From the NCBI GenBank assembly GCA_041659225.1, contig JBAZYR010000004.1:9867-73866 (forward strand): a DNA stretch of 64,000 bases, read 5' to 3'. This DNA is from Candidatus Staskawiczbacteria bacterium (GTDB taxonomy: Bacteria > Patescibacteriota > Minisyncoccia > Minisyncoccales > Staskawiczbacteraceae). Positions 1 through 64,000 of the stretch are shown here, in pieces (positions within the stretch are counted from its first letter, which is position 1; every line of letters begins with the position of its first letter). The position numbers and the translations under genes were made by a program. The notes under the pieces were generated by a model, which was not told the DNA's origin, did not search any database, and saw nothing but the letters and a program-made list of their open reading frames with translations.

Positions 1-2
1 AA

Positions 3-992
3 AAAGATCCGAACTTTACAGGAGAGGATGTTAGAGAGGGATTAACTTCCGTTGTCTTGGTAAAAATACGGAATCCGCAGTTTGAGGGCCAGACAAAGGC
101 AAAACTTGGGAACCCAGAAGCAAAGAATGCAGTTGAGTCAGCTGTCGCAGAAGCCTTGAGCGACTATTTAGAAAGATTCCCGTCTGATGCGAAAGCAATA
201 ATCGAGAATTGTCTTTTAGCAGCTAAGGCCAGAGAAGCAGCCAAGAGCGCCCGGCAGACAGTTCTAAGGAAAGGAGTTTTGGAAGGATTGGCTCTTCCCG
301 GCAAACTAGCAGATTGTCTTTCCCGAAATCCAGAAGAAAGCGAGCTTTACATAGTGGAGGGAGAATCAGCCGGAGGAAGCGGAAGGCAAGCCAGAGATAG
401 GCATTTCCAAGCAGTATTACCTTTGAGAGGTAAGATTTTGAACGTTGAAAGAGCTCGCTTAGACAAGATGTTGGACTCCAAAGAGGTTCGGGCATTGGTT
501 ATTGCCCTAGGAACTGCTATAGGAGAAGACTTCTCAATAGAGAAGCTAAGATACCATCGGATTATTATCATGACTGATGCTGATGTGGACGGTTCGCATA
601 TCCGAACATTGCTTTTGACTCTATTCTATCGGCACTTCAAACCAATTATTGACGCAGGCTATCTATACATTGCTCAGCCACCTTTGTTCAGGATACAGTC
701 TGGAAAAGATATACGATGGGCGTATAACGAGGAGAATAAAGAGAGGATATTAAAGGAGTTGAACAAAACACAGGGCGTTTCGATTCAACGCTACAAAGGT
801 CTTGGAGAGATGAATGCTGAACAGCTTTGGGAAACAACAATGAATCCTGCAAATAGATTGTTGCTCCGCGTCCAAGTTGATGAAGCCAGGGAGGCAGATA
901 AGATATTCGATATCTTAATGGGGGAGGAGGTGCTGCCAAGAAAGAAGTTTATACAAACACACGCCAAATCCGTAAGAAATTTGGATATATAA
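3..992 (+). CDS. gyrB: DNA gyrase subunit B, C-terminal part (5' end upstream of window)
   Basis: Frame is open from the window edge. TOPRIM motifs [13 protein letters not shown] and [13 protein letters not shown]-terminal [10 protein letters not shown]. Stop at 990-992. Confidence 0.95.
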
Positions 993-1484
993 ATGGCTCA
1001 AAGAGTTTTTACACAAACGTTTGGGGTTGTCGGAGCGATAGTTGAGAAAGAGGGAAAGATTCTTTTGGTAAGAGAATCTCAAAAGAAAGGCCCGGACGAC
1101 GGAAAATGGAACCATCCGGCAGGATGGATAGAAGTAGGTGAAGATCCGATCGAAGGGGTAAAAAGGGAAACAGAAGAAGAAACAGGGTTTTCTTTTATTC
1201 CGACTCATGTTTTAGGAATATATTCTCTTGTAAGGAAAGATTTGGAACGCCTAGTGGGAGAAATCCATCACCCCGTCAAGATCATTTTTATCGGGACGAT
1301 TTCTGAAGACATGAAAAGAGAATTGGAAGATGACGTTACGGAAACGAGGTGGTTCACTCCAGAAGAGATAGAGGCAATGGGCCCAGAAACTCTCCGGGAT
1401 GTTGATATCAAAGGGATAGCCAAAGATTATTTCAATGGCCGTAAGTATCCATTAGATCTCTTAAAACACACGATACAAGAATAA
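993..1484 (+). CDS. NUDIX hydrolase
   Basis: Nudix box GWIEVGEDPIEGVKRETEEETG. ATG directly abuts the gyrB stop. Confidence 0.85.
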   Translation: MAQRVFTQTFGVVGAIVEKEGKILLVRESQKKGPDDGKWNHPAGWIEVGEDPIEGVKRETEEETGFSFIPTHVLGIYSLVRKDLERLVGEIHHPVKIIFIGTISEDMKRELEDDVTETRWFTPEEIEAMGPETLRDVDIKGIAKDYFNGRKYPLDLLKHTIQE

Positions 1485-1528
1485 AAGGCTTGACTTTTTT
1501 CTGTTATCTGGTTAATCTCTATTTATAG

Positions 1529-1548
1529 ATGGCCAGCGGGCCATTTTT
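1529..1548 (+). terminator. Rho-independent terminator after the NUDIX gene
   Basis: ATGGCC-agcg-GGCCAT hairpin followed by TTTTT. Confidence 0.6.
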
Positions 1549-1565
1549 AAATCCGCGAGTATTTG

Positions 1566-1594
1566 TTGACTTCCGCCCGTAATATTACTATTAT
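1566..1594 (+). promoter_or_regulatory. Sigma70-like promoter for secE-nusG-rplK
   Basis: TTGACT, 17-nt spacer, TATTAT. The -10 ends 9 nt before the secE ATG, implying a near-leaderless mRNA. Confidence 0.5.
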
Positions 1595-1603
1595 TATTTC
1601 AAT

Positions 1604-1810
1604 ATGGTTAAACTCAATAATATTCCAGCCAAAATTAAGAGCTTCTTGAAGGAAGTGTATTTAGAATTGAAAAAAGTAAGCTGGCTTAGCCGCAAAGAGC
1701 TTTTAAAATACACAGTAATTGTTATCCTTCTAACGCTGTTGACCGCCGCCTTTTTAGGAGGCTTAGACTATATATTTTCGACTCTATTAAAGAAATTCAT
1801 ACTTCAATAA
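1604..1810 (+). CDS. secE: Preprotein translocase subunit SecE
   Basis: 68 aa with ELKKVSWLSRKE motif and one C-terminal TM helix. Conserved position before nusG. Confidence 0.8.
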   Translation: MVKLNNIPAKIKSFLKEVYLELKKVSWLSRKELLKYTVIVILLTLLTAAFLGGLDYIFSTLLKKFILQ

Positions 1811-2356
1811 ATGCCGAAACAGATAGTAGAACAAAGTAGAAATTGGTACGTGATCCACACTTATTCTGGCTACGAGGATGCTGTTGCAAAAAACCTGAAA
1901 CAAAGGATAGAATCTTTGGGTATGGAAGACTATATATTCAACGTAATAGTTCCTAAGGAAAAGAAGATAAAAATCAAGAACGGAAAGAGGAAAGTAACTG
2001 AAGAAAAGATTTATCCTGGCTACGTACTCGTTGAGATGACAGTAACCGATGCTTCTTGGTATGTTGTCAGAAACACCCCTCGAGTTACCGGATTTATCGG
2101 CGCAGGAACAACTCCTTTACCAGTTTCAAAAGAAGAAGTAGACTACTTAATGAAGAGAATGGAAGTTAAGGAACCTGACTTCAAGATTGATATTGAGATT
2201 GATTCTGTGGTAAAAATATCTGACGGACCATTCAAGGGTTTTGAAGGAAAAGTTTCAGGGATTGATCCTGAAAAGGGCAAAGTCAAAGTACTTGTTAATA
2301 TGTTCGGCCGCGATACCTCTGTCGAACTAGATTCCCTACAGATTAAAAAACTTTAA
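1811..2356 (+). CDS. nusG: Transcription termination/antitermination factor NusG
   Basis: [12 protein letters not shown]-terminal NGN motif, C-terminal KOW-like segment, secE-nusG-rplK synteny. Confidence 0.95.
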
Positions 2357-2361
2357 ATAAC

Positions 2362-2784
2362 ATGGCAAAGCAAATAAAGACGATTGTAAAACTGCAAATA
2401 CAAGCCGCAAAGGCTAATCGCGCCCCTCCAGTCGGGCCGGCTTTAGCTCCGCACGGTTTGAATATTTCTGAATTCTGTCAGAAATTCAACGACGCCACAA
2501 AAGATCAAGCAGGTTTTCTAATTCCAGTTGAGGTTACAATTTATGTTGATAGAACGTATTCTCTAAAATTCAGAAAGCCACCAGCTTCAGAATTATTGAG
2601 AAAAGCTGCCGGGATTGAAAAAGGATCAGGCCAGCCGAATAAAACTAAGGTTGCCAAGATCACGAAAGCTCAACTCCAGGAAATTGCCAAGACTAAAATG
2701 CCTGATTTGAACACCACCGACATCGAAGCCGCAATGAAAGTAATCGCAGGAACCGCAAGACAGATGGGGATCGATATTGTTTAG
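2362..2784 (+). CDS. rplK: 50S ribosomal protein L11
   Basis: [26 protein letters not shown] matches the L11 N-terminal signature. 140 aa. Confidence 0.95.
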
Positions 2785-2807
2785 TAATTTTAAGTTTAAA
2801 TTATCTC

Positions 2808-3338
2808 ATGCGTCCCTCAAAAGACCAGTACTATCTAGGTATTGCTAAAGAAATAGGCGACAGAAGCGCCTGTTTTAGACACAAATGTGGTGCTATAATC
2901 GTTCACGATGATCAAATTATTGCTACCGGATATATTGGCGCTCCTCGGAAGACAAAAGACTGCCTAGAGAGAGGAGAATGCTTAAGGGATAAATTAAAAA
3001 TTCCGCATGGCACGCGGTATGAAATCTGTAGAAGCGTGCATGCTGAAATGAACGCCATAATCAACGCCGCCCGCGCGGGCGTAAGCCTTTTAGGCGGAGA
3101 TATGTTTATCCATAGTTTGGACCCAAAGACCGGAGAGAAGAATAATTCCTTTCCGTGTTTTTTTTGCAAGAGGATGATTATAAACGCGGGATTGCAGAGA
3201 GTGGTTTGCCATACCAATACAGGGGATATAAAAGTATTTATGGTTAGTGATTGGATTGAAGACTGGCGTGAACGGGATATTTGCGACGATCAACATCAAT
3301 ATGGCGCCGATCGGAATATTAAAGAAAATTTATCCTAA
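2808..3338 (+). CDS. dCMP (deoxycytidylate) deaminase
   Basis: Zinc motifs HAEMNAI and PCFFCKRMI. Adjacent to tmk and the thyX-like gene. Confidence 0.85.
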   Translation: MRPSKDQYYLGIAKEIGDRSACFRHKCGAIIVHDDQIIATGYIGAPRKTKDCLERGECLRDKLKIPHGTRYEICRSVHAEMNAIINAARAGVSLLGGDMFIHSLDPKTGEKNNSFPCFFCKRMIINAGLQRVVCHTNTGDIKVFMVSDWIEDWRERDICDDQHQYGADRNIKENLS

Positions 3339-3340
3339 TA

Positions 3341-3976
3341 ATGATTAAGAATAACTATCCCGGTAAATTTATTGTGTTCGAAGGTCTCGATGGCTCAGGC
3401 CAAAGTACGCAAGCGGGGAAGTTATTCGATTTTCTTAATTTACCGGAACAGAAACTTAAATTCGGGCATACCGGAGTTCATCTGACCAAAGAACCTACGT
3501 CGAGTTTAATCGGGGGATTAATAAGGAGCCAGCTGACGCACGAATGGAAATCTTCACAGAACTGCCTCCAACTGCTATTTTCTGCCGACAGGGCGAATCA
3601 TTTAGAAAAAGAAATAATCCCCTTGCTCGAGCGTGGTATAACAGTTGTTTGCGACAGATATTTCTTTTCTACCATTGCTTACGGTTCGTTGGACATAAAA
3701 GACAGAGAGTGGCTTGTCAATTTAAATAAGAATTTCCTTTTTCCCGACATTACATTCTTGCTTAAGGTTTCTCCCCGAATCTGCATGGAGAGGATACAGA
3801 AGACGAGATATGAGATTAATCTTTTCGAAAGGGAAGAAATGCTGACGAGGGTTTGGGAAAATTTTGACCGGCTGGCCAAAGAATTTGAAAAAGTTCACGT
3901 AATACAAGGAGAAGGACCATTAGAAAAAATTCATCAAGAAATAGTCCAAATACTTACTAACAAATTAACTCAATAA
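3341..3976 (+). CDS. tmk: Thymidylate kinase
   Basis: P-loop FIVFEGLDGSGQSTQ and DRY-type motif CDRYFFS. Confidence 0.9.
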   Translation: MIKNNYPGKFIVFEGLDGSGQSTQAGKLFDFLNLPEQKLKFGHTGVHLTKEPTSSLIGGLIRSQLTHEWKSSQNCLQLLFSADRANHLEKEIIPLLERGITVVCDRYFFSTIAYGSLDIKDREWLVNLNKNFLFPDITFLLKVSPRICMERIQKTRYEINLFEREEMLTRVWENFDRLAKEFEKVHVIQGEGPLEKIHQEIVQILTNKLTQ

Positions 3977-3998
3977 TTTTCGATAATGAATCACCAGC

Positions 3999-5669
3999 AT
4001 GGAAAAAGAAAGTTTCGCACCATTATTTGACAAGCCCCAATTCTCCGGCGACGAACGGCATCTTATTGAGCCGTTTTTTACTAACATCGATAAGTCAGTT
4101 TTTGCCGTTACCTTTTTACCGCCAGAAGTAATCGGCGCTCTATGCGCCCGAACCAGCAGGGCAAAGGAGGACTTAAGAATGCTTTTCTTGAACGAATTCA
4201 TAAAGCCGTTTCTTGATGAAAATAGTGAATACGGCGTATCTCTTAAGGCTTTAATTGAATTTTTCCACAAGCATCCCTTAGAGTTAATTTTTTCTAACCC
4301 GAAAGGCCGTGAGTTCTATATCAAATGGCTGGCTCAATTCGGCGACGATTCGATCGCCCAGATGGCTGGCGCTCATTTGATTTACGCGGGTATTTCTCAA
4401 CTAGGTATAAAGCACCTTGAGGATATGAGAATAGGTTTGGCCCCGATTGAGAAATCGACCCGTTATGTTGACTATGCAGCTAAAGTAGACGGACATTATC
4501 TTTACTACACAGATCCGACCTTAGAGCAAGCTGGGTTACTCAAAGAGTACGAAGAAACGATGAACCATCTTTTTGAAACATATATTTTAATAAACACCAA
4601 ATATCTTGAGCACTTAAGAAAACTATACCCGGACGAGAAGGAGATGGTATTAAAGACTAAGGCTTTCGACGTTGCCAGAAAGATTCTGCCCGTATCAACT
4701 CTCAGCTCGGTTTCCTTTTTCGGCAACGGTCAGGCATTTGAATATTTAATTAGTAGGTCTCTGAACAATAAACTTGGAGAAGTCCGCTGGATAGGCCAGG
4801 CGGCTCTCGATGAATTGAATAAAATAATTCCGGCATTTTTAAGAAGGATCGAAAGCCAGGATTCTGAAGACTACAGGAAATATTTATCTGAAAGAGGGGA
4901 GAGGGTAAATAAATCGCTGGATGATTTGAAATGGCAGAAGGATTTGGTTCCGAGCCAGACGAACGTAAAACTTTTGGATTACGACGGCGATGGCGAGAAC
5001 AAGGTAATCGCCGGCCTTATTTATCCCGAACTCCAAGAGCCGTTCAGCCGCGTCTTAGGAAAAGTTAGGAAACTATCAGTTGAAGAGAAGGAAAAAATTC
5101 TGCAGGAAACTCTCAAGGATAGAAAATATAGATATTACAAAATTCCACGGGCATTCGAGAACACATATTTACGCTTTGAAATCGCAATGAATATCGGGGC
5201 ATGGAGAGATGTGCATCGGCACCGCATCCACACTCAGTATCGCCAAAGGTTCAGCCCGTATAACGGTTTCGACACGCCGGTAGAGTTAAAGGAGGTTAAC
5301 TTGGAGAATGAATTCAAGGCAGCAATAACCAAAACAGAGGCTTTATACGAAAAGGTGAAGCAATTCGATCCAGATATTGCGCAATATTGTTGTGCCTTAG
5401 CTCACAAGCTAAGATTCATCCAATACCAAAACTTAAGGTCATTCTTCTGGGAGACGGAATTAAGAACTATTCCCCAGGGACACGTTGACTATCGAAAAAT
5501 AGAACAGGAAAAGATAAAATTAGTGCAGAAGATTTATCCTTTACTATCGAAGTATTTATTAGTTGACATGCAGGACTACGACTTTGCTCGTCGCGGGACA
5601 GTAGAGCAAATAGCGAAGAAGGAAGAAGAGCTGAAAAAATACTTTGAGCAAAAGGAACAAAAGAAGTAG
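3999..5669 (+). CDS. ThyX-like (Thy1 family) protein, roughly double the usual length
   Basis: 556 aa. HRHRIHT resembles the ThyX RHRxxS motif with Thr at the Ser position. Sits next to dCMP deaminase and tmk. Confidence 0.55.
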   Translation: MEKESFAPLFDKPQFSGDERHLIEPFFTNIDKSVFAVTFLPPEVIGALCARTSRAKEDLRMLFLNEFIKPFLDENSEYGVSLKALIEFFHKHPLELIFSNPKGREFYIKWLAQFGDDSIAQMAGAHLIYAGISQLGIKHLEDMRIGLAPIEKSTRYVDYAAKVDGHYLYYTDPTLEQAGLLKEYEETMNHLFETYILINTKYLEHLRKLYPDEKEMVLKTKAFDVARKILPVSTLSSVSFFGNGQAFEYLISRSLNNKLGEVRWIGQAALDELNKIIPAFLRRIESQDSEDYRKYLSERGERVNKSLDDLKWQKDLVPSQTNVKLLDYDGDGENKVIAGLIYPELQEPFSRVLGKVRKLSVEEKEKILQETLKDRKYRYYKIPRAFENTYLRFEIAMNIGAWRDVHRHRIHTQYRQRFSPYNGFDTPVELKEVNLENEFKAAITKTEALYEKVKQFDPDIAQYCCALAHKLRFIQYQNLRSFFWETELRTIPQGHVDYRKIEQEKIKLVQKIYPLLSKYLLVDMQDYDFARRGTVEQIAKKEEELKKYFEQKEQKK

Positions 5670-5678
5670 AATAACATT

Positions 5679-7148
5679 ATGGAGTATAAACCTACTATTG
5701 GCCTGGAAGTGCATGTAGAATTAAAGACAAATTCTAAAATGTTTTGTTCCTGTAAGAACGATCCGGATGAAAAGCGGCCTAACTATAATATCTGCCAAGT
5801 TTGTACAGCCCAGCCAGGCAGTTTGCCGGTAGCCAACGAGGAAGCCATAAAAAAGGTTTTGAAAACAGGAATCGCTCTGAACTGCGGAATTAATAGGGAA
5901 TCAAAGTTTGATCGTAAGAACTATTTCTACCCCGACCTGCCAAAGGGCTACCAAATCTCTCAATACGATAAGCCCTTCTGCGAAAAAGGATATTTAGAGA
6001 TTCCGGTTTCTGAAGATTTTTCCAATTTAGACTTAAAGAAAATTAGGATAACAAGAATTCATCTGGAGGAAGATACCGGGCGTTTAATGCATCCCGAGGG
6101 CGCCAGCCATTCGTTAGTTGATTTTAATCGGGCTGGAATGCCTTTAATGGAGCTGGTTACCGAACCCGACTTAAGCTCCGGGCTAGAGGTCAGGCGCTTT
6201 GCCGAGGAATTGCAGCTGATTTTACGGTATATCGGAGTCTCTGATGCTGATATGGAAAAAGGCCAAATGAGGATTGAGGTGAATATTAGTTTAAGCGAGT
6301 CGAGCAAGCTTGGAACAAAGGTTGAGATAAAGAATCTTAATTCCTTTAAGGTTGCCGAGAAGGCGGTAGATTTTGAGATAGAGAGACAAACAGAGATATT
6401 GAACAAAGGAGATAAAGTAATCCAAGAGACTCGCGGGTGGAACGACAGGAGAGCAGAAACATTTTCTCAAAGAGAGAAGGAGGAAGCGCACGATTACAGG
6501 TATTTCCCGGAGCCCGATCTACCAGCGATTACGCTCAGCGAAGATTATTTAGAAATGATTAAAAAAGAAGTTCCTGAGCTGCCGGCAGAAAAGAGGAAGA
6601 GATTGGTTAAAGAATATGGCATTGAAGCGAAAGCAACTGAGATATTCACGGATAATAAAGACCTTGGAGAGTATTTCGAAAAGGTCATTTCGGAGTTAAA
6701 AGTTGACGGTAAAGATTCTAAATTCGGTTCTTTAATTAAGTTGGCAACCAACTATATTATTACCGATCTCCAGGGATTAATTGGCGCAACCTTTATTGAA
6801 ACAGAGTGTAAGATAACGCCGGAAAACTTCGCGGAGTTCATAACCTTAATAAACGACGGAAAGATCACCAGTAAGAGTGCTAAAGAGATTTTAATTGAAA
6901 TGCGGGAATCCGGGAAAGATCCTTCGCAGATTATCGATGATAAAGGTTTGGGACAAATAAACGACGAAACGGAAATTGAGAGCATTGTTACTGAAGTTAT
7001 AAACAGTAATAGCAGTACGGTTGAGGATTATAAAAACGGCAAGGAAAACGCTCTGCAGTTTCTTGTTGGGAAGGTAATGGCGCAAACTCGCGGGAAGGCA
7101 AATCCCGAGGCAGTACAAAGGATATTTAAGAAAATATTGTCTAAATAA
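5679..7148 (+). CDS. gatB: Asp/Glu-tRNA amidotransferase subunit B
   Basis: IGLEVHVELKT..KMFC, NRAGMPLMELVTEPD, C-terminal GatB/YqeY-like tail. 489 aa. Confidence 0.95.
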   Translation: MEYKPTIGLEVHVELKTNSKMFCSCKNDPDEKRPNYNICQVCTAQPGSLPVANEEAIKKVLKTGIALNCGINRESKFDRKNYFYPDLPKGYQISQYDKPFCEKGYLEIPVSEDFSNLDLKKIRITRIHLEEDTGRLMHPEGASHSLVDFNRAGMPLMELVTEPDLSSGLEVRRFAEELQLILRYIGVSDADMEKGQMRIEVNISLSESSKLGTKVEIKNLNSFKVAEKAVDFEIERQTEILNKGDKVIQETRGWNDRRAETFSQREKEEAHDYRYFPEPDLPAITLSEDYLEMIKKEVPELPAEKRKRLVKEYGIEAKATEIFTDNKDLGEYFEKVISELKVDGKDSKFGSLIKLATNYIITDLQGLIGATFIETECKITPENFAEFITLINDGKITSKSAKEILIEMRESGKDPSQIIDDKGLGQINDETEIESIVTEVINSNSSTVEDYKNGKENALQFLVGKVMAQTRGKANPEAVQRIFKKILSK

Positions 7149-7196
7149 TTTGTTTTAGTAAAATTAAGTAATAATTGATATTAATATTAATTTTTT

Positions 7197-7733
7197 ATGG
7201 AAGAAGAAAACATGTCTTTAGTAAGGCAGGTGCACTGCAAAGAGGGGAATACTTGCTCGGCTGTGCCCCTTGAAAAAAGAAAGGTAATTAAAAAGACCCT
7301 GCAAAGGGCTATCGGGTTTATAATCATATTCTTTTGTTTCGTCGTCGGATTGCTATCAGCAGCTCCGGCTTCTTATTCCTGGACCTTGTTCGTATATATC
7401 GCCATTCCGTTAATCGCCATTCTTGCGATATATATTTTTCAATGTCTCTATTACCGCTACTATTTCTACAATCTCCTGGAAGAAGACATAGTGATAAAAA
7501 AAGGAGTGGTAAGTAGAAGAGAGATAACTCTGCTTTATTCAAAGATTCAAAGTGTGTATATAGACCAGGATTTCTTCGATAGGATATTCAAGCTATACGA
7601 CGTTCACGTGGAGACCGCAGGGTTTGGCTCTGGCGTAAGCGCTCACATAGACGGGGTAAACCATGCAAACAGTGAAAAGCTCAGGAATTTAATCTCCGAG
7701 AAAGTTAAAAAGTATAATAATAGGAGTATATAA
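7197..7733 (+). CDS. Membrane protein with bacterial PH (YdbS/YdbT-like) domain
   Basis: Two N-terminal TM helices, then IVIKKGVVSRREITLLYSKIQSVYIDQDFFDRIFKLYDV. Confidence 0.6.
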   Translation: MEEENMSLVRQVHCKEGNTCSAVPLEKRKVIKKTLQRAIGFIIIFFCFVVGLLSAAPASYSWTLFVYIAIPLIAILAIYIFQCLYYRYYFYNLLEEDIVIKKGVVSRREITLLYSKIQSVYIDQDFFDRIFKLYDVHVETAGFGSGVSAHIDGVNHANSEKLRNLISEKVKKYNNRSI

Positions 7734-7749
7734 TCGAATAAAATGAGGA

Positions 7750-7778
7750 AGCCCCGGAGCGTTGCTCTGGGGCTTTTC
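7750..7778. terminator. Hairpin terminator between convergent genes
   Basis: 11-bp stem AGCCCCGGAGC / GCTCTGGGGCT (one G-U), 3-nt loop, TTTT tail. Confidence 0.65.
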
Positions 7779-7799
7779 GGTTGAAATGGAGGGAGGGGG

Positions 7800-8159
7800 C
7801 TAGAGAAGCGGGTTCCCAGTAACGTAGTAGAAAGTGATGAGGTTTATCAACCCGGCCAAAAGAATTGCAGTCGCCACAATAACTAGCAGCAGTTTGACGA
7901 TACTGGGGCGGGGTTTTGAGGGAATATACAGAACCTGCTGGAACTTGATCCGAGAGGAGACCATGATGGTCCCAAATCCGGAGAGCCACAGTACGAGTGC
8001 ACCGACACACAAGGTAAGGCAGTTGGCGACGTGGGGCTCGTAGAACATAGCTACCCAAATCGCAGAGATGACCATGCCGATGGCCAGGCAGTAATCGATG
8101 AATCCGATTACGTACAGGGTTCGGCTAGTCCGGTTGGTCGGCAATGCTCTTGCGTTCAT
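7800..8159 (-). CDS. Hypothetical multi-pass membrane protein (GC-richer islet)
   Basis: 119 aa, hydrophobic segments throughout. AAAGGA 8 nt upstream of the ATG. Confidence 0.5.
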   Translation of the reverse strand: MNARALPTNRTSRTLYVIGFIDYCLAIGMVISAIWVAMFYEPHVANCLTLCVGALVLWLSGFGTIMVSSRIKFQQVLYIPSKPRPSIVKLLLVIVATAILLAGLINLITFYYVTGNPLL

Positions 8160-8180
8160 TTTTTTCCTTTCATTACGGGT

Positions 8181-8417
8181 TTAATGTCCGGGTTTGTAGA
8201 AACGGGATTCGTGCCGAGTGTTAACTTTACCTCTCGCGACCTGGATTACCAGGGCGAAAGCGGCGATGGCCATGCCTCCGAAAAAGAGCAAGAAGCCAAT
8301 ATCGAAGCTTTCGGTAGGCTCCCACTCCTCGGAAGGGATCGTGGCGGCTGCGACCATCATTGTTATCGCAGCGACCAGCATCAAGCCGACCAGTAGATCA
8401 AGTAGTTTCCGTCTCAC
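8181..8417 (-). CDS. Hypothetical small two-TM membrane protein (GC-richer islet)
   Basis: GTG at 8417 sits 7 nt after GGAGG (8425-8429, minus strand). Preferred over the TTG at 8444 used by the ORF track. Confidence 0.45.
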   Translation of the reverse strand: MRRKLLDLLVGLMLVAAITMMVAAATIPSEEWEPTESFDIGFLLFFGGMAIAAFALVIQVARGKVNTRHESRFYKPGH

Positions 8418-8481
8418 GTTTTTTCCTCCATGAAATGTTGTCAACGAGCGGAATAGGGTACACCCCTATCTTATTACTATA

Positions 8482-9378
8482 TCACTTGTTTAGGTATTTG
8501 TCAATAGCTGTGATTGCACCCTTTTTATCCTTAATCCACTTAATTCGTTTGTCCTTTTTGAACCATGTCATCTGTCTTTTGGCATAATGTTCTATCTCTT
8601 TTTGTAGCTGTTTGATCATCTCCTCACGATCTAGTTTTCCGCGGATATATCTTGTTACATATCTGTATTCCAGGCCGAACTCTTCCAGGCGCTTCCACGA
8701 AACTCCGGATTTATGGAGCGATTCAACTTCCTCGACCATGCCTTCGTCTAGTCTTTTTATAAGTCTTTTTTCTATCAATTTTTGCAGCGTTTTGGTGTCT
8801 CTCTTTACGCCTAGATATAATGAGCTAAATCCGGGATTTTCAGGCTGGATAGGTGGAACTGGCCGTTTAGACTTTAAAACGATTTCCAGGGCTCGTATAA
8901 GGCGTCTGGGATTGTTTTTATCGATGTCCCCGGCCCTTCTGGGGTCTAATTTAGATAGAATTTTGTATAGCTCAGGAACTGTCTTTTTCTCAAGCTTTTT
9001 TCGCAAAGTTAAGTCAGGCTTAACGTTTGGTATTGATATACCATCTACCACAACTTGGATATAAAAGCCGGTTCCGCCGACTAAAAATGGAACCTTTTTC
9101 TTTTTATAAATTTTATCGATGGCCTTATCGGCAAGTTTTTTGAATTGGACGACATCAAATCTCTTTTTCGGGGAAGCAACATCTAAAAGATAGTGGGGGA
9201 CTCCCTGCATTTCCTTCTTAGTGACTTTCCCTGTCCCGATATTCATGCCTTTATACACCTGCCGCGAGTCAGCAGAAATAATCTCACCGTTAAACTTTTT
9301 AGCTAGCCCAACCGAAAGGTCGGTTTTGCCGGAGGCAGTTGGGCCGAGTATGACGATTATCTTTTTAAGATTTTTCAT
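8482..9378 (-). CDS. miaA: tRNA dimethylallyltransferase
   Basis: P-loop GPTASGKT, ISADSRQVYKGMNIGT. Overlaps the miaB end by 4 nt. Confidence 0.93.
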   Translation of the reverse strand: MKNLKKIIVILGPTASGKTDLSVGLAKKFNGEIISADSRQVYKGMNIGTGKVTKKEMQGVPHYLLDVASPKKRFDVVQFKKLADKAIDKIYKKKKVPFLVGGTGFYIQVVVDGISIPNVKPDLTLRKKLEKKTVPELYKILSKLDPRRAGDIDKNNPRRLIRALEIVLKSKRPVPPIQPENPGFSSLYLGVKRDTKTLQKLIEKRLIKRLDEGMVEEVESLHKSGVSWKRLEEFGLEYRYVTRYIRGKLDREEMIKQLQKEIEHYAKRQMTWFKKDKRIKWIKDKKGAITAIDKYLNK

Positions 9379-10610
9379 ATTAAATCGCCTTCAAGACCCC
9401 AGGACAGGGCTTTGGTTATCTTTACCTGTACGAATTTACCGACTAAATCTTTCTTGCTGTCTATTTTTACGGTTTTGTAGTGCCAGGATTTACCGAGAAT
9501 AATTCCAGGCTTTTTTCTATCGATCAGAACCTCGACTTCCTTTCCTAAGAATTTTTTATTGTTCTCCAAACCAGTTTTTTTAAGAATCTCGTTCAAAACT
9601 TCCTTTCGGGATTTCTTTTCCTTTTTATCAACCGTATCCTTCATCTTTGAAGCCGAAGTACCAGACCGATGGGAGTATTCGGAGATATAGGCCATGTCAT
9701 ATTTTATTTCTTTGAAGAGTTTTGCGCTGTTGGAGAACTGTTTTTTTGTCTCTCCCGGGAAGCCAACGATTATATCCGTTGAAAGGGCAATATCGGGGAT
9801 AGCTTTCCTTACTTTTTTTATTGCATTTTTGTATTGGGCCACCGTATACGGCCTGTTCATTTGTTTCAGGATTTTATCGTCTCCAGCTTGGACAGGAAGG
9901 TTAAGGTAAGGAGATATTTTTTTCCCCTTAGCCATTGCAGTGATCAGTTCGTCAGAAAAATCTTTGGGGTGGGAGGATGTAAAACGTATCCAGAACTTTC
10001 CCGGTATATTATCGATCATTCTTAAAAGCTTTGGGAAACTAATTGCACCGTCTTTATATGAGTTTACATTTTGACCAAGTAGCCATATTTCCTTATAATC
10101 TCGGTTAATAAGATTTTTAATTTCGCAGATAATCTCTTCGGCTGGCCTGGAAACCTCCCGGCCGCGAATGGAGGGGACGACGCAATAAGAACAGAAGTTA
10201 TTGCACCCGGTCATTATCGGGATTATGGCGGAGAAGCTGCTTAGGTAATTCGGCACGATTTTTAGGTAATCTTTTTTTGCTACAGGTTTTTTCTTCAATA
10301 TTTTCGGCAAATTTACTATGTCTTTTATATCCACAATATAATCAAAAAGCTCAGCAAACTTTCTTTTATCTCTTTTCTGCACGCAACCAGTCAAAATGGT
10401 GCGTTTCCCCTTCATGTCCTTAAGCTTTTCAGATAAGCCGAAAACTCGGTCAACTGCCGATTGCCTGACCGAGCACATATTGATTACAACTAAATTAGCT
10501 CGTTCTATTTTGTCCGTTATTTTATACCCTATCGACTCTAAGACAGCGGAAATTCTTTCGGAATCCGACTGATTCATCTGGCAGCCGAAAGTAACAATGT
10601 AATAATTCAT
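9375..10610 (-). CDS. miaB: Radical SAM tRNA methylthiotransferase (MiaB-type)
   Basis: N-terminal FGCQMNQSDSE, radical SAM cluster CNNFCSYC, C-terminal TRAM-like tail. Operon with miaA. Confidence 0.85.
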   Translation of the reverse strand: MNYYIVTFGCQMNQSDSERISAVLESIGYKITDKIERANLVVINMCSVRQSAVDRVFGLSEKLKDMKGKRTILTGCVQKRDKRKFAELFDYIVDIKDIVNLPKILKKKPVAKKDYLKIVPNYLSSFSAIIPIMTGCNNFCSYCVVPSIRGREVSRPAEEIICEIKNLINRDYKEIWLLGQNVNSYKDGAISFPKLLRMIDNIPGKFWIRFTSSHPKDFSDELITAMAKGKKISPYLNLPVQAGDDKILKQMNRPYTVAQYKNAIKKVRKAIPDIALSTDIIVGFPGETKKQFSNSAKLFKEIKYDMAYISEYSHRSGTSASKMKDTVDKKEKKSRKEVLNEILKKTGLENNKKFLGKEVEVLIDRKKPGIILGKSWHYKTVKIDSKKDLVGKFVQVKITKALSWGLEGDLI

Positions 10611-10649
10611 AGGTTCTTTTTATCTTAAATTATGGCTTTGGGCAAGTTC

Positions 10650-10686
10650 TGGCACAAAACAAAACAGCTGTGATTTAAGCTGTTTT
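10650..10686 (-). terminator. Hairpin terminator after the 542-aa membrane protein gene
   Basis: AAAACAGC / GCTGTTTT stem. On the minus strand it is followed by a T-rich tract. Confidence 0.55.
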
Positions 10687-10697
10687 GCAGGATAAGT

Positions 10698-12326
10698 TTA
10701 ATGAATTTGATCCTTTTTCTCCTTTAGGAAGTATCTCCACTGCTCGATAAACTCCACGAAAATCATGAATGGCATATCGATCAGAATATTAAAAAGAGCG
10801 GAAATGATATTATACCTTTGCCATTTGGATGTGAGCCATTTTCCGACTTCAATAAGTGGCATGGCGAATAAATCAACAAGAAGATTAAAGAAGCTTTCCT
10901 TCTCGTCTATTATTTGCAGCTCCTTAGATCTTTGTCGTATCTTGGTTCCGGTAAAGGCAATCAACGAGATAAATACGATGAAGATTATAATCGACAGAAC
11001 AGAAAAGGTTAACGCGGTTAAAAGCCAGACGATAAAACCTATAGATAGGATAAAGGTGAGAAGATAAACGAGATCTATTATTGCCTTGATTCCCAGGTTC
11101 CTCTTTTTGCTCACGGCAGTTTTTATCTCATAGCAATCTTTCTTTTCCGTCTCGTGGATTATCTTCATGGCTTCAAAAATGACTCTCTCAAGGTTCTCCT
11201 GCCCGGGGACTCGTATTGTGTTTACCAAAAAGAACATAAGAATAGGCGGGGTTAGAATGTTTATTCCCAAGGAGAGATAATTAAACGAATTAAGATATTT
11301 ATCAACAGGGATTTCGATTCCCATGGCAAAAACTATTTTCGTGATAAAAATGGAGATTGTGGCATATATGGCCGCCCGGCCGATTCTCTTTTTCAGGGTT
11401 TTTACCCTTGCCGCATAGGCTTCGCGAATTGATTCCTCCAGAACCTCAGGCTTCGAGAATTTCTCTTCAACCCCTAAAGGTTCTGAAGACATGACATCGC
11501 CCAATAATAAATAAGGGGTGTCGTATTTTTCGCAAATCTGGTAGAACTTGTCGGCAAGCGGGTGATTGATATTTCTCTCAATCCTCGTTCTCGTCGTGAG
11601 CATGTCTTTTGATATCATGGAGAGATCCTTGTGGCCGATAGTCCGCCAATCAGGATATTTGTATTTCAAAAGATGATATCCGATTACCGGCGCGTCCAGC
11701 TTGAAAAGAGCCCGATTAACAGCAATAAATATTTGGACATTCTTTTCCTCTTCTTTCATGGGCTTTAAGGCAAGGACCCCTTCGTTCAGCATGATGCATT
11801 CCTTCATCGACTCAAACATATATTCTATCAGCGCCCTTTCTTTATACGACGAACTAAGCGATTCCTCGACTTCGCAAGAAGCTATGCCCAAAAGCCAGTT
11901 GTAAAAGTTTAGTGCTTCCTGCCCATTTTCAGCTTGCGGGGTATTTTTAAGAATAAATATATACTTATCAATTATTTTTTGTACTTCAGTTATTTTTGTT
12001 TCAGCAATTTTATCGTTAGGATAATGCCCCCCCCGGATCAACTCAAAAACTAAGGGTTCAGCAATACTCTCGCGCGTCGATTCGTCCTTTGCAAGGTCTA
12101 TGCCCATCAAAACACGCCTTTTGAGAATTCGTTCAATAGCATTTCTTTTTAAAAGATGTTCCTCTCTCCAATCAATAATCCCCCTTATCTTTTCATAAAA
12201 AGCGGCGACTTTCGCCGCCACTTCATCCACGTGTATTGTTGGTGTGTCTCCAGTTAAATTAAGAGATTCTTCGCCTGCTTTGTAATGGCCGATAAGTTTT
12301 TTAGTCGCTTGAGATAATTGAGCCAT
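10698..12326 (-). CDS. Hypothetical membrane protein, 542 aa
   Basis: Long ORF with a soluble N-terminal half and several C-terminal TM helices. No family recognised. Confidence 0.6.
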   Translation of the reverse strand: MAQLSQATKKLIGHYKAGEESLNLTGDTPTIHVDEVAAKVAAFYEKIRGIIDWREEHLLKRNAIERILKRRVLMGIDLAKDESTRESIAEPLVFELIRGGHYPNDKIAETKITEVQKIIDKYIFILKNTPQAENGQEALNFYNWLLGIASCEVEESLSSSYKERALIEYMFESMKECIMLNEGVLALKPMKEEEKNVQIFIAVNRALFKLDAPVIGYHLLKYKYPDWRTIGHKDLSMISKDMLTTRTRIERNINHPLADKFYQICEKYDTPYLLLGDVMSSEPLGVEEKFSKPEVLEESIREAYAARVKTLKKRIGRAAIYATISIFITKIVFAMGIEIPVDKYLNSFNYLSLGINILTPPILMFFLVNTIRVPGQENLERVIFEAMKIIHETEKKDCYEIKTAVSKKRNLGIKAIIDLVYLLTFILSIGFIVWLLTALTFSVLSIIIFIVFISLIAFTGTKIRQRSKELQIIDEKESFFNLLVDLFAMPLIEVGKWLTSKWQRYNIISALFNILIDMPFMIFVEFIEQWRYFLKEKKDQIH

Positions 12327-12347
12327 AAATTTTATTCTTAAAGATGA

Positions 12348-14078
12348 CTATTTTTTATCTTTTATCTCTTTTTTGACTTGTTCGATGAATTCATTAGTTT
12401 TCAGCATTCCAATATTCCCTTTCTTCCTTTCTCGGACAGCTACGGAATCTGCGCCCATCTCTTTATCGCCGATGACCAAAAGATAGGGGACTTTTTGTAT
12501 TTCTCCTTCGCGGATCTTTTTTGACATGGTGTCGTTTTCGTCTCGCAGTTCAACGCGTATCTCATTAGATTTTAATTGGTCGAAAACCTTCTGAGCATAT
12601 GCCTTGTGGTTGTCTCCGATGGGAATAATCCAAACTTGGGTAGGGGACAACCAAAGGGGGAAGGCCCCTGCGTAGTGTTCAATTAAAATGCCGAAAAATC
12701 TTTCAGGGGAGCCGACTATCGCCCGGTGTATCATGACCGGGGTTTTCTCTTTACCGTCGGAATCAATATATTTTAATCCGAAACGCTGAGGCATTATAAA
12801 ATCTAGTTGGATAGTCGATATCTGCCAATCTCTGTTTAATGAATCTTTAGAAATTAAATCCATCTTCGGGCCGTACATAGCAGCTTCGCCTACGGCTTCA
12901 AAATATTCTATTTTGTTTTTTACCAAAATATCCCGAAGCAGATTTTGAGATTTTTCCCATATTTTTTTATCGCCTAGAAATTTTTCTGGATGCGCAGGAT
13001 CCCACAAAGACAACCTGATTCGGTAATTCATCTGATAAGTTTTCATAGCTTTTTCGATTGCGGACAAAACAGCCTTGAATTCGTCCTGGATTTGGTTTTC
13101 CGTGCAGAAGCAATGTCCGTCGTCCTGGCAGAATCCACGCAGCCGGGTTAGCCCAGAGAGTTCCCCTGTTTTTTCGTCTCTATGCAGGTTGCAGAAATCA
13201 GCAATCCGGATAGGCAAGTCCTTATAGCTCCTCATTTGTGAAGCATATATCTGGGTATGTTGAGGGCAGTTCATCGGTTTTAAGTAATACTCCTCTTTAG
13301 TATAGTGGGAGATAACCCTAAACATGTCGTCCTTAAACTTTTCGTAGTGGCCGGAAATTTTAAAAAGCTCAGCCCGGTTCATACTGGGGGTTTGCACCTC
13401 TTGATAGCCGATTTCCTTCTGGAGCTGGTTGGAGTAATTTTTTATTTCCCGTAAGATTGTCGCTCCCTTGAACGTGTATAGCGGAAGACCAGCACCGACG
13501 AGGTCGGAGAAAACGAACAGGTCGAGTTTTTGTCCAAGTAGGCGATGGTCTCTTTTCTCTGCTTCCAAGAGATCGTTTAAGTGCTGGTCCAATTCTTTTT
13601 TAGTTAAAAACGCCAAAGCATAAATGCGAGTCAACATTTTATTCTTTTCATCGCCCCTCCAGTAAGCGCCCGCGATTTTGGTAAGTTTGAAGGAATCCGG
13701 ATTTATTTCCTTTGTTGACTTAACATGTGGACCCTTGCACAAATCAATAAAGTCACCGCTTTCATATGTTGTGGCTTCTTTTCCCTTCAGTTCTCGAAGA
13801 AGTTCGAGTTTATATGGCTGTTTGGCAAACAGCTTCTTTGCTTTTATTTTTGTAACCTTGCTTTTATTAAATTTAATATCCTGCGCGAGAAGTTCTCGCA
13901 TTCTAGCTTCTATTTTAGCTAGGGATTCGGGTCTTAAAGGTTTGGAGAATTCAAAATCATAGTAAAAACCATTCTCTATTGCAGGGCCTATGCCGAGCTT
14001 TACGCTGGGATACAGTTCCTGGACGGCCGAAGCCATTATGTGAGATAAAGAATGGCGGATAGTTTCGATATTGTTCAT
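12348..14078 (-). CDS. thrS: Threonyl-tRNA synthetase
   Basis: Class II motifs, HRAIVGSPERF, C-terminal anticodon-binding domain. 576 aa. Confidence 0.95.
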   Translation of the reverse strand: MNNIETIRHSLSHIMASAVQELYPSVKLGIGPAIENGFYYDFEFSKPLRPESLAKIEARMRELLAQDIKFNKSKVTKIKAKKLFAKQPYKLELLRELKGKEATTYESGDFIDLCKGPHVKSTKEINPDSFKLTKIAGAYWRGDEKNKMLTRIYALAFLTKKELDQHLNDLLEAEKRDHRLLGQKLDLFVFSDLVGAGLPLYTFKGATILREIKNYSNQLQKEIGYQEVQTPSMNRAELFKISGHYEKFKDDMFRVISHYTKEEYYLKPMNCPQHTQIYASQMRSYKDLPIRIADFCNLHRDEKTGELSGLTRLRGFCQDDGHCFCTENQIQDEFKAVLSAIEKAMKTYQMNYRIRLSLWDPAHPEKFLGDKKIWEKSQNLLRDILVKNKIEYFEAVGEAAMYGPKMDLISKDSLNRDWQISTIQLDFIMPQRFGLKYIDSDGKEKTPVMIHRAIVGSPERFFGILIEHYAGAFPLWLSPTQVWIIPIGDNHKAYAQKVFDQLKSNEIRVELRDENDTMSKKIREGEIQKVPYLLVIGDKEMGADSVAVRERKKGNIGMLKTNEFIEQVKKEIKDKK

Positions 14079-14079
14079 T

Positions 14080-17000
14080 TTATGATACGTTAATAATTTC
14101 TTCGATATCGTCAGCTATAATCTTTATTTCCCCATCCCTGTCGTCAACTTTACCCTTTACGAAAACTATCTTATTCTCCATCAAAGCATCTTGGTTTTTG
14201 TCCATTACTTTTGGGAAAACTACCACCTCTACCTTGTTAGTCAAATCCTCAAGGTTTAAGAACATCATGGGCTTTCCCGTACGAGTGATGATCTTTTTAA
14301 CGGTTGAGATTATTCCTCCGATCTTTACCAGTTTTCCAACCACATCAATATTAAGGCCGCTAAGGGGATAAGTTCTTTTTTCCAGAATGTTTTTAAAGCC
14401 GTCTAATGGATGGGCCGAGACATACAGCCCCAAAAGTTCCTTTTCCCAGTTCAATTGGTCGGTTAAAGAGATTGCTTGAGCGGTTTTCAGCTCCAAGTGC
14501 AGGGGATTATATGTAGGGTGATTGGCAAACAGAGTTTTTTGGTTATTGTTGGCATTTTTCTTTATTTCCCTGTTCGCCTCAATAATGTCCTCTATATTAT
14601 ATAGTAGCTTATTCCTTTCCTCTAATCTATCAAAAACGCCGGCTTTTATCAAACTCTCCAAGGATTTTTTATTCAAGGTTTTTGAATTGATGCGGCAGAT
14701 AAAGTCGTGTATAGATTTGAAGGGTCCGGCCTCTTTCCTTTCTACAATAATTGCTTCAACTATATTTTCTCCAACATTCTTAATAGCCAGCAATCCAAAG
14801 CGGATTTTATTCTCATTAGGCACTACGGAGAAGTTTCTAAAGCTCTCGTTCACATCAGGGGCTAGTACTGTGAGTCCCATTTTTTTGCATTCTTTTATCA
14901 AAACTGCAATCCTCTCAATATCTGCTTTTTCCGATGTCAGCAATGAAGCCATAAATTCAGAAGGATAGTGGGATTTTAAATAGGCAGTCTGGCAGGCGAT
15001 TGTAGCATAAGCCACAGAATGGGATTTGTTGAAACCATATTCAGCGAAAGGAAGTATCCACTGCCATATCTTATCAGCGTCTTCTTTTTTCATTCCGTTT
15101 TTAGTGCAGCCGGTAATAAATTTCTCTTCTTGGTCGCGGAGCAAGTCTTTTATCTTTTTTCCGACTGCTTTTCTCAACACATCAGCTTCAGACAACGAGA
15201 ATCCGGCGAGATGCTGGGCAATTTGCATTAATTGCTCCTGGTACACGCAAATGCCATATGTAGATTCTAATATCGGCTGGAGCTTAGGGTGTAAGTATTC
15301 AATTTTTTTCTTTTTGTGTTTGCCTTTGATAAAGTCAGGAATGAATTGCATTGGTCCTGGCCTATAGAGCGCAACCATAGCGACAATATCTTCAAAAGTC
15401 GTGGGCCTTAAGTCCTTTAAATATCTTTTAAGTCCATCGCTTTCGAGTTGGAATACGCCTGTTGTATTCGCTTCTTGGAGAAGCTTGTAGGTCTCTGCGT
15501 CGTCAAAAGGAATGTCGTCTATCTGTATGGATTTTTTATGGATTTCATAAATCCTGGCAAGGCAGTCTTCTATTATAGTAAGGTTTTTTAGGCCAAGGAG
15601 GTCCATTTTCAACAGTCCTAAATCTTCAATGGCGTGCATCTCATATTGGGTTACGATGCTATCGTCATTCTGCGTTGGTCTTTGAAGCGGAACATAGTCA
15701 GTCAACGTTGTATCAGATATCACGACTCCGCAGGCATGAGTTGAGGCATGGCGGGCGACACCCTCAAGTTTTCCGCCGAGGTCAATTAATCTTTTTGCCT
15801 GTTCGTCGCTTTCGTAAAGTTCTTTGAATTCCTGGACTCCTTCAAGGGTCTCCTTCAGAGTCATTCCGAAGGGAATCATTTTTGCTATCCTGTCGCAATA
15901 GTTGTAGGGAATTGATAAAGCTCTGCCAACGTCGCGGATAACCGCTCGGGCAGCCATTGTTCCAAAAGTAATAATCTGGGCTACGTGGTCCTTGCCATAT
16001 CTCTCCCCGACATAGTTAATAACCTCATCTCTCCGTCTGTCGGTAAAATCAAGATCAATATCTGGCATAGATATTCTCTCAGGATTCAAAAACCTTTCGA
16101 ACAGAAGATCGTTCTTGATCGGGTCAACATTCGTAATGTTCGTTAAATACGCAACTATTGACCCGCCGGCGCTTCCACGGCCAGGCCCCACAACTATCCG
16201 ATTTGATTTAGCCCAGTTAACAAAATCTTGGACAATTAAAAAATAGCCGGAAAATCCAGTCTTTTTTATTACAGAAAGTTCATATTGCAATCGTTCTAAT
16301 ATTTTTTTATCCGGGTTTTCGCCATATCTTTTCGGCAACCCTTTTTTGCAAAGTTCTTCAAGGAATTGTTCAGCTGTTTTTTCGTCGGGAACCGGGAAAA
16401 GAGGAAGTTTTGTTTTGCCCAATTCAAAATCAAAGTTGCACAGGTCCGCGATCTTTTGGGTGTTTTCTATGGCTTCAGGGACGTGGCTGAAGAGCTCAGC
16501 CATTTTTTCCGGAGACCTCATGGAGAAGTCTTCGTTTTTCATGGTCAACCTTTCCGGGTCGTTTATATCCGCGCCGGTATTAATTAACATCAAGATATCC
16601 TGGACCTCGTTATCCTCGGGCCTCAAATAATGTATGTCGTTTGTTGCTACCAAAGGAATATCCAGTTCTTTTGCGATATCAATTATAACCTTATTCACCC
16701 TTTCCTGTTCTGGAATATTCGCATGATGCTGAAGCTCGAGATAAAAGTTGCCTTTTCCAAAGATTTCTTTGTACCTCCCGGCTTGATCCTTAGCTTCTTG
16801 CATCTTGTTGGCTAAAATCAAGCGCGGTATTTTTCCTTGCAGGCAGGCTGAAAGACAGATAAGCCCTTCTGAATGTTTGGTCAGCAATGCTTCGTCAATC
16901 CTGGGTTTGTAATAGAATCCTTCTAAGTGGGCTTTAGTAACAAGCTTTACCAAATTCTTGTATCCTGCCGCGTTTTTGACTAATAGTATCAAGTGGTATC

Positions 17001-17256
17001 TTTTGTCGTCGATGTTAAGTCTGCGTTGGTCCATTCCTTCAAAGGCCTGATACATTTCGCATCCGATTATTGGTTTTATTCCTTTCTTTTTGCACGTTTT
17101 GTAGAATTCAACTGCGCCGTACAAAACCCCGTGGTCGGTTAAAGCCACAGAATCCATTCCGGATTGTTTTACGTAGTCTACCAGTTCATTGATCTTCGGC
17201 AGGCCGTCTAATAAACTGTAGTGGGAGTGGACGTGTAGGTGGGCGAATTTTGACAT
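14080..17256 (-). CDS. dnaE: DNA polymerase III alpha subunit
   Basis: PHP domain HLHVHSHYSLLDG, PDIDLDF catalytic motif. 1058 aa. Confidence 0.96.
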   Translation of the reverse strand: MSKFAHLHVHSHYSLLDGLPKINELVDYVKQSGMDSVALTDHGVLYGAVEFYKTCKKKGIKPIIGCEMYQAFEGMDQRRLNIDDKRYHLILLVKNAAGYKNLVKLVTKAHLEGFYYKPRIDEALLTKHSEGLICLSACLQGKIPRLILANKMQEAKDQAGRYKEIFGKGNFYLELQHHANIPEQERVNKVIIDIAKELDIPLVATNDIHYLRPEDNEVQDILMLINTGADINDPERLTMKNEDFSMRSPEKMAELFSHVPEAIENTQKIADLCNFDFELGKTKLPLFPVPDEKTAEQFLEELCKKGLPKRYGENPDKKILERLQYELSVIKKTGFSGYFLIVQDFVNWAKSNRIVVGPGRGSAGGSIVAYLTNITNVDPIKNDLLFERFLNPERISMPDIDLDFTDRRRDEVINYVGERYGKDHVAQIITFGTMAARAVIRDVGRALSIPYNYCDRIAKMIPFGMTLKETLEGVQEFKELYESDEQAKRLIDLGGKLEGVARHASTHACGVVISDTTLTDYVPLQRPTQNDDSIVTQYEMHAIEDLGLLKMDLLGLKNLTIIEDCLARIYEIHKKSIQIDDIPFDDAETYKLLQEANTTGVFQLESDGLKRYLKDLRPTTFEDIVAMVALYRPGPMQFIPDFIKGKHKKKKIEYLHPKLQPILESTYGICVYQEQLMQIAQHLAGFSLSEADVLRKAVGKKIKDLLRDQEEKFITGCTKNGMKKEDADKIWQWILPFAEYGFNKSHSVAYATIACQTAYLKSHYPSEFMASLLTSEKADIERIAVLIKECKKMGLTVLAPDVNESFRNFSVVPNENKIRFGLLAIKNVGENIVEAIIVERKEAGPFKSIHDFICRINSKTLNKKSLESLIKAGVFDRLEERNKLLYNIEDIIEANREIKKNANNNQKTLFANHPTYNPLHLELKTAQAISLTDQLNWEKELLGLYVSAHPLDGFKNILEKRTYPLSGLNIDVVGKLVKIGGIISTVKKIITRTGKPMMFLNLEDLTNKVEVVVFPKVMDKNQDALMENKIVFVKGKVDDRDGEIKIIADDIEEIINVS

Positions 17257-17293
17257 ATGAATATTATCCCATTTTACGTGTTAAGATAGCATA

Positions 17294-17923
17294 ATGCAAT
17301 ATCCAAATTTTAATGAAGAACGAAAACTGCAGGGCAGGGGATTCGGAAACGTCGCCGGTTTGGACGAGGCCGGCCGAGGGCCGTTAGCCGGCCCCGTTGT
17401 GGCCGCTGCAGTTATTGTTAGGAGCAAAAGATCGGAGATATTCAAAATAGGGGTCCGAGATTCGAAAAAACTTTCTGCTCGCCAGAGAGATAAGCTATTT
17501 AGTATTTTGACAAGCCATAGCCAAGTTAGTTGGGGAGTGGGCATAGTTTCAGAAAAAGTAATAGATAAGATAAACATTTTGCAGGCAACGAAGCTAGCAA
17601 TGCAAAAAGCGGTTGATGTATTAAAAAAGAAAATATCTAAAGTAGACTTTTTAATACTCGACGGAAATTTTAGCATCGTTTCTCCAATCCCGCAAAGATC
17701 AATTATTAAAGCTGATATAAAGGTTTTTTCCTGCGCAGCCGCGAGCGTGATAGCCAAAGTTACCCGAGATAGGATCATGATCAAATACGACAAAAAATAT
17801 CCGGGATACGGATTTGCAAAGCATAAAGGGTATCCAACGTTAAAACACAGGGAGGCTATAAAAAGAATTGGGCCTTGTCATATCCACAGGAAATCATTTT
17901 TTGGTGTAAAAGAAAAGCCCTGA
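17294..17923 (+). CDS. rnhB: Ribonuclease HII
   Basis: GLDEAGRGPLAGPVVAAAV active-site motif. 209 aa. Confidence 0.9.
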   Translation: MQYPNFNEERKLQGRGFGNVAGLDEAGRGPLAGPVVAAAVIVRSKRSEIFKIGVRDSKKLSARQRDKLFSILTSHSQVSWGVGIVSEKVIDKINILQATKLAMQKAVDVLKKKISKVDFLILDGNFSIVSPIPQRSIIKADIKVFSCAAASVIAKVTRDRIMIKYDKKYPGYGFAKHKGYPTLKHREAIKRIGPCHIHRKSFFGVKEKP

Positions 17924-17976
17924 GTAGGTTTGGGACCTATCCAGGGCGGTAAAGCGCAAAAGTATCTTGTGTTCTG

Positions 17977-19347
17977 TTATCGGCTAACGACTGCGTCAGC
18001 CGGTTTGTTTGTGCTCGCAGCAACCTTTGGGGTCGCTGTGATATTAGGAGGTGCCTTGAGGCAATATGAGAAATTCATTGGAGCCTGACAGAGCTCGTTC
18101 ACCTTTCCGTCGTTCCAGACAAGAAGTGTTCTATTCCGGAAGAGGAAGGTCTTTTCAGCAATCCAGCGGAACTGGTCGCCTATAACTCCGGTCGCTATCG
18201 TTTTCTGTTGGACCTGAATCATGTTATTCAAGGGAATGTAGGGCCAATGTCGCGGCCCAACGTTGTCGCAGTTTGGCTTGTATTCACGTCCAATGTCGCT
18301 CGCCTCTATCCCTCGAAGGATTTCTTGGCTGCTGAATGAAACAACCATTCCTCCGGTGAGACAGGCAAGGGAACCGTCTTTTCCCCAATCCAGGCCATCG
18401 CATGTTTTGAGCAAAATAGGGATTTCCCAGATTCCTGGTTTGGTTCCTGGAACAAATCGGGTCGCAGGGATAGGTGCTCCGCGTTTGAATGACGCAATCG
18501 GCAAAGAAGTTGGGTCGCGGATTTCAATCGGACCCCAACCTATTTCGCTTTGATAGATGAACGCAATCAGCGGTCTGCCGGAAAGGTTTTTTGACCAGGT
18601 AGGAAAGCGGGCATTTCTCTTGATAGAGAACATTCGATGTACATCGCGTTCAGCCGCATATATTCCGCTTATCTTTAGCGACTGAGTTGTCCGGTGTTTC
18701 AGAAGGATCAGCTCCGCCGTGGGCTGCATTTGGAGATCCTGCCAGGTAGCTCGGATGGGGAAGGTTGGCGGGATATATGCTGTGTTCCCGTACACTTCCG
18801 GCACCCCTTTGTTACCTGGGCTTGGCATCACCACAATGGCATTGCAGAAGTCCGGCGCTACGGCGTAAAAAGGATATGCAGCGAAGTTCGTCGGCGTGCC
18901 GTTTACGTTCTGGTCCAATCCCGCGCCTTCTTCCATTAAAACCCATTTGATGTCGTATCGGGTCGTTTCGAAGGAAATCCATCGTCCATCAGAGGACACG
19001 TTCAGATTTCTCGTGTCTGCCGGTGGAGAAGAAGCGGCTGAGCCCTTCTTCGCGGTTGGTTTTCCTCGCTCATACGTCGTGTAGCTGGCCTCTCCGTCGG
19101 GGAGGACTTTCTTCCAAAGTTTGGATCTGTCGGACCAGAATAATGTTGAGCCGTCAACTGAGACCGCCACGGCTTCTTTGATTTGCGTGGCTTTGGTTCC
19201 AGTAGCCAGGCTCGCTTTATTCCCAGTGAAATCCTGGAAAAAAGCATTCTTCCCGTCCGAGTAGATAATTCCGCCCGTGAGGTCCTGGGCCTTTGCGGAC
19301 ATGGCGATTGACAGGAACGTCATCGCGATCACTAGGATTGATCTCAT
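17977..19347 (-). CDS. Hypothetical secreted protein, 456 aa (GC-richer islet)
   Basis: Signal peptide MRSILVIAMTFLSIAMSAKA. GGAGGTGA 3 nt before the ATG. A sample line counts 31/60 GC. Confidence 0.6.
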   Translation of the reverse strand: MRSILVIAMTFLSIAMSAKAQDLTGGIIYSDGKNAFFQDFTGNKASLATGTKATQIKEAVAVSVDGSTLFWSDRSKLWKKVLPDGEASYTTYERGKPTAKKGSAASSPPADTRNLNVSSDGRWISFETTRYDIKWVLMEEGAGLDQNVNGTPTNFAAYPFYAVAPDFCNAIVVMPSPGNKGVPEVYGNTAYIPPTFPIRATWQDLQMQPTAELILLKHRTTQSLKISGIYAAERDVHRMFSIKRNARFPTWSKNLSGRPLIAFIYQSEIGWGPIEIRDPTSLPIASFKRGAPIPATRFVPGTKPGIWEIPILLKTCDGLDWGKDGSLACLTGGMVVSFSSQEILRGIEASDIGREYKPNCDNVGPRHWPYIPLNNMIQVQQKTIATGVIGDQFRWIAEKTFLFRNRTLLVWNDGKVNELCQAPMNFSYCLKAPPNITATPKVAASTNKPADAVVSR

Positions 19348-19422
19348 CGGTCACCTCCATATATTTTGTCAAGGAGACTCTTGCGTTTTGACCCTCCACA
19401 TTAGAGGGGTGTGCTACCTATT

Positions 19423-19431
19423 ATTATACCA
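19423..19431 (-). promoter_or_regulatory. Extended -10 promoter element (TGGTATAAT) for the 456-aa secreted protein gene
   Basis: Reverse complement of attatacca. About 75 nt upstream of the ATG at 19347. Confidence 0.4.
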
Positions 19432-19458
19432 AAAAAGAAATAAAAGTAAAGGTCAATA

Positions 19459-19612
19459 AGTTATCCACACCCTGTATATTTTCCATCAATATTTTAATTG
19501 TGCTACAATAATTTAATAAAAAGTAACGTGTACGTATTTAAAAAGAAGAAATATAGTTATCCACAGCCCACATATATTTTAATTGTGCTACAATAATTGA
19601 ATAAAAAGTAAC
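19459..19612 (+). repeat. Imperfect tandem duplication (~96-nt offset) of a unit made of TTATCCACA plus an extended -10 promoter TGCTACAAT
   Basis: TTATCCACA at 19461-19469 and 19557-19565. ATTTTAATTGTGCTACAATAATT(T/G)AATAAAAAGTAAC at 19491-19527 and 19576-19612. Confidence 0.8.
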
Positions 19613-19623
19613 TAAATATATAT

Positions 19624-20064
19624 ATGAAACAAAGTAACAACACCTACATTATTGTAATAGTCAGTATTGTAGTCTTGTTTGGAATTGGCTGCTTGGTTGG
19701 TTTTAGTTTTGAGAAATCAAGAACCTCTGCTTCCATTGAAAAACTCCAAACTCTATCAAGCGTCCTTAACTCCTTAAGCTCTTCTCAGATAATTGTTTCA
19801 ACTATTGCTTATGGCAGAGTAAAAAGCATTTCTGACTCAACCATTGTTCTGAACCGTGGAGAAGAAGACTTATCCGTAGCCATGATTCCAGATGCTCAGG
19901 TTTACCTGCTCTCAAACAATGGAGGAGATCTTGGTTCACAGAAACAATCTCAGCTAACAGACATTAAAATCGGAGACGACTTAAACATCAGCGTTAAAAT
20001 TCTTCCTGACGGCCAGATACAAGGATTGTCTGCAGTCATATTTCCGCCAATAGTTGCACAATAG
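19624..20064 (+). CDS. Hypothetical N-terminally membrane-anchored protein, 146 aa
   Basis: One N-terminal TM helix. Lies 39 nt upstream of the giant Cys-rich gene, so probably co-transcribed. Confidence 0.55.
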   Translation: MKQSNNTYIIVIVSIVVLFGIGCLVGFSFEKSRTSASIEKLQTLSSVLNSLSSSQIIVSTIAYGRVKSISDSTIVLNRGEEDLSVAMIPDAQVYLLSNNGGDLGSQKQSQLTDIKIGDDLNISVKILPDGQIQGLSAVIFPPIVAQ

Positions 20065-20103
20065 CAATCTCGGAAGTTATCGAACAAAAGGACTTTATCG
20101 ATA

Positions 20104-23100
20104 ATGAAAAAGATAACACAATTTCTAGTCTTAGTAGCATTCTCTTTGCTGGTTTTTGGGTGCGTAAAATATGCGGCTATTGTTGAAGCTACAACCGGAC
20201 AGGAGGTTGCTAATGCAATTTCTGGATTGGAAATAGTAGAGGGGGATATAGTGGATTGGGGATATTGCACCGATGGAATGGGTACCTACGAGTGTGCAGG
20301 TAACGATGGTTGGTGCGGTGGTTATCCTGGCTGCTGGTGTGGCGGTTGCGCTAACCAACCTGATAATTGCGGGAATTTGTCGGGTGGTTGTTTGGCTAAA
20401 GCAGTCGATCTTTGTTGGAACGCAGGAAGTCAAGAAGCTTGGATTACATGCATGGAAGGCCCAGGCTGTCGTCCGATGTGCCTTATACGACCTTGCATGG
20501 CAGATCCTACATCACCCGAATGTAATGCTCAAAATGTAGAGGTAGGAGTCAGTCCTGACACGACAAATGTTTGCGGTAAAATTACAGTTGACCTTACGGC
20601 AAGTCTTGAAGCGATGGCGACATGCCATTATGGTGAACCAGCCGGAGTTTTCGGTTGGGCTAAGTTCTGGAAGGGAACCACCCGTTACCCTGCTAATCTT
20701 TTAATAAATCTTTCAAGAGATTCTAGCAAAGTTGCCGCAGGGCCAATTGGCTGGGATAACTGCCCAATGGCGTCTGAAACCGGAGCAAACTTTTTTTATC
20801 TAGGTGGCGGCACAGAGTCAGCCTCTCCCGAGCACGAGGTATTCAGTATAGAATATATTGCAGATGCTTTCCAAGTAGACGCAACAGCCAGTGTTTCTGC
20901 TACGTTTTCGAAATGCCAAAAAAAACGGCCGGATGATGCCGGGACTTACGACCCAAATTGTTCCTGTAATTCCTGTATAACTGATGAAGACTGCAGGCTA
21001 ACAGCTGCAGGTTGCGGCGGAAGTTCACGATGTTCTGGAGACGGAGAATCTGAAATGGTATGCGGTGAAGGCAACTGTTGCGAATGGAGAGACTGCGGCC
21101 CGCAAACCCAAGAACCCGATGCTTGTTGCGACAATACCCCGACTGACGTAGGCTCAGATGGAAAATGCCGGGAGGCAGATACTTGCGCAGCAGCAAATCA
21201 GAATTCCAAAGGAGAGTGGGGTTGCGGCACATTGTGCGGCGACACCTTTTATTCTGACGGCTGCGAGCTTAGGGCAGCTGGCACACGTCTTACAACCTGT
21301 CCGGCCTTCGGTGATACTGGATTACCATTTTGTTCGTGTACAGCCGGCTGCTACAACAAAAAAATATTGACATCTTTGACAGGTTGCGCCGACTGCCAAT
21401 CTACCGGCGAACTGCGTTGTGGAGGATCAGGATCTGCCAGTCTTTGCGGTAGCGGCTCTCAACCGGCTGGCGTCCAGCACAAGGAAACCAGCCCCAAATG
21501 TGTAGTGAATGGTGGCATAGCCAGTTGTAGCGGCACCACAGTTGAGTGGATAACTGACACCCCTTGCATCCCATATGACCCTAATGAAGCAGACGGCTGT
21601 GTAGATTCAGGAACAAAAGTGTGCCAGGGTCATAAAATTGTTCCAGTGCTCAACTGTAGAAAATGTAAAACAGGGCCCAGCGGTCCCTACTGCGATACAA
21701 CCCCAAAGTATGGCCCTGGCGTGGATTGCTCCGGCTCAACGGTAGACAGCTATACCTTTTGTTCTGGAAAACAGGTAATGCAATTTACAAGAACTTGTGT
21801 GATGGGTTGTCTTAATGGCGGCTGCGTCTTTACATGCACAACCAAAACAGAAGCAGTCGCCACCTGTCCCTACTGCTGCGTTCAGGGCGAGAGCGGAGCT
21901 TCCTGCGCAGGGAACTGCAACGCAGGCGACAGTAGCACGGCTTGCCCTAAATGTGGAACCAAATACTGCGGAGAAAACTGCTCCTGGGGTCCTTGCCAAA
22001 ACATGAAAGACTGCAATCCAGGGCAAACCAAAGGCTGCACCTGCGGAGACACCTGGACCCAGCTTACCTGCGGAGGTGATTGCACCTGGCCTCCGTGCAA
22101 ATGCCACACCCAGTGCATAGGAGGTTACTGCAAGACAGTTCCAGGAGAGGGATCTGACGAGTGTTCGGGCAACGCCGAATGCCAGCATACTGAGTGCGGA
22201 ACATATGATCTGTTCGGTACAACCATTGGAATGTGCATGGCCGTGCTCTCCAAAGGAACAGACCAGTGCACGGTTGGATGTCCTCCTGGCCAAACCAGCT
22301 GTCCTGCTGATTGCAACCATACAGAATGTACCGGTTCCCCAGGCAACCGCAAATGTACCAATGTCCCTTCGCAAGGAACCAATCAATGCGCAACCGCTGA
22401 GGACTGCGATGACTGTACCGGTCCCTGTTGTGAAAGCGATGCCTGCACTCCAGGCCAATCCAGTGACTGCGGAAACTGCGGTCATCAGTCCTGCGGTGCT
22501 GATTGTACAATGGGACCCTGTGTAGAACCGCCAAATGCCTGCACTCCAGGTACTACCCGAATTGCCTGCGGTCAAACTCAAACATGTTCAGCCGGCTGCA
22601 CGTGGTTTGGCAGCAGTTCTGAAGGCTGCAAACCAGGAGAAACCAAGCCTTGCCCTTGCGGCGGTCCGTCATTGCAGTGCGGTGCTGATTGCAAATGGAT
22701 TGGCCAATGTTCAAGCCATAACATATGTTCAGGAACATCCTGTATCTGCGTGACTGGCAGCGGAATGAGCGAGTGCGGACCAGGAAAGGGTTGCTCGCAC
22801 ACAGAGTGCGTTGATGGAACCTGCAAGCTTGTGCCAGGAGCAGGGGCTGATCAATGCGGTGCAGAAACCAAGTGCAACCACAAAGTATGTAACGACGTTA
22901 CTCACCTCTGTATTACCGTTAACGGATCAGGAGAAGACAACTGTCCCAACAACTGCCTGCAGTGTACCCAAGGACAAGTGCGAGATTGCGGTAAATGCGG
23001 GGAACAAACCTGCAACAGCAAAGGAGAGTGGGGGCCTTGTCAAAACGAAGGAGTGTGCGAGTCCGGAGAAACTAAAGACTGCGCCTGCGGAGGGAAACAA

Positions 23101-25293
23101 ACCTGCACTGATTGCCAATGGGACAAGCCATGCTCGAACCATTCTATATGTGAAAACGGAATCTGCAAATGTACGCCTACTGCAGGAAACGACGAATGCA
23201 GCGGAGACGGCGACTGCAAACACCTGGATTGCAACCCAACTACCCGAATCTGCGAGCTATTTATCGGCAAAGGCGCAGATAAATGTAAATCCACTGACGA
23301 CTGCGTAGACCACACCATATGCAATGACGACGATATCTGCGAAACAGTTCCTGGCCAAGGCGAAGATGAGTGTGAAACCGATATTGATTGTGAAAAGTGC
23401 CTGCCGGGAAGCAAGCGCGACTGCGGAACCAAGTGCGGAGACCAAACTTGCGGCGCCGACGGAAAATGGGGCCCTTGCCTTAACGAAGGAGTATGCTCTT
23501 CCGGCGACACTGACAGTTGCTTCTGCGGAGGCAGCCGTTCATGCAACTCCTTGACCTGCCAATGGACTGATTGCCCTCTTTTCCATTCTGTCTGTGAACA
23601 AACAGGAAACCAAGACTGCGTCTGCGTTACCGGTTCCGGCATTGACAAATGCGCCAGTTCTGCTTTTTGCAAAAAATGTACGCCATATACCTCGCGTCCC
23701 TGCGGCAACTGCGGAACCCAAAGCTGTAAACCGGACGGAACCTGGGATACTTGCCAGAACCAAGGTTCCTGCAAAATTGGAGACTCGAGACCCTGTACCG
23801 GCTGCGGCGGAGGAAATCAGACTTGCAACAGTCAGTGCCAATGGGGTCCTTGCCCGAGCGGGCATAATGATTGCATAGGAGAGCAGTGTACCTGCCATCC
23901 TATCGCAGGAACAGACACCTGCCTTAACAGTGCTGACTGCGTAGAGTGTCCGATAGTAGGAGCAATTCGTACCTGCGGCAACTGCGGAGAACAAGAATGT
24001 CTGAGCACCCACCGGTGGAGCCAATGTACCGGTCAAGGCGAGTGCGTCGGAGGCACGACCCGGAACTGCGCCTGCGGCATAGATACTCAGCTTTGTGATC
24101 CCGTAACCTGCCTCTGGGGGCCGTGTCCTACAGGCCATAAAATATGTGACGGGGCAACTTGCAGGTGCACACCAGGCGCAGGTGTGAATGAATGTTCCAT
24201 CAATGCTAATTGCAGAGGTTGCACCCCGAGCACATCCCGTCCTTGCGGCAACTGCGGGACCCAAGTCTGCAAAGCTGACGGAACCTGGGACGAATGCACT
24301 GGCCAAGGCGAGTGTTCCCCTGACGAAGAAAGAGACTGCATTTGTACGACAGGAAAGCAGGTGTGTTCAGACCAATGCGCGTGGGACCCATGCCCTAACC
24401 TTCATTCAATTTGCCAGCAAGACGGAGGAGAATACACAGGAGACTGCAACTGTATCTTAGGATCAGGTTTTGACGAATGTGCAGCTGAATCTGAATGCAA
24501 GCATAATGAATGTAACAATATTTTACAATGCATTTTACTTAACGGTCCAGGAGACAGCGAGTGCATAGACGATCAGGGATGCGAACGAACTCCTCCGGAG
24601 GTTCAAGAGCCAACAATATTTCCGCCAAACTACTGCGTTGGAGCTCAAGGATTTGCCCAGGTTACTATCCAGTGGAAATATTTTGACCAGGACGGCAACC
24701 ACGAGAGTGGATTCATGATTCAAATCGACGACGATCCGTCTTTCGGCCACCCCGAAATTTATCGGGAATTCTCTAACGTCGACAATCCAAGCGAAACCAT
24801 CCAAACCCAGATAATCACCATTAAAAACGAGCCGACTGTTCCAGGAGGCGAGTATCTTACCTACGGCACCACTTACTACACCCAAGTATTGGTTTTTGAC
24901 AGCACCAATCTGGATTCCGGATTTGTTAATTTCCCTGCCTTCACCACCGTTGCCCATCCGTACCCATTCACCGAGTTTGTTTATTTCCCTACAGCTCCCC
25001 AGCCCGAGACCGAGGTGGAGTTTACAGATTTGTCCCTTTGTTACACAGATGCCTTAATCGACCCGGTCTCCTGCCAGGTGTTAGCGGTTCCGTACACCTG
25101 GGTTTTTGGAGATCACACAACCCCTGATAACACGCCAGGGAATGTCTTCCATACATATATGACTCAGGGAAGTTATCCTGCCACCTTGAATATCTGCGAC
25201 CTGGAAGGTTATTGCTGCCTGGCTAGCCACAGGGTGCAGGTGAAGATTCCTTCCAACAACCCGGATTACCAGGAGATCTGGCCGTTTTGGTAG
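20104..25293 (+). CDS. Giant secreted cysteine-rich modular protein (1729 aa) with C-terminal FN3-like and PKD-like domains
   Basis: Signal peptide, possibly with a lipobox (LLVFGC). Tandem Cys-rich modules. C-terminal WVFGDHTTPDNTPGNVFHTYMTQGSYPATL fits the PKD consensus. Confidence 0.85.
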   Translation: MKKITQFLVLVAFSLLVFGCVKYAAIVEATTGQEVANAISGLEIVEGDIVDWGYCTDGMGTYECAGNDGWCGGYPGCWCGGCANQPDNCGNLSGGCLAKAVDLCWNAGSQEAWITCMEGPGCRPMCLIRPCMADPTSPECNAQNVEVGVSPDTTNVCGKITVDLTASLEAMATCHYGEPAGVFGWAKFWKGTTRYPANLLINLSRDSSKVAAGPIGWDNCPMASETGANFFYLGGGTESASPEHEVFSIEYIADAFQVDATASVSATFSKCQKKRPDDAGTYDPNCSCNSCITDEDCRLTAAGCGGSSRCSGDGESEMVCGEGNCCEWRDCGPQTQEPDACCDNTPTDVGSDGKCREADTCAAANQNSKGEWGCGTLCGDTFYSDGCELRAAGTRLTTCPAFGDTGLPFCSCTAGCYNKKILTSLTGCADCQSTGELRCGGSGSASLCGSGSQPAGVQHKETSPKCVVNGGIASCSGTTVEWITDTPCIPYDPNEADGCVDSGTKVCQGHKIVPVLNCRKCKTGPSGPYCDTTPKYGPGVDCSGSTVDSYTFCSGKQVMQFTRTCVMGCLNGGCVFTCTTKTEAVATCPYCCVQGESGASCAGNCNAGDSSTACPKCGTKYCGENCSWGPCQNMKDCNPGQTKGCTCGDTWTQLTCGGDCTWPPCKCHTQCIGGYCKTVPGEGSDECSGNAECQHTECGTYDLFGTTIGMCMAVLSKGTDQCTVGCPPGQTSCPADCNHTECTGSPGNRKCTNVPSQGTNQCATAEDCDDCTGPCCESDACTPGQSSDCGNCGHQSCGADCTMGPCVEPPNACTPGTTRIACGQTQTCSAGCTWFGSSSEGCKPGETKPCPCGGPSLQCGADCKWIGQCSSHNICSGTSCICVTGSGMSECGPGKGCSHTECVDGTCKLVPGAGADQCGAETKCNHKVCNDVTHLCITVNGSGEDNCPNNCLQCTQGQVRDCGKCGEQTCNSKGEWGPCQNEGVCESGETKDCACGGKQTCTDCQWDKPCSNHSICENGICKCTPTAGNDECSGDGDCKHLDCNPTTRICELFIGKGADKCKSTDDCVDHTICNDDDICETVPGQGEDECETDIDCEKCLPGSKRDCGTKCGDQTCGADGKWGPCLNEGVCSSGDTDSCFCGGSRSCNSLTCQWTDCPLFHSVCEQTGNQDCVCVTGSGIDKCASSAFCKKCTPYTSRPCGNCGTQSCKPDGTWDTCQNQGSCKIGDSRPCTGCGGGNQTCNSQCQWGPCPSGHNDCIGEQCTCHPIAGTDTCLNSADCVECPIVGAIRTCGNCGEQECLSTHRWSQCTGQGECVGGTTRNCACGIDTQLCDPVTCLWGPCPTGHKICDGATCRCTPGAGVNECSINANCRGCTPSTSRPCGNCGTQVCKADGTWDECTGQGECSPDEERDCICTTGKQVCSDQCAWDPCPNLHSICQQDGGEYTGDCNCILGSGFDECAAESECKHNECNNILQCILLNGPGDSECIDDQGCERTPPEVQEPTIFPPNYCVGAQGFAQVTIQWKYFDQDGNHESGFMIQIDDDPSFGHPEIYREFSNVDNPSETIQTQIITIKNEPTVPGGEYLTYGTTYYTQVLVFDSTNLDSGFVNFPAFTTVAHPYPFTEFVYFPTAPQPETEVEFTDLSLCYTDALIDPVSCQVLAVPYTWVFGDHTTPDNTPGNVFHTYMTQGSYPATLNICDLEGYCCLASHRVQVKIPSNNPDYQEIWPFW
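21913..24582 (+). repeat. Tandem coding repeats: about seven Cys-rich modules inside the giant gene
   Basis: Recurrent pattern C-x-P-G-x3-R-x-CG-x-CG-x-Q-x-C..G-x-W-x2-C..CxCGG..C-x-W-x2-C, then H-x2-C..C-x-C-x-P/T-x-G-x-D/N-E-C. The modules at 23677-23946 and 23947-24219 each have 16 Cys in 90-91 aa. Confidence 0.85.
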
Positions 25294-25319
25294 GGGGACA
25301 ATATTCTTACAGTTAAAAC

Positions 25320-25340
25320 AACGCCCCCAAGAGGGGCGTT
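25320..25340 (+). terminator. Hairpin after the giant gene
   Basis: AACGCCCC-caaga-GGGGCGTT. The T tail is weak, and the 3' arm overlaps the next promoter's -35. Confidence 0.45.
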
Positions 25341-25367
25341 GACTATTTGGAATTCATCTGCTAAACT
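25339..25367 (+). promoter_or_regulatory. Sigma70-like promoter for rpmF
   Basis: TTGACT, 17-nt spacer, TAAACT. Confidence 0.45.
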
Positions 25368-25389
25368 TAAAAAAAGATTTTCAATACTT

Positions 25390-25671
25390 ATGGCAGTTCC
25401 AAAACGAAGAAAAACAAGTTCCAGGAGAGACCAGAGAAGAATGCATCTTTTCCTAAAAACTCCTACCTTGACTTCATGTCCAAAATGCAAGAAGTCGATA
25501 AAACCACACACAGTTTGTATGAACTGCGGTTTTTATAACGGGCATGAGGTGATTGATGTTATGGGGAAGCTGACTAAAAAAGAACGAAAGGCTCGCGAAA
25601 AGGAAATTAAGAAATCCGGCAAAGAAGATAAGTCAGACAAGCCCCTGACAATGGAAGGGTTGTCCAAGTAA
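25390..25671 (+). CDS. rpmF: 50S ribosomal protein L32 with Lys-rich C-terminal extension
   Basis: MAVPKRRKTSSRRDQRR plus zinc-ribbon CPKC..C..CG. Start chosen at the internal ATG of the tracked ORF. Confidence 0.85.
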   Translation: MAVPKRRKTSSRRDQRRMHLFLKTPTLTSCPKCKKSIKPHTVCMNCGFYNGHEVIDVMGKLTKKERKAREKEIKKSGKEDKSDKPLTMEGLSK

Positions 25672-25690
25672 TAACGATTAAATAATTTGT

Positions 25691-26125
25691 ATGGCCAGCC
25701 GTCATTTATCAAGGTCAATCGTGATGCAGAGTCTGTACGAATGGGATTTTTACGAAAAAAAAGAAGGCATGTTAGATCCGATTATGGAAAGGAATATCCG
25801 GGATTTAGGTCCAGGACTTGAGGATGTACATTTCGCCTGGGATTTATTAAAAGGAGTTGTCAGTCATATATCAAAGATTGACAAAATTATTGAAAAGGCA
25901 GCGCCAGAATGGCCAATTCTGCAAATACCTATTGTCGACAGAAATGTTTTACGAATCGGTTTGTACGAATTGCTATACAGCAACAAAGATGAAGTTCCGC
26001 CTAAGGTTGCCTTGAATGAAGCAATAGAATTAGCTAAAACATTCGGAGGCGAAAGTTCAGGCAAGTTCATTAATGGTGTTTTAGGATCAGTTTACAAAAA
26101 TTTAGAATTAAAAAAAGAAAAATAG
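25691..26125 (+). CDS. nusB: Transcription antitermination factor NusB
   Basis: [31 protein letters not shown]. 144 aa. Confidence 0.85.
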
Positions 26126-26188
26126 CTACGAATTTGCGAATTTTTACGAATATGCAAGCATATTAGTACTGATTCGTAGTTTCGTAGA
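26126..26188 (+). promoter_or_regulatory. Compound inverted-repeat structure in the nusB-rnc spacer
   Basis: CTACGAAT (26126-26133) pairs with ATTCGTAG (26172-26179). Inner hairpin TACGAATATGC-aa-GCATATTAGTA. Extra ACGAA / TTCGTAG copies nearby. Confidence 0.45.
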
Positions 26189-26194
26189 AAAACT

Positions 26195-26884
26195 GTGAAA
26201 GATTTTTCAAAGCTTGAAAAGCAGTTGGGAATAAAATTCAATAACCAAGATCTTTTAATCCAGGCATTCGTCCACAGATCTTACCTCAACGAGAATCCAG
26301 ATTTCAATTTAAAGAATAATGAAAGACTAGAATTCCTAGGAGACGCGGTGTTGGAGCTGGTTATAAGCGAGTATCTTTATGCTGAATATCCGGATAAGCC
26401 GGAAGGGGAGCTGACTAATTGGAGGGCGTCCTTGGTAAATGCGAAGATGTTAGCTGAAGTTGCTCAGGAAACAGAATTAGGTGAGTTCCTGCTTTTATCA
26501 AAAGGAGAAGCAAAAGAAAGCGGAAAAGCCCGTTACTATATCCTAGCCAACACTTTGGAAGCATTAATCGGTTCTATTTATCTTGACCTGGGCTACGAAG
26601 CCTGCGACCAGTTTATTAAAAAATACATTGTCGTAAAGCTGCCGAATATATTGGAGACTGGCCTTTACAAAGATGCTAAGTCGAGGTTCCAGGAAGAAGC
26701 CCAAGACAGGACAGGAGTAACTCCGACCTATAAAGTCCAGAAAGAGTGGGGGCCGGATCACGCCAAGCAGTTTACCGTCGGAGTATTTTTGAAGGATCAA
26801 TTAGTGGCTGAAGGCGATGGATCTTCAAAACAGGAAGCAGAAGGCGAAGCAGCTAAAAAAGCATTAGAAATTAAACATTGGTAG
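26195..26884 (+). CDS. rnc: Ribonuclease III
   Basis: ERLEFLGDAVLE signature and a C-terminal dsRBD. GTG start. Confidence 0.93.
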   Translation: MKDFSKLEKQLGIKFNNQDLLIQAFVHRSYLNENPDFNLKNNERLEFLGDAVLELVISEYLYAEYPDKPEGELTNWRASLVNAKMLAEVAQETELGEFLLLSKGEAKESGKARYYILANTLEALIGSIYLDLGYEACDQFIKKYIVVKLPNILETGLYKDAKSRFQEEAQDRTGVTPTYKVQKEWGPDHAKQFTVGVFLKDQLVAEGDGSSKQEAEGEAAKKALEIKHW

Positions 26885-26896
26885 AAAAATAAAAAT

Positions 26897-27268
26897 ATGT
26901 TAGTTATAAGATTTTTAAGAGTAGGAAAAAAGAATCAGCCATCCTTCAGGATTGTTGTGACTGATAAAAGGAAAGCATCACGTGCCGGAAGGTTCGTAGA
27001 GATTTTAGGTAACTATAACCCTTCTACAAAAAGAACAAGCGTTAAAAAAGAAAGAGTTCTGTACTGGATCGGGAAAGGAGCGCAGCCTTCAGACAGCGTT
27101 CATAACTTATTGGTTAAAGCCAAAGTCATAGAAGGAAAGAAGAAAGCAGTGCACGCAAAGAGTAAAAAAACTAAAGAACCGGAAAAGCCGGCAGCAGTTG
27201 CGCCGACTACCGAACAATCGAAAGTTGAAGCGCCGGCAGAGAAGATTGAACCCGCAGCTGGAGCCTAG
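26897..27268 (+). CDS. rpsP: 30S ribosomal protein S16 with Ala/Pro/Lys-rich C-terminal tail
   Basis: MLVIRFLRVGKKNQPSFRIVVTD. 123 aa. Confidence 0.93.
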   Translation: MLVIRFLRVGKKNQPSFRIVVTDKRKASRAGRFVEILGNYNPSTKRTSVKKERVLYWIGKGAQPSDSVHNLLVKAKVIEGKKKAVHAKSKKTKEPEKPAAVAPTTEQSKVEAPAEKIEPAAGA

Positions 27269-27291
27269 CCCGTTATAATATTGAATAGTTG

Positions 27292-27318
27292 AAACGCGCG
27301 ATCAGTCCGCGCGTTTTT
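27292..27318 (+). terminator. Rho-independent terminator after rpsP
   Basis: ACGCGCG-atcagtc-CGCGCGT followed by TTTT. Confidence 0.7.
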
Positions 27319-27424
27319 AGTTATTTGACATTTTTCAAGATCATGATAGAAAGATGGAGTGTTCGTTTAAAACAGTCACACTCCACATTAACCAACTATA
27401 CGTTACCTGAAAGGAGGCTCGTCC

Positions 27425-28150
27425 ATGGTTCTGACCGATTTTAGAAAAGAAGATCTTCTGAGTATTGATCCAAATGATTTCACGGAGGTAGCGTTATCTC
27501 CGGATGAGATTTGGCATATTTTCACTACCCTAGGCGCTGTCTGGGTTTACGAGGGGGAACCAGATGCCAAAAAGCCGCATGCGGCTTTTACTTCGGGCAA
27601 ATGTTGCAACGGATATATCAGCTGTCGAAAAGTCCTTTGCTATCCGAATCTCTGCGAACTTCTAGCCGTTCAACATGTTAAAGCCTTGCGGCGTTTGGGT
27701 TGGATCGAAAAAGTCGATTGGGTTATAGGTTCCGTTGACAGCGTTGTCACTTGGTCCTATGAGGTCGCTCGAACGCTTCATGCAAGACATGGGTTCTGCG
27801 AAAAAGACCCAGCCGACCCAGAACAAAGGCGGATGATTTGGAAAGAAGAAATTCCGATAGGAGCCGAGGTTTTGTACACCGAAGATCTAGTTATCGCGAA
27901 AGAGACCTCTGAGGTTGCAAAGTCGGCAGTAAGGAAAAGTAATCCGCATCGTCCGATTAATTTCTATCCGTTTATCAGCGCTTTGGTTCATAGACCGGCT
28001 AGTACCGGCCCCTTAGCTACTAACGGGGTTGTCCCTCTCATTTTCCGGGTTTTCCAGACCTGGGAACGGCTTGATTGTCCCTACTGCCATGTTTGCTCCG
28101 CCCGGTTGCATCCCGAGAGAGATTGGGCCAGGCTTCTTGGCCGGGTGTGA
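27425..28150 (+). CDS. Hypothetical protein, possibly phosphoribosyltransferase-like with a degenerate PRPP loop (GC-richer islet)
   Basis: AGGAGG 7 nt before the ATG. Layout resembles PyrE-like PRTases (HAAFTSGK.., VDWVIGS.., AEVLYTEDLVIAKETS) but the PRPP loop is not canonical. A sample line counts 33/60 GC. Confidence 0.45.
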   Translation: MVLTDFRKEDLLSIDPNDFTEVALSPDEIWHIFTTLGAVWVYEGEPDAKKPHAAFTSGKCCNGYISCRKVLCYPNLCELLAVQHVKALRRLGWIEKVDWVIGSVDSVVTWSYEVARTLHARHGFCEKDPADPEQRRMIWKEEIPIGAEVLYTEDLVIAKETSEVAKSAVRKSNPHRPINFYPFISALVHRPASTGPLATNGVVPLIFRVFQTWERLDCPYCHVCSARLHPERDWARLLGRV

Positions 28151-28160
28151 AGTGTATATA

Positions 28161-28199
28161 AAAAAAGTAGCCGGCTACACAGGTGTAGTTCGGCTTTTT
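28161..28199. terminator. Bidirectional hairpin terminator between convergent genes
   Basis: A-run, AGCCGGCTACAC / GTGTAGTTCGGCT stem, T-run. Confidence 0.6.
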
Positions 28200-28810
28200 C
28201 ATTTCACGGTTCTTGCTCGTTGGTAGTAACCAATGAGGCTTTTTATTGCATAATAAATTACCACGATTAAAAGGGTGTCGATGAGATAGACTGCAGAACT
28301 GAATAAATCGCAGTTAAGACATTTCTCCAGCGCGAGAACAATAAGCCATATGGCTACCAGAAAAAACTGGATAAACATTTTAATTCTGCCGTTTTGTCCG
28401 GCCTTTACGCTGCGTCCTGTGAGAAGGTCATAGAGCCAGCGACCCATTAAGCCGCATTCCAGCAGGATAACGAATCCTGTGAGGATGATGGTGGGCGGAG
28501 TTAAGTAAAAAAACCTATGTTCGGTTCTGTTCAAATACCATACCAATAGCAGCAGGACAGTGCAGATGAAGATTTTATCTCTGAACCTATCGATTGCTTC
28601 TCCGAAGGCGCTTTGAATTTTGAAATATCGTGCCACCTTGCCATCAAGGAAATCAGAAAGGCCGATTAAGATAACTAGGGTTACAATTTCCCATATCCTG
28701 TATGGGTTTGTTGCGGCCAAGAAAATCAGCCCGAAGGTGAGAAACAAGCCAGAAACCGTGATTATGTTCGCTAAGTTTTTAAAGAGCCAGGATTCCCGAG
28801 TCTGAATCAT
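28199..28810 (-). CDS. CDP-alcohol phosphatidyltransferase family protein
   Basis: DFLDGKVARYFKIQSAFGEAIDRFRDK matches DGx2ARx8Gx3Dx3D. GGGAGGA 7 nt before the ATG. Confidence 0.85.
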   Translation of the reverse strand: MIQTRESWLFKNLANIITVSGLFLTFGLIFLAATNPYRIWEIVTLVILIGLSDFLDGKVARYFKIQSAFGEAIDRFRDKIFICTVLLLLVWYLNRTEHRFFYLTPPTIILTGFVILLECGLMGRWLYDLLTGRSVKAGQNGRIKMFIQFFLVAIWLIVLALEKCLNCDLFSSAVYLIDTLLIVVIYYAIKSLIGYYQRARTVK

Positions 28811-28878
28811 TTTTTGTCCTCCCTATACAAGCCAGTGATTCGTATACAAGATTATACTACAAATTTTTTAATAGTAAA

Positions 28879-30357
28879 ATGACGCTTGATTTTTTCCTTG
28901 GCAGGGGTAAACTGAAAGCAATGAAAAAGAAACCTAAGAAAATTAAGAAAACGCGTAGGTTGATATCGAAGAAAAAGATTCAGAAGAAAAAGAAGCCAGT
29001 TGTTATTAGACGAAAGAAGAAACCGCGAGTTAAAAAAAGAATTACTAAAAACACTCAGCAGGATGTTTCTTTTTCTGCAAAAGCGATTTTCCGGCCAAGA
29101 ATAAAAGTGATTGGTATCGGAGGCGGGGGAGGTTCGATAGTTTCAGAAATCGGCAAGTCCTTGAAAAAGATTAATTTTGTTGTCGCCGATACCGATGTTC
29201 GGGCTATGAAAAAAAAGCCCGGAATTAAATATTTGTATTTCGGCGCAGAGACAACGCACGGGCTCGGTACCGGCATGAATCCGGAATTAGCTAAAGAAGC
29301 AACCGAGAAGGAAAGAGAAAAAATTACTAAAATATTAGAGGGGCAGGACATTGTTATCCTTATTGCATCCTTGGGTGGGGGATTGGGATCTGGCGCCACC
29401 CCAATTTTTGCTGAGATTAGCCGCAGTCTGGGAAATGTTACATTGGGAATTTTTACCCTTCCTTTTAAATTTGAAGGGAAGAAAAAAGCTAAAATTAGCC
29501 AAAAAGCCCTTTCAGATTTAAGGGAGAGTTTGAGCGCTTTGTTCACGATTTCTAACGAAAAGATTTTCAAAATCACTGATGAAAATACATCAATAACAGA
29601 AGCCTTTTCGTTAGTGAACAAGAACCTGATCGGGTCTTTAGAAAGCCTGATTGATTTGATATACAACCCAGGCTTGATAAATATTGACTTTGCCGATGTT
29701 AAAGCAATCCTCGACGGCCGGGGAATGACAGCGTTTCTAAATACTGCCGAAGCTGCAGGAAAGCTTAGAGCAGATCAGATCGTCGAAGACATTACTAACA
29801 ACCCGTTATTGGATAATAATATAAAAGCGGAGAAGATTTTGTTTAATATAGCCGGCGGTAACAGCTTAAGCATGCTGGAGGTGGAGAAGATAAGCCAGGG
29901 CATATCTAAATTAAATCCAAAAGCAAAGATAATATTCGGAATTTCTAGAAGTTCAAAATTTAAAAGCAGAATAAAAACTACGCTTTTGACCACCGGGCCG
30001 TCATATTTACGCGTAAAAGCTGTTATCAAAATAGAGCCCAAGAAAGAAGAAAAGAAGATCGCTCCCGTACCGGTAGTAATAAAAAAGGAACCTATTAAGG
30101 TGATAAAAAAGAAAATAGAAACAGTTAAACTTTTGAAGACTAAGGATAAAAAAGAAAATAAACCAATAGCTCCGGTGAAGAAAATTATTCCAATAATAAC
30201 AAAACCTGTGGTTGAAAAGTCGAAGGAGAAGGAAATGGTTCGGAGATCTGCTCTGGAAGTTAAAAAAGTTCAGGAGTTAGAAGAGAGTAAAAAACTAAAC
30301 CAAGAAGCTGAGTGGGAGATTCCGGCCTTCTTGAGGAGAATGAAGTTTAAAGCATAA
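28879..30357 (+). CDS. ftsZ: Cell division protein FtsZ with polybasic N-terminal extension
   Basis: IKVIGIGGGGGS, GGGLGSGATP (tubulin signature with Leu for Thr), NIDFADV, C-terminal EIPAFLRR peptide. The true start could be the ATG at 28921. Confidence 0.9.
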   Translation: MTLDFFLGRGKLKAMKKKPKKIKKTRRLISKKKIQKKKKPVVIRRKKKPRVKKRITKNTQQDVSFSAKAIFRPRIKVIGIGGGGGSIVSEIGKSLKKINFVVADTDVRAMKKKPGIKYLYFGAETTHGLGTGMNPELAKEATEKEREKITKILEGQDIVILIASLGGGLGSGATPIFAEISRSLGNVTLGIFTLPFKFEGKKKAKISQKALSDLRESLSALFTISNEKIFKITDENTSITEAFSLVNKNLIGSLESLIDLIYNPGLINIDFADVKAILDGRGMTAFLNTAEAAGKLRADQIVEDITNNPLLDNNIKAEKILFNIAGGNSLSMLEVEKISQGISKLNPKAKIIFGISRSSKFKSRIKTTLLTTGPSYLRVKAVIKIEPKKEEKKIAPVPVVIKKEPIKVIKKKIETVKLLKTKDKKENKPIAPVKKIIPIITKPVVEKSKEKEMVRRSALEVKKVQELEESKKLNQEAEWEIPAFLRRMKFKA

Positions 30358-30367
30358 TTTTAAATCC

Positions 30368-31243
30368 ATGGATGATATTAAAAAAGCTATTATTCCTGTT
30401 GCCGGGCTGGGAACAAGATTCTTACCGCTGACAAAAGCTGTTCCCAAAGAGTTTTTTCCCTTAGTTGATAAACCAATAATTCAATACCTAATTGAAGAAG
30501 CCAAGCAATCAGGAATATCTGAAGTTATTTTTGTAATAAACTCCACCCAGAAAGCAATTATCAACTACTTCAAAAAAGATGAAGCTTTGGAGAAGCTGCT
30601 TATCAAGAGAAAAAAAGATCAACTTTTAAAAGAGTTGAAGGAGTTTGAGCAAACCCTTGACGGGATGTCCTTTGAGATGGTGATTCAAAGAAAGCCGCTT
30701 GGAGACGGTAACGCTATTTTGCAGGCAGCTAAATTCATCGGGAACGAGCCAGTAGCCGTTTTATTCGCTGATGATGTTGTTTATGGGGAGGAGCCAGCGA
30801 TATCCCAACTCATGGACATTTACAAAACCTGTGATTGTCCGATTATAGGGCTTAAAAAAATGCCGAGAGAAAAGCTGCCGGCATATGGAGTTCCTGCTGT
30901 TGAAAAAATAGCGAGTAGGTTGTATAAAATTAAGGAATTAATTGAGAAACCAGAAATATCCAAACTTCCTTCGGACATGGCTGTTGTCGGGAAATATATT
31001 TTGACTCCGGACGTGTTCAAGTATTTAAAAAAGGCTGTTCCTTCGAAAAAGGGCGAAGTAATTCTGGCTGAAGTTTTAAGCAAAATGCTGTTAGACGGAA
31101 AAATGGTGTATGGTTATGAATTGAAGGGAGAGTGGCTTGAGTGCGGCGACAAAGAAAAATGGCTAAAGTCTTTCATATATCTTTGTTTAAAAAACCCGCG
31201 GTTTGGGCCGGAGTTGAGGGAGTATATAAAACAGATAAAATAA
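30368..31243 (+). CDS. galU: UTP-glucose-1-phosphate uridylyltransferase
   Basis: AIIPVAGLGTRFLPLTKAVPKE. 291 aa. Confidence 0.88.
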   Translation: MDDIKKAIIPVAGLGTRFLPLTKAVPKEFFPLVDKPIIQYLIEEAKQSGISEVIFVINSTQKAIINYFKKDEALEKLLIKRKKDQLLKELKEFEQTLDGMSFEMVIQRKPLGDGNAILQAAKFIGNEPVAVLFADDVVYGEEPAISQLMDIYKTCDCPIIGLKKMPREKLPAYGVPAVEKIASRLYKIKELIEKPEISKLPSDMAVVGKYILTPDVFKYLKKAVPSKKGEVILAEVLSKMLLDGKMVYGYELKGEWLECGDKEKWLKSFIYLCLKNPRFGPELREYIKQIK

Positions 31244-31260
31244 TCTAGATAATATTAACA

Positions 31261-31286
31261 GGATGCCTAGCATTCTGTTTTTGTTT
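31261..31286 (+). terminator. Terminator after galU
   Basis: GGATGC-cta-GCATTC then TGTTTTTGTTT. Confidence 0.5.
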
Positions 31287-31331
31287 AAAAAAAAGGCCCC
31301 GAGGGGTTTTACGAATGTGCCCCCGGGGACC
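31287..31331 (-). terminator. Rho-independent terminator of the minus-strand GC-rich unit
   Basis: On the minus strand, GGTCCCCGGGG ... CCCCTCGGGGCC interrupted stem followed by TTTTTTTT. Confidence 0.6.
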
Positions 31332-31361
31332 TTGGCTTAGCTTTGCAGAGATCTGCGATAC

Positions 31362-31421
31362 TTACGACGTATTGGATGACGTCGTGACTTCCTGGTTTCG
31401 ACCGAAATGACGCACAGTCAT
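31362..31421 (-). CDS. Candidate micro-ORF, 19 aa (MTVRHFGRNQEVTTSSNTS)
   Basis: AAGGAG 8 nt upstream of the ATG. Below the ORF-track cutoff. Confidence 0.25.
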   Translation of the reverse strand: MTVRHFGRNQEVTTSSNTS

Positions 31422-31551
31422 GGGGAGTGCTCCTTGTGTTAGTGGAGAGGTTGTCCTGAACGTCACGTTCGAGCCGGATGCCTCAAGTGTGAGGCGCCTG
31501 TTTAAACAATCAAGTTGTTCATCACCTCCTAAGCGGAGACCGCGCCGATGT

Positions 31552-31647
31552 TCAGCAGTTCGCCAGGTTCGCGGCGGAATGGACGCTCAGGTTCGCCGGC
31601 AGCAGCTTCTTCGGATCTCGGGCCAGGTTACCTTTACGCTTGCGCAT
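31552..31647 (-). CDS. Candidate micro-ORF, 31 aa (MRKRKGNLARDPKKLLPANLSVHSAANLANC)
   Basis: GAGGAG 9 nt upstream of the ATG. Below the ORF-track cutoff. Confidence 0.3.
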   Translation of the reverse strand: MRKRKGNLARDPKKLLPANLSVHSAANLANC

Positions 31648-31892
31648 GTTTTGTCACTCCTCATTGTGACCGGTCTTTGTTTTCCACTCGTTCACGATTG
31701 GTTTGTTGATGCAGAAGTAGATAACCCCCTTTCTTTTTTCGCTTCTGCGTCAGGTAGGGATTAAGTGCGCGACGCGGTTGCGCACGGTTTGTCTAGCTGC
31801 ATAGTTAAGCCATTGTTGTATTTTCAAGGTGCTAGAGTTGGACAAAGATTGTCTCCGAATTCGAATAAGAAACTATCTTTATCCACACCTTT

Positions 31893-31922
31893 ATTATATC
31901 CCCCTAACCTGAAAAGTGTCAA
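31893..31922 (-). promoter_or_regulatory. Near-consensus sigma70 promoter facing the GC-rich unit
   Basis: Minus strand reads TTGACA, 18-nt spacer, TATAAT. The predicted start falls inside TGTGGATAA (31879-31887). Confidence 0.55.
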
Positions 31923-31976
31923 TAATTTTAACTTGTAGCTTGTGATTTAAAAGAGGTATAATAAAGAAAAAATATT

Positions 31977-32456
31977 ATGGATGAAAAAAACAGCAGCCTG
32001 GTCAATATAGTACGACTTTTAGGAAGCATTGTTTTCTGCCAGGCTATTGGTTTTGCCGGTGCGATTTTTACAATGCCGGCAATTAACAGCTGGTACTCGA
32101 CAATAAACAAACCGTCCTTCAATCCTCCTAACTGGATTTTTGCGCCCGTATGGACCATATTATTCCTGCTAATGGGAATTTCTCTTTATATTATTTGGAA
32201 GAAAGGATTGGATACAAAGGCTGTAATAGTTTTTAATAGTCAGTTGGCTCTAAACCTTCTTTGGTCAATATTATTTTTTGGTCTGAAGCTCCCGGGTTTG
32301 GCTTTTATTGATTTAATACTTTTATTAGCGGCTATATTCTATACCATCGTCATTTTCTATAAAATTTCGAAGACCGCCGGTCTGATTTTACTGCCATATA
32401 TTGTTTGGGTCTGTTTCGCGGGCGTTTTAAATCTCGCAATTTTTATACTTAATTAA
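31977..32456 (+). CDS. tspO: TspO/MBR family tryptophan-rich sensory protein
   Basis: NSWYSTINKPSFNPPNWIFAPVWTILF and five TM helices. Confidence 0.88.
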   Translation: MDEKNSSLVNIVRLLGSIVFCQAIGFAGAIFTMPAINSWYSTINKPSFNPPNWIFAPVWTILFLLMGISLYIIWKKGLDTKAVIVFNSQLALNLLWSILFFGLKLPGLAFIDLILLLAAIFYTIVIFYKISKTAGLILLPYIVWVCFAGVLNLAIFILN

Positions 32457-32457
32457 A

Positions 32458-32595
32458 ATGAAGAAATATTTTCAAAGGCTGTCGCAAAAACTGCGGAACA
32501 ATCCAAAAGAGCCAAGATCCAAAACGATTAATAGGTTCTGGGGTTTGGCGACGCGTCTTGAGAAAAGAAATGTAAGCGGGAAGAGATCAAAATAA
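32458..32595 (+). CDS. Candidate small basic protein, 45 aa
   Basis: ATG lies 1 nt after the tspO stop and the stop lies 2 nt before the next ATG. Sequence MKKYFQRLSQKLRNNPKEPRSKTINRFWGLATRLEKRNVSGKRSK. Confidence 0.35.
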   Translation: MKKYFQRLSQKLRNNPKEPRSKTINRFWGLATRLEKRNVSGKRSK

Positions 32596-32597
32596 TT

Positions 32598-33164
32598 ATG
32601 GCAGAAGCTAAGGTTCTAATCGAGGGTTATACAAGCGCAGATTCAGTCGCTTCCGGCGGACAAGAAAAAACTTGCCCGACAATTAGTTTGGTTAGAGATG
32701 GAGATATCGTAATGGTTATCGATCCAGGTATTTTAGAAAGCCAAGAGGTGCTGATTAGCGCGTTAAAAAAAGAGGGGATTGACCCCTCCGAAGTTAATAT
32801 TGTTTTTTTAACGCATTCCCATATCGACCATTACAGGAACATCGGTATGTTCCCTGGAGCGAAAACCTTAGAATACTTCGGTCTTTGGGATAAAAACACA
32901 GTTCAAGACAGGGTAGAGCAATTTACAGAAGACATAAGGATTGTCGACACTCCCGGACACGATAACACGTCAATAACTCTTTTTGTTAAAACTAAAGAAG
33001 GAGTCGTTGCAATTTGCGGAGATGTTTTCTGGAGCGAAAATTCTCCAGAGGTCGATCCTTATGCCTCGAATGCCGATAAATTAAAAGAGAGTCGTAAAAT
33101 GGTGCTCGACATGGCAGACTGGGTGATTCCCGGCCACGGGCCGATGTTTAAAGTAAAAAAATAA
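32598..33164 (+). CDS. MBL-fold metallo-hydrolase
   Basis: FLTHSHIDHYRN (HxHxDH) and a later TPGHD motif. Confidence 0.8.
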   Translation: MAEAKVLIEGYTSADSVASGGQEKTCPTISLVRDGDIVMVIDPGILESQEVLISALKKEGIDPSEVNIVFLTHSHIDHYRNIGMFPGAKTLEYFGLWDKNTVQDRVEQFTEDIRIVDTPGHDNTSITLFVKTKEGVVAICGDVFWSENSPEVDPYASNADKLKESRKMVLDMADWVIPGHGPMFKVKK

Positions 33165-33382
33165 TGGAGATATTTGTAAAAGCTAAGCCGAGGGCAAAAC
33201 AAGAAAAAATAGAAAAGATTGACGAGACACACTTTGAAGTGTGGGTGAAGGCTCCTCCGATACAGGGATTGGCTAACAAAGCGATTGCAAAATCCTTAGC
33301 AGAATACTTTTGTGTCAGTCCGTCGCAGGTATTGCTGCTCTCGGGGTTTTCCTCGAGGGAGAAAAAGTTTAAAATAGAATAA
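33164..33382 (+). CDS. DUF167 / YggU-family protein
   Basis: 72 aa. VWVKAPPIQGLANKAIAKSLAEYF fits the YggU pattern P..G.AN. Start overlaps the previous stop. Confidence 0.65.
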   Translation: MEIFVKAKPRAKQEKIEKIDETHFEVWVKAPPIQGLANKAIAKSLAEYFCVSPSQVLLLSGFSSREKKFKIE

Positions 33383-33417
33383 AAAGGTCGGTATAAATTA
33401 TATATACATACAAATTT

Positions 33418-33624
33418 ATGAAGAACGCAAAACTTTTTGATGCTATAGCTTTTGTTCTCGTTATAATCGGTGGTTTGAACTGGGGTCTTATTGGTATTTT
33501 GAATATAGATTTAGTTGCTGAAATTTTTGGCGGATTAACAACCGCATCTCAAATTATCTACACATTAGTTGGCTTAGCTGCACTGTATTTAGCCATTAAT
33601 TACAATAAAGTTTGCAAACGGTAG
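33418..33624 (+). CDS. DUF378-family small membrane protein
   Basis: GGLNWGLIGI motif, two TM helices, 68 aa. Confidence 0.7.
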   Translation: MKNAKLFDAIAFVLVIIGGLNWGLIGILNIDLVAEIFGGLTTASQIIYTLVGLAALYLAINYNKVCKR

Positions 33625-33642
33625 ATAGCTTATAAAAGAAAC

Positions 33643-33676
33643 CGCCTAACTCGGTATTGAGTTGGGCGTTTTTTTT
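33643..33676 (+). terminator. Rho-independent terminator
   Basis: CGCCTAACTC / GAGTTGGGCG stem (one G-U) followed by T8. Confidence 0.7.
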
Positions 33677-33734
33677 GACTTTCACTCATTTTAATGATTA
33701 AAAGAATATGGTCCTTTGAAAAGGAGGCAATGAA

Positions 33735-35270
33735 ATGTTAATGATCGAAGAAACACATAATTGGCCGTTAGCCAGATTTATTGTTCCCGCTTTTCCTAAG
33801 GTCAACATCTTCAGCCGTTATGCGGGGAGGATGACATCTCTGGGCATTATTATGGTCGCAACTGCCGCCAACAAGCTCTGGGGTTGGCGGGTAGAAGTTA
33901 TTGATGAAAATAATTACAAGGGTCCGCGCGATGAAGCCGGCTTGCCAGATCACGCAAAACTGCAGCAAGAAAGGCCCGCCTTAGTTGTCGGCTTTTATTG
34001 CGGGCTTACTTCCACAATGGAGCGCGCATTCGATTTGGCTGATTTTTATCACCGTGCAGGGGCGATAGTTCTCGCCGGTGGTTGGCACGTCCATTATTGT
34101 CCGGAAGAGGCGTTGGATAATAACATCGACGTGGTGGTTCACGGCGATGGGGAAATTGTTATTAAACAGCTTCTCGCGGCAATACGCGACGGAGCACCAA
34201 TTGATGGAATTCCGGGTATTTCATTTTCGCTTGACGGACGAAAGTTCACCAACCCTCCTGCAATGCTAGAAGTGGCGTGCCTGGATGAGTTACCTTATCC
34301 CGACTTCGGCCTGTTGCGTCACGTGAGAAAAATCAGGAATTATCCGATTGGCCGAATCCGCGGTTGCGGAAAGAACTGTGAGTTTTGCAGCGTTAAAGGA
34401 AAAGCTCGCTGGGCTAGCGCTGAATATCTTTTCGGGACAGTTAATTGGCTGGTGGAAACGCGAGGTGCCCGCAACTTCTTTATTGTTGACGATCGGCTCG
34501 AAGAGGATCTCGAAGGAACTATGGAGTTTTTCAGACTCATTAGGGAGAAATACGGGAATAAACTTCATTTCACCGTTCAAATACGGTTAGAGGCTGCAAA
34601 GAACATAGAGTTTCTCGAAAACATGAAAGCCGCCGGCGTAGACGTGTCCTGTGTTGGCTATGAATCACCCGTTGATGAAGACTTGCGAAGTATGCATAAA
34701 GGTTATTTGGCTGCCAACATGCTGGAGTGGACTAGAATCCTGCGCCGCTATTTCTGGGTTCATGGAATGTTCATCTTCGGCTATCCTTCGAAAGATAAAA
34801 TCTCGAAGTTCGGTGCTCTGGAGCTAAAAAAGCGCTTCCAGTCCTTTATCAGGAAAGCTCACCTCGATAGCATCCAGGTATTGCATCCGGTTCCCTTAGT
34901 CGGAACGGCTTTAAGAAAGCGGCTTCAAGACGAGAATCGAATTATTCCGCAGGAATTAGTATCTTTGAGAAGATACGACGGAAGCTTCGTTTGCTTTCGT
35001 CCCATTGGCATGACCATAGAGGATTTGCAGGTAATACCCTTCGAGATAATGCGCTGGTTCTACAGCCCGTTTAGTTTTTTACGAATTCCGCTGCGGACGA
35101 TCATTTTTCCGTTCGATTTTCTCATTCGTGGCTGGTGGAGATGGCATCGCGACTGGCTGCGCGATATTGTAAAGTATGGAGGTCACCTTCTTGTCCAAAG
35201 ATGGAGCAAGCAAGAAGGAAATCAGGGATTTCTACGGGAGTTGAAAAGATTTGGTTATCATATTCATTGA
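33735..35270 (+). CDS. B12-binding-domain radical SAM protein (class B), function unknown (GC-richer islet)
   Basis: N-terminal cobalamin-binding-like Rossmann segment (VVGFYCGLTS...VVVHGDGE), CGKNCEFC = CxxxCxxC. AAGGAGG 7 nt before the ATG. No SPASM-type C-terminal cysteines. Confidence 0.85.
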   Translation: MLMIEETHNWPLARFIVPAFPKVNIFSRYAGRMTSLGIIMVATAANKLWGWRVEVIDENNYKGPRDEAGLPDHAKLQQERPALVVGFYCGLTSTMERAFDLADFYHRAGAIVLAGGWHVHYCPEEALDNNIDVVVHGDGEIVIKQLLAAIRDGAPIDGIPGISFSLDGRKFTNPPAMLEVACLDELPYPDFGLLRHVRKIRNYPIGRIRGCGKNCEFCSVKGKARWASAEYLFGTVNWLVETRGARNFFIVDDRLEEDLEGTMEFFRLIREKYGNKLHFTVQIRLEAAKNIEFLENMKAAGVDVSCVGYESPVDEDLRSMHKGYLAANMLEWTRILRRYFWVHGMFIFGYPSKDKISKFGALELKKRFQSFIRKAHLDSIQVLHPVPLVGTALRKRLQDENRIIPQELVSLRRYDGSFVCFRPIGMTIEDLQVIPFEIMRWFYSPFSFLRIPLRTIIFPFDFLIRGWWRWHRDWLRDIVKYGGHLLVQRWSKQEGNQGFLRELKRFGYHIH

Positions 35271-35368
35271 GCAGTATAATTACTCGAACCCAGCAGGGCG
35301 CGAGTGATTTTTTTTATTCATTGCACTATGTTTGCAAATTTAGTAAAATAGGTTAATTGATAAATATT

Positions 35369-36289
35369 ATGATTTACGACCTTGCTATTATCGGTGGAGG
35401 CGCAGGAGGTATAACTGCGGCTATTTATGCTGCGCGCCAACGAATGGAAACTATCCTTATTACCAAAAGATTCGGCGGGCAGATGGGAAATAAAGCCACG
35501 GAGGTTTGTAACTACCCCGGTTTTCCCAGAATAGGTGGCGCCGAATAAATCAAAAAGTTTGTTGCTCATTTAAACGCTCAAAAGTGTGTTGAGATAAAAT
35601 TTGCTGAAGTCAGGAAAATATCTAAAGAAGATCATTTTGTTGTTATCACGACTGAGGGGGAGGAAATAGCCAGCCGCTCCGTGATTATTGCGACCGGCGC
35701 TGACCCTAGGCCGTTAGAAATTCCAGGCGAGAAAGAATTTCTTGGTAAAGGATTGAGTTATTGCGTTACCTGCGACGGTCCTTTGTTTAAAAATAAAGCC
35801 GTGGCGATAATCGGGGGAGGTAACGCCGGACTTGAAGCAGGTATATTTATGACCAACTATGCAAAGAAAATATATATCTTAGAAAATGGACCGGAGATCC
35901 GGGCCGAGCAAGCTAACCAAGATGAAGTAAAAGAATTAAAAAAGATTGAAGTATTGATGAATGTTTCTGTTAAGGAAATAAAAGGAGGAAAGTTAGTGAG
36001 TTCGTTAATTTATGAAGATTCAATAACGAAGGAAGAAAAAGCTCTCGATGTCCAAGGGGTTTTTGTAGAGATTGGAAGCCAGCCGGCAACTTCTTTGGCA
36101 AAAGGTTTAGTCGATTTCAACGACAAAGATGAAATAAAAGTGGAGTTTGAAACGTTTCAAACCAAAACCCCCGGTTTGTTTGCGGTAGGGGACGCGAACG
36201 CAGGAAAGTACAAACAGATAGTAACTGCTGCCGGCGAAGGTTGCAAGGCAGCACTCGCCGCGTATGAGTATATTAAAAAACAGAAATAA
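35369..36289 (+). pseudogene. trxB: Thioredoxin-disulfide reductase interrupted by one in-frame TAA (35546-35548)
   Basis: DLAIIGGGAGG, NYPGFP, CVTC redox site, GGGNAG, AVGDA. The two tracked ORFs share a frame, and the 132 nt between them are open and TrxB-like. Confidence 0.8.
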
Positions 36290-36782
36290 GGGATTCACCC
36301 TTATCGAGCTATTGGTAGTAATTGCTATCGTTGGTATTCTCGCTGCAATTGTTTTTGCTAGCGTCAATAGCGCCCGAGCGAAGGCCCGAAATGCAAAGCG
36401 ATTGGAAGATATTCGTGCGTATGCGTATGCATTGAACATGATTTATGACCAAGATAATGAGTATCCCCCTTTAGAGAACTACACCTGTTTGGGCGATTAC
36501 GCTGATGATGAATGTTTCAGGGCGATGTATCATTATGCCGAGTCGGAGATTCTTAACGACGTCCTGAGTCCATATATTCCATCCTTGCCCGCCGATGAAA
36601 ATATCATAACTGTGGGGCTGACCCATTGGCAGTACAAAGGATATGTTTACTCTAATGATACCGTAGGTAGAATGGTGGAAATTCTATGGTGGATGGAAGG
36701 TAACAGCCAATCTTGTGGCATTGGTGAAGTTGGCCCATCGCAGTCGGGCGGGACTTCCTGCGCTTTGAGGATTTATTATTAA
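36264..36782 (+). CDS. Type IV pilin-like protein (prepilin N-terminal cleavage/methylation domain)
   Basis: Leader MSILKNRNKG then FTLIELLVVIAIVGILAAI. Overlaps the trxB 3' end by 26 nt. Confidence 0.8.
   Translation: MSILKNRNKGFTLIELLVVIAIVGILAAIVFASVNSARAKARNAKRLEDIRAYAYALNMIYDQDNEYPPLENYTCLGDYADDECFRAMYHYAESEILNDVLSPYIPSLPADENIITVGLTHWQYKGYVYSNDTVGRMVEILWWMEGNSQSCGIGEVGPSQSGGTSCALRIYY
36288..36440 (+). repeat. Conserved pilin N-terminal block, copy 1 (copy 2 at 36912-37064)
   Basis: 153-nt blocks are near-identical at nucleotide level over codons 9-59, then diverge completely. Confidence 0.85.
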
Positions 36783-36887
36783 TTTTAGATGGTTGGCGGA
36801 AGTGTGGAAATAAGGTTCCAATTAACTCGTAAGTAATAATATATATAAAAAAAATTAATAAAGTTATTTAATATAAGGATTTATTAG

Positions 36888-37436
36888 ATGAGAAAATTTG
36901 TAGGAGATCATAAAGGGTTTACTCTTATCGAGCTATTGGTAGTGATTGCTATCGTTGGTATTCTCGCTGCGATTGTTTTTGCTAGTGTCAACAGTACACG
37001 AGCGAAGGCCCGGAATGCAAAACGACTTGAGGATATGCGAGCTTATGCCTTTGCCCTTAATATGGCTGTTGATAAATACGGAGGATATCCCGATCCGGGG
37101 GGTGGACGCGGCATTTGGTGGTGTTTGGGAGATTACGGAAAAAAAGGGTCTACACCTCCGGATAAGTGTTTCGGTAATAATTATTCTGAATCTGCTTATC
37201 TTAATAATATCCTTGCTGAATTTATACCGGCATTGCCCGCCACCGAATATCCTATTCCGGTAAACGGGAATCTCAATGGTTATATCTACCAATGTGTGAA
37301 TAAAGTCAATAATGTTTGCAGTATGGTAACCGTACTCTGGTTTATGGAGGGGAAAACGACGAACTGCGGTCTCGGCAGAGTTTATATAGATAGTATTCCT
37401 GGTTATACTTATTGCCAATATGACGCTTCGTTTTAA
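36888..37436 (+). CDS. Type IV pilin-like protein, paralog
   Basis: Leader MRKFVGDHKG then FTLIELLVVIAIVGILAAI. C-terminal half is unrelated to the first pilin. Confidence 0.8.
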   Translation: MRKFVGDHKGFTLIELLVVIAIVGILAAIVFASVNSTRAKARNAKRLEDMRAYAFALNMAVDKYGGYPDPGGGRGIWWCLGDYGKKGSTPPDKCFGNNYSESAYLNNILAEFIPALPATEYPIPVNGNLNGYIYQCVNKVNNVCSMVTVLWFMEGKTTNCGLGRVYIDSIPGYTYCQYDASF

Positions 37437-37485
37437 GCATTGGTATTATTTTTAAATATCGAGTAATAAAAATTAAAAGAAGAGG

Positions 37486-38706
37486 ATGAAAATTAGAAAT
37501 ATAAAAGTGAAAGGAGTAGCAGATTCTAGAGGCAATCCGACGGTTGAAGTTGGGATAGAAACAAATAAAGGAAAGTTTTCTGCGTCAGTCCCTTCGGGCG
37601 CTTCAAAAGGTAAATATGAAGCGTTAGAACTTAGAGATGCTGACGGTAAGGGAGTAAAAAAAGCGTTAGCACATGTTAAGAAAATTATTGCGCCGGCAAT
37701 AACGAATAAAGAATTTGAAAACCAGGAAGAAATTGATAAAGTTCTTATAGCTTTAGATGGAACCGAAAATAAATCTAATTTAGGAGTAAATGCTATTCTC
37801 CCGGTTTCTTTAGCTGTGTGCCGTGCCTTAGCCTCGAGTCAAGGTTTGCCCTTGTATAAGTACATTGCTCGATTGGCAAACAATAGTTCTCCTTTGGGTT
37901 TTCCGAAGCCTTGTTTTAATGTTATTAACGGTGGCGCTCATGCGAAAAACAATTTGAATATACAGGAATTTATGATAATTCCTCAGAAAGGCAGTTTCCG
38001 AGAAAACTTTAAGCTAGCGAGCGATATCTATACCTGCTTGCATGATGAGTTGCTTAAAAACTTTGGAGAAGAAGCGGTTAAAATAGGTGACGAAGGTGGA
38101 TTTATGCCGAAAGATATCAACAGCGAGAGAGCGTTATATATCTTGAATAACGCCATAAAAAACTATCCGGGTACGAAAATCGGTCTTGATTCTGCAGCCT
38201 CGCAATTTTATTCCAATAGCAGATACAATTTAGACGGGAAGGAACTGACTAGGCAAGGTTTGCTAGATTTTTACAAGGATATTATTTTTAAGTTTCCAAT
38301 TATTTTTATTGAAGATCCGTTTGGTGAAGAGGACTGGGAGGGTTTTGCGCAAATTAATAGAGAATTAGGCAATAAAATAAACATTTTCGGAGATGACTTA
38401 TTGGCAACAAATATTAAAAGAATTGCCGAGGCGGAAAATAGGAAAGCTTGCGCGGGTTTAATTTTAAAACCTAATCAAATCGGTACGGTTACTGAAACAT
38501 TAGATGCTGTAAAATTAGGGAGAGAATTCGGCTGGAAGATTCTCGTAGCTCATAGATCAGGTGAAACCTGCGACGATTTTATCGCTGATCTAGCCGTTGG
38601 CATAGGTGCTGAATTTATCAAAGCCGGTGCTCCTTTGACACCAGAACGAATGGCGAAGTATAATAGATTATTAGAGATTGAAAACGAGTTGCACCCGAGG
38701 ATTTAA
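37486..38706 (+). CDS. eno: Enolase
   Basis: SRGNPTVEV, GDDLLATN, SHRSGET motifs. 406 aa. Confidence 0.95.
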   Translation: MKIRNIKVKGVADSRGNPTVEVGIETNKGKFSASVPSGASKGKYEALELRDADGKGVKKALAHVKKIIAPAITNKEFENQEEIDKVLIALDGTENKSNLGVNAILPVSLAVCRALASSQGLPLYKYIARLANNSSPLGFPKPCFNVINGGAHAKNNLNIQEFMIIPQKGSFRENFKLASDIYTCLHDELLKNFGEEAVKIGDEGGFMPKDINSERALYILNNAIKNYPGTKIGLDSAASQFYSNSRYNLDGKELTRQGLLDFYKDIIFKFPIIFIEDPFGEEDWEGFAQINRELGNKINIFGDDLLATNIKRIAEAENRKACAGLILKPNQIGTVTETLDAVKLGREFGWKILVAHRSGETCDDFIADLAVGIGAEFIKAGAPLTPERMAKYNRLLEIENELHPRI

Positions 38707-38707
38707 T

Positions 38708-39388
38708 ATGGCAAAACTTTTTTTATTACGTCACATAAAATCTCAATGGAATAAGGAGAATAGGTTTGCCGGCTGGTCAGATGGTCCTTTGGACGAGGAC
38801 GAGTTTTACGAAGCTAAATTTTTAGCTGATAAGATTTTTAAGAAATTCAAAATAGATAAGATTTATTGTTCCCGACTTTTTCGGAATATGGACACAGTTG
38901 CCCGAATGCTCGAATACGGAACCGATAAGTATCCAATGTTTCTGCATCTTGACGGCGGACGAATGCAAAAGTGGGGGAGTTATCTTGATGGCAACGAAGC
39001 TGCGGTTCCCGTGCTGGTATCTGAAAGATTGAATGAAAGATATTATGGGAAACTGCAAGGGATGAATAAGGAAGAAGCGGCCAAAAAATATGGGGAGAAA
39101 ACGGTTCATTTATGGAGAAGAAGTTATAATGTCGCGCCACCAAAGGGGGAGAGCCTAAGAGCAGTATTTAAAAGAGTGGTTCCTTTTTATAACCAATATA
39201 TCGCGAAAGACCTAAAGAACGGAAAAAATGTTTTAGTCGTCGCAAGCCATAACTCGTTAAGGACAATTGTTAAAAATATTGAAAAGATTCCTGATAGTAA
39301 AATAATTGATCTTGAAATTCCGTATGCCGGGTTATTTAGTTATGATTTTGACCAAAGACTTAATATTAAAACAAAAATCATTCTATGA
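38708..39388 (+). CDS. gpmA: 2,3-bisphosphoglycerate-dependent phosphoglycerate mutase family protein
   Basis: LLRHIKSQWNKENRFAGWSD (RHxxSxWN). Start at the internal ATG just after the eno stop. Confidence 0.8.
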   Translation: MAKLFLLRHIKSQWNKENRFAGWSDGPLDEDEFYEAKFLADKIFKKFKIDKIYCSRLFRNMDTVARMLEYGTDKYPMFLHLDGGRMQKWGSYLDGNEAAVPVLVSERLNERYYGKLQGMNKEEAAKKYGEKTVHLWRRSYNVAPPKGESLRAVFKRVVPFYNQYIAKDLKNGKNVLVVASHNSLRTIVKNIEKIPDSKIIDLEIPYAGLFSYDFDQRLNIKTKIIL

Positions 39389-39479
39389 GAGGGAATAACT
39401 TGTTGTAATATTTTTTCCTATATAGTAAAATATCATCATAATAAATAATAATTAATAAATAATAAATATTTTTAAAGAT

Positions 39480-40535
39480 ATGTTAAAAAATATTTTCAAG
39501 AAGATCGGTAAGTTTGTAAAACACAATCTCGCTTTATCAATAATTATCGCTGTTGTGATTATAGCGATAATTGCTTTGTCAATTTATGTTTTTGCATTTA
39601 AGGGGGATATAAAAGTATTCGGCGCGCGAAACATTTCCCTTAAGGCGGCCGGAGAAAAAGTCGTTGCATATATCAACAGCGACATTTTGCAAGGCAAAGG
39701 AACCGCAACTTTAACCGAATCCTCTGAGACCAACGGGTTATATAAACTTAAACTTACATTGGGCGATGCCAGCCAAACTGCTGAAGCGTATGTCACAAAG
39801 GACGGAAAGTTTCTTTTTCCGATAATGACAGGATACCCGATAGATCTCGATGCAACAGCCGGGGATCCCGGTAATGGAAATGGTGGAACGCCCGCTACCG
39901 CATCTTGTGATAGTGTAAAAAAGGCAGATAAACCGGTGCTCGAGGCCTTTGTTGTCAGTCAATGCCCCTACGGCGTACAGATGCAAAGAGTTTTTGCTAA
40001 AGCGATTGAAGAAGCCCCGGCCCTTAAGGACAGTTTGAAGATACGATACATTGGTACAATTGAGGGTGGAAAGGTAATTGCAATGCATGGCGATGCAGAG
40101 GCTCAGGAGAATTTACGGCAGATATGTATAAGAGACGAGCAAGCAAGTAAGTACTGGAAGTATATTTCTTGCTATATGAAGGCAGGCGACGTAGAGGGTT
40201 GTTTAACCTCAACTGGAATTGATAAGAATAAGCTTGCTGGCTGTATCTCAACTGAATCCAGAGGATTGGCATATGCCAAAGAAGATTTTGATCTTACGGC
40301 GCAATACAGCATTTCCGGCTCTCCTACGATGATATTGGGGGGTGATCAAATTAGCGAATCAGGGTTTGGCGGAAGAACCGCAGATGCTGCAAAAAGCATT
40401 GTTTGCTGTGCATTTAACAGCCAACCGGATTTCTGTTCTCAAACATTGTCTCAAGACGCCGCAGCTACAAGCTTCTCTGAAAATTATTCCTCGGGATCAG
40501 GCGCACCTAACTCCGGCGCAGGTTGCGGAACGTAA
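39480..40535 (+). CDS. Membrane-anchored exported protein with thioredoxin/DsbA-like fold (CPYG motif)
   Basis: N-terminal TM anchor. VVSQCPYGVQMQ at the position where DsbA-like proteins carry CxxC. Cys-rich C-terminus. Confidence 0.4.
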   Translation: MLKNIFKKIGKFVKHNLALSIIIAVVIIAIIALSIYVFAFKGDIKVFGARNISLKAAGEKVVAYINSDILQGKGTATLTESSETNGLYKLKLTLGDASQTAEAYVTKDGKFLFPIMTGYPIDLDATAGDPGNGNGGTPATASCDSVKKADKPVLEAFVVSQCPYGVQMQRVFAKAIEEAPALKDSLKIRYIGTIEGGKVIAMHGDAEAQENLRQICIRDEQASKYWKYISCYMKAGDVEGCLTSTGIDKNKLAGCISTESRGLAYAKEDFDLTAQYSISGSPTMILGGDQISESGFGGRTADAAKSIVCCAFNSQPDFCSQTLSQDAAATSFSENYSSGSGAPNSGAGCGT

Positions 40536-40567
40536 GAAAAATAATTTCCTTTAAATATTAATTTATC

Positions 40568-40810
40568 ATGGCTTTGTCAAAAGTAAGAGTTTTTTCTACT
40601 CCGAGTTGTGTCTACTGCACCACTCTCAAGGAGTATTTGAAAAAGAATAAAATCAAGTTTGAGGATATAGATGTGTCGCAGGACGACAAAGCCTTGGATG
40701 AAATGGTAGAAAAGTCAGGCCAGATGAATGTGCCGGTAATTGATATTGACGGGACGATTATTAATGGATTCGACAAGAAAGTAATTGATGGGCTATTAAA
40801 GATTAAATAA
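40568..40810 (+). CDS. Glutaredoxin-like protein
   Basis: 80 aa with a CVYC redox motif and VPVIDIDG. Confidence 0.8.
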   Translation: MALSKVRVFSTPSCVYCTTLKEYLKKNKIKFEDIDVSQDDKALDEMVEKSGQMNVPVIDIDGTIINGFDKKVIDGLLKIK

Positions 40811-40811
40811 C

Positions 40812-41813
40812 ATGACAAAAATTGCTATTAATGGCTTTGGAAGAATTGGCAGGTCTGTCTTGAGGCGTATTTTGACTTCTCATCCGGAGCTGGAGGTTAT
40901 AGCAATAAATGACCTCACCGATACTAAAACTTTGGCTCATCTTTTTAAATACGATTCCATATATGGACGTTATGAAGGTGAAATTAGTTCCACGGAGAAT
41001 ACTTTAATTGTCAATGGAAAAGACATCAAGATTTTTGTGGAAAAGGATCCAGCTGATCTGCCCTGGAAGAAACTCGGAATCGATATTGTTTTAGAGTGTA
41101 CAGGATTGTTCACTGATATGGAGGGAGCTAAAAAGCATCTGAAAGCAGGGGCCAAACAGGTGATAATCTCAGCGCCCGCAAAAGACGCGGAAATTCCTAG
41201 CTATGTTTTAGGGGTTAACGAAGATAAGTTTGATCCCAAGAAAGATAAAATTGTTGACATGGGCTCTTGCACAACGAATTGTATAGCCCCGATTGCCAAG
41301 ATTTTAAACGATAACTTCAAGATCGTTAAAGGCTTCATGACCACGGTACATAGCTATACAAACGACCAGAGAATTTTAGATTTACCCCATAAGGATTTAA
41401 GACGAGCCAGGGCTGCTGCAATAAATATTATTCCGACCTCAACAGGTGCCGCCAAAGCCCTAGGAAAGGTTATCCCCGAGTTGAAGGGGAAACTAGATGG
41501 TATTTCTATGCGCGTGCCAACTCCGACCGTATCTAGCTTAGATTTAGTAGTTGAAGTTGAGAAACAGACAACTAAAGAAGAGGTTAACAATACCTTTAAA
41601 GAAGCTCAAAAAGGGCTAGATGGTATTTTCACGGTAACCGAGGAGGCTTTAGTATCCTCGGACTTTATCGCTGATCCGCATTCTGCAATCCTTGATTCCC
41701 AAATGACAATGGTTATCGGCAACTTGATAAAAGTTATAGGATGGTATGACAACGAATGGGGGTACGCCTGCCGGCTGGCAGATTTTGCCAAGTATGTCGG
41801 GGAGAGGATATAG
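40812..41813 (+). CDS. gap: Glyceraldehyde-3-phosphate dehydrogenase
   Basis: INGFGRIGR, SCTTNC active site, WYDNEWGY. Confidence 0.95.
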   Translation: MTKIAINGFGRIGRSVLRRILTSHPELEVIAINDLTDTKTLAHLFKYDSIYGRYEGEISSTENTLIVNGKDIKIFVEKDPADLPWKKLGIDIVLECTGLFTDMEGAKKHLKAGAKQVIISAPAKDAEIPSYVLGVNEDKFDPKKDKIVDMGSCTTNCIAPIAKILNDNFKIVKGFMTTVHSYTNDQRILDLPHKDLRRARAAAINIIPTSTGAAKALGKVIPELKGKLDGISMRVPTPTVSSLDLVVEVEKQTTKEEVNNTFKEAQKGLDGIFTVTEEALVSSDFIADPHSAILDSQMTMVIGNLIKVIGWYDNEWGYACRLADFAKYVGERI

Positions 41814-41826
41814 TAGGGTATTAGGA

Positions 41827-41855
41827 AGAACCGCGAAAGCGGTTCTTTTGTTTTA
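41827..41855 (+). terminator. Rho-independent terminator after gap
   Basis: AGAACCGC-GAAA-GCGGTTCT followed by TTTGTTTT. Confidence 0.75.
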
Positions 41856-41856
41856 T

Positions 41857-41886
41857 TTGACATAAAACAAGAATAATGCATAATAT
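41857..41886 (+). promoter_or_regulatory. Sigma70-like promoter for the 227-aa islet gene
   Basis: TTGACA, 18-nt spacer, TAATAT. Confidence 0.5.
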
Positions 41887-41951
41887 ATAGTGTTCTAGAT
41901 CGTTTACAACTGTTGAAATACTTATAGACTTTCTCGGAAGGAGATTATGCG

Positions 41952-42635
41952 ATGGAAAAAATGACTAGGGATCAGTTGGTTAATATTCTATGTATCTTAC
42001 AGCGTATGCTCTTGTGTGAAGAAGTTGGGTTTGACTACGTACCCGCTGCTGTCGCTCGTGCGATTATAAATGGAGACCACGAAAAGTTCGCTGTTAACTT
42101 CGTTGAGCTTTTAGCAGGTGGTGGAAAATTCATCCCCACCGACCTAGAAGTTCGGACGGCACCATTCGATCCCGCTGAGTTCATCGGCCCTGGCTGGACA
42201 TTGTGGAAGGGTCGTAACGGCTTAGAGGGTGAGGAAGAATGCGATGCCCAGTCACCAAACTTAGTTGCGGTTAATCTCGAAAGGTGCGATTTCCTTTCGT
42301 GTTTGGATAAGGAAGAAAGCCCGATTACTGGAGAAGTCAGACTCTCTCGCTTCCGGGCTACCGGAAGAATACTATACGGCGTTACGGTAGCCATGGGAAT
42401 ATGGCAGGATTATCAATCCTCCGAGGATAAGGAAGAAAGCATCCTCGAGAAACTATATCAGAAATATGGTATTACTCATATCGACTTCCTAGGCACGGTT
42501 CTTCGGTCCCCGGGTGGCTATCGGTACGTATTTTGTTTCTGCCGTGGTGCTGATGATCAGTGGCGTTGGGGTTGTAACGGACTCATGTGCGATTGTGCTA
42601 AACAACACCTCGCCGCGGTTTCTCAGAAAATATAG
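41952..42635 (+). CDS. Hypothetical protein, 227 aa (GC-richer islet)
   Basis: GGAAGGAGA upstream of the ATG. No family recognised. Internal 16-nt exact repeat GGATAAGGAAGAAAGC at 42305 and 42425. Confidence 0.5.
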   Translation: MEKMTRDQLVNILCILQRMLLCEEVGFDYVPAAVARAIINGDHEKFAVNFVELLAGGGKFIPTDLEVRTAPFDPAEFIGPGWTLWKGRNGLEGEEECDAQSPNLVAVNLERCDFLSCLDKEESPITGEVRLSRFRATGRILYGVTVAMGIWQDYQSSEDKEESILEKLYQKYGITHIDFLGTVLRSPGGYRYVFCFCRGADDQWRWGCNGLMCDCAKQHLAAVSQKI

Positions 42636-42671
42636 TGTCTGGTTTCAAGTATTTCGCCCGATCAATTTTAG

Positions 42672-42701
42672 CCCGTACGAGTTCTTGCGAACGGGTTTTT
42701 T
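42672..42701 (+). terminator. Hairpin terminator after the 227-aa gene
   Basis: CCCGT..CG / CG..ACGGG imperfect stem followed by TTTTTT. Confidence 0.5.
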
Positions 42702-42790
42702 AATGCACCGATATCCCCATCTATTATTGGGTTAAACATTAAACGGTTTCTACTGTTTCGTTTTGCAGATATTTCTGGTAAAATATATAT

Positions 42791-43360
42791 ATGAAGAAAA
42801 TTATTCCGGTTGAGGTTTCTGCTCGACATGTCCATTTATCCCAAAAAGATATTGAGGTCCTTTTTGGGGTAGGTTATGAATTAAAAGAAATACGCCGTTT
42901 AACTCAGTTTAGTGATTTTGCAGCAGAAGAAACCTTAAACATCCAATCAAATGGAAGAGAAATAAAGAATGTGAGGGTCGTCGGCCCTATTCGCCCCGAG
43001 ACTCAAATTGAGATATCTTTGACCGATATGGTAAATCTTGGCCTCCCAATGAACGCAGAAACCATCGGGGACTTATCGGGAAGCAACGGAATTACTCTAG
43101 TCGGTCCGAAAGGAAGTGTTTTGATTAACCGCGGTGTCATAATTGCTGGCAGGCATCTCCACTGCACCGCTGAGGAGGCAAAACGTTTACGTTTGAAAAA
43201 TGGGCAGATTATCTCGGTTGTGGTGAGAGGGCAGCGCGAGATAACTTTTCACAACATTAAAGTCAGGACAGGTGAAAAGTATAGGCTTTGTCTGCAGCTA
43301 GATACGGACGAAGGCAATGCTGTTGGAGTTAATAAACAAAGTGAAGGTGAAATAATATGA
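42791..43360 (+). CDS. pduL: Phosphate acyltransferase PduL
   Basis: VEVSARHVHLSQKD plus a second GRHLH half-site. 189 aa. Confidence 0.85.
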   Translation: MKKIIPVEVSARHVHLSQKDIEVLFGVGYELKEIRRLTQFSDFAAEETLNIQSNGREIKNVRVVGPIRPETQIEISLTDMVNLGLPMNAETIGDLSGSNGITLVGPKGSVLINRGVIIAGRHLHCTAEEAKRLRLKNGQIISVVVRGQREITFHNIKVRTGEKYRLCLQLDTDEGNAVGVNKQSEGEII

Positions 43361-44373
43361 TGCTTGTTTTAAATTGTGGCAGTCAGTCTATAAAATGGAA
43401 GTTGTTTTATCCTGATTTGAATATAAAAAAAGAGGGGCACCTTAAGATTTTAGGAAACAAAAATTTCGAGAAGGGTTTGATAGGCGAGTTGGGTAAGATA
43501 AAAAAGTTGGGGGAAGAAATTAACATCATCGGACATAGGGTTGTCCACAGCGGTGGGAAATTAAAATCACCGCTTACAATAACCAGCAAGAATTTAAAGG
43601 AGCTTGAAAAATTTAACAATCTAGCCCCTTTGCATAATCCTTTTAACATTTTAGGCATAAAGTTTTCTCAAAGTGTTTTCCCGAAAGCCAAGCAGCTCGC
43701 ATTTTTTGATACCAGTTTTTTTGCCGAGCTTCCGGAAAGAGCTTTTATATATGCTTTGCCCGAGAAACTTCAAAAAATGTATGGCATCAGGCGTTTCGGC
43801 TTTCACGGGATATCTCATGAGTTTGCCGCATCTGAGGCGGCAAAAATTACAGACAGGCCGGTCGGCGACTTGAACATCATTACCTGCCACTTAGGCGGAG
43901 GTTCTAGTATCGCGGCCATAAAGAATGGCAAGGCAATTGATACCTCAATGGGTTTTACTCCGATGGAAGGATTGGTGATGATGACGCGAGGCGGGGATAT
44001 CGATCCCGGTCTTATTTTTTATTTAAACAAGAAGGTTAAAAATCTGGAATCTGTTTTAAATTATGAATCCGGAGTTAAGGGATTATGCGGGTTGTCAGAG
44101 ATGCTAGATGTTTTGAAAGCGGTTGAGAAAGGCAGTAAAAAGGCGAAGTTAGCTTTGGATATTTTTGTCTATTCCGTCCAAAAATATATTGGGGCATACT
44201 TTGCTGTCCTTGGAAAATGCGACCTGTTAGTATTCACTGGATCGATCGGCGCAGGTTCAAAGAAAATCGTTGATATGATTTGTAACGATTTGTCCATTTT
44301 AAAAGATACTAAAGTTTTGCAAATAAAAGACAACGAGAGCTTAGCGATAGCTCAGAAAATTAAAAACCTTTAA
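43357..44373 (+). CDS. ackA: Acetate kinase (short form, 338 aa)
   Basis: VLNCGSQSIKW, HRVVHSG, FGFHGISHE. 4-nt overlap with pduL. Confidence 0.85.
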   Translation: MMLVLNCGSQSIKWKLFYPDLNIKKEGHLKILGNKNFEKGLIGELGKIKKLGEEINIIGHRVVHSGGKLKSPLTITSKNLKELEKFNNLAPLHNPFNILGIKFSQSVFPKAKQLAFFDTSFFAELPERAFIYALPEKLQKMYGIRRFGFHGISHEFAASEAAKITDRPVGDLNIITCHLGGGSSIAAIKNGKAIDTSMGFTPMEGLVMMTRGGDIDPGLIFYLNKKVKNLESVLNYESGVKGLCGLSEMLDVLKAVEKGSKKAKLALDIFVYSVQKYIGAYFAVLGKCDLLVFTGSIGAGSKKIVDMICNDLSILKDTKVLQIKDNESLAIAQKIKNL

Positions 44374-44384
44374 ATTTAATTTCT

Positions 44385-46799
44385 ATGGCAGACAAATCTC
44401 AAAGAAATATTCTATGGCTAAGCGAAATTGGCATTGAGGACGTGCCTTTGGTCGGAGGGAAGAATGCTTCTTTGGGCGAAATGTATGTTAATTTGGTGCC
44501 CAAAGGGGTGAGATTACCTGAAGGTTTTGCGATAACATCGACTGCCTATTGGAAATTTCTGAAGGCGAATGGTTTGGATAAAGTCCTGCAGGACATATTC
44601 AAGACCTTGGATCCCAAAAGCGTTAAAAGCATTCAGGAAACAGGTAAGAAATGTAGAGACGCAATTTTAACCGGTACATTTCCCGAGGATTTAAAGAAAG
44701 AAATATTGGGTGCTTACGCAAAACTAGCTCAAAAATATGGTCCGGATCCGGATGTAGCTGTTCGAACCTCCGGCGTGGCCGAAGATATGCCCAATGCGTC
44801 CTTCGCCGGACAGTTTGAAACGTATTTGAACGTAAGGGGCGATGAAGAGTTATTAAATGCAGTTAAAAAAAGTATAATCTCCACGTTTACCGATCGAGCT
44901 ATTGCTTACCGGGATGAAAAGAAAATAGGGCAGCTGGAGTTTGCACTTTCGGTGGGAGTTTTAAAAATGATTCGATCGGACTTGGCTTCGTCGGGAATAA
45001 TGTTCACATTAGATACGGAAACCGGATTCCCCGGCGTTGTGTTGATAAACTCAATATGGGGAATAGGGGAGTTGATTGTTAAAGGCAGGATTACCCCGGA
45101 CGAATTTTATGTTTTTAAGCCAACGCTGAAACAGGGTTTTAAATCTGTAATTGTAAAAAATCTCGGCAGAAAAACAATCAAGTATGTTTACGGTGCAAAA
45201 GGAGGATTAAAAGAAGAAAAAGTTAAAAAAGCCGAGCAGTTAATATTTTCCCTGAGCGAAGAAGAAGTTTTAACGCTGGCTAAATGGGCAGTTATTATCG
45301 AAGAGCACTACACGGCTAAATTCGGCAAGTGGATGCCGCAGGATATTGAATGGGCGAAGGACGGGAAAACAGGAGAGCTTTGTATCGTCCAATCGAGGCC
45401 GGAAACGGTTCATATGCCCAAAGGTGAGAAGATTATTGAAGAGTATAAAATTGAGTCTACCAAAGACCCGATTCTGTTAGGTATAGCCGTTGGGGAAAAG
45501 ATTGGCGTAGGTAACGTGCATGTAGTCAGCGATGTAAAAAATATTTCCCAGTTCAAGGCTGGGGAAATTCTAGTTACTAAAATGACAGATCCAGATTGGG
45601 TTCCTATCATGCGCCTTGCTTCTGCTATTGTCACAGATGAAGGCGGAAAGACCTGCCATGCTGCCATAGTAAGCAGAGAATTAGGAGTTCCCGCTATTGT
45701 GGGCTCACAAAAGGCAACTAAAGTTTTGAAGAACGGGCAGCTTGTTACGGTTGACTGCACACAAGGAATGAAAGGAAGGGTATTTGCAGGGAAAGTGCCA
45801 TTTACAGTTAAAACACAGAAACTATCTGAAATTCCGGAGATTAAGACGAAGATCACGATGAATATTGGTGATCCTCAGCTGGCATTTAAATCCTCGTTTT
45901 TACCAAATAGCGGCATTGGCTTAGCCAGAGAGGAATTTATCATTGCCGAGAAGATAAGAATTCACCCTATGGCCCTATATAACTACGAAAAATTAAAGGA
46001 TAAAAAACTAAAAGCAAAGATTGCCGCGATAACGGTTGAGCATAAAGATAAAAAAGAGTTTTTCATTAAAGAATTAGCCGAGGGTATTGCTCAAATTGCC
46101 TCCGCGGTTTATCCTAAAGAGACCATTGTCAGGTTTTCTGATTTTAAAACAAACGAATACAAGAATTTAGTCGGAGGCTCTTTGTACGAACAAGATGAAC
46201 CGAATCCAATGATGGGTTTCCGCGGGGCTTCGCGATATATCTCAGATAAGTATCAGCCGGCGTTTTTGATGGAGTGCGAGGCAATAAAGAGAGTAAGAGA
46301 TATTTTCGGTTTAAAGAACGTAAACGTAATGATTCCTTTCTGTCGGACTTTAGACGAAGGCCGAAAAGTAGTTTCTTTAATGGATCAGGTAGGTTTGTCT
46401 AAGGCGAAGGCTGGGGTAAAGATTTACGTAATGTGCGAAATTCCGGCTAACGTAATTTTAGCTGAGCAATTTTTAGAGATTTTTGATGGATTTAGCATTG
46501 GTAGCAATGATTTAACGCAATTAACTCTGGGATTAGATCGAGATAACGGTTCTATCGCATATATAGGGGACGAAAGAAACGCGGCCGCTTTGGATATGAT
46601 TTATGAAGCAATTAGGGTTTGCAAGGAAAAGGAAAAATACATCGGAATTTGTGGCGAGGCGCCGTCTAACTACCCTGAGTTTGCAGAATTCCTTGTAGGA
46701 GAAGAAATAGAAAGCATGTCCTTGAACCCGCAGGTAGTTTTAAAGACATATTTAATTATTGCCGAAAAAGAAAAACAATTAAAAGCGAGTAAAAAATAA
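44385..46799 (+). CDS. ppsA: Phosphoenolpyruvate synthase / PEP-utilising enzyme
   Basis: GGKNASLGEM, phosphohistidine motif GGKTCHAAIVSRELGVPAIVG, C-terminal PEP-utilising TIM barrel. 804 aa. Confidence 0.9.
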   Translation: MADKSQRNILWLSEIGIEDVPLVGGKNASLGEMYVNLVPKGVRLPEGFAITSTAYWKFLKANGLDKVLQDIFKTLDPKSVKSIQETGKKCRDAILTGTFPEDLKKEILGAYAKLAQKYGPDPDVAVRTSGVAEDMPNASFAGQFETYLNVRGDEELLNAVKKSIISTFTDRAIAYRDEKKIGQLEFALSVGVLKMIRSDLASSGIMFTLDTETGFPGVVLINSIWGIGELIVKGRITPDEFYVFKPTLKQGFKSVIVKNLGRKTIKYVYGAKGGLKEEKVKKAEQLIFSLSEEEVLTLAKWAVIIEEHYTAKFGKWMPQDIEWAKDGKTGELCIVQSRPETVHMPKGEKIIEEYKIESTKDPILLGIAVGEKIGVGNVHVVSDVKNISQFKAGEILVTKMTDPDWVPIMRLASAIVTDEGGKTCHAAIVSRELGVPAIVGSQKATKVLKNGQLVTVDCTQGMKGRVFAGKVPFTVKTQKLSEIPEIKTKITMNIGDPQLAFKSSFLPNSGIGLAREEFIIAEKIRIHPMALYNYEKLKDKKLKAKIAAITVEHKDKKEFFIKELAEGIAQIASAVYPKETIVRFSDFKTNEYKNLVGGSLYEQDEPNPMMGFRGASRYISDKYQPAFLMECEAIKRVRDIFGLKNVNVMIPFCRTLDEGRKVVSLMDQVGLSKAKAGVKIYVMCEIPANVILAEQFLEIFDGFSIGSNDLTQLTLGLDRDNGSIAYIGDERNAAALDMIYEAIRVCKEKEKYIGICGEAPSNYPEFAEFLVGEEIESMSLNPQVVLKTYLIIAEKEKQLKASKK

Positions 46800-46801
46800 T
46801 T

Positions 46802-47818
46802 ATGTACGACGTTATAACCTTTGGCGCGGCTACAAAAGATATATTTATAAAAACCAAGAAACTCAAGGTGATCGAGAACAAAAGCTTTGCTACCGGCAAA
46901 GGAGTTTGTTTTAATTTAGGGTCGAAAGTAGATATAGATGAGATTCTATTCGCTTCCGGCGGTGGGGGGACTAATACAGCAGTCACTTTTGCTAATCAAG
47001 GCTTTAAGGTGGCTTATTGTGGCGCTGTGGGCAAGGATTTAGCCGGGCAGGAGATAATTGAAGAACTTGGAAATTTAAGCGTTGGTGCTGAATTAATTAG
47101 TAAGTCCGAGACGCAGCCGACCAATCATTCAATTGTGATCGACGGGATAAAAAATGACCGCACAATTCTTGTTTACCGGGGTGCATCCGGGGAATTGAAA
47201 AAAGATGACATCCCCTGGTCAAAACTTCAGACAAAGTGGTTCTATATTGCCCCATTGTCCGGTTATTTATGTGATAGGTTCGGCGAAATTGTGAATTTTG
47301 CGCATAAGAATAATATAAAGGTGGCCTTGAATCCCGGTAACTGTCAGCTTTCTTTACCGATTACCACTCTAAAAGTAATCTTAGATAAAGTTGACATTTT
47401 GATTCTTAATCAAGAGGAAGCTTCCATACTAACCGGGATTCCTTTCCAAAAAGAAAAAGATATTTTTAAAAAAATTGACGAAATTTGCACTGGCATTGCT
47501 ATTATGACTAAAGGCGGCAGAGGCGTTGTGATTTCTGACGGCCAGTATCTTTATCGGGCTGTGCCGCCGCCGAAGAGGAAGGTCGCGGACGAAACTGGGG
47601 CAGGGGATGCTTTCGGTTCAGGATTCGTTTCCGGTTTCTTACAGTCGAATGGAGACGTAGAGTTTGCAACTCAACTCGCCATGGCAAACGGCGTGGCGTG
47701 CCTTCAAAAAACAGGAGCTAAGGCTGGTCTATTGAAAAAAAATGAAAAATTCTATACAGTAAAGGTTAAAAAAGAGCCATGCAGTATCAGCGGCCCCTGC
47801 CAGTGTCGAGCCCGCTAA
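46802..47818 (+). CDS. PfkB-family carbohydrate kinase
   Basis: GGGGTN, DETGAGDAFGSGF motifs. 338 aa. Confidence 0.8.
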   Translation: MYDVITFGAATKDIFIKTKKLKVIENKSFATGKGVCFNLGSKVDIDEILFASGGGGTNTAVTFANQGFKVAYCGAVGKDLAGQEIIEELGNLSVGAELISKSETQPTNHSIVIDGIKNDRTILVYRGASGELKKDDIPWSKLQTKWFYIAPLSGYLCDRFGEIVNFAHKNNIKVALNPGNCQLSLPITTLKVILDKVDILILNQEEASILTGIPFQKEKDIFKKIDEICTGIAIMTKGGRGVVISDGQYLYRAVPPPKRKVADETGAGDAFGSGFVSGFLQSNGDVEFATQLAMANGVACLQKTGAKAGLLKKNEKFYTVKVKKEPCSISGPCQCRAR

Positions 47819-47827
47819 GAAGATGTT

Positions 47828-48691
47828 ATGAAGAATTTAAAATATTATTTTAAAAAGGCAGAAAAGGGCAAGTGGGCTCTCGGCCAGTTTAACTTTTCTG
47901 ATCTGTCTCAGCTTGAAGGAATAATCGCTGCAGCAAAGAATCTTAAGTCCCCTGTTATATTAGGGACCTCAGAAGGTGAGAGCAAGTTTTTGGGCTTGAA
48001 GCAGGCCGTCGATTTAAGGAATTCCTACCGGACGGAAACTGGTTTGCCGATTTTTTTGAACCTAGACCACGGCAAGTCCTTTGACTATATCAAAAAAGCG
48101 ATCGAATTAGGTTATGACATGGTTCATTTTGACGGTTCGAAGCTTCCTTTGAAAGAAAATATTGCCAAGACAAAAAGCGTTATATCCTATGCCAAGAAGT
48201 TCGGGACCATAGTTGAAGGAGAAGTGGGAGTAATAAGTACAGACGCCTCAAAGATTTATGAAGAGAAGTTTGTCTTAAAACCTGAAGATCTTACCAATCC
48301 GGTTGATGCAGTTCAATATTCAAAATCAGCGAATGCAGACTGTTTGGCCGTAAGTATCGGAAACTTTCACGGCATTAGCGTTCAGGGAGAACCGAAGCTC
48401 AATTTAGAATTATTAAAGGAAATTAAGAAATTAATCAAAGCAAAATTTTTAGTCTTGCATGGAGGGTCGGGTATTCTGGACCGGAATATTAAAAAAGCAA
48501 TTGAATTCGGGATTGTAAAGGTTAATATTAATACAGAGCTAAGGGTCGCCTATACCGAAACCCTAAAGAATTCCTTAAGGAACAATCCGAAAGAGATTAC
48601 GCCGTATAAATATTTGCCAGAAGCAATCGGAGCCGTGCAAAAGGTCGTTGAAGATAAGATTAAATTATTTGGAAGTAAAAACATGGCCTAA
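47828..48691 (+). CDS. fba: Class II fructose-bisphosphate aldolase
   Basis: LDHGKS, HFDGS, LVLHGGSG motifs. Confidence 0.85.
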   Translation: MKNLKYYFKKAEKGKWALGQFNFSDLSQLEGIIAAAKNLKSPVILGTSEGESKFLGLKQAVDLRNSYRTETGLPIFLNLDHGKSFDYIKKAIELGYDMVHFDGSKLPLKENIAKTKSVISYAKKFGTIVEGEVGVISTDASKIYEEKFVLKPEDLTNPVDAVQYSKSANADCLAVSIGNFHGISVQGEPKLNLELLKEIKKLIKAKFLVLHGGSGILDRNIKKAIEFGIVKVNINTELRVAYTETLKNSLRNNPKEITPYKYLPEAIGAVQKVVEDKIKLFGSKNMA

Positions 48692-48704
48692 AGGCCCTAA
48701 AAAT

Positions 48705-48923
48705 ATGGCAAAAATTATATTAGAAAGAGAAAAATGTATTGGCTGTGGCTCATGCGTGGCCATTTGTCCAAAGTATTTCGTAATTAGCGATGACGGCAAA
48801 TCCTCTGTGATAGGCGCACAAAGGGATGAAAAAACCAATAACGATGAATTAGAAACCGATAAGATTGATTGCGCTCAGGGTGCGGTTGACGGTTGTCCTG
48901 TTCAATGTATTCACATTAAATAA
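48705..48923 (+). CDS. Small 4Fe-4S ferredoxin
   Basis: CIGCGSCVAICP plus a distal GCPVQC. Start chosen after the fba stop. Confidence 0.7.
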   Translation: MAKIILEREKCIGCGSCVAICPKYFVISDDGKSSVIGAQRDEKTNNDELETDKIDCAQGAVDGCPVQCIHIK

Positions 48924-48930
48924 ATAGTTT

Positions 48931-49590
48931 ATGTTTAAATTAATCGCAAAAATTAGAGAAGAAGGGAAAAAGACGAAGGATTCCGGAAGGATCCCGGCGG
49001 TTGTATATGGCGTTGGGCTTAAAAATATATCAATCGACGTTGACGCAAGGGAATTCCAGAAACTTTTTATTCAATCCGGAGAAAGCTCGCTTATCAATCT
49101 CGCTGTTGAGGGGGAGAAAAAAGATCGGCCTGTTTTAGTTCACGAAATTCAAAAAGATCATGTCTCCGGCAGATTTATTCACATTGATTTCTATCAGCCA
49201 TCTTTGACGCAAGAGGTAGAGGTAATGATTCCTTTAGTTTTCGAAGGTGTTTCCTTGGCGGTAAAGGAACTGGGCGGAACTTTAGTCAAAGAAATTCAGG
49301 AAATTAAAGTTAAGGCCCTGCCTCAGAATTTGCCTCACGATATTAAGGTTGATATCTCTGGTTTAGAAACATTTGACCAGGAAATATTGGTTAAAGATTT
49401 GAAGTTCTCAGCCGATGTCAAGGTATTGCGCGGGCTCGAAGAAATAGTTGCTTTGGTGGTGCCAATGGCAAAAGTTGAAGAAGAACTTGAAAAACCGATT
49501 GAAGAGAAAGTGGAGGACGTTGAGCGAGTTGAAAAAGAGAAAAAAGTTAAAGAGGGGGACATAGCGGAGGAAGGAAAAAAGGCAGAGTAA
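48931..49590 (+). CDS. rplY: 50S ribosomal protein L25 / Ctc form
   Basis: GRIPAVVYG, two-domain length (219 aa), acidic tail. Confidence 0.88.
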   Translation: MFKLIAKIREEGKKTKDSGRIPAVVYGVGLKNISIDVDAREFQKLFIQSGESSLINLAVEGEKKDRPVLVHEIQKDHVSGRFIHIDFYQPSLTQEVEVMIPLVFEGVSLAVKELGGTLVKEIQEIKVKALPQNLPHDIKVDISGLETFDQEILVKDLKFSADVKVLRGLEEIVALVVPMAKVEEELEKPIEEKVEDVERVEKEKKVKEGDIAEEGKKAE

Positions 49591-49616
49591 AAATTAATTT
49601 AAGGTTTTAGACGCAA

Positions 49617-51014
49617 ATGATTAAACGTTTTTCTAAGACAATTATTTTCTTTGCGCTGGCTGCAATTTTGTTTTTGCCCAACTTTGTTTTTGCTGAAGAT
49701 TTGGCAACATCGTGCAGTCAGGTTGTAAATAATAATCTTACTTGTCAAAATATGACTGGGACAGACTGTCGGGCGCTTTTGGAGAAGTGTGCCGCGTTTT
49801 ATGAGCAGGAAAGCATTCGGATTGGGGAGGATATAACAAAGACCGAAAAAGAGAAAAAAACTCTTCAGAATCAGGTTGCCACACTGAAAAAGAAGGTTCA
49901 GAACCTTGAATATCAAATAAACCAGGGCACAATGGTGATTAAGGACCTCGCTATCCAAATAGGGGATACTCAATCGTCAATCGTGAAAATCTCCTTGCAA
50001 ATAGAGGAATCTAAAGATCAGATTTCAAGTATTCTGCGGTCTATGGATCAGGAGGATCAAAAGTCTCAGGTCGAGATTTTATTAGAAGGGGACTTGTCTG
50101 ATTTTTTCAATAATCTAACGTATCTTCAGAATTTAAACTCTAAGTTAAGAGAGCTTTTGAAAAGCACACAGGATTTGAAATCATATCTTGAAGGGCAGAA
50201 GATAAAAATGGATGATGAAAAGGATCAAACCGAAAGAACGGTTAAACTCCAAACTCAGCAGAAAAAAGAGAACGAATTGAATAAGAAAGAACAGGAAACA
50301 CTTTTAAAGTTGACTGAAGCTGAATATCAGAAACAGCTAAGAGATAAAGAAGAAGCCGAAAAGAAAACTGCAGCGATTAAAGCAAAACTTTTTCAAATAA
50401 TTGGTGTTTCTAAAGCACCGACCTTCGGCGAGGCGATTGAGGTTGCAAAAAGTGCTGCTGCTATCGCCGGCATACGTCCTGCGTTGCTTTTAGCAGTCAT
50501 TAGCCAGGAGTCTGCCATCGGGAGAAATGTGGGACAGTGTGTTTTAGTAGACGCGCAAACCGGACAGGGCAAGAGGATAAAAACAGGAGCATTAGTATCT
50601 AAGTTAATGAAGCCATCGCGCGATGTCTCCCCGTTTTTAACCATTACAAAGGATTTAGGAAGAGATCCGTACAATACAGCGGTTTCCTGCCCATTAAGTG
50701 TAGGGTATGGAGGAGCAATGGGCCCAGCCCAATTTATACCTTCCACGTGGCGATTATATGCCGATAAGATTAGAAATGTTACCGGTAGCGCAAGTGATCC
50801 GTGGAGTATCCGAGATTCCTTCATCGCCGCTGGTCTTTATCTGGCGGATCTGGGCGCTTCGGCTAAAACTGCCACCAAAGAGAGCAACGCGGCCTCCAGA
50901 TATTATGGAGGGTCATCCTCTTACGCCAGTAGTGTTATGCGGCGTGCCAAATGCATACAGTCTTTTATAGATACGGGCGAAATGTCCACTACCTGCCAGA
51001 ATTTGATTCTGTAA
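49617..51014 (+). CDS. Secreted coiled-coil protein with C-terminal lytic transglycosylase (MltB/SLT-like) domain
   Basis: Signal peptide, long heptad-rich region, then LLAVISQESAIG and GAMGPAQFIPSTW. Confidence 0.65.
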   Translation: MIKRFSKTIIFFALAAILFLPNFVFAEDLATSCSQVVNNNLTCQNMTGTDCRALLEKCAAFYEQESIRIGEDITKTEKEKKTLQNQVATLKKKVQNLEYQINQGTMVIKDLAIQIGDTQSSIVKISLQIEESKDQISSILRSMDQEDQKSQVEILLEGDLSDFFNNLTYLQNLNSKLRELLKSTQDLKSYLEGQKIKMDDEKDQTERTVKLQTQQKKENELNKKEQETLLKLTEAEYQKQLRDKEEAEKKTAAIKAKLFQIIGVSKAPTFGEAIEVAKSAAAIAGIRPALLLAVISQESAIGRNVGQCVLVDAQTGQGKRIKTGALVSKLMKPSRDVSPFLTITKDLGRDPYNTAVSCPLSVGYGGAMGPAQFIPSTWRLYADKIRNVTGSASDPWSIRDSFIAAGLYLADLGASAKTATKESNAASRYYGGSSSYASSVMRRAKCIQSFIDTGEMSTTCQNLIL

Positions 51015-51035
51015 TTTTTACACTTAAAAGGAACT

Positions 51036-51065
51036 AAAAAACCCAGCTACGATGCTGGGTTTTTG
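51036..51065. terminator. Bidirectional terminator between convergent genes
   Basis: A5, ACCCAGC-tacgat-GCTGGGT, T4. Confidence 0.75.
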
Positions 51066-51075
51066 TGTTGTCGGA

Positions 51076-51840
51076 TTATTTTGGTTGCTCTTGCTCCAGT
51101 TTTCTAAACGCTTTTATAATTCCATCCATTCTGCCGTCCATTATTCCTTCAATATCGTGCCATGATTTTCCGATTCTATGGTCGGTAATCCTATCCTGAG
51201 GAAAATTATATGTCCTCATTTTTTCAGCACGCTTGGCCCAGCCGATTTGCTCGTTTCTGGCTCCTGAAATCTGTGATTGCTCTTCGGCAATTTTTCGTTC
51301 CAGGAGCTTGGCGGATAAAATTGATAGCGCGCTTTCTTTATTTTGCATTTGATTTCTTTCGGATTGCGAGGTAACTACTAAACCGGTCGGGATATGCACG
51401 ATTCTTATCGCGCTTTCAGTTTTATTAACATACTGGCCTCCGGGGCCTGATGCCTTGAATGTTGTAATTTTGAGATCGCTGGGGTTTATAATAAACTCCG
51501 TCTTTTTAGGTTTAGGGAGAATAGCAACAGTTATAGTAGAGGTGTGGACTCTGCCGGATTTTTCGGTTTTAGGTATCCTTTGAACCCGGTGTACCCCAGC
51601 CTCATTTTTCATGTCGTCGTAAATACCGGCACCGTTTAATTCGAAAATAATTTCTTTATAGCCTCCTAAGTCGCTTTGATTGGAATCTAGGATTTTCTGG
51701 CCCCAGCCTTTGGATTGCCCGAATTTAGAATACATTCTAAATAAATCACGGGCAAATAAACCGGCTTCGTCTCCGCCGGTTCCAGCGCGGATTTCAACTA
51801 TGATTGCATCTATGTCCTTTTTAGGTAATTGTTCTTGCAT
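51076..51840 (-). CDS. prfA: Peptide chain release factor 1 lacking N-terminal domain 1 (254 aa)
   Basis: [38 protein letters not shown] (PxT-type), [16 protein letters not shown] (GGQ). An in-frame TAG lies 15 nt upstream of the ATG. Confidence 0.85.
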
Positions 51841-51885
51841 ATATTCTAAAGTATACTATTTTTACGTTTAATTCAAGATTGAGTG

Positions 51886-51914
51886 TTGACCTTATTAATA
51901 ATTTTTGTTATTAT
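51886..51914 (+). promoter_or_regulatory. Sigma70-like promoter for rpmE-rpsB-tsf
   Basis: TTGACC, 17-nt spacer, TATTAT. 12 nt separate the -10 from the ATG. Confidence 0.5.
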
Positions 51915-51926
51915 CCTACTATCTAT

Positions 51927-52163
51927 ATGAAAAACGATATACATCCAAAATATTTCCCAAAAGCCAGAGTCACTTGCGCATGTGGCAATTCTTTTACTGT
52001 TGGCTCGACCAAAGAACATATTGAGACGGAAATCTGCTCTAAATGCCATCCTTTTTATACCGGTAAAGAGAAGATGATTGATACCTTAGGCCAGGTTCAG
52101 AAGTTTAAAGACAGAATGGCCAAGAAGACTATAAAAACTAAGAAGGTTAGAACGAAGAAATAA
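51927..52163 (+). CDS. rpmE: 50S ribosomal protein L31
   Basis: MKNDIHPKY, CxC...[11 protein letters not shown]. Confidence 0.9.
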
Positions 52164-52164
52164 T

Positions 52165-52863
52165 ATGGCTAAAAAAGAAATCGATTTGAATATTGCGGAA
52201 ATGACGCAGGCGGTCCTTCACTCTGGACACCGCGTTTCTAAGTTGCACCCGAAAATGAAGCCTTTTATATCCGGGGTGAAGAACACAGTCCATCTTATTG
52301 ATCTTGAAAAAACAGTTGAAAAGTTCAGCGAGGCCCTGACATATATTAAAGAATTAATTTCCGCTGAAAAGAATTTGCTTATCGTGGGCACAAAAACCCC
52401 GATAAAAAACATGGTGAAAGAGATGGCCATGGAGGTTAATCTTCCATACGTGAACGAAAGATGGCTTGGTGGAACCTTTACTAATTTTGATACTATTTCC
52501 AAAAGAGTAACCCATTTCAAGCAACTTGAGAAGGAAAAAGCAGTCGGCGGTTTGGAAAAATATACGAAGAAAGAAAAAATGAAAATTGACAAAGAGATTG
52601 AATCTCTCAGAATAAAGTTTGAAGGTATCAAAGATATGACTAAATTACCCGAGGCAGTTTTTATCCTTGATATGAGAAAAGATGGGATAGCCGCTCGCGA
52701 AGCAAAGAGAAAGGGTATAAAGATAATTGCTATATGCGACACGAACATTGATCCTGGTTTGGCGGATTATCCAATTCCGGCTAATGACGACGCAATCTCT
52801 TCAGTAAAATACATCTTGGCCAAGACAAAGGAAGCTGTACTCAGCGCAAAATCTAAGAGTTAG
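52165..52863 (+). CDS. rpsB: 30S ribosomal protein S2
   Basis: HSGHRVSKLHPKMKPFI, ERWLGGTFTNF, AICDTN. Confidence 0.95.
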   Translation: MAKKEIDLNIAEMTQAVLHSGHRVSKLHPKMKPFISGVKNTVHLIDLEKTVEKFSEALTYIKELISAEKNLLIVGTKTPIKNMVKEMAMEVNLPYVNERWLGGTFTNFDTISKRVTHFKQLEKEKAVGGLEKYTKKEKMKIDKEIESLRIKFEGIKDMTKLPEAVFILDMRKDGIAAREAKRKGIKIIAICDTNIDPGLADYPIPANDDAISSVKYILAKTKEAVLSAKSKS

Positions 52864-52874
52864 ATATATTTTAT

Positions 52875-53459
52875 ATGGTAGATATTGAGCAAATAAAACA
52901 ACTCAGAGACGAGACTGGTGCTTCTCCTACGGAGTGCAAAAAGGCGCTTTTGGAGTCTAACGGTGACGCTGCTAAAGCCAGGGAACTGTTAAGAATCCAC
53001 GGCAAAGCCGTGGCAACCAAGAAAACTGCACGAGAAACAAAGACAGGGCTGATCGATACATACCTTCACCTCAATGCACAAACAGGAGTGATGTTAGACA
53101 TACGATGCGAGTCTGATTTCGTAGCAAAATCTGAGAACCTTAAAACCTTGGCGCACGAAATCTGCTTGCAGATAGCTGCCCAAAAGCCGATTTTTGTTAA
53201 GGAGGAAGAAATACCCGCAGAGTTTATTGACGGTGAGACAAAGATATATAAGGAACAGTTCAAGGACTCTGGCAAACCGCAAAAGATAGTTGACCAGATA
53301 ATCGAGGGTAAATTGAATAAGTATAAAGCCGAAGTTTCTTTACTATCCCAGGTTTGGATTAAAGACGACTCCAAAACCATTAAAGATTTAATAGGGGAGT
53401 ACGTTGCAAAAATTGGTGAGAATATTGAAGTGAAAAGATTCTCAAGGTTCGAGATATAA
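52875..53459 (+). CDS. tsf: Elongation factor Ts (short form, 194 aa)
   Basis: IKQLRDETGASPTECKKAL UBA-like N-terminus, rpsB-tsf synteny. Confidence 0.9.
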   Translation: MVDIEQIKQLRDETGASPTECKKALLESNGDAAKARELLRIHGKAVATKKTARETKTGLIDTYLHLNAQTGVMLDIRCESDFVAKSENLKTLAHEICLQIAAQKPIFVKEEEIPAEFIDGETKIYKEQFKDSGKPQKIVDQIIEGKLNKYKAEVSLLSQVWIKDDSKTIKDLIGEYVAKIGENIEVKRFSRFEI

Positions 53460-53462
53460 TAT

Positions 53463-53813
53463 ATGGTTGAATTTATAGCTTTAATAATTTTCGTCATTAG
53501 TTTTGGTGGAGTAATCTTCATCCTCGTTAAGAAGATGCCAATACTCGAGCAACTTCCGGAAGTTCACGAAGGGGCCAAGAAGGAAAAAGTTGTTCATGTT
53601 TTGAGAGATAGATTAAAAGGTTATTCTCCCGATAAGGTTATCTTGCTTAAAGCACTTTCTCGGATTAGGGTTGTAGTCCTTAAGATTGAGAAGCAAATTG
53701 ATGGGTGGTTGCAGAAGATGAGAAAAAAGATAGTTGCCCAAAAGAAAATAGAGGATCAGAGAAAAGAAGACAGCAACTCTAAAAGTATTAAACCACCTTC
53801 TACGCCGGAGTAG
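53463..53813 (+). CDS. Hypothetical membrane-anchored protein, 116 aa
   Basis: One N-terminal TM helix and a Lys-rich tail. The last 10 nt overlap tRNA-Thr. Confidence 0.4.
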   Translation: MVEFIALIIFVISFGGVIFILVKKMPILEQLPEVHEGAKKEKVVHVLRDRLKGYSPDKVILLKALSRIRVVVLKIEKQIDGWLQKMRKKIVAQKKIEDQRKEDSNSKSIKPPSTPE

Positions 53814-53875
53814 CTCAACGGTAGAGCAGCACTTTTGTAAAGTGAAGGTTGGGGGTTCGATTCCTCTCTCCGGCT
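53804..53875 (+). tRNA. tRNA-Thr (anticodon UGU)
   Basis: Cloverleaf folded by hand: acceptor GCCGGAG/CTCCGGC, D arm GCTC..GAGC, anticodon loop TTTGTAA, T loop TTCGATT. CCA not encoded. Confidence 0.85.
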
Positions 53876-53888
53876 TATTGTGCGACAT

Positions 53889-53910
53889 AGACCCGTTCAG
53901 GGTCTTTTGT
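53889..53910 (+). terminator. Terminator after tRNA-Thr
   Basis: AGACCC-gttca-GGGTCT followed by TTTTGTTTT. Confidence 0.65.
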
Positions 53911-53991
53911 TTTATAAAATTTTAGCTCTTCCTCGTTGACGGTTCATAGCCGCCTTTTAATCGGAGCAACGTTTTGTTAGAATAAGATTGT

Positions 53992-54543
53992 ATGAGTGAA
54001 AGAGTTCTCAGTCTTCCAGTAAATTTATCAGTCGCCTTTTCGACCTTAATTTTTATAGGTATATTTGTTTTATCTTTTAGCATTCCATTTGCGCTTAGCG
54101 GGCCGCAGTGGTTAGTCGGAACATTGGTTAACACTTGCTTGTTCTCCGCTGCTATTTTTCTGCCAAAGAAGTATATCCTGCCAATCATTATTTTTCCGAG
54201 CTTAGGAATTTTGGCACGGGGATTAGTCTTCGGCCCGTTCACCTTTTTTCTCGTGTATTTTCTACCGTTCATTTGGTTGTCTAACCTGTTTCTCGTTTTG
54301 ATTTTTAAAAAGCTGTATTCGTCAATAAAATATATTCCTTCTGCCTTTATTGCAGCAGCCTCCAAATGTGTATTTCTATTTCTGATAGCCAACATATATT
54401 TAAGTTTTTCAATTGTGCCGAAAATCTTTTTACAGACTATGGGAATTTTTCAATTTATCACGGCCTTAGCCGGCGGAATAATCTCTTTTTTCATTTTTAA
54501 GATTTATGAAGGAAACTACCCCAGAAATAAAAAAACTTTTTAA
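53992..54543 (+). CDS. Hypothetical multi-pass membrane protein, 183 aa
   Basis: Five or six hydrophobic helices. The 3' end overlaps the next ORF. No family recognised. Confidence 0.5.
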   Translation: MSERVLSLPVNLSVAFSTLIFIGIFVLSFSIPFALSGPQWLVGTLVNTCLFSAAIFLPKKYILPIIIFPSLGILARGLVFGPFTFFLVYFLPFIWLSNLFLVLIFKKLYSSIKYIPSAFIAAASKCVFLFLIANIYLSFSIVPKIFLQTMGIFQFITALAGGIISFFIFKIYEGNYPRNKKTF

Positions 54544-54565
54544 CTTTATTGGTAAAAAAGAAAAA

Positions 54566-55300
54566 ATGGTGGCTATGCTTGCCCCTTCTTTTTTAATTGA
54601 TTTCCATTATCCTGAAATTATCGGAATGCTTAAGCGTTTGGGTTTTAAATACGTGGCGGAGGTTTCCCGGGGAGCAGTTGAAACGAATAAACAGTTGCTT
54701 GCCTTATTAAAGGCTCACCCGGAGGGGAGATATATAACAAGTCCGTGCCCAAGCGTTGTGAGACTGATTAAGAATAAGTTCCCGCATTTGGTTCGTAATT
54801 TGGCCCTGGTTGATTCGCCTATGATTGCCATGGCAAAAATAGTTGGGAAAAAATATCCCGGTTATAAAAAAGTATACATCGGACCATGCTTTGCCAAGAA
54901 GAACGAAGCTGAGGAAGACCATCCCGAATTAGATATTCTGGTTTTAACGTATAAGGAATTGAAAGAAGTGTTTAAGGTAAAAAAGATCTCTTCAACTAAA
55001 AATGATAAGCTCCTCTCTTTTGATATCGCAGCTGTTGGTACCCGTTTGTATCCAATTTCCGGCGGGCTAGCCCAATCTTCCGGAATAACAAAGAAACTTA
55101 CTGATGCAGAATACGACGTCATATCTGGACCAAAGTTAGTAGAAAAGATTTTGAAAGAATTCCCTGCTTTACCCGATTTGAAGGTCCTTGATATCCTCAA
55201 TTGCGACGGAGGATGTATAAACGGAGCCGGAATTATCAGCAAAGATTCTCTCGAAAGCCGCAGGAAGAAGATAACTAGCTTTTGGGAGAAAGGGAGATAA
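54566..55300 (+). CDS. [FeFe]-hydrogenase H-cluster-domain-like protein (small, atypical L1 motif)
   Basis: ITSPCP (canonical TSCCP), GPCFAKKNE (PCxxKxxE), NCDGGCINGAG (CxxGCxxGxG). An alternative start is at 54506. Confidence 0.65.
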   Translation: MVAMLAPSFLIDFHYPEIIGMLKRLGFKYVAEVSRGAVETNKQLLALLKAHPEGRYITSPCPSVVRLIKNKFPHLVRNLALVDSPMIAMAKIVGKKYPGYKKVYIGPCFAKKNEAEEDHPELDILVLTYKELKEVFKVKKISSTKNDKLLSFDIAAVGTRLYPISGGLAQSSGITKKLTDAEYDVISGPKLVEKILKEFPALPDLKVLDILNCDGGCINGAGIISKDSLESRRKKITSFWEKGR

Positions 55301-55324
55301 TTGGCTAAAAAGTTGAAACTGGGC

Positions 55325-55352
55325 TTGACATTATCTTTTATTCGAATAAAAT
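55325..55352 (+). promoter_or_regulatory. Candidate promoter upstream of the 16S rRNA gene
   Basis: TTGACA, 16-nt spacer, TAAAAT. A hairpin plus T6 (55436-55480) lies between it and the 16S, so the assignment is uncertain. Confidence 0.4.
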
Positions 55353-55521
55353 GAAAAAGTAGTTAATAAACATATGTAGTTAATTAAAAGCATATGTAAA
55401 CAACTTTTCTAGAAAATTTAGTTCAATAGGAATATCCGCGATGGTGTCTAATAACTTAGATGTCGTCGCGGGTATTTTTTCAAAATACCAGTTCATTGAT
55501 AATTTAATATCACAACCAAAA

Positions 55522-55550
55522 TTTAGTTTTTTAAAGTTGTTTCGAATAAG
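55522..55550 (+). promoter_or_regulatory. 5' strand of the pre-16S processing stem
   Basis: TTTAGTTTTTTAAAGTTGTTTCGAATAAG is complementary to 57982-58010 at 27 of 29 positions. Confidence 0.8.
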
Positions 55551-56445
55551 CTACTAATACTCAGCGTATTAGATATTTTTTTTGAGAGTTTGATCCTAGC
55601 TCAGGGTGAACGCTGGTAACGTGGATAAGGCATGCAAGTCGAACGGGCTGTAGCAATACAGTCAGTGGCGAACGGGTTAGTAACACGTAGGTACCAACCT
55701 CCGAGATGAGAATAACCCATCGAAAGATGGGCTAATACTCAATAGTCCCACTCCGCAAGGAAATGGGTAAAGGTTCGCAAGAGCCGCTCAGAGATGGGCC
55801 TGCGGCCTATCAGCTTGTTGGCAGGGTAAAAGCCTACCAAGGCTATGACGGGTAGGGGGCGTGAGAGCGTGTCCCCCAACAATGGCACTGCGACACGGGC
55901 CATACTCCTACGGGAGGCTGCAGTCGAGAATCTTCCACAATGGGCGAAAGCCTGATGGAGCGACGTTACGTGAATGAAGAAGCCCTTCGGGGTGTAAAAT
56001 TCTTTTTTAGGGGAGGAAGTTGCCTTCGGGTAACTGACAGTACCTTAAGAATAAGGGGATCCTAATTCTGTGCCAGCAGGAGCGGTAATACAGAATCCCC
56101 GAGCGTTACCCGGAATTACTGGGCGTAAAGGGTCCGTAGGTGGTTAAGATAGTCTTTGGTTAAAACTCATCGGCTCAACCTTTGAGCTGCCGAAGATACT
56201 TCTTAACTCGAGGACGTTAGAGGCTAACGGAACCGACGGTGTAGGGGTGAAATCCGTTGATATCGTCGGGAACACCAAAAGCGAAGGCAGTTAGCTGGGA
56301 CGATCCTGACACTGAGGGACGAAAGCGTGGGGATCAAAAAGGATTAGATACCCTTGTAGTCCACGCTGTAAACGATGACCACTAGCTATTGGCAGTGTCG
56401 ACCCTGTCGGTGGCGAAGCTAACGCGTTAAGTGATCCGCCTGGGA

Positions 56446-56477
<32 letters not shown>

Positions 56478-56611
56478 AGACGGGGACTCACACAAGCGGT
56501 GGACCATGTGGCTCAATTCGACAACAAACGAAGAACCTTACCAGGGCTTGAAATTCCGTTGAAATCCCGATGAAAGTTGGGACCCCCACAAGGCAGCGGA
56601 ACAGGTACTGC

Positions 56612-57328
56612 ATGGTTGATGCTTTACTTTCTTATTCACAATCTGAAAGAAAGCACACGACCCCTTCTCGAGTAATCGAGATTGCAAAACCAGCTCATAA
56701 CGGTGAAACCTTCAAGTTTTATGTTAAAATTAATATACAAACTAATGGTAATACCGTGGGAAGTATAAGTACTAATTTTTGTAATTTTTTCTCTAAAATA
56801 GAAGATTCGTATATCTTAGGTCTTTGGTGCGCGGATAGCTATTGGTGGTCTAGTTCAGTCGGATTAAGCAATACCGATGACAAATTAATTGGTGAATTCA
56901 GAAAATTTTTGAAGAAAATTTTCCCTGAAGAAAGAATCAAATTTAATCGAAACCATATTTTCGTCAATAGTCGTCCGCTACTCAGAGAATTTATATCGGC
57001 AAAGGCGAGTTTAGACAGGTTGGAAGACCCTGATATAATTAAAGCATATTTCGCCGGACGGTTTGACGGTGATGGCTCGATTGATAAAAACCTAAGAAAT
57101 GATTGCAGGATAGTTTATGGGAGAAAGGAGGAAGCTGAAATGGATAAGAAACTTCTTGGGAAGATTAGAATTAGTAACACTAAAATTTATTACTATAAAG
57201 GAGCAAGAACATTTTGCCTTTATATTTCTAGATACCAGGCAAAGGAATTCCTTGGAAATATTTATCCTTATTCAATAAAATTACAGAAATTAGTACTTGT
57301 ACCCCGTAGAGACTTAGTTTTCCACTAA
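56612..57328 (+). CDS. LAGLIDADG-family homing endonuclease (two-motif, monomeric type)
   Basis: ILGLWCADSYWW and KAYFAGRFDGDGSI motifs. The only upstream in-frame ATG outside pure rRNA sequence is the ATG of the exon GCATGG at the junction. Confidence 0.8.
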   Translation: MVDALLSYSQSERKHTTPSRVIEIAKPAHNGETFKFYVKINIQTNGNTVGSISTNFCNFFSKIEDSYILGLWCADSYWWSSSVGLSNTDDKLIGEFRKFLKKIFPEERIKFNRNHIFVNSRPLLREFISAKASLDRLEDPDIIKAYFAGRFDGDGSIDKNLRNDCRIVYGRKEEAEMDKKLLGKIRISNTKIYYYKGARTFCLYISRYQAKEFLGNIYPYSIKLQKLVLVPRRDLVFH

Positions 57329-57442
57329 CAAAGGACGGAGAACTTAATAGCTTACCATGCTATTACACGCTGGTCCCCTAATCCCGCTTTGCGGGACGGG
57401 TGATGGTATAGTCCATACTTTTGGAAACAAGAGAACAATATG
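56618..57442 (+). mobile_element. Intervening sequence / intron-like insertion in 16S carrying a homing endonuclease gene
   Basis: Conserved GCATGGYTGTCGTCAGC is split as GCATGGTT | insert | GTCGTCAGC. The boundary is ambiguous by a few nt because ATGGT is repeated at both junctions. Confidence 0.8.
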
Positions 57443-57981
57443 GTCGTCAGCTCGTGTCTTGAGACGTACCGTTAATTCGGGTAACGAGCGCAACCCTTGT
57501 CTTATGTTTTATATGTCATAAGAGACTGCCCGGGATAACTGGGAGGAAGGTGAGGATGACGCCAAATCAGCATGGTCCTTTGATGCCCTGGGCCGCACAC
57601 GTGGTACAATGGCCGGTACAATGGGTTTGCCAACCCGAAAGGGGGAGCTAATCCCACCAAAACCGGTCTCAGTTCGGATTGAGGGCTGAAACCCGCCCTC
57701 ATGAAGCCGGAATCGCTAGTAATCGCCGATCAGCTACGCGGCGATGAATATGTTCCTGAGTCTTGTACTCACCGCCCGTCACGCCAAGCGAGCTGGGAAC
57801 AGCCGAAATTCCTCGCAAGGGGACTTAAGCTGGGCTCAGTAAGAGGGGCGAAGTCGTAACAAGGCACGGGTAGCGGAAGCTGCTCGTGGATCAATTTTTT
57901 TTATTTTTTTGTCGACTTAGGTTGAAATCGAAAATTTGGATTTCAACTTAAAAGCGTTTGGGGTGAATCGCTTGAAATTCA

Positions 57982-58010
57982 CCTATTCGAAACAACTTTA
58001 AGAAACTAAA
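57982..58010 (+). promoter_or_regulatory. 3' strand of the pre-16S processing stem
   Basis: CCTATTCGAAACAACTTTAAGAAACTAAA, complementary to 55522-55550. Confidence 0.8.
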
Positions 58011-58086
58011 CAAAGAATCCGGAACTGTTTTCGGGTTTTTTGTTTATATGCTTGAAAAGCTAGAGAAAAAAGGTAAGATGTAGTTA

Positions 58087-58380
58087 ATGATATGGAAATA
58101 TTTTTCTTATTTTCTTGTAGGATTTATAGGGTTTGCGATTGGACGAGTAGGGCATATTCTTGGGGGACAGGTTGCTTGGATTCCGCACCATTGGATATTC
58201 GGATTAATACTTCTGTCTGCCGGGTTAGTATGTTTACTCTTTAAGCGAGGTAGAAACATCGGATATTATCTTATATTTTTCGGCGCAGGTGTGTTTATAA
58301 GCGACTTTAGGGATTTCACGCTTGGAAGAGTGTGGGAATTGGATGATGTAACAATATTAAAATTTTGGGGAGTAGATTAA
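58087..58380 (+). CDS. Hypothetical small membrane protein between 16S and tRNA-Ala
   Basis: 97 aa with three hydrophobic helices. Confidence 0.5.
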   Translation: MIWKYFSYFLVGFIGFAIGRVGHILGGQVAWIPHHWIFGLILLSAGLVCLLFKRGRNIGYYLIFFGAGVFISDFRDFTLGRVWELDDVTILKFWGVD

Positions 58381-58388
58381 AATTTATT

Positions 58389-58460
58389 GGGCCCTTAGTT
58401 CAGTGGTAGAACGCCTCATTTGCAATGAGGAGATCACCGGTTCGAGTCCGGTAGGGTCCA
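58389..58460 (+). tRNA. tRNA-Ala (anticodon UGC)
   Basis: Acceptor GGGCCCT/AGGGTCC with the G3:U70 identity pair, anticodon loop TTTGCAA, T loop TTCGAGT. CCA not encoded. Confidence 0.9.
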
Positions 58461-58554
58461 CAATTTGGCGCAACATTTTGGACACAAGCAAGTTGTAAAA
58501 AGCCTGTTTTTGTTTGAAGTGTGGATAGTATTGACACGTGTTGCAGATTATTCA

Positions 58555-58563
58555 TGGTACAAT
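58555..58563 (+). promoter_or_regulatory. Extended -10 element TGGTACAAT placed for a leaderless transcript
   Basis: The -10 ends 6 nt before the A of the ATG at 58570. Confidence 0.4.
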
Positions 58564-58569
58564 GCAGTC

Positions 58570-61539
58570 ATGCGTATATATCCCATTTTATTCGTATTAG
58601 CCATCGTTGCCCTCTTGGTTGCCATCGGCATTCTTTTCAAGGTTATTCCTTGGATGCAACCTGCCTCCGTGCTTAACCCGACCTCCGTAATGCTTAATTT
58701 ATTGTTCAACGGAAACATGGATGATTCCTCCGGTCATGGAAACAACGCTGTCTGCTCCGGAACCTGTCCGTCATACCTGGCCAGCGGGGGTTTACTCGGT
58801 AGCGGTGCTTACTCTTTTGACGGCACTACCAACTATTTGGCCGTTGCCAATAATTCCAACATCAATCTTACTGACAATTTCAGCTTGACGGCCTGGGTTA
58901 AGACCAACTCTGATCCGGCGACTGATGAATGGCAGGGGATTTTGGTTAAAGGTACAAATGATAGCCAGCGGTCCTGGAGTCTTTACCTCCACTACAAAGC
59001 CGTGGAAATTCAATGGTTAAACGGCACTTGGCAATCTTTCAGCGCAGCCTCGGCAAACATTCAATCTAACCAATGGTATCAAATTGTTTACACTAAGAAC
59101 GGAGCCAATCAGGCGATTTATCTGAATGGCGTTCCTTTGTCGACCTCAGGCAGCTCTGCAACCATGATTGCCAATAATGATCCGCTGTATATCGGTGGCA
59201 ATGCCATTTATCCTGAGGAACGATTCAATGGCGTTATCGACAGCTTGCGGATCGTCAACCAGGTTCTTTCACCGGCCGAAGTAAGTACTCTTTATCAGGA
59301 GGACCAAACACAACCTCCTTCTGGCGATACCAATTGCGTTAAAGCAGACGTTAATACTAGTGGTGAAGTTGATAATTTTGACGTTCTTTTTGTTCGAGGC
59401 CAATTAAGGTGTGATATAGGTGCTGGTGCACCTAATTGTGTCAAAGCAGACGTTAATACTAGCGGTAAAGTTGATAATTTTGACGTTCTTTTTGTTCGAG
59501 GCCAAATGGGCTGCACCGTGCCGCAACAGTACTCCATTGTCGCCACGGCTGGCGCTGGTGGGACAATCGATCCTATTGGCACGGTCACTGTCAACTCAGG
59601 AGATACCAAGACCTTTGCTATTAGTCCTGATGCAACCCATCAAATAAACCAGGTGGTAGTTGATGGCCTCGAGAAAGGAGCAATTTCGACTTTCACTTTT
59701 TCCGATATAACTGTCAATCATACTATCAGCGCAAGTTTTAGTTCAGTACCCCAAACGCAGTTGAAGCCAATCGCTCGGTGGGACACCGTGCCTTACCAGA
59801 GGATCGATCCAGCTCACCCCTTGAATCTATCAGTAGTCGCTTTTTCAAAATATGGAATTAACCGTGTCGTCTTCAAGATAAGCGGCGGTGGTTATACCGG
59901 CCTAGACAAAACAGCAACCGCAATGTCGCTCAATCCCCAAACCGGAGTTTGGGAATACTGGGTGCCATTAACGGCCGCCGAATTCGATACTAACAGTGCC
60001 ATCACCGTCGAAGCTACCGTGTATGGAAACGATGGCGGAGTCAGAGACAAAAATACTAACGCTGCTGTTTACGGTTCCGGCCTTAGTCCCGTCACTTTGG
60101 TGGTCGTACCGCAGTCTAACGCCGACCAGTATCAGAGAGCTTATGCTTGGGTTGATAATACAAATGGAAACGATGGTGTCACTAATGCCGTGAGCACAAG
60201 CGTCAATGATCCCGGCGCAGGTAAATATTTCAAGACTATCAACGCGGCTGCCCGGGCCATCCAAACCTATCGTGGCGGTAACGCGGACGGCGCGATGATT
60301 TATGTAAAGAGCGGAACTTACAACACTGCCGGCAGCAACAGCGGGTTCGTTAGGGGCAGCAACGAGTGGCTGACCATTTCGGCAGCACCTGGTTTGGCGA
60401 GAACTGATGTCGTTATCACAGCTGCTAGTGGAATTTATAATATCGAGCGGGCACATGTCCAAGGCCTTACTCTGAGCAATACCTCGAATGGTGCAAGTGT
60501 GATCAAGAATTGTTATCCCGGAGCGAGTTGCGATCCAGCCAACGTTAAGGTCTGGATTGATAACTCTCACATACTTGGCATTGGCCGCTGGCCGGAGGGA
60601 TCTGCAAACGGCGGAATTTACACCGGGCCGGTCAACCCCGATATCCCTGAAGTTTATTGGACCGATAGCGAAGTCAATAAATCAAACTTTGGCGTTTACA
60701 CTCAAAATACGGTCTTGGTCCGGGGCTTGTACATTCACGAAATTAGCAATGATCCCTTCCAGGCGGCACCACTGGTTATTAATACCCGCGTCGACGATGT
60801 CCGCGGAAATTATTTAGACTCACTGGGTAACAAACAACCGCATGCCGATCTTTTCCAGCCCGGGGCAGACGCCGATAATTTTATTATGTACAACGTACGC
60901 GCCACCGGCCTGCATTACGATATTTTTTGGAGTAATATCTATGCTGATGCCGCTACGGCTACCGGCATTGCCTTAGTTAATGTCTTCGCCGAGATTGACC
61001 TGGATCCTAATCCGGCCTATGGCAATAGGCCTGTTGTCTTCGGCGGGATTCTCGGCCAGTACAATCATCTTTTAATGTGGCATAACACCTATATATGGGG
61101 GGCGGGATCCATCCCAAGCGATCATTTGCCTCTAGCGATTTATCTTACCAAAAGTTATCCGGGAAATTTTCGACAATATTCCGTCATCAATAGTTCCTTC
61201 CGGGGAAATTTGTTCGATGCGCTCGGAATCAACAATCTCGACAACGGCGAGCCTTGGTACCAAGAACCTTATCTGACAAACCACGGAGACGAATTTTTGG
61301 ACAACCATTTTGTAAACGTTAACCCGACCGGAGATTATTACCATGGTGCTGCTTACGGTTTAAGATACTCGTCCGGTGATCCGCAAATTAATCGGAATCT
61401 CCAGTCGCCAACAATCGGACAGCCATTGAGCGCCGGTTCACCCTTGGTTAATCGAGAGAATGTTCCTCCTGTACCTGCCGACGCCAATGGCAAAGCGCGG
61501 TCAACTACCGGAGCAACAATTGGGGCATTCGAGTTCTAG
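58570..61539 (+). CDS. Membrane-anchored surface protein: LamG/concanavalin-like lectin domain, two dockerin-like repeats, InlB-B-repeat-like domain, probable beta-helix C-terminal region
   Basis: TM anchor MRIYPILFVLAIVALLVAIGILF. LamG-like FDGTTNYLAV..FSLTAWVK..LYIGGN..FNGVIDSLRI. 2x NCVKADVNTSG(E/K)VDNFDVLFVRGQ. YSIVATAGAGGTIDP..TISASF. Confidence 0.8.
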   Translation: MRIYPILFVLAIVALLVAIGILFKVIPWMQPASVLNPTSVMLNLLFNGNMDDSSGHGNNAVCSGTCPSYLASGGLLGSGAYSFDGTTNYLAVANNSNINLTDNFSLTAWVKTNSDPATDEWQGILVKGTNDSQRSWSLYLHYKAVEIQWLNGTWQSFSAASANIQSNQWYQIVYTKNGANQAIYLNGVPLSTSGSSATMIANNDPLYIGGNAIYPEERFNGVIDSLRIVNQVLSPAEVSTLYQEDQTQPPSGDTNCVKADVNTSGEVDNFDVLFVRGQLRCDIGAGAPNCVKADVNTSGKVDNFDVLFVRGQMGCTVPQQYSIVATAGAGGTIDPIGTVTVNSGDTKTFAISPDATHQINQVVVDGLEKGAISTFTFSDITVNHTISASFSSVPQTQLKPIARWDTVPYQRIDPAHPLNLSVVAFSKYGINRVVFKISGGGYTGLDKTATAMSLNPQTGVWEYWVPLTAAEFDTNSAITVEATVYGNDGGVRDKNTNAAVYGSGLSPVTLVVVPQSNADQYQRAYAWVDNTNGNDGVTNAVSTSVNDPGAGKYFKTINAAARAIQTYRGGNADGAMIYVKSGTYNTAGSNSGFVRGSNEWLTISAAPGLARTDVVITAASGIYNIERAHVQGLTLSNTSNGASVIKNCYPGASCDPANVKVWIDNSHILGIGRWPEGSANGGIYTGPVNPDIPEVYWTDSEVNKSNFGVYTQNTVLVRGLYIHEISNDPFQAAPLVINTRVDDVRGNYLDSLGNKQPHADLFQPGADADNFIMYNVRATGLHYDIFWSNIYADAATATGIALVNVFAEIDLDPNPAYGNRPVVFGGILGQYNHLLMWHNTYIWGAGSIPSDHLPLAIYLTKSYPGNFRQYSVINSSFRGNLFDALGINNLDNGEPWYQEPYLTNHGDEFLDNHFVNVNPTGDYYHGAAYGLRYSSGDPQINRNLQSPTIGQPLSAGSPLVNRENVPPVPADANGKARSTTGATIGAFEF
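59332..59507 (+). repeat. Two near-identical 74-nt direct repeats with 102-nt period encoding dockerin/EF-hand-like segments
   Basis: Copies at 59332-59405 and 59434-59507 differ at only a few positions. Confidence 0.85.
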
Positions 61540-61556
61540 TTTCAGATCTAGCGAAG

Positions 61557-61582
61557 CCCGAGATATATACCTCGGGTTTTTT
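61557..61582 (+). terminator. Rho-independent terminator after the LamG protein gene
   Basis: CCCGAG-atatatac-CTCGGG followed by TTTTTT. Confidence 0.75.
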
Positions 61583-61675
61583 GTTTGACAACTTATCATA
61601 TCTATTGTAGTAATAAAATAGTACATTTTATTCCCAAACTGATATCTAATTACGCAAGCTTAGAAAGGAGCTGTG

Positions 61676-62740
61676 ATGAGTGAATCTCTACACGAGGGTG
61701 CGATGACCGCAATGGTAACGCCTTTTACGGATCATTCCCGAATTGATTGGAACGGATTTGCTAAGAATATTCAATTCCAAAGGTCTCAAGGGATTCGCTG
61801 TATCGTTCCCGTCGGAACGACTGGCGAATCGCCCACGATTACGCCGACCGAACATCGCGATTTGATTCATGCCGCGATTAGCTGCACGCGGGGAACAGGC
61901 ATGGATATTCTCCCCGGTTGTGGGTCAAACTCGACCGAGGAGGCGATGGATTATATTGAAGTCGCTAACCGGCTTGGCTGTCGCGGAGCTCTGCTTGTGG
62001 ATCCGTATTATAACGGGCCGTCGTCGATCGAAATTCGCGATGAATATTATGGGGTGCTCGCCGTCAATAATCAGAATCCTAACTTTTTGCTTGTTCCATA
62101 CATAATCCCGGGACGAACTGGTTGTTCGCTTGCGCCCGAGGATTTGGTACAGCTGGCCTTGAATTATCCTCATAGCTTCCGGGCCGTTAAAGAAGCGACC
62201 GGTGATCTTAACCGAATGCTACGTACCCGAAGCCTGTTGGTGGCCTCTGGGATTCGCGACTTCCAGATTATTTCGGGCGACGACGACAAAACTGCTGAGA
62301 TGATTACCTCCGACGTTCTTTCCTGCGGGGTTATCTCTGTCACTTCTAATATCGCTCCGGCTGCCGTCCAACAGATGTGCATGCTGTTACTCCGCGGGGG
62401 CGAGAACGAAGCCTTGGCTATACGCAACCAGCTAGCACCTTTGTTCAAGGTGGTTACATTTCTAGCCGATCGATTCATAAAGGGTGGGGCGACGGTTACA
62501 GATAAGTTCCGGAACCCGCTTCCTGTGAAGATTATGATGGATGTACTCGGAATGCCTGCTGGCTCATGCCGTAGGCCTTTGGGTCGGATGACCGCTTCTG
62601 GTATCGGAATTTTGATGCAAGCTCTGCAGACTGTGTGGAAAGAAAGCCCTTGGATATTAAGACCCATCGAAGAGTTCTACGGCGTCGACATCCAATCTCG
62701 CATTAACGATCATGAACTTTGGGAAAAACATCAGTATTAA
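61676..62740 (+). CDS. DapA/NAL-family class I aldolase, 4-hydroxy-tetrahydrodipicolinate synthase-like (GC-richer islet)
   Basis: VPVGTTGESPT, DPYYNGPS, FRAVKEATGD (Schiff-base Lys context). AAAGGAG 5 nt before the ATG. About 60 aa longer than typical DapA. Confidence 0.75.
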   Translation: MSESLHEGAMTAMVTPFTDHSRIDWNGFAKNIQFQRSQGIRCIVPVGTTGESPTITPTEHRDLIHAAISCTRGTGMDILPGCGSNSTEEAMDYIEVANRLGCRGALLVDPYYNGPSSIEIRDEYYGVLAVNNQNPNFLLVPYIIPGRTGCSLAPEDLVQLALNYPHSFRAVKEATGDLNRMLRTRSLLVASGIRDFQIISGDDDKTAEMITSDVLSCGVISVTSNIAPAAVQQMCMLLLRGGENEALAIRNQLAPLFKVVTFLADRFIKGGATVTDKFRNPLPVKIMMDVLGMPAGSCRRPLGRMTASGIGILMQALQTVWKESPWILRPIEEFYGVDIQSRINDHELWEKHQY

Positions 62741-62765
62741 CAAATCATCAGTATTAACGAATTAT

Positions 62766-62790
62766 GGGAGGCTCGCGCCTCTCTTTTTTT
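62766..62790 (+). terminator. Rho-independent terminator
   Basis: GGGAGGC-tcgc-GCCTCTC followed by T7. Confidence 0.7.
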
Positions 62791-62870
62791 GTCGATTTGA
62801 CATTTTCGTCACAAACTGGTACTTTGAGGCTAGCCGTTTGACAAGTTTTCTATGGAAGGAGAATAGCACC

Positions 62871-63464
62871 GTGAAAGATATCTGTGTTTGGTTTGTCGCT
62901 ATTTCTTCAATCTTTTTTTCACTTTGTTATGTCTTCCAGATTTGGAGAAGAAAAGCCACCCCAACGCTTTCTACTTGGATCATATTCTTGGTAGGATGCT
63001 GCTTGAGTTTTTCAACTTATGTTGTAGCAGCTAACAAGGATATTAAGTCAGGAGTTCTTAATACGGTTGACCTTACCTATGTGTCGATTATTCTATTAGC
63101 CATACTTCTATGGGGCAAGCACGAGGTGAGACTCAAGTCATTCGAAAAATGGTATTTGATCGGGGCGGTAGCAATCATGGTATATGGCCTTGTAACCGGC
63201 AATGCTTGGACCTCAAATGTTATGACTCAAATACTTATGAGCTTCGCATATTTTCCGATGTTCCATAAGCTCATAAGTCAAAAGAAAAATACGGAATCAT
63301 TTTTCGCTTGGATTCCCGCAGCCGTCAATGCTTTGGTTGCTCTATATCCTGCAATCCACGACGGTAATACATTGGCGGTAATCTACGCTACTCGAGCTTT
63401 CAGTCTTTCCTTAACAACCGCGCTGATAATGGCATACTATCAATTAAAGGATTTTAAAAAATAA
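62871..63464 (+). CDS. Hypothetical multi-pass membrane protein, 197 aa (GC-richer islet)
   Basis: GTG start 8 nt after GGAAGGAGA, preferred over the tracked ATG at 62712. Six or seven hydrophobic helices. Confidence 0.55.
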   Translation: MKDICVWFVAISSIFFSLCYVFQIWRRKATPTLSTWIIFLVGCCLSFSTYVVAANKDIKSGVLNTVDLTYVSIILLAILLWGKHEVRLKSFEKWYLIGAVAIMVYGLVTGNAWTSNVMTQILMSFAYFPMFHKLISQKKNTESFFAWIPAAVNALVALYPAIHDGNTLAVIYATRAFSLSLTTALIMAYYQLKDFKK

Positions 63465-63492
63465 ACTCTTGTGGCCGACACGGAGTTTTTTT
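63465..63492 (+). terminator. Hairpin terminator
   Basis: CTCTTGTG / CACCGGAG imperfect stem followed by T7. Confidence 0.5.
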
Positions 63493-63529
63493 CATTGTAT
63501 TCAGCGTAAAAAAATGATATTAGAAACAT

Positions 63530-64000
63530 ATGGCTTTATCAATTGGAATCGTCGGTTTACCGAACGTGGGTAAATCAACATTATTTAAAACTCTTACGAA
63601 AAAGGAAGTGGATATCGCCAATTATCCGTTCTGTACAATTGATCCCAATGTCGGGGTTGTTTTGGTTCCCGACGAAAGAGTTGATAAGCTGGCTCAGCTT
63701 ACTAATTCGGCTAAAAAAATATATACAACCATTGAGTTTGTGGATATAGCCGGGCTGGTTAAAGGAGCGAGTGAAGGGGAGGGATTAGGCAATAAATTTC
63801 TGGCCAATATCCGGGAAACCGATGCGGTGCTATATATTCTTCGTTCTTTCGTTAATCCCGATATCATTAATACCCAGGAAACCGTGAGCCCGTTGCGCGA
63901 CAAAGGTATTTTAGATGTTGAATTAATTCTTAAGGATTTAGATACTGTTTCAAAAAGACTGCAGAGTTTAGAAGGGGATGTGCGGGCAAGTAAAAAAGAA
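63530..64000 (+). CDS. ychF: Ribosome-binding ATPase YchF, N-terminal part (runs off the window end)
   Basis: MALSIGIVGLPNVGKSTLFKTLT, NYPFCTIDPNVG, DIAGLVKGASEGEGLGNKFL. The frame has no stop in the window and is absent from the ORF track. Confidence 0.9.
   Translation, partial: MALSIGIVGLPNVGKSTLFKTLTKKEVDIANYPFCTIDPNVGVVLVPDERVDKLAQLTNSAKKIYTTIEFVDIAGLVKGASEGEGLGNKFLANIRETDAVLYILRSFVNPDIINTQETVSPLRDKGILDVELILKDLDTVSKRLQSLEGDVRASKKE

Follow-up and report, generated by a model that had tools for sequence, protein, structure and literature searches.

Shine-Dalgarno-led gene cassettes of mixed age in a Parcubacteria genome whose 16S rRNA lacks an anti-Shine-Dalgarno sequence

Introduction

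Why would a handful of genes carry strong Shine-Dalgarno (SD) sites in a genome that otherwise does without them and whose 16S rRNA has no anti-SD? The window analyzed here, a 64-kb stretch of a Parcubacteria genome with the NCBI name Candidatus Staskawiczbacteria, raises this question. An initial annotation explained such genes as repeated small-scale acquisitions from SD-using, higher-GC donors, with signals not yet ameliorated, and regarded their translation as an open question. Here, we ask how distinct these genes are, how old they are, and whether their SD sites still matter.

Results

The anti-SD is missing from the end of the 16S rRNA:

55578..57901, + strand: 16S rRNA gene (Rfam 1267 bits, model 1-1533)

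A ~760-nt insertion inside the gene encodes a LAGLIDADG protein (56570-57328, LAGLIDADG_3 domain). The RNA ends in GGAUCA-AUUUUUUU, without CCUCC; in the DNA, the 3' end was read as ...GCTGCTCGTGGATCA|ATTTTTTTTTATTTTTTTG, GGATCA is followed by ATTTTTTTTT, and CCTCC is again absent. We found no CCTCC in the 500 nt downstream, and the window holds a single 16S gene. The 16S genes of relatives L133, L129 and L131/L132 lack the anti-SD in the same way, L133 and L129 being farther from the window than L073, and the sequence 3' of GGAUCA varies among the five 16S genes compared. In addition, nusG-rplK in the window is not followed by rplA. Together, these features fit the anti-SD-less, uL1-less Parcubacteria group of Tsurumaki et al. 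(2022, RNA 28:1041, PMC9297842), the sole literature match for Parcubacteria and anti-SD. As described in the sections of that paper used here, anti-SD loss is clade-wide in Parcubacteria, in a coherent subgroup overlapping uL1 loss; the window shares with it the lack of CCTCCT at the 16S end, the missing rplA after rplK and the clade-wide extent of the trait. Anti-SD loss is old, clade-wide and already published. Those sections report the rRNA trait only, and the conserved SD-led minority seen here goes unmentioned in them. For L047, L048, L050 and L073, which carry syntenic orthologs of the radical-SAM gene described below, we infer anti-SD status by parsimony.

We scored SD strength as the predicted pairing of each gene's 20-nt upstream region to ACCUCCUUA. 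Scores for the 61 window genes are bimodal: seven are at or below -7.9 kcal/mol (starts at 28810(-), 27425, 33735, 19347(-), 8417(-), 41952 and 61676) and the remaining ~54 are at or above -6.2, which confirms an SD-led minority in an otherwise SD-less genome. Strong matches precede any ATG in the window at a chance rate of 3.1%, giving a binomial P of 0.003 for at least seven of 61. After start correction, the minority comprises nine genes and a micro-ORF unit, with AAGGAG(G) located 5-9 nt upstream of the start codon and one of the genes having only a weak AAAGGA:

8181..8417, - strand: small membrane protein, 78 aa, GTG start; SD GGAGGA 8424-8429, dG -9.3; boxA-like GCTCGTTGACAA 8438-8449; promoter TTGACA-17-TATAGT ~8504-8476
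7800..8159, - strand: second small membrane protein of the same unit, 119 aa; weak AAAGGA, dG -5.6; bidirectional terminator hairpin ~7745-7775
17977..19347, - strand: secreted or unknown protein, 456 aa, no match in Pfam, NCBIfam or PHROG; SD GGAGGTGA 19351-19358, dG -10.6
27425..28150, + strand: divergent orotate-phosphoribosyltransferase-like (pyrE-like) protein, 241 aa; SD AGGAGG 27412-27417, dG -11.6; promoter TTGACA-17-TAGAAA; ~65-nt leader containing GTTCGTTTAAAA (27361-27372)
28199..28810, - strand: CDP-alcohol phosphatidyltransferase, 203 aa; SD GGGAGGA 28817-28823, dG -11.9; -10 box TATAAT; leader ~45 nt
31287..31922, - strand: micro-ORF unit, no match to an Rfam family; perfect promoter 31922-31893 (12/12); boxA-like AGCACCTTGAAAA 31833-31821; AGGAGGTGATG 31530-31520; 31-aa ORF 31552-31647 with GAGGAGTGA; 19-aa ORF 31362-31421 with AAGGAG; terminator ~31290-31315
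33735..35270, + strand: B12-binding radical-SAM protein, 511 aa; SD AAGGAGG 33721-33727, dG -11.6; boxA-like GGTCCTTTGAAAA 33710-33722; promoter TTGACT-17-TTAAAA; upstream terminator 33643-33668
41952..42635, + strand: hypothetical protein between gap and pduL, 227 aa; SD GGAAGGAGA 41936-41944, dG -8.8; promoter TTGACA at 41857 (11/12); terminator ahead at 41824-41849
61676..62740, + strand: DapA, 4-hydroxy-tetrahydrodipicolinate synthase, 354 aa (TIGR00674, 207.7 bits; cutoff 206.15); SD AAAGGAG 61664-61670, dG -7.9; promoter TTGACA-17-TAGTAA, leader ~70 nt
62871..63464, + strand: membrane protein after dapA, 197 aa, GTG start (corrected to 62871); SD GGAAGGAGA 62854-62862; boxA-like AGCCGTTTGACAA 62832-62844; own TTGACA promoter ~62788

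The stand-alone cassettes with their own promoters and terminators are thus present as first described. The accompanying claim that every start within them has a GGAGG-type site holds for most starts, that of the membrane gene after dapA only once corrected, but 7800-8159 has just the weak site. The SD-led genes share the logo aaAGGAG(G/A), the very pattern expected from selection by a canonical anti-SD (CCUCCUUU), and their start regions are more open than the gene bodies (-6.8 vs -11.4 kcal/mol). Native genes have no SD and an AT-rich sequence before the start, and in several of them a -10 box lies 6-9 nt from the ATG, a leaderless arrangement.

The SD-led genes are also atypical in composition and codon usage, as the initial annotation had supposed. 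Native GC of the window is 0.401. The seven segments it listed, here A, B, D, E, F, G and H, have GC contents of 0.517, 0.508, 0.451, 0.498, 0.467, 0.456 and 0.454, respectively (z = 2.6-6.9), each above the maximum of equal-size native windows; the 50-55% first given is about right for A, B and E (~0.50) but too high for the other four, D, F, G and H (0.45-0.47). Corrected for amino-acid content, GC3 excess reaches z = 2.9-5.6 in six of the eight SD genes tested, among them 8181-8417 (z = 3.5; GC 0.53), 7800-8159 (z = 5.6; GC3 0.67) and the 456-aa gene (codon z = 5.5), and is z ~1 in those starting at 27425 and 41952. Scored against native codon usage, these genes also give the lowest log-likelihoods. 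GC1 and GC2 supply much of the GC excess. Two larger genes, both omitted from the initial annotation, are GC-rich without an SD:

20104..25293, + strand: PKD-domain surface protein, 1729 aa; GC 0.515, no SD, native codon usage (z = 1.5)
58571..61539, + strand: LamG/dockerin protein; GC 0.48, no SD; leaderless-type promoter TTGACA-17-TGGTACAAT-6-ATG

GC-rich DNA is therefore not always SD-led, and the GC of the 1729-aa gene comes from its amino-acid content. Conversely, the membrane gene at 62871 combines an SD with a GC of only 0.39.

Several cassettes are insertions relative to sampled relatives. Neighbors in L004, L005, L006 and L017, rnhB and rpmF are 7.4 kb apart in the window, and the intervening stretch (17924-25338), which includes the 456-aa gene, is missing between them in the relatives. 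Likewise, L073, L045 and L050 have gap next to pduL, whereas in the window the 227-aa gene separates the two, bearing out the earlier observation that a cassette splits this pair. The CDP-alcohol transferase is missing at the corresponding L073 junction. The closest DapA relatives are only 48-56% identical and comprise one other Staskawiczbacteria and many Armatimonadota and Caldiserica. On gene order and homology, the three insertions and the Armatimonadota-like DapA fit horizontal acquisition. Across the relatives, strong SDs precede 12.8% of singletons vs 2.6% of conserved families, and L050 holds a clear fresh import with an SD (GC 0.645, GC3 0.86). The cassette borders examined showed neither an integrase nor terminal repeats nor target duplications, and there were no PHROG matches. 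The junctions are not chimeric, recurring at 99.99-100% identity in three assemblies (an NCBI MAG, a 785-kb contig from ENA, and Logan contigs).

Other cassettes are old residents. The radical-SAM protein has >1900 homologs, of which the named top matches (58-62% identical) are all from Parcubacteria, and the synteny around its gene is conserved in L045/L048, L047, L049, L050 and L073, five orthologs sharing the window's arrangement. Its orthologs are 46-73% identical to one another (n=23), and with corrected starts 20-21 of the 23 have GGAG at a spacer of 4-10, vs 58/818 (7%) of other genes (Fisher p = 2.8e-19). Housekeeping families, by contrast, hardly ever carry a strong SD: with genes in the relatives called as simple longest ORFs, strong SDs were found for radical SAM in 13/23, rnc 1/35, nusB 1/31, L32 1/17, dnaE 0/13, rnhB 0/13 and S16 0/10. 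Deep sampling covers the radical-SAM family; the other SD-led families rest on 2-3 genomes each. A pyrE-like homolog (44% identity) occupies the equivalent position in L073, upstream of ftsZ as in the window; it is GC-rich, has the SD GAAAAGGAGA, and follows pyrD (weak site only, dG -5.6) and the SD-led pyrF. In L047, a homolog of the micro-ORF unit occupies the corresponding position, with boxA-like and AGGAGGTGATG elements in common, and extended AGGAGGTGATG matches occur in the window, L047 and L133. Moreover, purD is SD-led in 3/3 relatives, and the window's SD pattern recurs in the relatives overall (MWU p = 2.5e-6). A single L133 contig holds both an anti-SD-less 16S and a gene preceded by AAAAGGAGGTGATGAAAATG. 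The motif has decayed to GAAAGGAA in two Nealsonbacteria-type radical-SAM orthologs, and in L127 the motif of the DapA homolog has decayed to GAAAGAGAGAG.

Discussion

In the reading we propose, this Parcubacteria clade lost its 16S anti-SD long ago and the genome has two kinds of gene start. The minority class is the nine genes and the micro-ORF unit, stand-alone leadered cassettes running from a sigma-70 promoter through a 25-80-nt leader, often with a boxA-like pyrimidine element, to AAGGAG(G) at 5-9 nt from the start codon, the gene and a terminator, and encoding accessory functions (pyrE-like, CDP-alcohol transferase, B12 radical SAM, DapA, and small membrane or secreted proteins). The younger cassettes arrived once the lineage had separated from its closest sampled relatives, SD-using bacteria being their probable donors by horizontal transfer; in the old residents, purifying selection would have kept the SD-like block. 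The layout, the bimodal scores, the mixed ages, the motif conservation and the missing anti-SD are observed directly, whereas selection on the block and its role are what we deduce from them. A block kept in this way may mark translation starts or serve regulation in leadered mRNAs, with a reader other than the 16S CCUCC tail, while translation itself could proceed by start-site accessibility. From the ortholog comparison, the SD motif appears to be under selection in an anti-SD-less lineage, and since at least one gene keeps its site across very distant relatives, that site is probably still functional. We give the full proposal, with two start classes, cassettes of mixed age and a selected block read without the CCUCC tail, an even chance of being correct. 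Against it, no mechanism is known that would let ribosomes lacking CCUCC recognize GGAGG at its canonical spacing, the canonical-tail logo equally fits donor origin or a hidden anti-SD, and the decayed Nealsonbacteria-type and L127 motifs resemble relic decay.

Were all the cassettes recent imports from SD-using, higher-GC donors, their SD sites would be functionless leftovers that have yet to decay. The atypical GC and codon usage, the three insertions, the Armatimonadota and Caldiserica among the nearest DapA homologs, the SD enrichment of lineage-specific genes and the fresh L050 import all speak for this, and to that extent the initial annotation stands. However, the radical-SAM, pyrE-like and micro-ORF units sit at conserved positions in relatives, so "recent, not yet ameliorated" does not hold for this trio; GGAG kept in 20-21 of 23 diverged orthologs rules out incomplete amelioration as the cause of the radical-SAM motif. 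With cassette borders free of integrase, terminal repeats, target duplications and PHROG matches, and an SD-led membrane gene of native GC, we consider this account unlikely, and the radical-SAM result refutes recent import as a complete explanation. Somewhat less likely still is that the sites are relics of an SD-poor, anti-SD-bearing ancestor, as in Bacteroidia, followed by several recent independent losses. The differing sequences after GGAUCA in five 16S genes, the decayed motifs and the canonical logo would agree with such a history, but at least four or five separate losses would have to be assumed within one clade, L133 and L129 lack the anti-SD despite being more distant than L073, and nine of nine window sites are intact. 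The published distribution, as given in the sections of PMC9297842 used here, is instead a coherent subgroup overlapping uL1 loss.

A second 16S gene or a separate 3' fragment with CCUCC could also supply a ribosome subpopulation that reads the SD genes. Spacing and logo are canonical, the extended AGGAGGTGATG matches recur in three genomes, and the genome measures at least 785 kb, of which 64 kb were inspected. Yet the one 16S in the window has no CCTCC within 500 nt after it, those of L133, L129 and L131/L132 all lack CCUCC, and a single rRNA operon is usual in this group; we regard the idea as improbable. That the pattern reflects chimeric assembly, or chance SD matches and GC driven by amino-acid content, is the least credible reading by far. 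Although GC1 and GC2 give much of the excess and the 1729-aa gene's GC is compositional, the GC3 excess persists after amino-acid correction, and the junctions identical in three assemblies, the binomial result and the recurrence in relatives effectively refute it.

Horizontally acquired genomic islets with unameliorated composition are a general concept. The cassettes resemble them in their atypical GC and codons, own promoters and terminators, absence of three from relatives' junctions and non-CPR DapA relatives, but differ in having no mobility genes or border repeats and in including at least three old residents with conserved signals. In Bacteroidia, SD-blind ribosomes coexist with a single strong-SD gene, rpsU (PMC7797042, PMC9976891, PMC13000453). 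There, as in the window, a nearly SD-free genome keeps strong conserved SDs at few genes, in that case serving regulation; however, Bacteroidia keep an anti-SD sequestered by bS21, bS18 and bS6, whereas in the window the sequence itself is absent and the SD genes are accessory enzymes rather than rpsU. Translation without an anti-SD has become a less acute question, since altered-anti-SD E. coli ribosomes still initiate at correct sites, according to the portions of Saito, Green and Buskirk (2020, eLife, PMC7043885) drawn on here. Initiation of that kind accounts for translating SD-led imports without pairing, and the window's SD genes keep open starts, but it leaves the GGAG conservation of the lineage unexplained.

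The leaders also recall those of mRNAs under boxA/Nus-factor control, with E. coli suhB as an example (Baniulyte et al. 2017, PMC5725501). As there, a GYTCTTTAANA-like element is found no more than 50 nt from the start, with a few nt separating it from the SD; unlike suhB, the window copies carry 1-2 or more mismatches to the consensus, and the NusB/NusE sites are putative. With a weight matrix of low specificity, the rRNA leaders of both L133 and L129 have the boxA-like motif as their top match, and L072 has GCTCTTTAACA exactly.

The 16S rRNA lacks an anti-SD sequence

Pairing between the Shine-Dalgarno (SD) site and the anti-SD, CCUCC at the 3' end of 16S rRNA, is the textbook route of start-codon choice in bacteria, and lineages without this pairing test how necessary it is. 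The 16S rRNA gene of the window (55578-57901), which carries a LAGLIDADG-encoding insertion, reads GGATCA and then ATTTTTTTTT / ATTTTTTTTTATTTTTTTG at its 3' end. Sequence inspection found no CCTCC in this 3' end or in the next 500 nt, and thus no complement for a canonical SD site. CCTCC is likewise missing from the 16S 3' ends of four relatives' loci (L129, L131, L132 and L133), retrieved via homologs of the intron protein. Two of them, L133 and L129, are related to the window more distantly than is L073, a syntenic relative.

16S 3' ends of relatives
L133, GGATCATTACATTTT, no CCTCC
L132, GGATCATTCAATTT, no CCTCC
L129, GGATGGAAAATATT, no CCTCC

We considered a displaced anti-SD 3' of the 16S, as relatives share a conserved ...CACCTTAAAG about 70-90 nt past GGATCA that resembles a degenerate tail. 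This was not supported: ...CACCTTAAAG forms the 3' strand of a hairpin in the spacer, and its window version is TTCACCTATTCG. The 16S and tRNA-Ala, with a 97-aa membrane ORF (58087-58380) between them, have no 23S behind them in 58389-61539; the 3-kb stretch that follows tRNA-Ala is not rRNA and holds instead a leaderless gene for a LamG/dockerin surface protein (58571-61539).

The anti-SD-less background is clade-wide and was known before. Of the Parcubacteria 16S genes examined by Tsurumaki et al. 2022 (PMC9297842), just 48% have the anti-SD motif, and those without it overlap the Parcubacteria group that lacks uL1; our observations agree. The window 16S lacks CCTCCT, as members of this group do, and gene order is consistent with membership: rplK (2362-2784) comes after nusG and is followed by dCMP deaminase, tmk and thyX, with rplA, rplJ and rplL not at their usual place after rplK (2362-3338).

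A minority of genes carry strong SD sites

We scored the 20 nt upstream of each start by pairing against ACCUCCUUA. Scores in the window are clearly bimodal, with seven genes at or below -7.9 kcal/mol and the remainder at or above -6.2; at a chance rate of 3.1% upstream of any ATG, at least 7 of 61 genes has a probability of 0.003. Two starts were corrected, that of the membrane gene after dapA to GTG 62871, preceded by GGAAGGAGA, and that of the small gene of islet A (the 7784-8470 segment) to GTG 8417, preceded by GGAGGA. A GGAGG-type purine-rich motif lies 5-9 nt 5' of the start codon in nine window genes, with the logo aaAGGAG(G/A). The initial annotation, which had noticed strong SD sites beside a 16S without CCTCC, is confirmed in this; only at 7800-8159 is the site weak.

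Products of the SD-led genes
7800-8417 (islet A) and 62871-63464, three small membrane proteins
17977-19347, 456-aa protein, secreted or of unknown type
27425-28150, divergent orotate-phosphoribosyltransferase-like (pyrE-like) protein
28199-28810, CDP-alcohol phosphatidyltransferase
33735-35270, B12 radical-SAM enzyme
41952-42635, 227-aa protein
61676-62740, DapA

Pairing energies in relatives, taken over 37 RNase III-centred loci, have a median of about -1 kcal/mol, and a strong SD is present in only 38 of 446 genes. By family, the proportion is 0-6% in housekeeping genes versus 57% in the radical-SAM family, and in relatives an SD precedes purD in 3 of 3 genomes.

Native genes are preceded by AT-rich sequence, and in several the -10 box lies 6-9 nt from the ATG, which provisionally suggests leaderless mRNAs; these assignments are individual promoter readings, the automated promoter scan being too crude to classify leaderless genes. 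One native, AT-rich gene, gpmA, is leadered and has a weak GAGGA 6 nt 5' of its ATG, with a perfect TTGACA-18-TATAAT promoter 43 nt upstream, within the end of eno (38635-38710); gpmA of L073 has no GAGGA-type site. The release-factor gene (51076-51840, minus strand), considered as an internal SD test through a prfB frameshift site, shows a plain start and lacks a programmed frameshift site. It encodes only 254 aa, with the PCRF domain beginning at profile position 96, and the release factor of L133 is equally short (253 aa).

SD-led genes are stand-alone cassettes of atypical composition

The SD-led units share one order: the preceding gene's terminator, a promoter made up of TTGACA-type -35 and TAnnnT -10 boxes, 25-80 nt of leader, AAGGAG(G) 5-9 nt from the start codon, the gene and a terminator. 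This is the cassette layout, each with its own promoter and terminator, that had been proposed from the sequence. Three of the four best promoter/terminator matches in 26.8-43 kb belong to SD-led units, and start regions of SD genes are more open than gene bodies. The spacer between the 456-aa and 146-aa genes contains a 39-nt direct repeat (19489-19527 and 19574-19612; 97% identical, 85-nt period) that includes TTGTGCTACAAT and has the look of a promoter region that was duplicated. At 62725-62758, the dapA stop codon falls within a tandem duplication of 17 nt, AAAACATCAGTATTAAC / AAATCATCAGTATTAAC.

GC content in all seven segments listed by the initial annotation exceeds that of every same-size native window (z = 2.6-6.9). 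Its estimate of 50-55% GC suits three of them, which are near 0.50, and is too high for the other four (0.45-0.47). After amino-acid correction, GC3 is in excess in six of eight SD genes tested (z = 2.9-5.6), the excess being weak for the genes at 27425 and 41952, and the same six fit native codon usage most poorly; both composition and codon usage depart from those of the host genome. Two large GC-rich, SD-less genes had been missed, those for a 1729-aa PKD protein (20104-25293), whose GC excess is purely compositional, and for the LamG/dockerin protein, which has a leaderless-type promoter, TTGACA-17-TGGTACAAT-6-ATG.

The window belongs to a Parcubacteria (CPR/Patescibacteria) genome and is densely packed with genes. 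Identical proteins are named 'Candidatus Staskawiczbacteria' at NCBI, and the nearest RNase III relatives (66-72% identical) come from Portnoybacteria and Nealsonbacteria MAGs. An NCBI MAG, Logan contigs and an ENA contig of 785 kb contain its sequence with 99.99-100% identity, the matches spanning 7977-29347 and 31952-52635, so that the islet junctions there are not assembly chimeras. The trxB gene (35369-36289) is full-length and 75% identical to its L073 ortholog, and has an in-frame TAA at 35546-35548 where relatives encode Leu; a Logan assembly of SRR6484324 has TTA there, the sole difference in 20.7 kb. The TAA reflects a nonsense variant at strain level or else an error in the consensus. 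A minus-strand ORF at 35318-35569 is a shadow of trxB.

The cassettes are of mixed age

The islets had been read as recent imports from SD-using, higher-GC donors. This is partly supported. The 456-aa (17977-19347), CDP-alcohol transferase (28199-28810) and 227-aa (41952-42635) genes are missing at the same junction in relatives and are insertions relative to them. The CDP-alcohol transferase is missing in L073, and the 227-aa gene, which has homologs in 554 cluster representatives, does separate gap from pduL as had been noted, the two being adjoining in L073, L045 and L050. Likewise, rnhB and rpmF adjoin in L004, L005, L006 and L017 and lie 7.4 kb apart in the window. DapA, to judge from its matches, looks acquired by transfer: the best are only 48-56% identical and come from one other Staskawiczbacteria and many Armatimonadota and Caldiserica. 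In the other Staskawiczbacteria, dapA is at a different location, is GC-rich too and has a decayed GAAAGAGAGAG; an exact-sequence look-up of the window DapA protein returned no record. These three cassettes and DapA fit horizontal transfer.

The radical-SAM gene (33735-35270), the pyrE-like gene (27425-28150) and a unit of micro-ORFs (31287-31922), however, are present at the same position in relatives and are old residents. The radical-SAM protein has more than 1900 homologs, the named top matches all being Parcubacteria (58-62% identical), and its gene begins a conserved order, rSAM-trxB-eno-gpmA-trx-grx-gap-pduL, in L045/L048, L047, L049, L050 and L073. The L073 homolog of the pyrE-like gene lies upstream of ftsZ, after pyrD and pyrF; there, the pyrE-like gene and pyrF are GC-rich and both preceded by GAAAAGGAGA, and the site of pyrD is no more than weak (dG -5.6).

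Around the cassettes, flanking repeats do not exceed chance and no integrase matches were found. A search for mobile-element borders found no terminal inverted repeats or target duplications, and a phage origin drew no PHROG matches. Two paralogous type IV pilin-like genes with an N_methyl motif (36264-36782 and 36888-37436), between trxB and eno, are also an insertion relative to L073.

The SD site is conserved in radical-SAM orthologs

A metagenome scan yielded 23 distinct Parcubacterial radical-SAM loci. With corrected starts, GGAG lies 5-9 nt before the start in 20-21 of the 23 orthologs, compared with 58 of 818 other genes of the same loci (Fisher p = 2.8e-19). The two exceptions, both of Nealsonbacteria type, have GAAAGGAA(C/T)AGAAA, still a purine tract. 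These orthologs are 46-73% identical to one another and divergence extends to the leader sequence around the motif, so a motif of 4-7 nt would not have survived without selection. In at least one enzyme family the SD site is retained across very deep divergence. On average, GC3 of the family exceeds that of its neighbours as well, by +0.086. Given this, and SD-led purD, neither an SD site nor raised GC3 simply marks recent arrival.

Leaders contain a boxA-like element

Radical-SAM leaders have in common G(G/C/T)TC(C/T)TT(T/G)A(A/C)AA right behind the -10 box. In the L072 leader, GCTCTTTAACA matches the gamma-proteobacterial boxA consensus, GYTCTTTAANA, exactly; most radical-SAM leaders and the window units have one or two mismatches. 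Across leaders of SD-led genes the element, which in window units comes ahead of the SD, approximates GYTCTTTRAMAA.

boxA-like elements in the window
8438-8449, GCTCGTTGACAA
about 19366-19380, GTCTCCTTGACAAAA
27361-27372, GTTCGTTTAAAA
33710-33722, radical-SAM leader
62832-62844, AGCCGTTTGACAA
31833-31821, minus strand, AGCACCTTGAAAA

A weight matrix derived from the radical-SAM sites has its best matches in rRNA leaders, AGTTCTTTGAAAA at L133 8590 and CGCTCTTTGAAAA at L129 8703. Scores of at least 10 occur before 12% of non-radical-SAM SD genes versus 3% (p = 0.0045), with a matrix that is not very specific and matches coding sequence too, for which reason we treat the element as a lead. Sharing of boxA-like leaders with rRNA suggests that Nus factors may be involved in a small set of mRNAs; nusB is present in the window (25691-26125). 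The arrangement resembles the suhB leader, in which boxA and the SD are 6 nt apart and translation is under repression by Nus factors (PMC5725501).

The micro-ORF unit (31287-31922, minus strand) is promoter-driven and has tiny ORFs of 31 aa (MRKRKGNLARDPKKLLPANLSVHSAANLANC) and 19 aa, with a conserved AGGAGGTGATG that is a 10-11-nt match to the canonical 16S tail. Its positional homolog in L047 (121-847, minus strand) shares the boxA-like element and AGGAGGTGATG. A similar leader precedes a Cys-rich small protein and a 66-aa protein in L133 (about 6390-5950, minus strand). The only Rfam match in the unit is below threshold (19 bits, where the gathering score is 100).

Most leaders fold with GGAG on an upstream CUUU/UCCU tract. 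As a cis anti-SD hairpin this was rejected: pairing probability is 0.50 versus 0.48 in shuffled leaders for radical SAM (p = 0.43), and 0.46 versus 0.43 for other SD genes.

How the sites might be read

The closest known cases are the anti-SD-less Parcubacteria and the SD-blind ribosome of Bacteroidia. To the former, as described in PMC9297842, the window adds a conserved class of SD-led genes. In Bacteroidia the anti-SD is present but sequestered and rpsU is SD-led, whereas here the anti-SD sequence itself is gone from the 16S; the window's SD-led genes are enzymes and membrane proteins, and rpsU is not in the window. In the literature searched, we found no account of SD-led genes in CPR bacteria that lack the anti-SD, nor of a small, recognisable gene class with perfect SD sites in such genomes.

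We tentatively favor the view that purifying selection has kept the block in old residents, and a motif so kept would be functional. Translation of SD-led mRNAs would not need pairing; E. coli ribosomes with an altered anti-SD are reported still to initiate at the right sites (PMC7043885). A bolder reading, which we hold to be less likely than not, takes canonically spaced AAGGAG(G) for a start signal that remains under selection and at work in a few leadered mRNAs, frequently together with a boxA-like element, in Parcubacteria that lost the 16S anti-SD long ago. SD-type motifs would then be recognised by something other than the 16S tail, such as another rRNA segment or a 30S-platform protein. 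Recent transfer of all islets would account for the three insertions and DapA, but the three old residents and the conserved radical-SAM motif make it unlikely as the whole explanation. The sites could also be relics of a Bacteroidia-like ancestor whose descendants lost the anti-SD several times, recently; we consider this history improbable. An rRNA bearing a hidden anti-SD would restore ordinary pairing, and we regard it as very improbable.

If the sites are functional, a working start signal of this kind means that a second way of reading the SD exists. If they are not, these genomes provide a natural clock by which to time how orphaned SD sites decay, and SD, leader and promoter together would be a simple marker of laterally acquired metabolic genes in CPR bacteria, examples being genes for pyrimidines, purines, lysine and lipids.

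Fresh import of a high-GC gene is clearly exemplified by a relative, L050, where a xylose-isomerase-like TIM-barrel gene (7150-8187; GC 0.645, GC3 0.86, in a 0.43-GC genome) directly follows the radical-SAM gene and is preceded by GGGGGAAGGAGA.

What the first reader, a model, noticed from the sequence alone, without database searches (positions are those of the whole stretch)
31287..31922. GC-rich promoter-to-terminator unit with no long ORF but two SD-led micro-ORFs
On the minus strand a near-consensus promoter (TTGACA, 18 nt, TATAAT, at 31893-31922) points into ~600 nt of GC-rich sequence. The unit ends at a strong hairpin plus U8 terminator (31287-31331).

The only credible coding elements are two micro-ORFs with good ribosome-binding sites. 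The first is 31 aa, MRKRKGNLARDPKKLLPANLSVHSAANLANC (31552-31647), with GAGGAG at 9 nt. The second is 19 aa, MTVRHFGRNQEVTTSSNTS (31362-31421), with AAGGAG at 8 nt.

The transcript is also full of short perfect hairpins: GTGCGCAAC/GTCGCGCAC, GCAGAAG..CTTCTGC, GCCTCA-cact-TGAGGC, GAACG-tga-CGTTC and ACGACGT..ACGTCGT.

It could be a structured ncRNA, a small-peptide operon or a decayed foreign gene. The peptides have a basic leader-like N-terminus and a Ser/Thr/Cys-rich end, which loosely recalls RiPP precursors. The predicted transcription start lies inside a TGTGGATAA (DnaA-box-like) 9-mer.
Basis: partly seen in the sequence, partly recalled or inferred. Interest (0 to 1): 0.6.

Follow-up and report, generated by a model that had tools for sequence, protein, structure and literature searches.

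The report
New structured RNA gene in CPR bacteria
The GC-rich unit is a real, separately transcribed gene for a folded RNA of about 600 bases, found so far only in a small group of ultra-small (CPR) bacteria. Its tiny reading frames are most likely by-products rather than genes.

Summary
A perfect sigma-70-type promoter (31893-31922, minus strand) and a hairpin plus U8 terminator (31287-31331) bracket about 600 nt with no long ORF.

The window is a Staskawiczbacteria-like Parcubacteria (CPR) contig. I found five diverged homologues of the unit at the syntenic place after galU. All lie on the same strand, and each has its own promoter and terminator. They measure 329-469 nt.

Shared features:
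- A 5' hairpin (P1).
- A conserved unpaired stretch.
- A covarying long-range helix (P2; window 31797-31812 with 31333-31348) that closes a variable core.
- The terminator.

No Rfam family, tRNA or tmRNA matches.

The 31-aa ORF sits in a 143-nt, 60% GC insertion found only in the window. Its only match in 1.84 billion proteins is itself. The 19-aa ORF has loose counterparts in 3 of 5 homologues.

This organism's 16S rRNA lacks the anti-Shine-Dalgarno sequence, and 45 of 51 genes lack an SD, so "good RBS" carries little weight here.

Best reading: a new, lineage-restricted structured non-coding (at most dual-function) regulatory RNA. How it acts is unknown. No expression data were available.

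The parts
31917..31922 (-). -35 hexamer TTGACA
   Evidence: Part of a 12/12 consensus match with an 18-nt spacer. Homologues have TTGATT, TTGACA or TTGACC at the same place.
31893..31898 (-). -10 hexamer TATAAT. The inferred start of the RNA is about 31886.
   Evidence: Homologues have TATAAT, TAGAAT or TACAAT, always 7-8 nt before the P1 hairpin. The start site is inferred, not mapped.
31879..31887 (-). TGTGGATAA 9-mer (DnaA-box consensus). In the window it overlaps the start site and the 5' arm of P1.
   Evidence: There are 3 copies in the window against 0.47 expected. The same 9-mer lies just upstream of the -35 in L015, L063, L073 and L005.
31839..31885 (-). P1, a hairpin at the 5' end (UGGAUAAAGAU...AUCUUUGUCCA)
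   Evidence: Among the five sequences that aligned, 92.5% of cells are paired and 4 of 8 pairs changed on both sides. Only 1 of 500 shuffles reached this.
31814..31838 (-). J1/2, a conserved and mostly unpaired segment (ACUCUAGCACCUUGAAAAUACAACA). Homologues read UAACUCUUAGCUCUUUUAAAUCA.
   Evidence: Block conservation. Unpaired probability is 0.6-0.99 in the window and 0.8-0.9 in L015.
31797..31812 (-). P2 long-range helix, 5' strand (UGGCUUAACUAUGCAG)
   Evidence: the repeat finder pair I1: 16 nt, 88% complementary, 448 nt apart. The MFE fold agrees. Duplex test p = 0.002.
31775..31793 (-). GACAAACCGUGCGCAACCG block, the counterpart of the conserved AAUAACACACGCC block of the homologues. It overlaps the window's GUGCGC/GCGCAC hairpin (31765-31785).
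   Evidence: A 16/19 copy of this block lies at the start of the 31-aa ORF (repeat D1).
31752..31765 (-). CUUAAUC-C-CUACCU: 5' strands of helix P3 and of the tentative helix P4
   Evidence: Homologous to (GUG)AUCAAUUC-CCAACUC in L015, L063 and L073. P3 shows 84% paired cells and 5 of 11 pairs changed on both sides, in a hand-registered alignment. It is weak in the window itself (5 bp). P4 rests on inspection only.
31531..31673 (-). Window-specific insertion of 143 nt at 60% GC. It contains the 31-aa micro-ORF (31552-31647) and its GAGGAG.
   Evidence: Absent from all five homologues. The peptide's only hit in 1.84 billion proteins is itself. No Pfam match.
31521..31530 (-). AGGAGGUGAU, a 10-nt perfect Shine-Dalgarno-like block
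   Evidence: The only copy in the window. Kept in L015 and L063, reads AGGAGGUGCA in L060, is degenerate in L073 and absent in L005.
31500..31513 (-). UUGAUUG (P3 3' strand, which reads as a 3-codon mini-ORF) plus the conserved UAAAC
   Evidence: Pairs with AUCAAUUC in L015, L063 and L073, with pair probability 0.6-0.97 in L015 and L063. Covariation.
31362..31421 (-). 19-aa micro-ORF MTVRHFGRNQEVTTSSNTS, preceded by AAGGAG
   Evidence: Counterparts are MIHRSFFDTS (L015), MKPLDTS (L063) and a 42-aa Thr-rich ORF ending DTSTT (L060). L073 and L005 have none.
31333..31348 (-). P2 long-range helix, 3' strand (CUGCAAAGCUAAGCCA)
   Evidence: The homologous helices covary: 90% of cells paired, 5 of 10 pairs changed on both sides, 0 of 500 shuffles reached the covariation score (hand-registered).
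31287..31331 (-). Intrinsic terminator: two-part GC-rich stem plus U8
   Evidence: All five homologues end with GGCCCC..GGGGCU and a U run, with different inner stems.

Best explanation
The unit is a stand-alone gene for a structured RNA of about 600 nt (minus strand, about 31886 to 31287). It belongs to an undescribed RNA family seen so far only in a clade of Staskawiczbacteria-like Parcubacteria.

**Anatomy (shown by comparison)**
- A sigma-70-type promoter.
- A hairpin at the very 5' end (P1).
- About 25 nt of conserved, unpaired sequence (J1/2).
- A long, irregular long-range helix (P2) that pairs nt 75-90 with nt 539-554 and closes a variable, A/C-rich core.
- An intrinsic terminator.

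The core tolerates lineage-specific expansions. In the window, a 143-nt GC-rich insertion both creates the 31-aa ORF and accounts for part of the GC excess (60% GC, against 48% in the rest of the transcript and 38-39% in the flanks).

**How it works (inferred)**
- The product acts as RNA, most likely as a non-essential trans-acting regulator.
- Its conserved unpaired blocks (J1/2, the AAUAACACACGCC-type block and the A/C-rich linkers) would contact mRNAs or an RNA-binding protein.
- The Shine-Dalgarno-like runs would be helix strands or ligand sites rather than ribosome-binding sites, because this organism's 16S rRNA has no anti-SD.
- Transcription itself, the exact ends and the partner molecules are not shown.
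For: **Homologues**
- Five diverged homologues lie at the syntenic locus after galU or its neighbour: L015, L063, L073, L060 and L005. Their GalU proteins are 66-78% identical to the window's.
- All are on the strand opposite to galU, and each has its own -35/-10 and terminator. Lengths are 329-469 nt.

**P2 long-range helix**
- In every copy the 5' segment pairs with the stretch just before the terminator better than with shuffled versions: p = 0.002, 0.001, 0.004, 0.014, 0.064 and <0.001.
- The full-length MFE fold finds this helix in 5 of 6 copies.
- The repeat finder finds its two arms in the window independently.
- The core sequences differ between copies: UUCAAAUG/CAUUUGAA, UUCCAAAUG/CAUCUGGAA, UUUCCCGG/CUGGGAAA, UUUCUAGAU/AUCUAGAAA.
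- 90% of cells are paired, 5 of 10 pairs changed on both sides, and 0 of 500 shuffles reached the covariation score.

**Other helices**
- P1: 92.5% of cells paired, 4 of 8 pairs changed on both sides.
- P3: 84% paired, 5 of 11 pairs changed on both sides.

**Fold stability**
- The five homologues have sense-strand z-scores of -3.1 to -8.8, each more negative than the antisense strand.
- The window copy does not share this strand asymmetry: -4.1 against -4.0.

**Coding capacity is not conserved**
- The 31-aa ORF lies in a window-only insertion and is an orphan.
- The plus-strand 114-aa ORF has no homologue.

**Translation signals**
- The 16S rRNA lacks the anti-SD (PMC9297842).
- 45 of 51 genes lack an SD-like motif.
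Against: - There are no expression data. Strand and ends rest on sequence signals only.
- Only six distinct sequences were found. The P2 and P3 alignments were registered by hand, which favours the proposed pairs.
- P2 in L060 is only marginal (p = 0.064).
- P3 is weak in the window itself.
- Four of six copies keep an ATG ORF behind an AAGGAG-like run. It ends in D/N-T-S with three different Ser codons (UCC, UCG, AGC), which could reflect selection on a peptide.
- A 10-nt perfect SD-like run is kept in three copies, and its first 8 nt in a fourth, without a firmly established pairing partner.
- No target or partner was found. The search for mRNA pairing among neighbouring genes gave nothing consistent.
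- The excess of ACAA/ACAC words largely follows from A/C-rich composition.
Confidence: 0.7

Rival explanations
1. Dual-function RNA or small-protein mRNA. The transcript is translated, and the short Thr/Ser-rich peptide (19 aa here) ending in D/N-T-S is a functional product. The conserved RNA structure serves stability or translational control.
For: - An ATG ORF preceded by an AAGGAG-like run at 6-10 nt is present in the window, L015, L063 and L060.
- All four end in NTS, DTS or DTSTT.
- The Ser codon is UCG, UCC, UCC and AGC respectively.
- Six genes in the window do carry strong SD-like motifs, so some SD-dependent process cannot be excluded.
Against: - The ORF is absent from L073 and L005, which keep the RNA architecture.
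- Lengths are 7, 10, 19 and 42 aa, with no similarity apart from the last three residues.
- L015 and L063 are identical at the nucleotide level there (GACACGUCC), so an RNA motif explains them equally well.
- In L063 the stop codon, and in the window the last codons, fall within the extended P2 pairing.
- The 16S rRNA has no anti-SD.
Confidence: 0.15
2. Remnant of horizontally acquired DNA. A decayed foreign gene or cassette keeps textbook expression signals but has no present function.
For: - The window copy is GC-rich (0.51) in a genome of about 0.41 GC.
- The 143-nt insertion uses GC3-rich codons.
- The other SD-bearing genes in the window are also GC-richer, 0.48 against 0.41.
Against: - Six copies diverged with their hosts at one syntenic locus. 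They keep promoter, terminator and covarying helices, which neutral decay would not do.
- Three homologues are not GC-rich, at 0.40-0.41.
- There is no similarity to phage or plasmid DNA, and no protein homologue in any frame tested.
Confidence: 0.05
3. Leader-peptide attenuator or RiPP precursor locus. The Thr/Ser-rich ORF just before the terminator senses charged tRNA, or it is a precursor peptide modified by the nearby radical SAM enzyme.
For: - The L060 ORF (MNVLRSNHAQKAVTTTTSITTATSTTTTASS...) resembles a thr-type leader and lies upstream of a terminator.
- A B12-binding radical SAM gene lies 1.8 kb away in the window.
Against: - Nothing lies downstream in the same orientation. The terminator faces the end of galU or of a carbohydrate kinase gene.
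- The L063 peptide has a single Thr.
- L063 and L073 have the element but no radical SAM gene in the fetched loci, while L066 has the enzyme but not the element.
- There is no conserved core peptide.
Confidence: 0.03

Closest known systems
Long dual-function regulatory RNAs such as Staphylococcus aureus RNAIII (514 nt, encodes delta-haemolysin), from my own knowledge
   Same: - A 0.3-0.6 kb stand-alone unit with its own promoter and terminator.
- Many hairpins, and long-range helices that close domains.
- A very small ORF embedded in some members.
- Conserved unpaired segments that could pair with mRNAs.
   Different: - No sequence or model similarity.
- The ORF is not kept in all members.
- No target pairing was found.
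- The host lacks anti-SD-based initiation, so the classical mode of blocking an SD cannot simply be assumed.
Protein-sequestering RNAs: CsrB/RsmZ (CsrA sponges with GGA motifs) and CrcZ (Hfq/Crc sponge with A-rich motifs), from my own knowledge
   Same: - Short hairpins separated by A/C-rich single-stranded linkers.
- Two or three GGA-containing, SD-like runs (AGGAGGUGAU, AAGGAG).
- Strong promoter and dispensable gene.
   Different: - The Rfam models for these families do not match.
- Motif counts are barely above what the composition predicts.
- Whether the lineage has CsrA or Hfq was not tested.
Large structured ncRNAs found as GC-rich islands in AT-rich genomes (OLE, GOLLD, ROOL, HEARO, raiA)
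   Same: - An unusually long bacterial ncRNA with conserved helices.
- It was noticed because it is GC-richer than its surroundings.
   Different: - None of these Rfam families matches, even at E up to 10.
- Distribution is far narrower (one clade, six sequences).
- The conserved core is small and the centre is variable.
6S RNA and Ms1 (RNA polymerase-binding RNAs)
   Same: A long, irregular closing helix formed by distant 5' and 3' segments. Expected to be abundant and stable.
   Different: - No Rfam 6S or Ms1 hit.
- The enclosed region is 170-450 nt and multibranched, not a simple central bubble.
- An extra 5' hairpin and terminator lie outside the helix.

Membership tests
Any Rfam 15 family (4227 models, including 6S, tmRNA, RNase P, SRP, riboswitches, OLE, GOLLD, ROOL, HEARO, raiA, CsrB, CrcZ) | Covariance-model score at or above the family's gathering threshold | tested here: not met
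   The only window hits at gathering score are the 16S rRNA and two tRNAs. In 31100-32100 the best match is 19 bits with E = 3.8, far below its cut-off. Homologue loci L015, L063 and L060 give nothing relevant at E up to 1.
tmRNA / tRNA | tRNA-like acceptor and T-arm fold, plus a tag reading frame for tmRNA | tested here: not met
   ARAGORN finds only tRNA-Thr and tRNA-Ala, elsewhere in the window.
Leader-peptide transcription attenuator | Regulated genes downstream of the terminator on the same strand | tested here: not met
   The terminator is convergent with galU in the window, and with a carbohydrate kinase gene in L060.
Leader-peptide transcription attenuator | Leader ORF enriched in the sensed amino acid and conserved among relatives | tested here: not met
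   The ORF is absent in L073 and L005. The L063 peptide MKPLDTS has one Thr.
RiPP precursor peptide | Conserved leader/core peptide that co-occurs with a maturase gene | tested here: not met
   The peptides are not alignable beyond three residues. Presence of the radical SAM gene does not track presence of the element. The 31-aa peptide is an orphan.
TIGR (tandem interspaced guide RNA) array of CPR bacteria and phages | Tandem array of short repeat units next to a tas (Nop-domain) gene | tested here: not met
   No tandem repeat at minimum score 30, and only scattered two-copy direct repeats. The neighbours are galU and tspO.
Protein-coding gene or pseudogene | An ORF, or a frame-shifted remnant of one, conserved among homologous loci or similar to known proteins | tested here: not met
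   No shared ORF in six homologues. No Pfam match. No homologue of the 114-aa ORF. The 31-aa ORF hits only itself. tblastn against plasmids is empty.
Independent structured ncRNA gene (generic) | Own promoter and terminator conserved, and base pairs maintained by compensatory changes | tested here: met
   Promoter and terminator are present in all six. Covariation supports P1, P2 and P3. An alignment-free test supports the long-range pairing.
Independent structured ncRNA gene (generic) | A transcript of the predicted strand and length is made | not testable with these tools
   No transcriptome data were available.

The most novel reading that the evidence does not exclude
The nearly invariant AAGGAGGUGAU is a perfect complement of the canonical 16S rRNA tail, kept in a lineage whose own ribosomes have lost that tail. 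In the most novel reading it is a functional decoy. The RNA would titrate a factor that recognises GGAGG-type sequences and that also controls the few SD-bearing genes of these genomes. Alternatively it would engage ribosomes of another organism, such as the host of these presumed symbionts. Either way it would be a new kind of regulator tied to the loss of SD-based initiation in Parcubacteria.
Probability: 0.06. Interest if true: 0.8.

Novelty: new member of a known kind. Interest (0 to 1): 0.5.

Why it matters
- Almost nothing is known about regulatory RNAs in CPR/Patescibacteria, which form a large share of bacterial diversity and cannot easily be grown.
- Bacterial ncRNAs longer than 300 nt with conserved long-range structure are rare. 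Each new class has pointed to unexpected biochemistry.
- This one is small enough to test: six sequences, a clear closing helix and a compact 329-nt version.
- It sits in a lineage whose ribosomes have lost the anti-Shine-Dalgarno sequence, yet it keeps a perfect SD-like run. That makes it a handle on how such cells use, or re-use, these sequences.
- It is also a caution for annotation. In these genomes "SD plus ATG" is not evidence for a gene.

Tried and rejected
- **Rfam.** Gathering and permissive thresholds on the window and on homologue loci gave nothing.
- **ARAGORN.** No tRNA or tmRNA in the unit.
- **Single-sequence nhmmer.** The window element found only identical contigs. Homologues were recognised by synteny and by eye, then confirmed with a profile.
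- **Metagenome scan.** The pattern AGGAGGTGAT..TTGATTGNNTAA gave one true homologue, L040, identical to L015. About 40 unrelated loci shared only the pattern, so the block was a poor probe.
- **Viral-contig scans.** Two conserved motifs gave nothing.
- **blastn and tblastn.** blastn against phages and plasmids and tblastn against plasmids gave nothing.
- **A conserved 3-codon mini-ORF after the strong SD (MIV, MIA, MKV).** Rejected. It is absent in L060 and L005 and differs in L073, and its sequence is the 3' strand of helix P3.
- **A fixed cis partner for the SD-like block.** Predicted partners differ between copies. The proposed pairing with CCCARCUC or with J1/2 AGCUCUUUU remains tentative.
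- **Repeated ACAA/ACAC protein-binding motif.** Enrichment over the genome is 3-6 fold, but only about 1.5 fold over the RNA's own composition (my estimate from the counts).
- **sRNA-target pairing with start regions of neighbouring genes.** No orthologous target recurs.
- **MAFFT plus RNAalifold on joined 5' and 3' segments.** It failed to register the covarying helix, so a hand-registered alignment was used.
- **TIGR array.** No tandem repeats.
- **A 456-aa gene next to two TGTGGATAA boxes as dnaA.** No Pfam match, so no such link.
Full report
**What is there.**
- On the minus strand, a perfect sigma-70-type promoter (TTGACA, 18 nt, TATAAT; 31922..31893; 12 of 12) is the best promoter-like site in the surrounding 2.7 kb.
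- About 600 nt downstream lies a two-part GC-rich hairpin followed by U8 (31331..31287).
- The stretch is 0.51-0.53 GC against 0.38-0.39 in the flanks.
- It lies between galU (30368-31243, +) and a TspO/MBR-family gene (31977-32456, +).
- It has no long ORF on the transcribed strand.
- The RNA folds better than shuffled sequence, z = -4.1.

**Where the window comes from.**
- The GalU protein is found identically on a 785-kb ENA contig and two Logan contigs. A source labels it Candidatus Staskawiczbacteria.
- The 16S rRNA gene carries an insertion of about 790 nt with a LAGLIDADG-type ORF, typical of CPR bacteria.

**Homologues.**
- A search with the element's DNA found only identical contigs.
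- Following GalU relatives into genomes and assemblies gave five distinct diverged copies at the same place. All lie on the strand opposite to galU.
  - L015: galU, element, tspO.
  - L063 and L073: the same order.
  - L060: galU, carbohydrate kinase, element, DUF167.
  - L005: GalU only 66% identical; recognised by eye and confirmed with a profile.
- Each copy has its own -35/-10 pair (TTGATT, TTGACA or TTGACC; TATAAT, TAGAAT or TACAAT; spacer 17-18) placed 7-8 nt before a hairpin. Each ends in GGCCCC...GGGGCU plus a U run.
- Inferred RNA lengths are 600 (window), 469, 452, 400, 388 and 329 nt.
- Close relatives L068 (89 nt between galU and tspO) and L066 lack the element, so it is dispensable.

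**Shared architecture.**
- *P1.* A hairpin sits at the 5' end. Among the five sequences that aligned, 92.5% of cells pair and 4 of 8 pairs changed on both sides. Only 1 of 500 column shuffles reached this, and slid registers drop to 32-50% paired.
- *J1/2.* About 25 nt of conserved, mostly unpaired sequence follows. It reads UAACUCUUAGCUCUUUUAAAUCA in most copies and ACUCUAGCACCUUGAAAAUACAACA in the window.
- *P2.* A long-range helix joins a segment starting at nt 63-78 to the stretch just upstream of the terminator.
  - In the window its arms are 31797-31812 and 31333-31348. The repeat finder reports them independently: 16 nt, 88% complementary, 448 nt apart.
  - In an alignment-free test, the best duplex between these two segments beat 1000 dinucleotide shuffles of the 3' segment with p = 0.002, 0.001, 0.004, 0.014, 0.064 and <0.001 for the six copies.
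  - Unconstrained full-length folding predicts this helix in five of six copies.
  - The core sequences differ: UUCAAAUG/CAUUUGAA, UUCCAAAUG/CAUCUGGAA, UUUCCCGG/CUGGGAAA, UUUCUAGAU/AUCUAGAAA.
  - Registered on the invariant C-G pair, 90% of cells pair, 5 of 10 pairs changed on both sides and 0 of 500 shuffles reached the covariation score. That alignment was set by hand, which favours the structure.
- *Core.* Inside P2 lies a conserved AAUAACACACGCC-type block, then a variable, A/C-rich, multi-hairpin core.
- *Fold stability.* The five homologues have sense-strand z-scores of -3.1 to -8.8, each more negative than the antisense strand. The window copy shows no such asymmetry: -4.1 against -4.0.

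**The micro-ORFs.**
- *31-aa ORF.*
  - It lies wholly inside a 143-nt, 60% GC insertion (31531-31673) that none of the homologues has.
  - Its only match among 1.84 billion representative proteins is itself, and Pfam finds nothing.
  - Its start region is a 16/19 copy of the GACAAACCGUGCGCAACCG block further upstream. This hints that part of the insertion arose by internal duplication.
- *19-aa ORF.* Counterparts are 10, 7 and 42 aa in L015, L063 and L060, and there is none in L073 and L005. They share only a D/N-T-S end. The Ser codons differ (UCG, UCC, UCC, AGC), a weak hint of selection on a peptide. L015 and L063 are identical in nucleotides there.
- *3-codon frame behind the strongest SD-like run* (UUG AUU GUU UAA). 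I first took it for a conserved mini-ORF. It is instead the 3' strand of helix P3, which pairs with AUCAAUUC. Pair probability is 0.6-0.97 in L015 and L063, 84% of cells pair and 5 of 11 pairs changed on both sides.
- *Opposite strand.* The 114-aa ORF has no relative.
- Coding capacity is therefore not what is conserved.

**Why "good RBS" carries little weight here.**
- The window's 16S rRNA ends ...GUCGUAACAAGGCACGGGUAGCGGAAGCUGCUCGUGGAUCAAUUUUUUUUU, with no CCUCC.
- Loss of the anti-SD motif is documented for a subgroup of Parcubacteria: detection rate 48%, overlapping the uL1-lacking group (Tsurumaki et al. 2022, PMC9297842).
- Consistently, most start codons in the window are preceded by A/T-rich sequence. 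Only 6 of 51 long ORFs have an SD-like 5-mer at -20..-4, against 2-4 in control windows and 2.2 expected. Those six genes are GC-richer, 0.48 against 0.41.
- The element nevertheless keeps AGGAGGUGAU (31521-31530), the only copy in 64 kb. It is kept in L015 and L063, reads AGGAGGUGCA in L060, is degenerate in L073 and absent in L005.
- Predicted cis partners differ between copies. One is a pyrimidine run next to P3 (CCCARCUC; L073 has a U-A where the others have C-G). Another, in L060, is J1/2 AGCUCUUUU. I regard these as tentative.
- Why a perfect SD-like run persists in a lineage without an anti-SD remains unexplained.

**What it is not.**
- No Rfam family matches at gathering or permissive thresholds, in the window or in three homologue loci. 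There is no tRNA or tmRNA.
- It is not a tandem array, so not a TIGR array.
- There is no similarity to phage or plasmid DNA, and none of two conserved motifs occurs in viral contigs.
- It is not an attenuator, because nothing lies downstream on the same strand.
- It is not a RiPP locus, because the radical SAM gene and the element do not co-occur.

**Most likely function.**
- Shown: a conserved, independently signalled unit whose conserved features are RNA helices and unpaired blocks, not a reading frame.
- Inferred: it is transcribed from the minus strand and acts as a stable, non-essential regulatory RNA. It would work through its conserved unpaired segments, either by pairing with mRNAs or by binding a protein.
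- In build it is closest to long multi-domain regulators such as RNAIII. In composition it recalls sponge RNAs such as CrcZ or CsrB. It is a member of none of them.
- A search for conserved pairing with start regions of neighbouring genes found nothing. The ACAA/ACAC excess mostly reflects composition.
- I put 0.7 on "structured non-coding regulatory RNA gene of a new family", 0.15 on a translated dual-function RNA, and little on the remaining readings.

**Promoter context.**
- TGTGGATAA (the DnaA-box consensus) lies at the start site in the window, but just upstream of the -35 in L015, L063, L073 and L005. It is absent in L060.
- The window holds two more copies, one of them 4 nt upstream of a TTGACC -35 in front of a 456-aa gene of unknown function.
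- The 9-mer may therefore be an operator shared by a few promoters. This was not pursued.

**Verdict.** This is a real feature and a new RNA family of narrow known distribution. Interest is moderate. It would rise if the family proves widespread in Patescibacteria or linked to the loss of SD-based initiation.

Noticed in passing
window 57840-57925: The 16S rRNA gene ends ...GGATCAATTTTTTTTTATTTTTTTG and has no CCTCC anti-Shine-Dalgarno sequence. A U-rich tail takes its place, while most genes have A-rich leaders. Whether the U-rich tail pairs with those leaders is an open thought.
   Followed up: partly
window 55578-57901 (ORF 56570-57328): The 16S rRNA gene is 2324 nt against a 1533-position model. 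The insertion holds a 252-aa ORF with a LAGLIDADG-like domain (Pfam E = 1.7e-7), presumably an intron-encoded homing endonuclease as in other CPR bacteria.
   Followed up: partly
window 19348-19623: An AT-rich intergenic region (GC about 0.30) has two perfect TGTGGATAA boxes (19461, 19557). Each is preceded by a repeat of about 23 nt (ATTATTGTAGCACAATTAAAATA). One box lies 4 nt upstream of a TTGACC -35 in front of a GC-rich, SD-bearing 456-aa gene with no Pfam match. The same box-to-promoter arrangement is seen at the homologues of the element.
   Followed up: partly
window about 16500-17300: Cumulative GC skew has its minimum here. Gene orientation switches between dnaE (14080-17256, -) and rnhB (17294-17923, +). 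This may mark the replication origin region or simply reflect gene orientation.
   Followed up: no
window, six genes: 17977-19347(-), 27425-28150, 28199-28810(-), 33735-35270, 41952-42635, 61676-62740: Only these 6 of 51 long ORFs carry strong SD-like motifs at the right distance. They are GC-richer than the rest (0.48 against 0.41). Several are conserved in relatives, so it is unclear why SD-like motifs persist without an anti-SD.
   Followed up: partly
L030 1105-1132, L035 2446-2474, L036, L044, L045 (unrelated metagenome contigs): A separate conserved leader, AAGTCAAARGYTT..AGGAGGTGATGTCC(C)TTGATTGTCTAAAG, combines a strong SD with a 3-codon frame (Met-Ile-Val-stop). It lies 100-230 nt upstream of genes that start with lipoprotein-like signal peptides. 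It could be a regulatory upstream mini-ORF in another phylum.
   Followed up: no
L004/L067, L014, L015, L070, L071 (contig ends): Several assemblies of close relatives break inside or right after the 3' end of galU, at the edge of the element. This suggests strain-level variation in this region within populations.
   Followed up: no
window 31977-32456 / L001 7561-7791: In the source contig the gene caller recorded a 76-aa antisense ORF instead of the 159-aa TspO/MBR gene (Pfam E = 1.8e-48). The exact TspO protein is not on record in the collection.
   Followed up: no
window 32458-32595; L060 5835-5972; L066 5308-5442: A 44-45-aa ORF with no Pfam match (checked for the window copy, which is very basic) recurs near the element or its empty site in relatives.
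   Followed up: no

Follow-up and report, generated by a model that had tools for sequence, protein, structure and literature searches.

In the 64,000-nt stretch of Candidatus Staskawiczbacteria DNA analysed here (the window), which comes from an ultra-small bacterium of the CPR/Parcubacteria type, the 16S rRNA gene is interrupted by an insert. Judging from its sequence and that of its relatives, the insert is very probably a mobile, IA-type (probably IA3) group I intron carrying an I-DmoI-like LAGLIDADG endonuclease gene, most likely started at GTG 56756. Introns of this type have already been described in CPR 16S genes, and the present case is no new kind of biology. Tsurumaki et al. (2024, PMC11270868) reported group-I-like insertions in CPR 16S genes with ORFs for LAGLIDADG_3 proteins, a family confined there to 16S insertions (35 of 39 in those classified as group I). 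Brown et al. (2015), cited in that paper, is also the precedent invoked in an earlier sequence-only reading of this DNA. Hundreds of copies occur at the same helix 34 site (E. coli 1060/1061) in 16S genes of CPR/Patescibacteria.

That reading had proposed an interruption of about 825 nt (56618-57442) near E. coli position 1060, with group I-like boundaries. Both the Rfam match and the sequence itself agree: the interruption is real, measures exactly 825 nt, follows U56617, ends in G57442 and lies between U1060 and G1061. The junctions read ...CTGCATGGTT(56617) / GATGC...CAATATG(57442) / GTCGTCAGCTCGTG, and the alignment of a same-site relative places the insert between Rfam model positions 1050 and 1051, which we take to be E. 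coli 1060/1061 by reference to the 1055-1070 primer site. As expected of a group I intron, the terminal (omega) G57442 stands directly 5' of GTCGTC; among 50 same-site introns, the last base is G in 41 and A in 9. At gathering score, Rfam detected the 16S gene and two tRNAs in the 64-kb window and nothing else. The coordinates of all features are given in Table 1.

Table 1. Features of the interrupted 16S rRNA gene, the intron and its open reading frame (positions in the window).
Feature	Position	Strand	Description
16S rRNA gene	55578-57901	+	Rfam bacterial SSU rRNA RF00177, 1267 bits, model positions 1-1533
16S exon 1	55578..56617	+	ends at E. coli U1060, helix 34; RF00177 match and sequence read
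Upstream open-frame extension (ATG 56570, ATG 56612)	56570..56755	+	exon and ribozyme P1-P5; judged non-coding
P1	56614..56662	+	exon GGUU and intron G (56614-56618) pair with internal guide sequence CGACC (56658-56662)
Predicted group I intron, IA-type (probably IA3)	56618..57442	+	825 nt; first base G56618, terminal (omega) G 57442
P1-extension hairpin, inside P1	56621-31 with 56645-54	+	
P2 hairpin UCUCGA-GUAA-UCGAGA	56666..56681	+	GNRA loop; compensatory changes in 6/6 pairs
P3 5' strand CCAGC	56690..56694	+	partner GCUGG 57369-57373; pseudoknot with P7
P4	56700..56757	+	ACGGUG 56700-05 with UACCGU 56752-57; encloses P5 hairpin
P5 hairpin base	ACC 56708-10 with GGU 56747-49	+	within P4
Predicted homing endonuclease gene, best-supported extent	56756..57328	+	GTG 56756 to TAA 57326-28, 190 aa
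P6 5' strand GGG	56758-60	+	partners within 57278-57305
P6a 5' strand	56763-87	+	N-terminal codons GSISTNFCNF; partners within 57278-57305
P6a 3' strand	57278-57302	+	C-terminal codons KLQKLVLV
P6 3' strand CCC	57303-05	+	
J6/7 and P7 5' strand GUAG-A-GACU (R)	57306..57314	+	pairs with AGUCC 57410-14, bulged A
P7.1	57317-23 with 57337-43	+	loop holds ORF stop TAA 57326-28
P7.2	57345-51 with 57359-65	+	
P3 3' strand	57369-73	+	
P8	57376-78 with 57398-400; inner stem 57383-87 with 57391-95	+	
J8/7 UGAUGGUAU	57401-09	+	
P7 3' strand AGUCC (S)	57410-14	+	
P9 hairpin CUUUUG-GAAA-CAAGAG	57418-33	+	5/6 pairs covary
Intron 3' tail AACAAUAUG	up to omega G 57442	+	
16S exon 2	57443..57901	+	begins GTCGTCAGC; RF00177 match and sequence read

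The structure was assessed with a set of about 50 same-site introns (some 37 from GTDB genomes and 13 ORF-less metagenome copies) and a covariation alignment of 27 introns, in which 69 pairs were scored. With the P7 pseudoknot and P7.1/P7.2 included, 90.4% of the cells across these 27 introns held standard pairs, against 35-43% in controls with slid partners. Double (compensatory) changes were found in 47 of the 69 pairs, and none of 500 shuffles reached the observed values. The wobble pair of P1 (U56617.G56659) is U.G in all 27 aligned introns, two further P1 pairs covary (UA/CG, GC/AU), and the guide GACC/GGCC tracks the exon GGUU/GGCU across 50 introns; for the window, L002 and L020, a naive guide-sequence finder settled on spurious matches lying further 5', and the alignment-based result is the more trustworthy. 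In P3, four of five pairs covary, with nine distinct complementary strand combinations. All 25 positions of P6a are paired in the window and in most relatives (13 of 16 pairs covarying), as are 100% of the cells in the five pairs of the predicted guanosine-binding P7, one of which covaries, and 12 of the 14 pairs of P7.1/P7.2 covary. RNAalifold alone recovered P1, P2, P3, P4, P5, P6/6a, P8 and P9, and when all 839 nt were folded by minimum free energy, P3 and P6a, both long-range, were still formed (z = -6.1).

The intron thus has the P4-P6 stack, the P3-P7-P8-P9 helices and the P3/P7 pseudoknot of a group I core. The sequence-only reading had recognized R- and S-like elements, GTAGAGACTTAG (57306-17) and GATGGTATAGTCC (57402-14), and had suggested that they form P7; both are present and conserved in the relatives, and they correspond to J6/7-P7 and J8/7-P7', respectively, the latter aligning with the RF00028 consensus GAUAUAGUC. 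The complete core that could not be folded at that stage, for which a folding check had been proposed, can now be drawn, and it covaries. Minimum-free-energy folds also pair ACGACC with G|GUCGU; this was considered as P10 and rejected, given that it overlaps the P1 strand. The true P10 comprises just ~2 bp, which counts against the group I reading.

It is extremely improbable that the insert remains unspliced, either excised by RNase III as an intervening sequence, leaving a fragmented 16S, or retained in mature rRNA. RNase III-processed intervening sequences do exist in bacterial rRNA, probably including CPR 23S (PMC11270868), the same paper cites a title that puts on record a chlamydial 23S gene with a group I intron left unspliced, and the Rfam score of the window intron lies under the gathering threshold. 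Nevertheless, the group I hallmarks are all there and have been kept by compensatory change in dozens of lineages, a pattern difficult to account for unless catalysis is under selection. The insert has a full ribozyme core, and in its minimum-free-energy fold the two ends do not form the long duplex on which RNase III acts, so it does not qualify as such an intervening sequence. The site itself, in helix 34, belongs to the decoding region, and a passage of PMC11270868 citing Brown et al. 2015 describes CPR rRNA insertions as missing from transcripts.

The group I model search proposed for this insert gave a match, albeit a weak one: RF00028 scored 19.0 bits (E = 0.029-0.083), falling short of its gathering score of 50 bits, and in a permissive scan the match mainly covered J8/7-P7'-P9. 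The close relative L001 had no RF00028 match at gathering score and L081, an ORF-less same-site copy, had none even at E <= 1, while the homologue L119, which has the same core, reached 36.1 bits (E = 2.6e-7) with RF00028 and E = 2.9e-36 with an HMM built from the window intron's family. RF00028 is documented as missing IA3 and IB4 introns (PMC6125680). The single Rfam group I model therefore misses a very abundant intron family, whether the ORF is present or not, and a family-specific model would be needed for the annotation of CPR rRNA genes and to keep such organisms in 16S surveys. Two hairpins between P7 and P3', characteristic of subgroup IA, were found in the window and in 31 of 37 automatically parsed relatives; P3 parsing failed in 6 of the 37 introns owing to an earlier ATAACG match in P1. 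The family HMM also matches metagenome introns at the 23S L2593/L2500 sites, with E down to 1e-40 and common core motifs. Considering the P7.1/P7.2 hairpins and this homology to 23S L2593-type introns, the intron probably belongs to IA3.

The ORF had been described as a LAGLIDADG endonuclease with two motifs, and this was borne out by the suggested profile search, in which Pfam LAGLIDADG_3 (PF14528) matched two stretches with 31.8 bits (cut-off 22.5), and by the predicted fold. The motifs are ILGLWCAD and FAGRFDGD, with Asp residues invariant or nearly so in the family. A phmmer search of PDB sequences returned nothing meaningful, which made structure comparison necessary. The AlphaFold2 model (pLDDT 87.3, pTM 0.85; pLDDT < 50 for the first five residues of the 190-aa version) places the LAGLIDADG helices, both with a conserved acidic residue at their end, at residues 15-27 and 92-106 within a single-chain alpha-beta-beta-alpha-beta-beta-alpha pseudo-dimer, and its top PDB structural matches are I-DmoI (E = 4e-8, TM 0.64-0.71). 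From this model, the 190-aa product is predicted to be an I-DmoI-like monomeric endonuclease with two LAGLIDADG motifs. I-DmoI itself (Desulfurococcus 23S; PDB 1b24, 2vs7) is likewise a single chain of ~190 aa with two such motifs, encoded in an rRNA intron, although it shares just 18-20% identity with the window protein and its host is an archaeal bulge-helix-bulge intron rather than a group I intron.

The start of this gene is where our results depart from the sequence-only reading, in which a 238-aa ORF began at ATG 56612 in the exon and had no internal Met for ~175 codons. The frame is indeed open from there, but it extends further, mechanically reaching ATG 56570 (252 aa); no internal ATG does follow for ~175 codons, but that reading passed over the GTG at 56756, which is in frame. 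Initiation in the 16S exon (ATG 56612 or 56570) would use the pre-rRNA as mRNA and, from the AUG of the universally conserved GCAUGG, would carry translation across the boundary and the folded 5' half of the ribozyme into an exon-tagged protein of 238 or 252 aa. The open frame of the window from 56570 across the boundary, the exonic position of the only in-frame ATGs before codon ~177, the out-of-frame canonical internal ATG, a 16S lacking the anti-Shine-Dalgarno sequence and the models made by gene callers here (P0001) and for P0040, P0055 and P0101 are consistent with such a start. We regard it as very unlikely: of the 36 same-site relatives, only one has the frame open to the exon ATG, and in the other 35 an in-intron stop closes it. 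The window and L037 are the only cases open from the exon, which does not make this an exon-fused ORF, and among the listed protein clusters about 3 of 119 are open to an exon ATG. The 46-codon open stretch 5' of the GTG amounts to translated, conserved ribozyme helices (P1ext-P2-P3-P4-P5), whose RNA conservation, with indels, is what the extension's apparent peptide similarity follows; about 3.5% of shuffled sequences leave a frame open over its 138 nt. Moreover, the G of the exon AUG and the four following bases are paired in P1, the AUG would be absent from the excised intron, and the 190-aa version is already predicted to form a complete I-DmoI-sized fold. In mitochondria, exon-fused intron ORFs likewise have a frame continuous over the 5' splice site and an exon ATG upstream, but there the exon itself is translated, whereas here it is rRNA and continuity is limited to that one relative in 36. 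An exon-started product would contain peptides such as MVDALLSYSQSER.

Most relatives initiate within the intron, at ATG-GGY-AAT-ACC-GTG, giving the family N-terminus MGNTVGS. The 3' strand of P5 carries this canonical ATG; the copy in the window (56745-47) is out of frame, and an in-frame one is missing from the window and L004. The GTG is conserved in 34 of 36 relatives, is the sole possible start in L004, L005 and L042, and yields 190 aa, the modal length of the family. Its conservation and its role as sole start in three other intact relatives argue that it is used, and homologues favouring another start had been named as grounds for abandoning the exon ATG. By this comparison, the conserved GTG 56756, rather than the exon ATG, is most likely the start of the endonuclease. 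The deposited 238-aa 'protein' P0001, which begins within the 16S gene, would accordingly be better modelled as 190 aa from GTG 56756. One point against use of the GTG is its position inside P4; a Shine-Dalgarno signal gives no guidance here, because the 3' end of the 16S lacks the anti-Shine-Dalgarno sequence CCUCC.

The endonuclease gene may be unexpressed altogether. A functional ribozyme with a silent or decaying gene, its ATG lost and its intact ORF reflecting a recent loss in the homing-endonuclease cycle of gain and loss, would agree with the lack of an in-frame ATG in the window and L004, with premature stops in the relatives L032, L050, L021 and L049, and with the N-terminal codon remnants kept in P6a by the ORF-less same-site copies L058, L060 and L107. 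We consider this unlikely, since the ORF has the modal 190 aa, retains all family-invariant residues, including both catalytic Asp positions, and has the conserved GTG that serves as the sole start in three other intact relatives.

Under the preferred reading, a mobile intron with a GTG-started gene, the guide CGACC would pair in the pre-rRNA with the exon end GGUU, and the ribozyme core would fold from P3-P9 and P4-P6, with P7.1/P7.2. The intron would then leave by two guanosine-dependent transesterifications, restoring GGUU-GUCGUC. The 190-aa protein encoded in the P6a loop would cut intron-less 16S alleles at its own site (predicted target GGTGCTGCATGGTTGTCGTCAGCTCGTG) and so drive homing; such cleavage was shown for I-ShaI, another CPR enzyme (PMC11270868). 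A 25-bp helix (P6a) joins the first codons of the ORF to the last. Both ends of the gene lie inside ribozyme helices: the start falls in P5/P4, P6a is made up of codons 3-11 together with the final ~9 conserved codons, and the 3' end runs past P6a through P7 to a stop in the P7.1 loop. With the gene ends built into the ribozyme in this way, folding for splicing and translation should be mutually exclusive. ORFs that overlap the ribozyme core require controlled expression (PMC3984707). The interleaving of coding and catalytic RNA in this intron is a candidate regulatory mechanism and may offer a clean natural example of translation competing with the folding of a ribozyme.

The closest known systems are the CPR 16S insertions of PMC11270868, which share with the window intron the host clade, the gene and the LAGLIDADG_3 Pfam family, as well as a site-specific spread over unrelated lineages and the occurrence of ORF-less copies. 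Although that study calls CPR LAGLIDADG proteins mostly single-domain and the window protein models as a two-domain monomer, there is no essential difference between them. In the phage T4 td intron, which is also IA-type with its I-TevI ORF in the P6 region and ORF ends overlapping core helices, translation competes with folding and expression is restrained (Gibb & Edgell 2010 and Edgell et al. 2011, as cited in PMC3984707); I-TevI, however, is a GIY-YIG enzyme in a protein-coding host gene whose regulation was shown experimentally, whereas regulation in the window intron is inferred. Other IA3 introns, at 23S L2593/L2500, hold a LAGLIDADG gene in P6, among them the archaeal IA3.1 introns (Nawrocki et al. 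2018, PMC6125680). These likewise have P7.1/P7.2 hairpins and an ORF looped out from P6, and covariance models break them in two around the ORF, but they sit in 23S rather than at 16S position 1060. The Chlamydomonas Cr.LSU/I-CreI intron is a further example of this group. The endonuclease of the 23S introns is I-CreI-like (LAGLIDADG_1, homodimer), whereas that of the window is predicted to be I-DmoI-like (LAGLIDADG_3, monomer). Among 50,697 phage records, a blastn search with the ORF-deleted intron gave chance matches alone, none better than E = 4. Homologues of the ORF numbered 554, the best with 71-79% identity, and the same ORF was assembled independently from SRR6484324.

The Rfam scan returned a single bacterial SSU rRNA in the window (1267 bits, model positions 1-1533), and this 16S gene of 2324 nt is collinear with the Rfam model except for one block. 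The sequence-only reading had held that the gene is split by an insert of ~825 nt, and this agrees with both the Rfam match and the sequence itself, in which the exon/insert junctions read ...CAGGTACTGCATGGTT(56617) GATGCTTTAC ... AACAATATG(57442) GTCGTCAGCTCGTG.... As also claimed, the base before the insert is U and the last base of the insert is G. The 825 nt interrupt GCAUGGYUGUCGUCAGC, a universally conserved stretch in helix 34; in the alignment of one same-site relative, the break falls between Rfam model positions 1050 and 1051. The equivalent E. coli positions are 1060/1061, counted from the 1055-1070 primer site. No 23S follows the 16S gene (window 57902-61539), and the rRNA genes are unlinked.

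Features of the 16S locus in window coordinates
Feature	Position	Strand	Remark
tRNA-Thr	53804-53875		upstream of 16S
16S rRNA gene	55578-57901		
Mechanical ORF	56570-57328		252 aa
Public gene call P0001	56612-57328		238 aa, starts inside 16S exon
Insert	56618-57442		825 nt
P5 base	56708-56710 / 56747-56749		
Out-of-frame ATG	56745-56747		stop met after 7 codons
Likely GTG start	56756		190-aa product
P6a	56763-56787 with 57278-57302	+	25-bp helix
R element	57306-57317		J6/7 and P7 5' strand
ORF stop TAA	57326-57328	+	inside P7.1 loop
S element	57402-57414		J8/7 and P7 3' strand
16S 3' end	57870-57901		
Membrane-like ORF	58087-58380		97 aa, downstream of 16S
tRNA-Ala(TGC)	58389-58461		downstream of 16S
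1024-aa protein	within 57902-61539		after tRNA-Ala(TGC); Laminin_G_3/dockerin-like matches

For RNA comparison, the ORF bulk of each intron (514 nt in the window, with identical length in 11 relatives) was replaced by GAAA, and 27 shortened same-site introns were aligned (alignment A2). RNAalifold, run on A2 without guidance, recovered P1, in which the exon end and the first intron base pair with an internal guide sequence (U.G wobble in 27/27), P2 with a GNRA loop, the long-range helix P3, and P4, P5, P6/P6a, P8 and P9, the last also with a GNRA loop. Three elements were added: P7, the group I pseudoknot across P3, and P7.1 and P7.2, two hairpins between P7 and the 3' strand of P3. The full model comprises 69 pairs, with standard pairs in 90.4% of pair cells across the 27 introns, against only 35-43% when the 3' partners were slid by 1-3 columns; two-sided changes occur in 47 of the 69 pairs, and none of 500 shuffles reached the observed values on any measure. 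The P3 strands occur in nine different complementary combinations among the parsed introns, and in 31 of 37 automatically parsed introns P3' is preceded by two hairpins that separate it from P7 and followed by one, P8. Across 50 introns the guide tracks exon polymorphism (GGUU+G/CGACC, GGCU+A/UGGCC, GGUU+A/UGACC and GGCU+G/CGGCC). Folded without constraints, the full 839-nt RNA has a minimum-free-energy structure (z = -6.1) that retains P2, long-range P3, P4, P5, P7.1, P7.2, P8 and P9, with P6/P6a closing the ORF. The window coordinates of each helix were verified. The group I assignment made by the sequence-only reading thus stands, its two proposed core elements, R and S, fall on both strands of P7 (table), and the core that it could not fold is completed by this covarying structure.

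The Rfam group I model RF00028 matches the window weakly, at 19 bits, below its gathering score of 50. A close relative likewise gave no RF00028 match at the gathering score, and an ORF-less 264-nt intron at the same site gave none even at E <= 1. L119, a 23S intron that shares the core motifs, scored 36.1 bits (E = 2.6e-7) with RF00028 and E = 2.9e-36 with an HMM of the 16S-1060 family. This shortfall is not counted against a group I intron, because RF00028 detected none of the IA3 and IB4 introns of Nawrocki et al. and an ORF in P6 breaks its match in two (PMC6125680). P7.1 and P7.2 mark subgroup IA, according to the classification criteria summarised in PMC3984707. Within IA, the subgroup is likely IA3, since homologous introns occupy the 23S L2500 and L2593 sites and an IA3.1 intron with a LAGLIDADG gene in P6 has been described (PMC6125680).

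Insertions of this kind are known: Tsurumaki et al. found insertions in 48% of CPR 16S genes, 35% of these insertions matching the group I model, with LAGLIDADG_3 ORFs limited to 16S insertions (39 in total, 35 of them in group-I-classified ones) and clustered at two 16S sites, and with ORF-less copies common (PMC11270868). They inferred spread by homing, and one CPR enzyme was demonstrated to cleave its own site (PMC11270868). The window element matches their description in every respect and belongs to these already described CPR 16S group I/LAGLIDADG insertions. What is added here is an explicit IA-type secondary structure of the 1060-site family, backed by covariation, together with a corrected start codon and the finding that the ORF ends are interleaved with P4/P5, P6a, P7 and P7.1.

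The ORF matches Pfam LAGLIDADG_3 above the cut-off in two stretches, confirming the proposed LAGLIDADG endonuclease, and its version from ATG 56612 matches database protein P0001 exactly. The facts given by the sequence-only reading are all correct; it overlooked the in-frame GTG, an omission that matters. Among 554 homologues, the best 120 share 65-79% identity and are mostly 190-200 aa long, and the product from the GTG has the modal length of the family. Its AlphaFold2 model is confident (pLDDT 87.3, pTM 0.85) except over the first five residues, where confidence is low (pLDDT < 50), and it places the first LAGLIDADG helix at residues 15-27. The top PDB matches are I-DmoI, a monomeric enzyme of ~190 aa (E = 4e-8, TM 0.64-0.71); intein endonuclease domains, WhiA and I-SceI rank next.

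The comparison of relatives does not support a start at the exon ATG 56612, as had been proposed. Of 36 same-site relatives, 35 have a stop within the intron that closes the frame ahead of the start (in L004, five codons ahead of the AAT), L037 being the only one to share the open frame, and the homologues begin within the intron. Aligned homologues start M-G-N-T-V-G-S where the window has N-G-N-T-V-G-S: ATG-GGY-AAT-ACC-GTG is present in 20/36 relatives, GTG replaces that ATG in 2/36, and the window reads ACT-AAT-GGT-AAT-ACC-GTG. In eleven of the 36, an ATG lies in frame 15-66 nt ahead of the conserved GTG, and for most of them (15-30 nt) this position is within P5. That GTG is found in 34/36 and is the only in-frame start in three (L004, L005 and L042). 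Compared with the relatives, including the other 25 aligned introns, the window and L004 have one G fewer here and one C fewer in the opposing P5 strand or, equivalently, a U.U in place of their C-G, and the helix is retained. In both, this paired change at the P5 base shifts the canonical ATG out of frame, and it is not an assembly artefact, because an identical ORF was assembled from an independent run (SRR6484324). Shuffles of the 138 nt that precede the GTG kept the frame open in 3.5% of trials, about the frequency among relatives. Among the 119 other protein clusters listed, only P0040, P0055 and P0101 are called from the exon ATG, and P0035, P0052 and P0090 from the GTG position. We conclude that the exon ATG is in frame only because the conserved ribozyme sequence happens to be open there by accident, and that the start of P0001 inside the 16S exon is an annotation artefact of that frame. 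Initiation at GTG 56756, conserved in nearly all relatives, is the likely reading; the main alternative is that the endonuclease gene, its canonical ATG out of frame, is silent. A Shine-Dalgarno argument is impossible, because the window 16S ends GGAUCAAUUUUUU, without CCUCC. Its 3' end reads ...GCTGCTCGTGGATCAATTTTTTTT, and relatives are similar (GGATCACTACATT, GGATCAATACATT); about half of Parcubacteria are already on record as having lost the anti-Shine-Dalgarno (PMC9297842).

The gene is interleaved with the ribozyme, the ORF bulk forming the terminal loop of P6a. The 5' strand of P6a encodes G-S-I-S-T-N-F-C-N-F and its 3' strand K-L-Q-K-L-V-L-V, with 25/25 positions paired in the window and most relatives and covariation in 13 of 16 aligned P6/P6a pairs. 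The start region of the family coincides with the 3' strands of P5 and P4, and the 3' part of the ORF crosses the P6 3' strand, J6/7 and P7 (P-R-R-D-L). Because the ends of the gene double as ribozyme helices, the protein is best conserved in its N- and C-terminal peptides. ORFs are known to run into the ribozyme core in other introns, an arrangement that needs restrained expression (PMC3984707, citing I-TevI work). Folding and translation would be mutually exclusive in the window intron, with a presumed choice between the two.

Scanning GTDB species genomes yielded 51 loci, almost all in Patescibacteria/CPR assemblies, with hosts including Nealsonbacteria, Paceibacterota, WWE3, Daviesbacteria and Peregrinibacteria; about 37 carry a 680-970-nt insert at the identical position, between CATGGYY and GYCGTCAG. 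A metagenome scan with the pattern CCGTGGGAAG-N8-38-CCCGTAGAGACT, matchable only by ORF-less core versions, gave at least 120 loci. Among the 120 listed, 13 are ORF-less introns at the same 16S site (246-461 nt), the remainder lie mostly in 23S rRNA or at the 16S 3' end, and 115 match the HMM built from 16S-1060 introns over nearly its whole length (median best E-value 2e-25, up to 8 matches per locus). Judged by these matches, the CPR rRNA intron family to which the window element belongs is very large.

The core motifs are common to well over 100 ORF-less introns that lie in CPR 23S rRNA, with flanks typical of L2500 and L2593, and at the 16S 3' end, between GAAGTCGT and AACAAGG (all L052-L171; for example 4-266 and 391-1052 of L119). 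By their shared motifs, these loci form a single intron superfamily that has colonised many rRNA sites. The ORF-less same-site introns L058, L060 and L107 are deletion derivatives of ORF-containing introns, because the first endonuclease codons (GTACAAGTACTAATTTTTG...) persist as their P6a stem. Truncated endonuclease ORFs occur in L021, L032, L049 and L050, and every stage of the cycle of endonuclease gain and loss is present among the relatives.

In 9 of 50 same-site introns (L006, L024, L025, L034, L036, L037, L038, L058 and L138), the last base, right before GTCGTC, is A rather than G; the first intron base of L058 is also A, so moving the boundary by one base would not yield a terminal G. 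Such introns may be of the omega-A kind reported for one Coxiella 23S intron. A short repeated element of the ACGCGGAT-WWW-ACGCGGAT type, flanked by GC-rich hairpins, is inserted in differing peripheral loops (the P5 loop of L018, the P1 extension of L123 and L141) and looks like a small mobile repeat. Endonuclease-carrying contigs titled Nanoarchaeota, Gammaproteobacteria, Pseudomonadales, Actinomycetota, Anaerolineae or Acidobacteriota (L005, L010, L028, L032, L041 and L045-L047), several also with a CPR-type 16S intron, are probably mis-binned rRNA contigs. The 16S of L001 (490-3740), whose best-scoring model is the archaeal SSU, spans 3250 nt and therefore holds several insertions, and L081 has a group II intron D1-D4 match (1818-1893, 51.8 bits) just beyond the 3' end of its 16S match.
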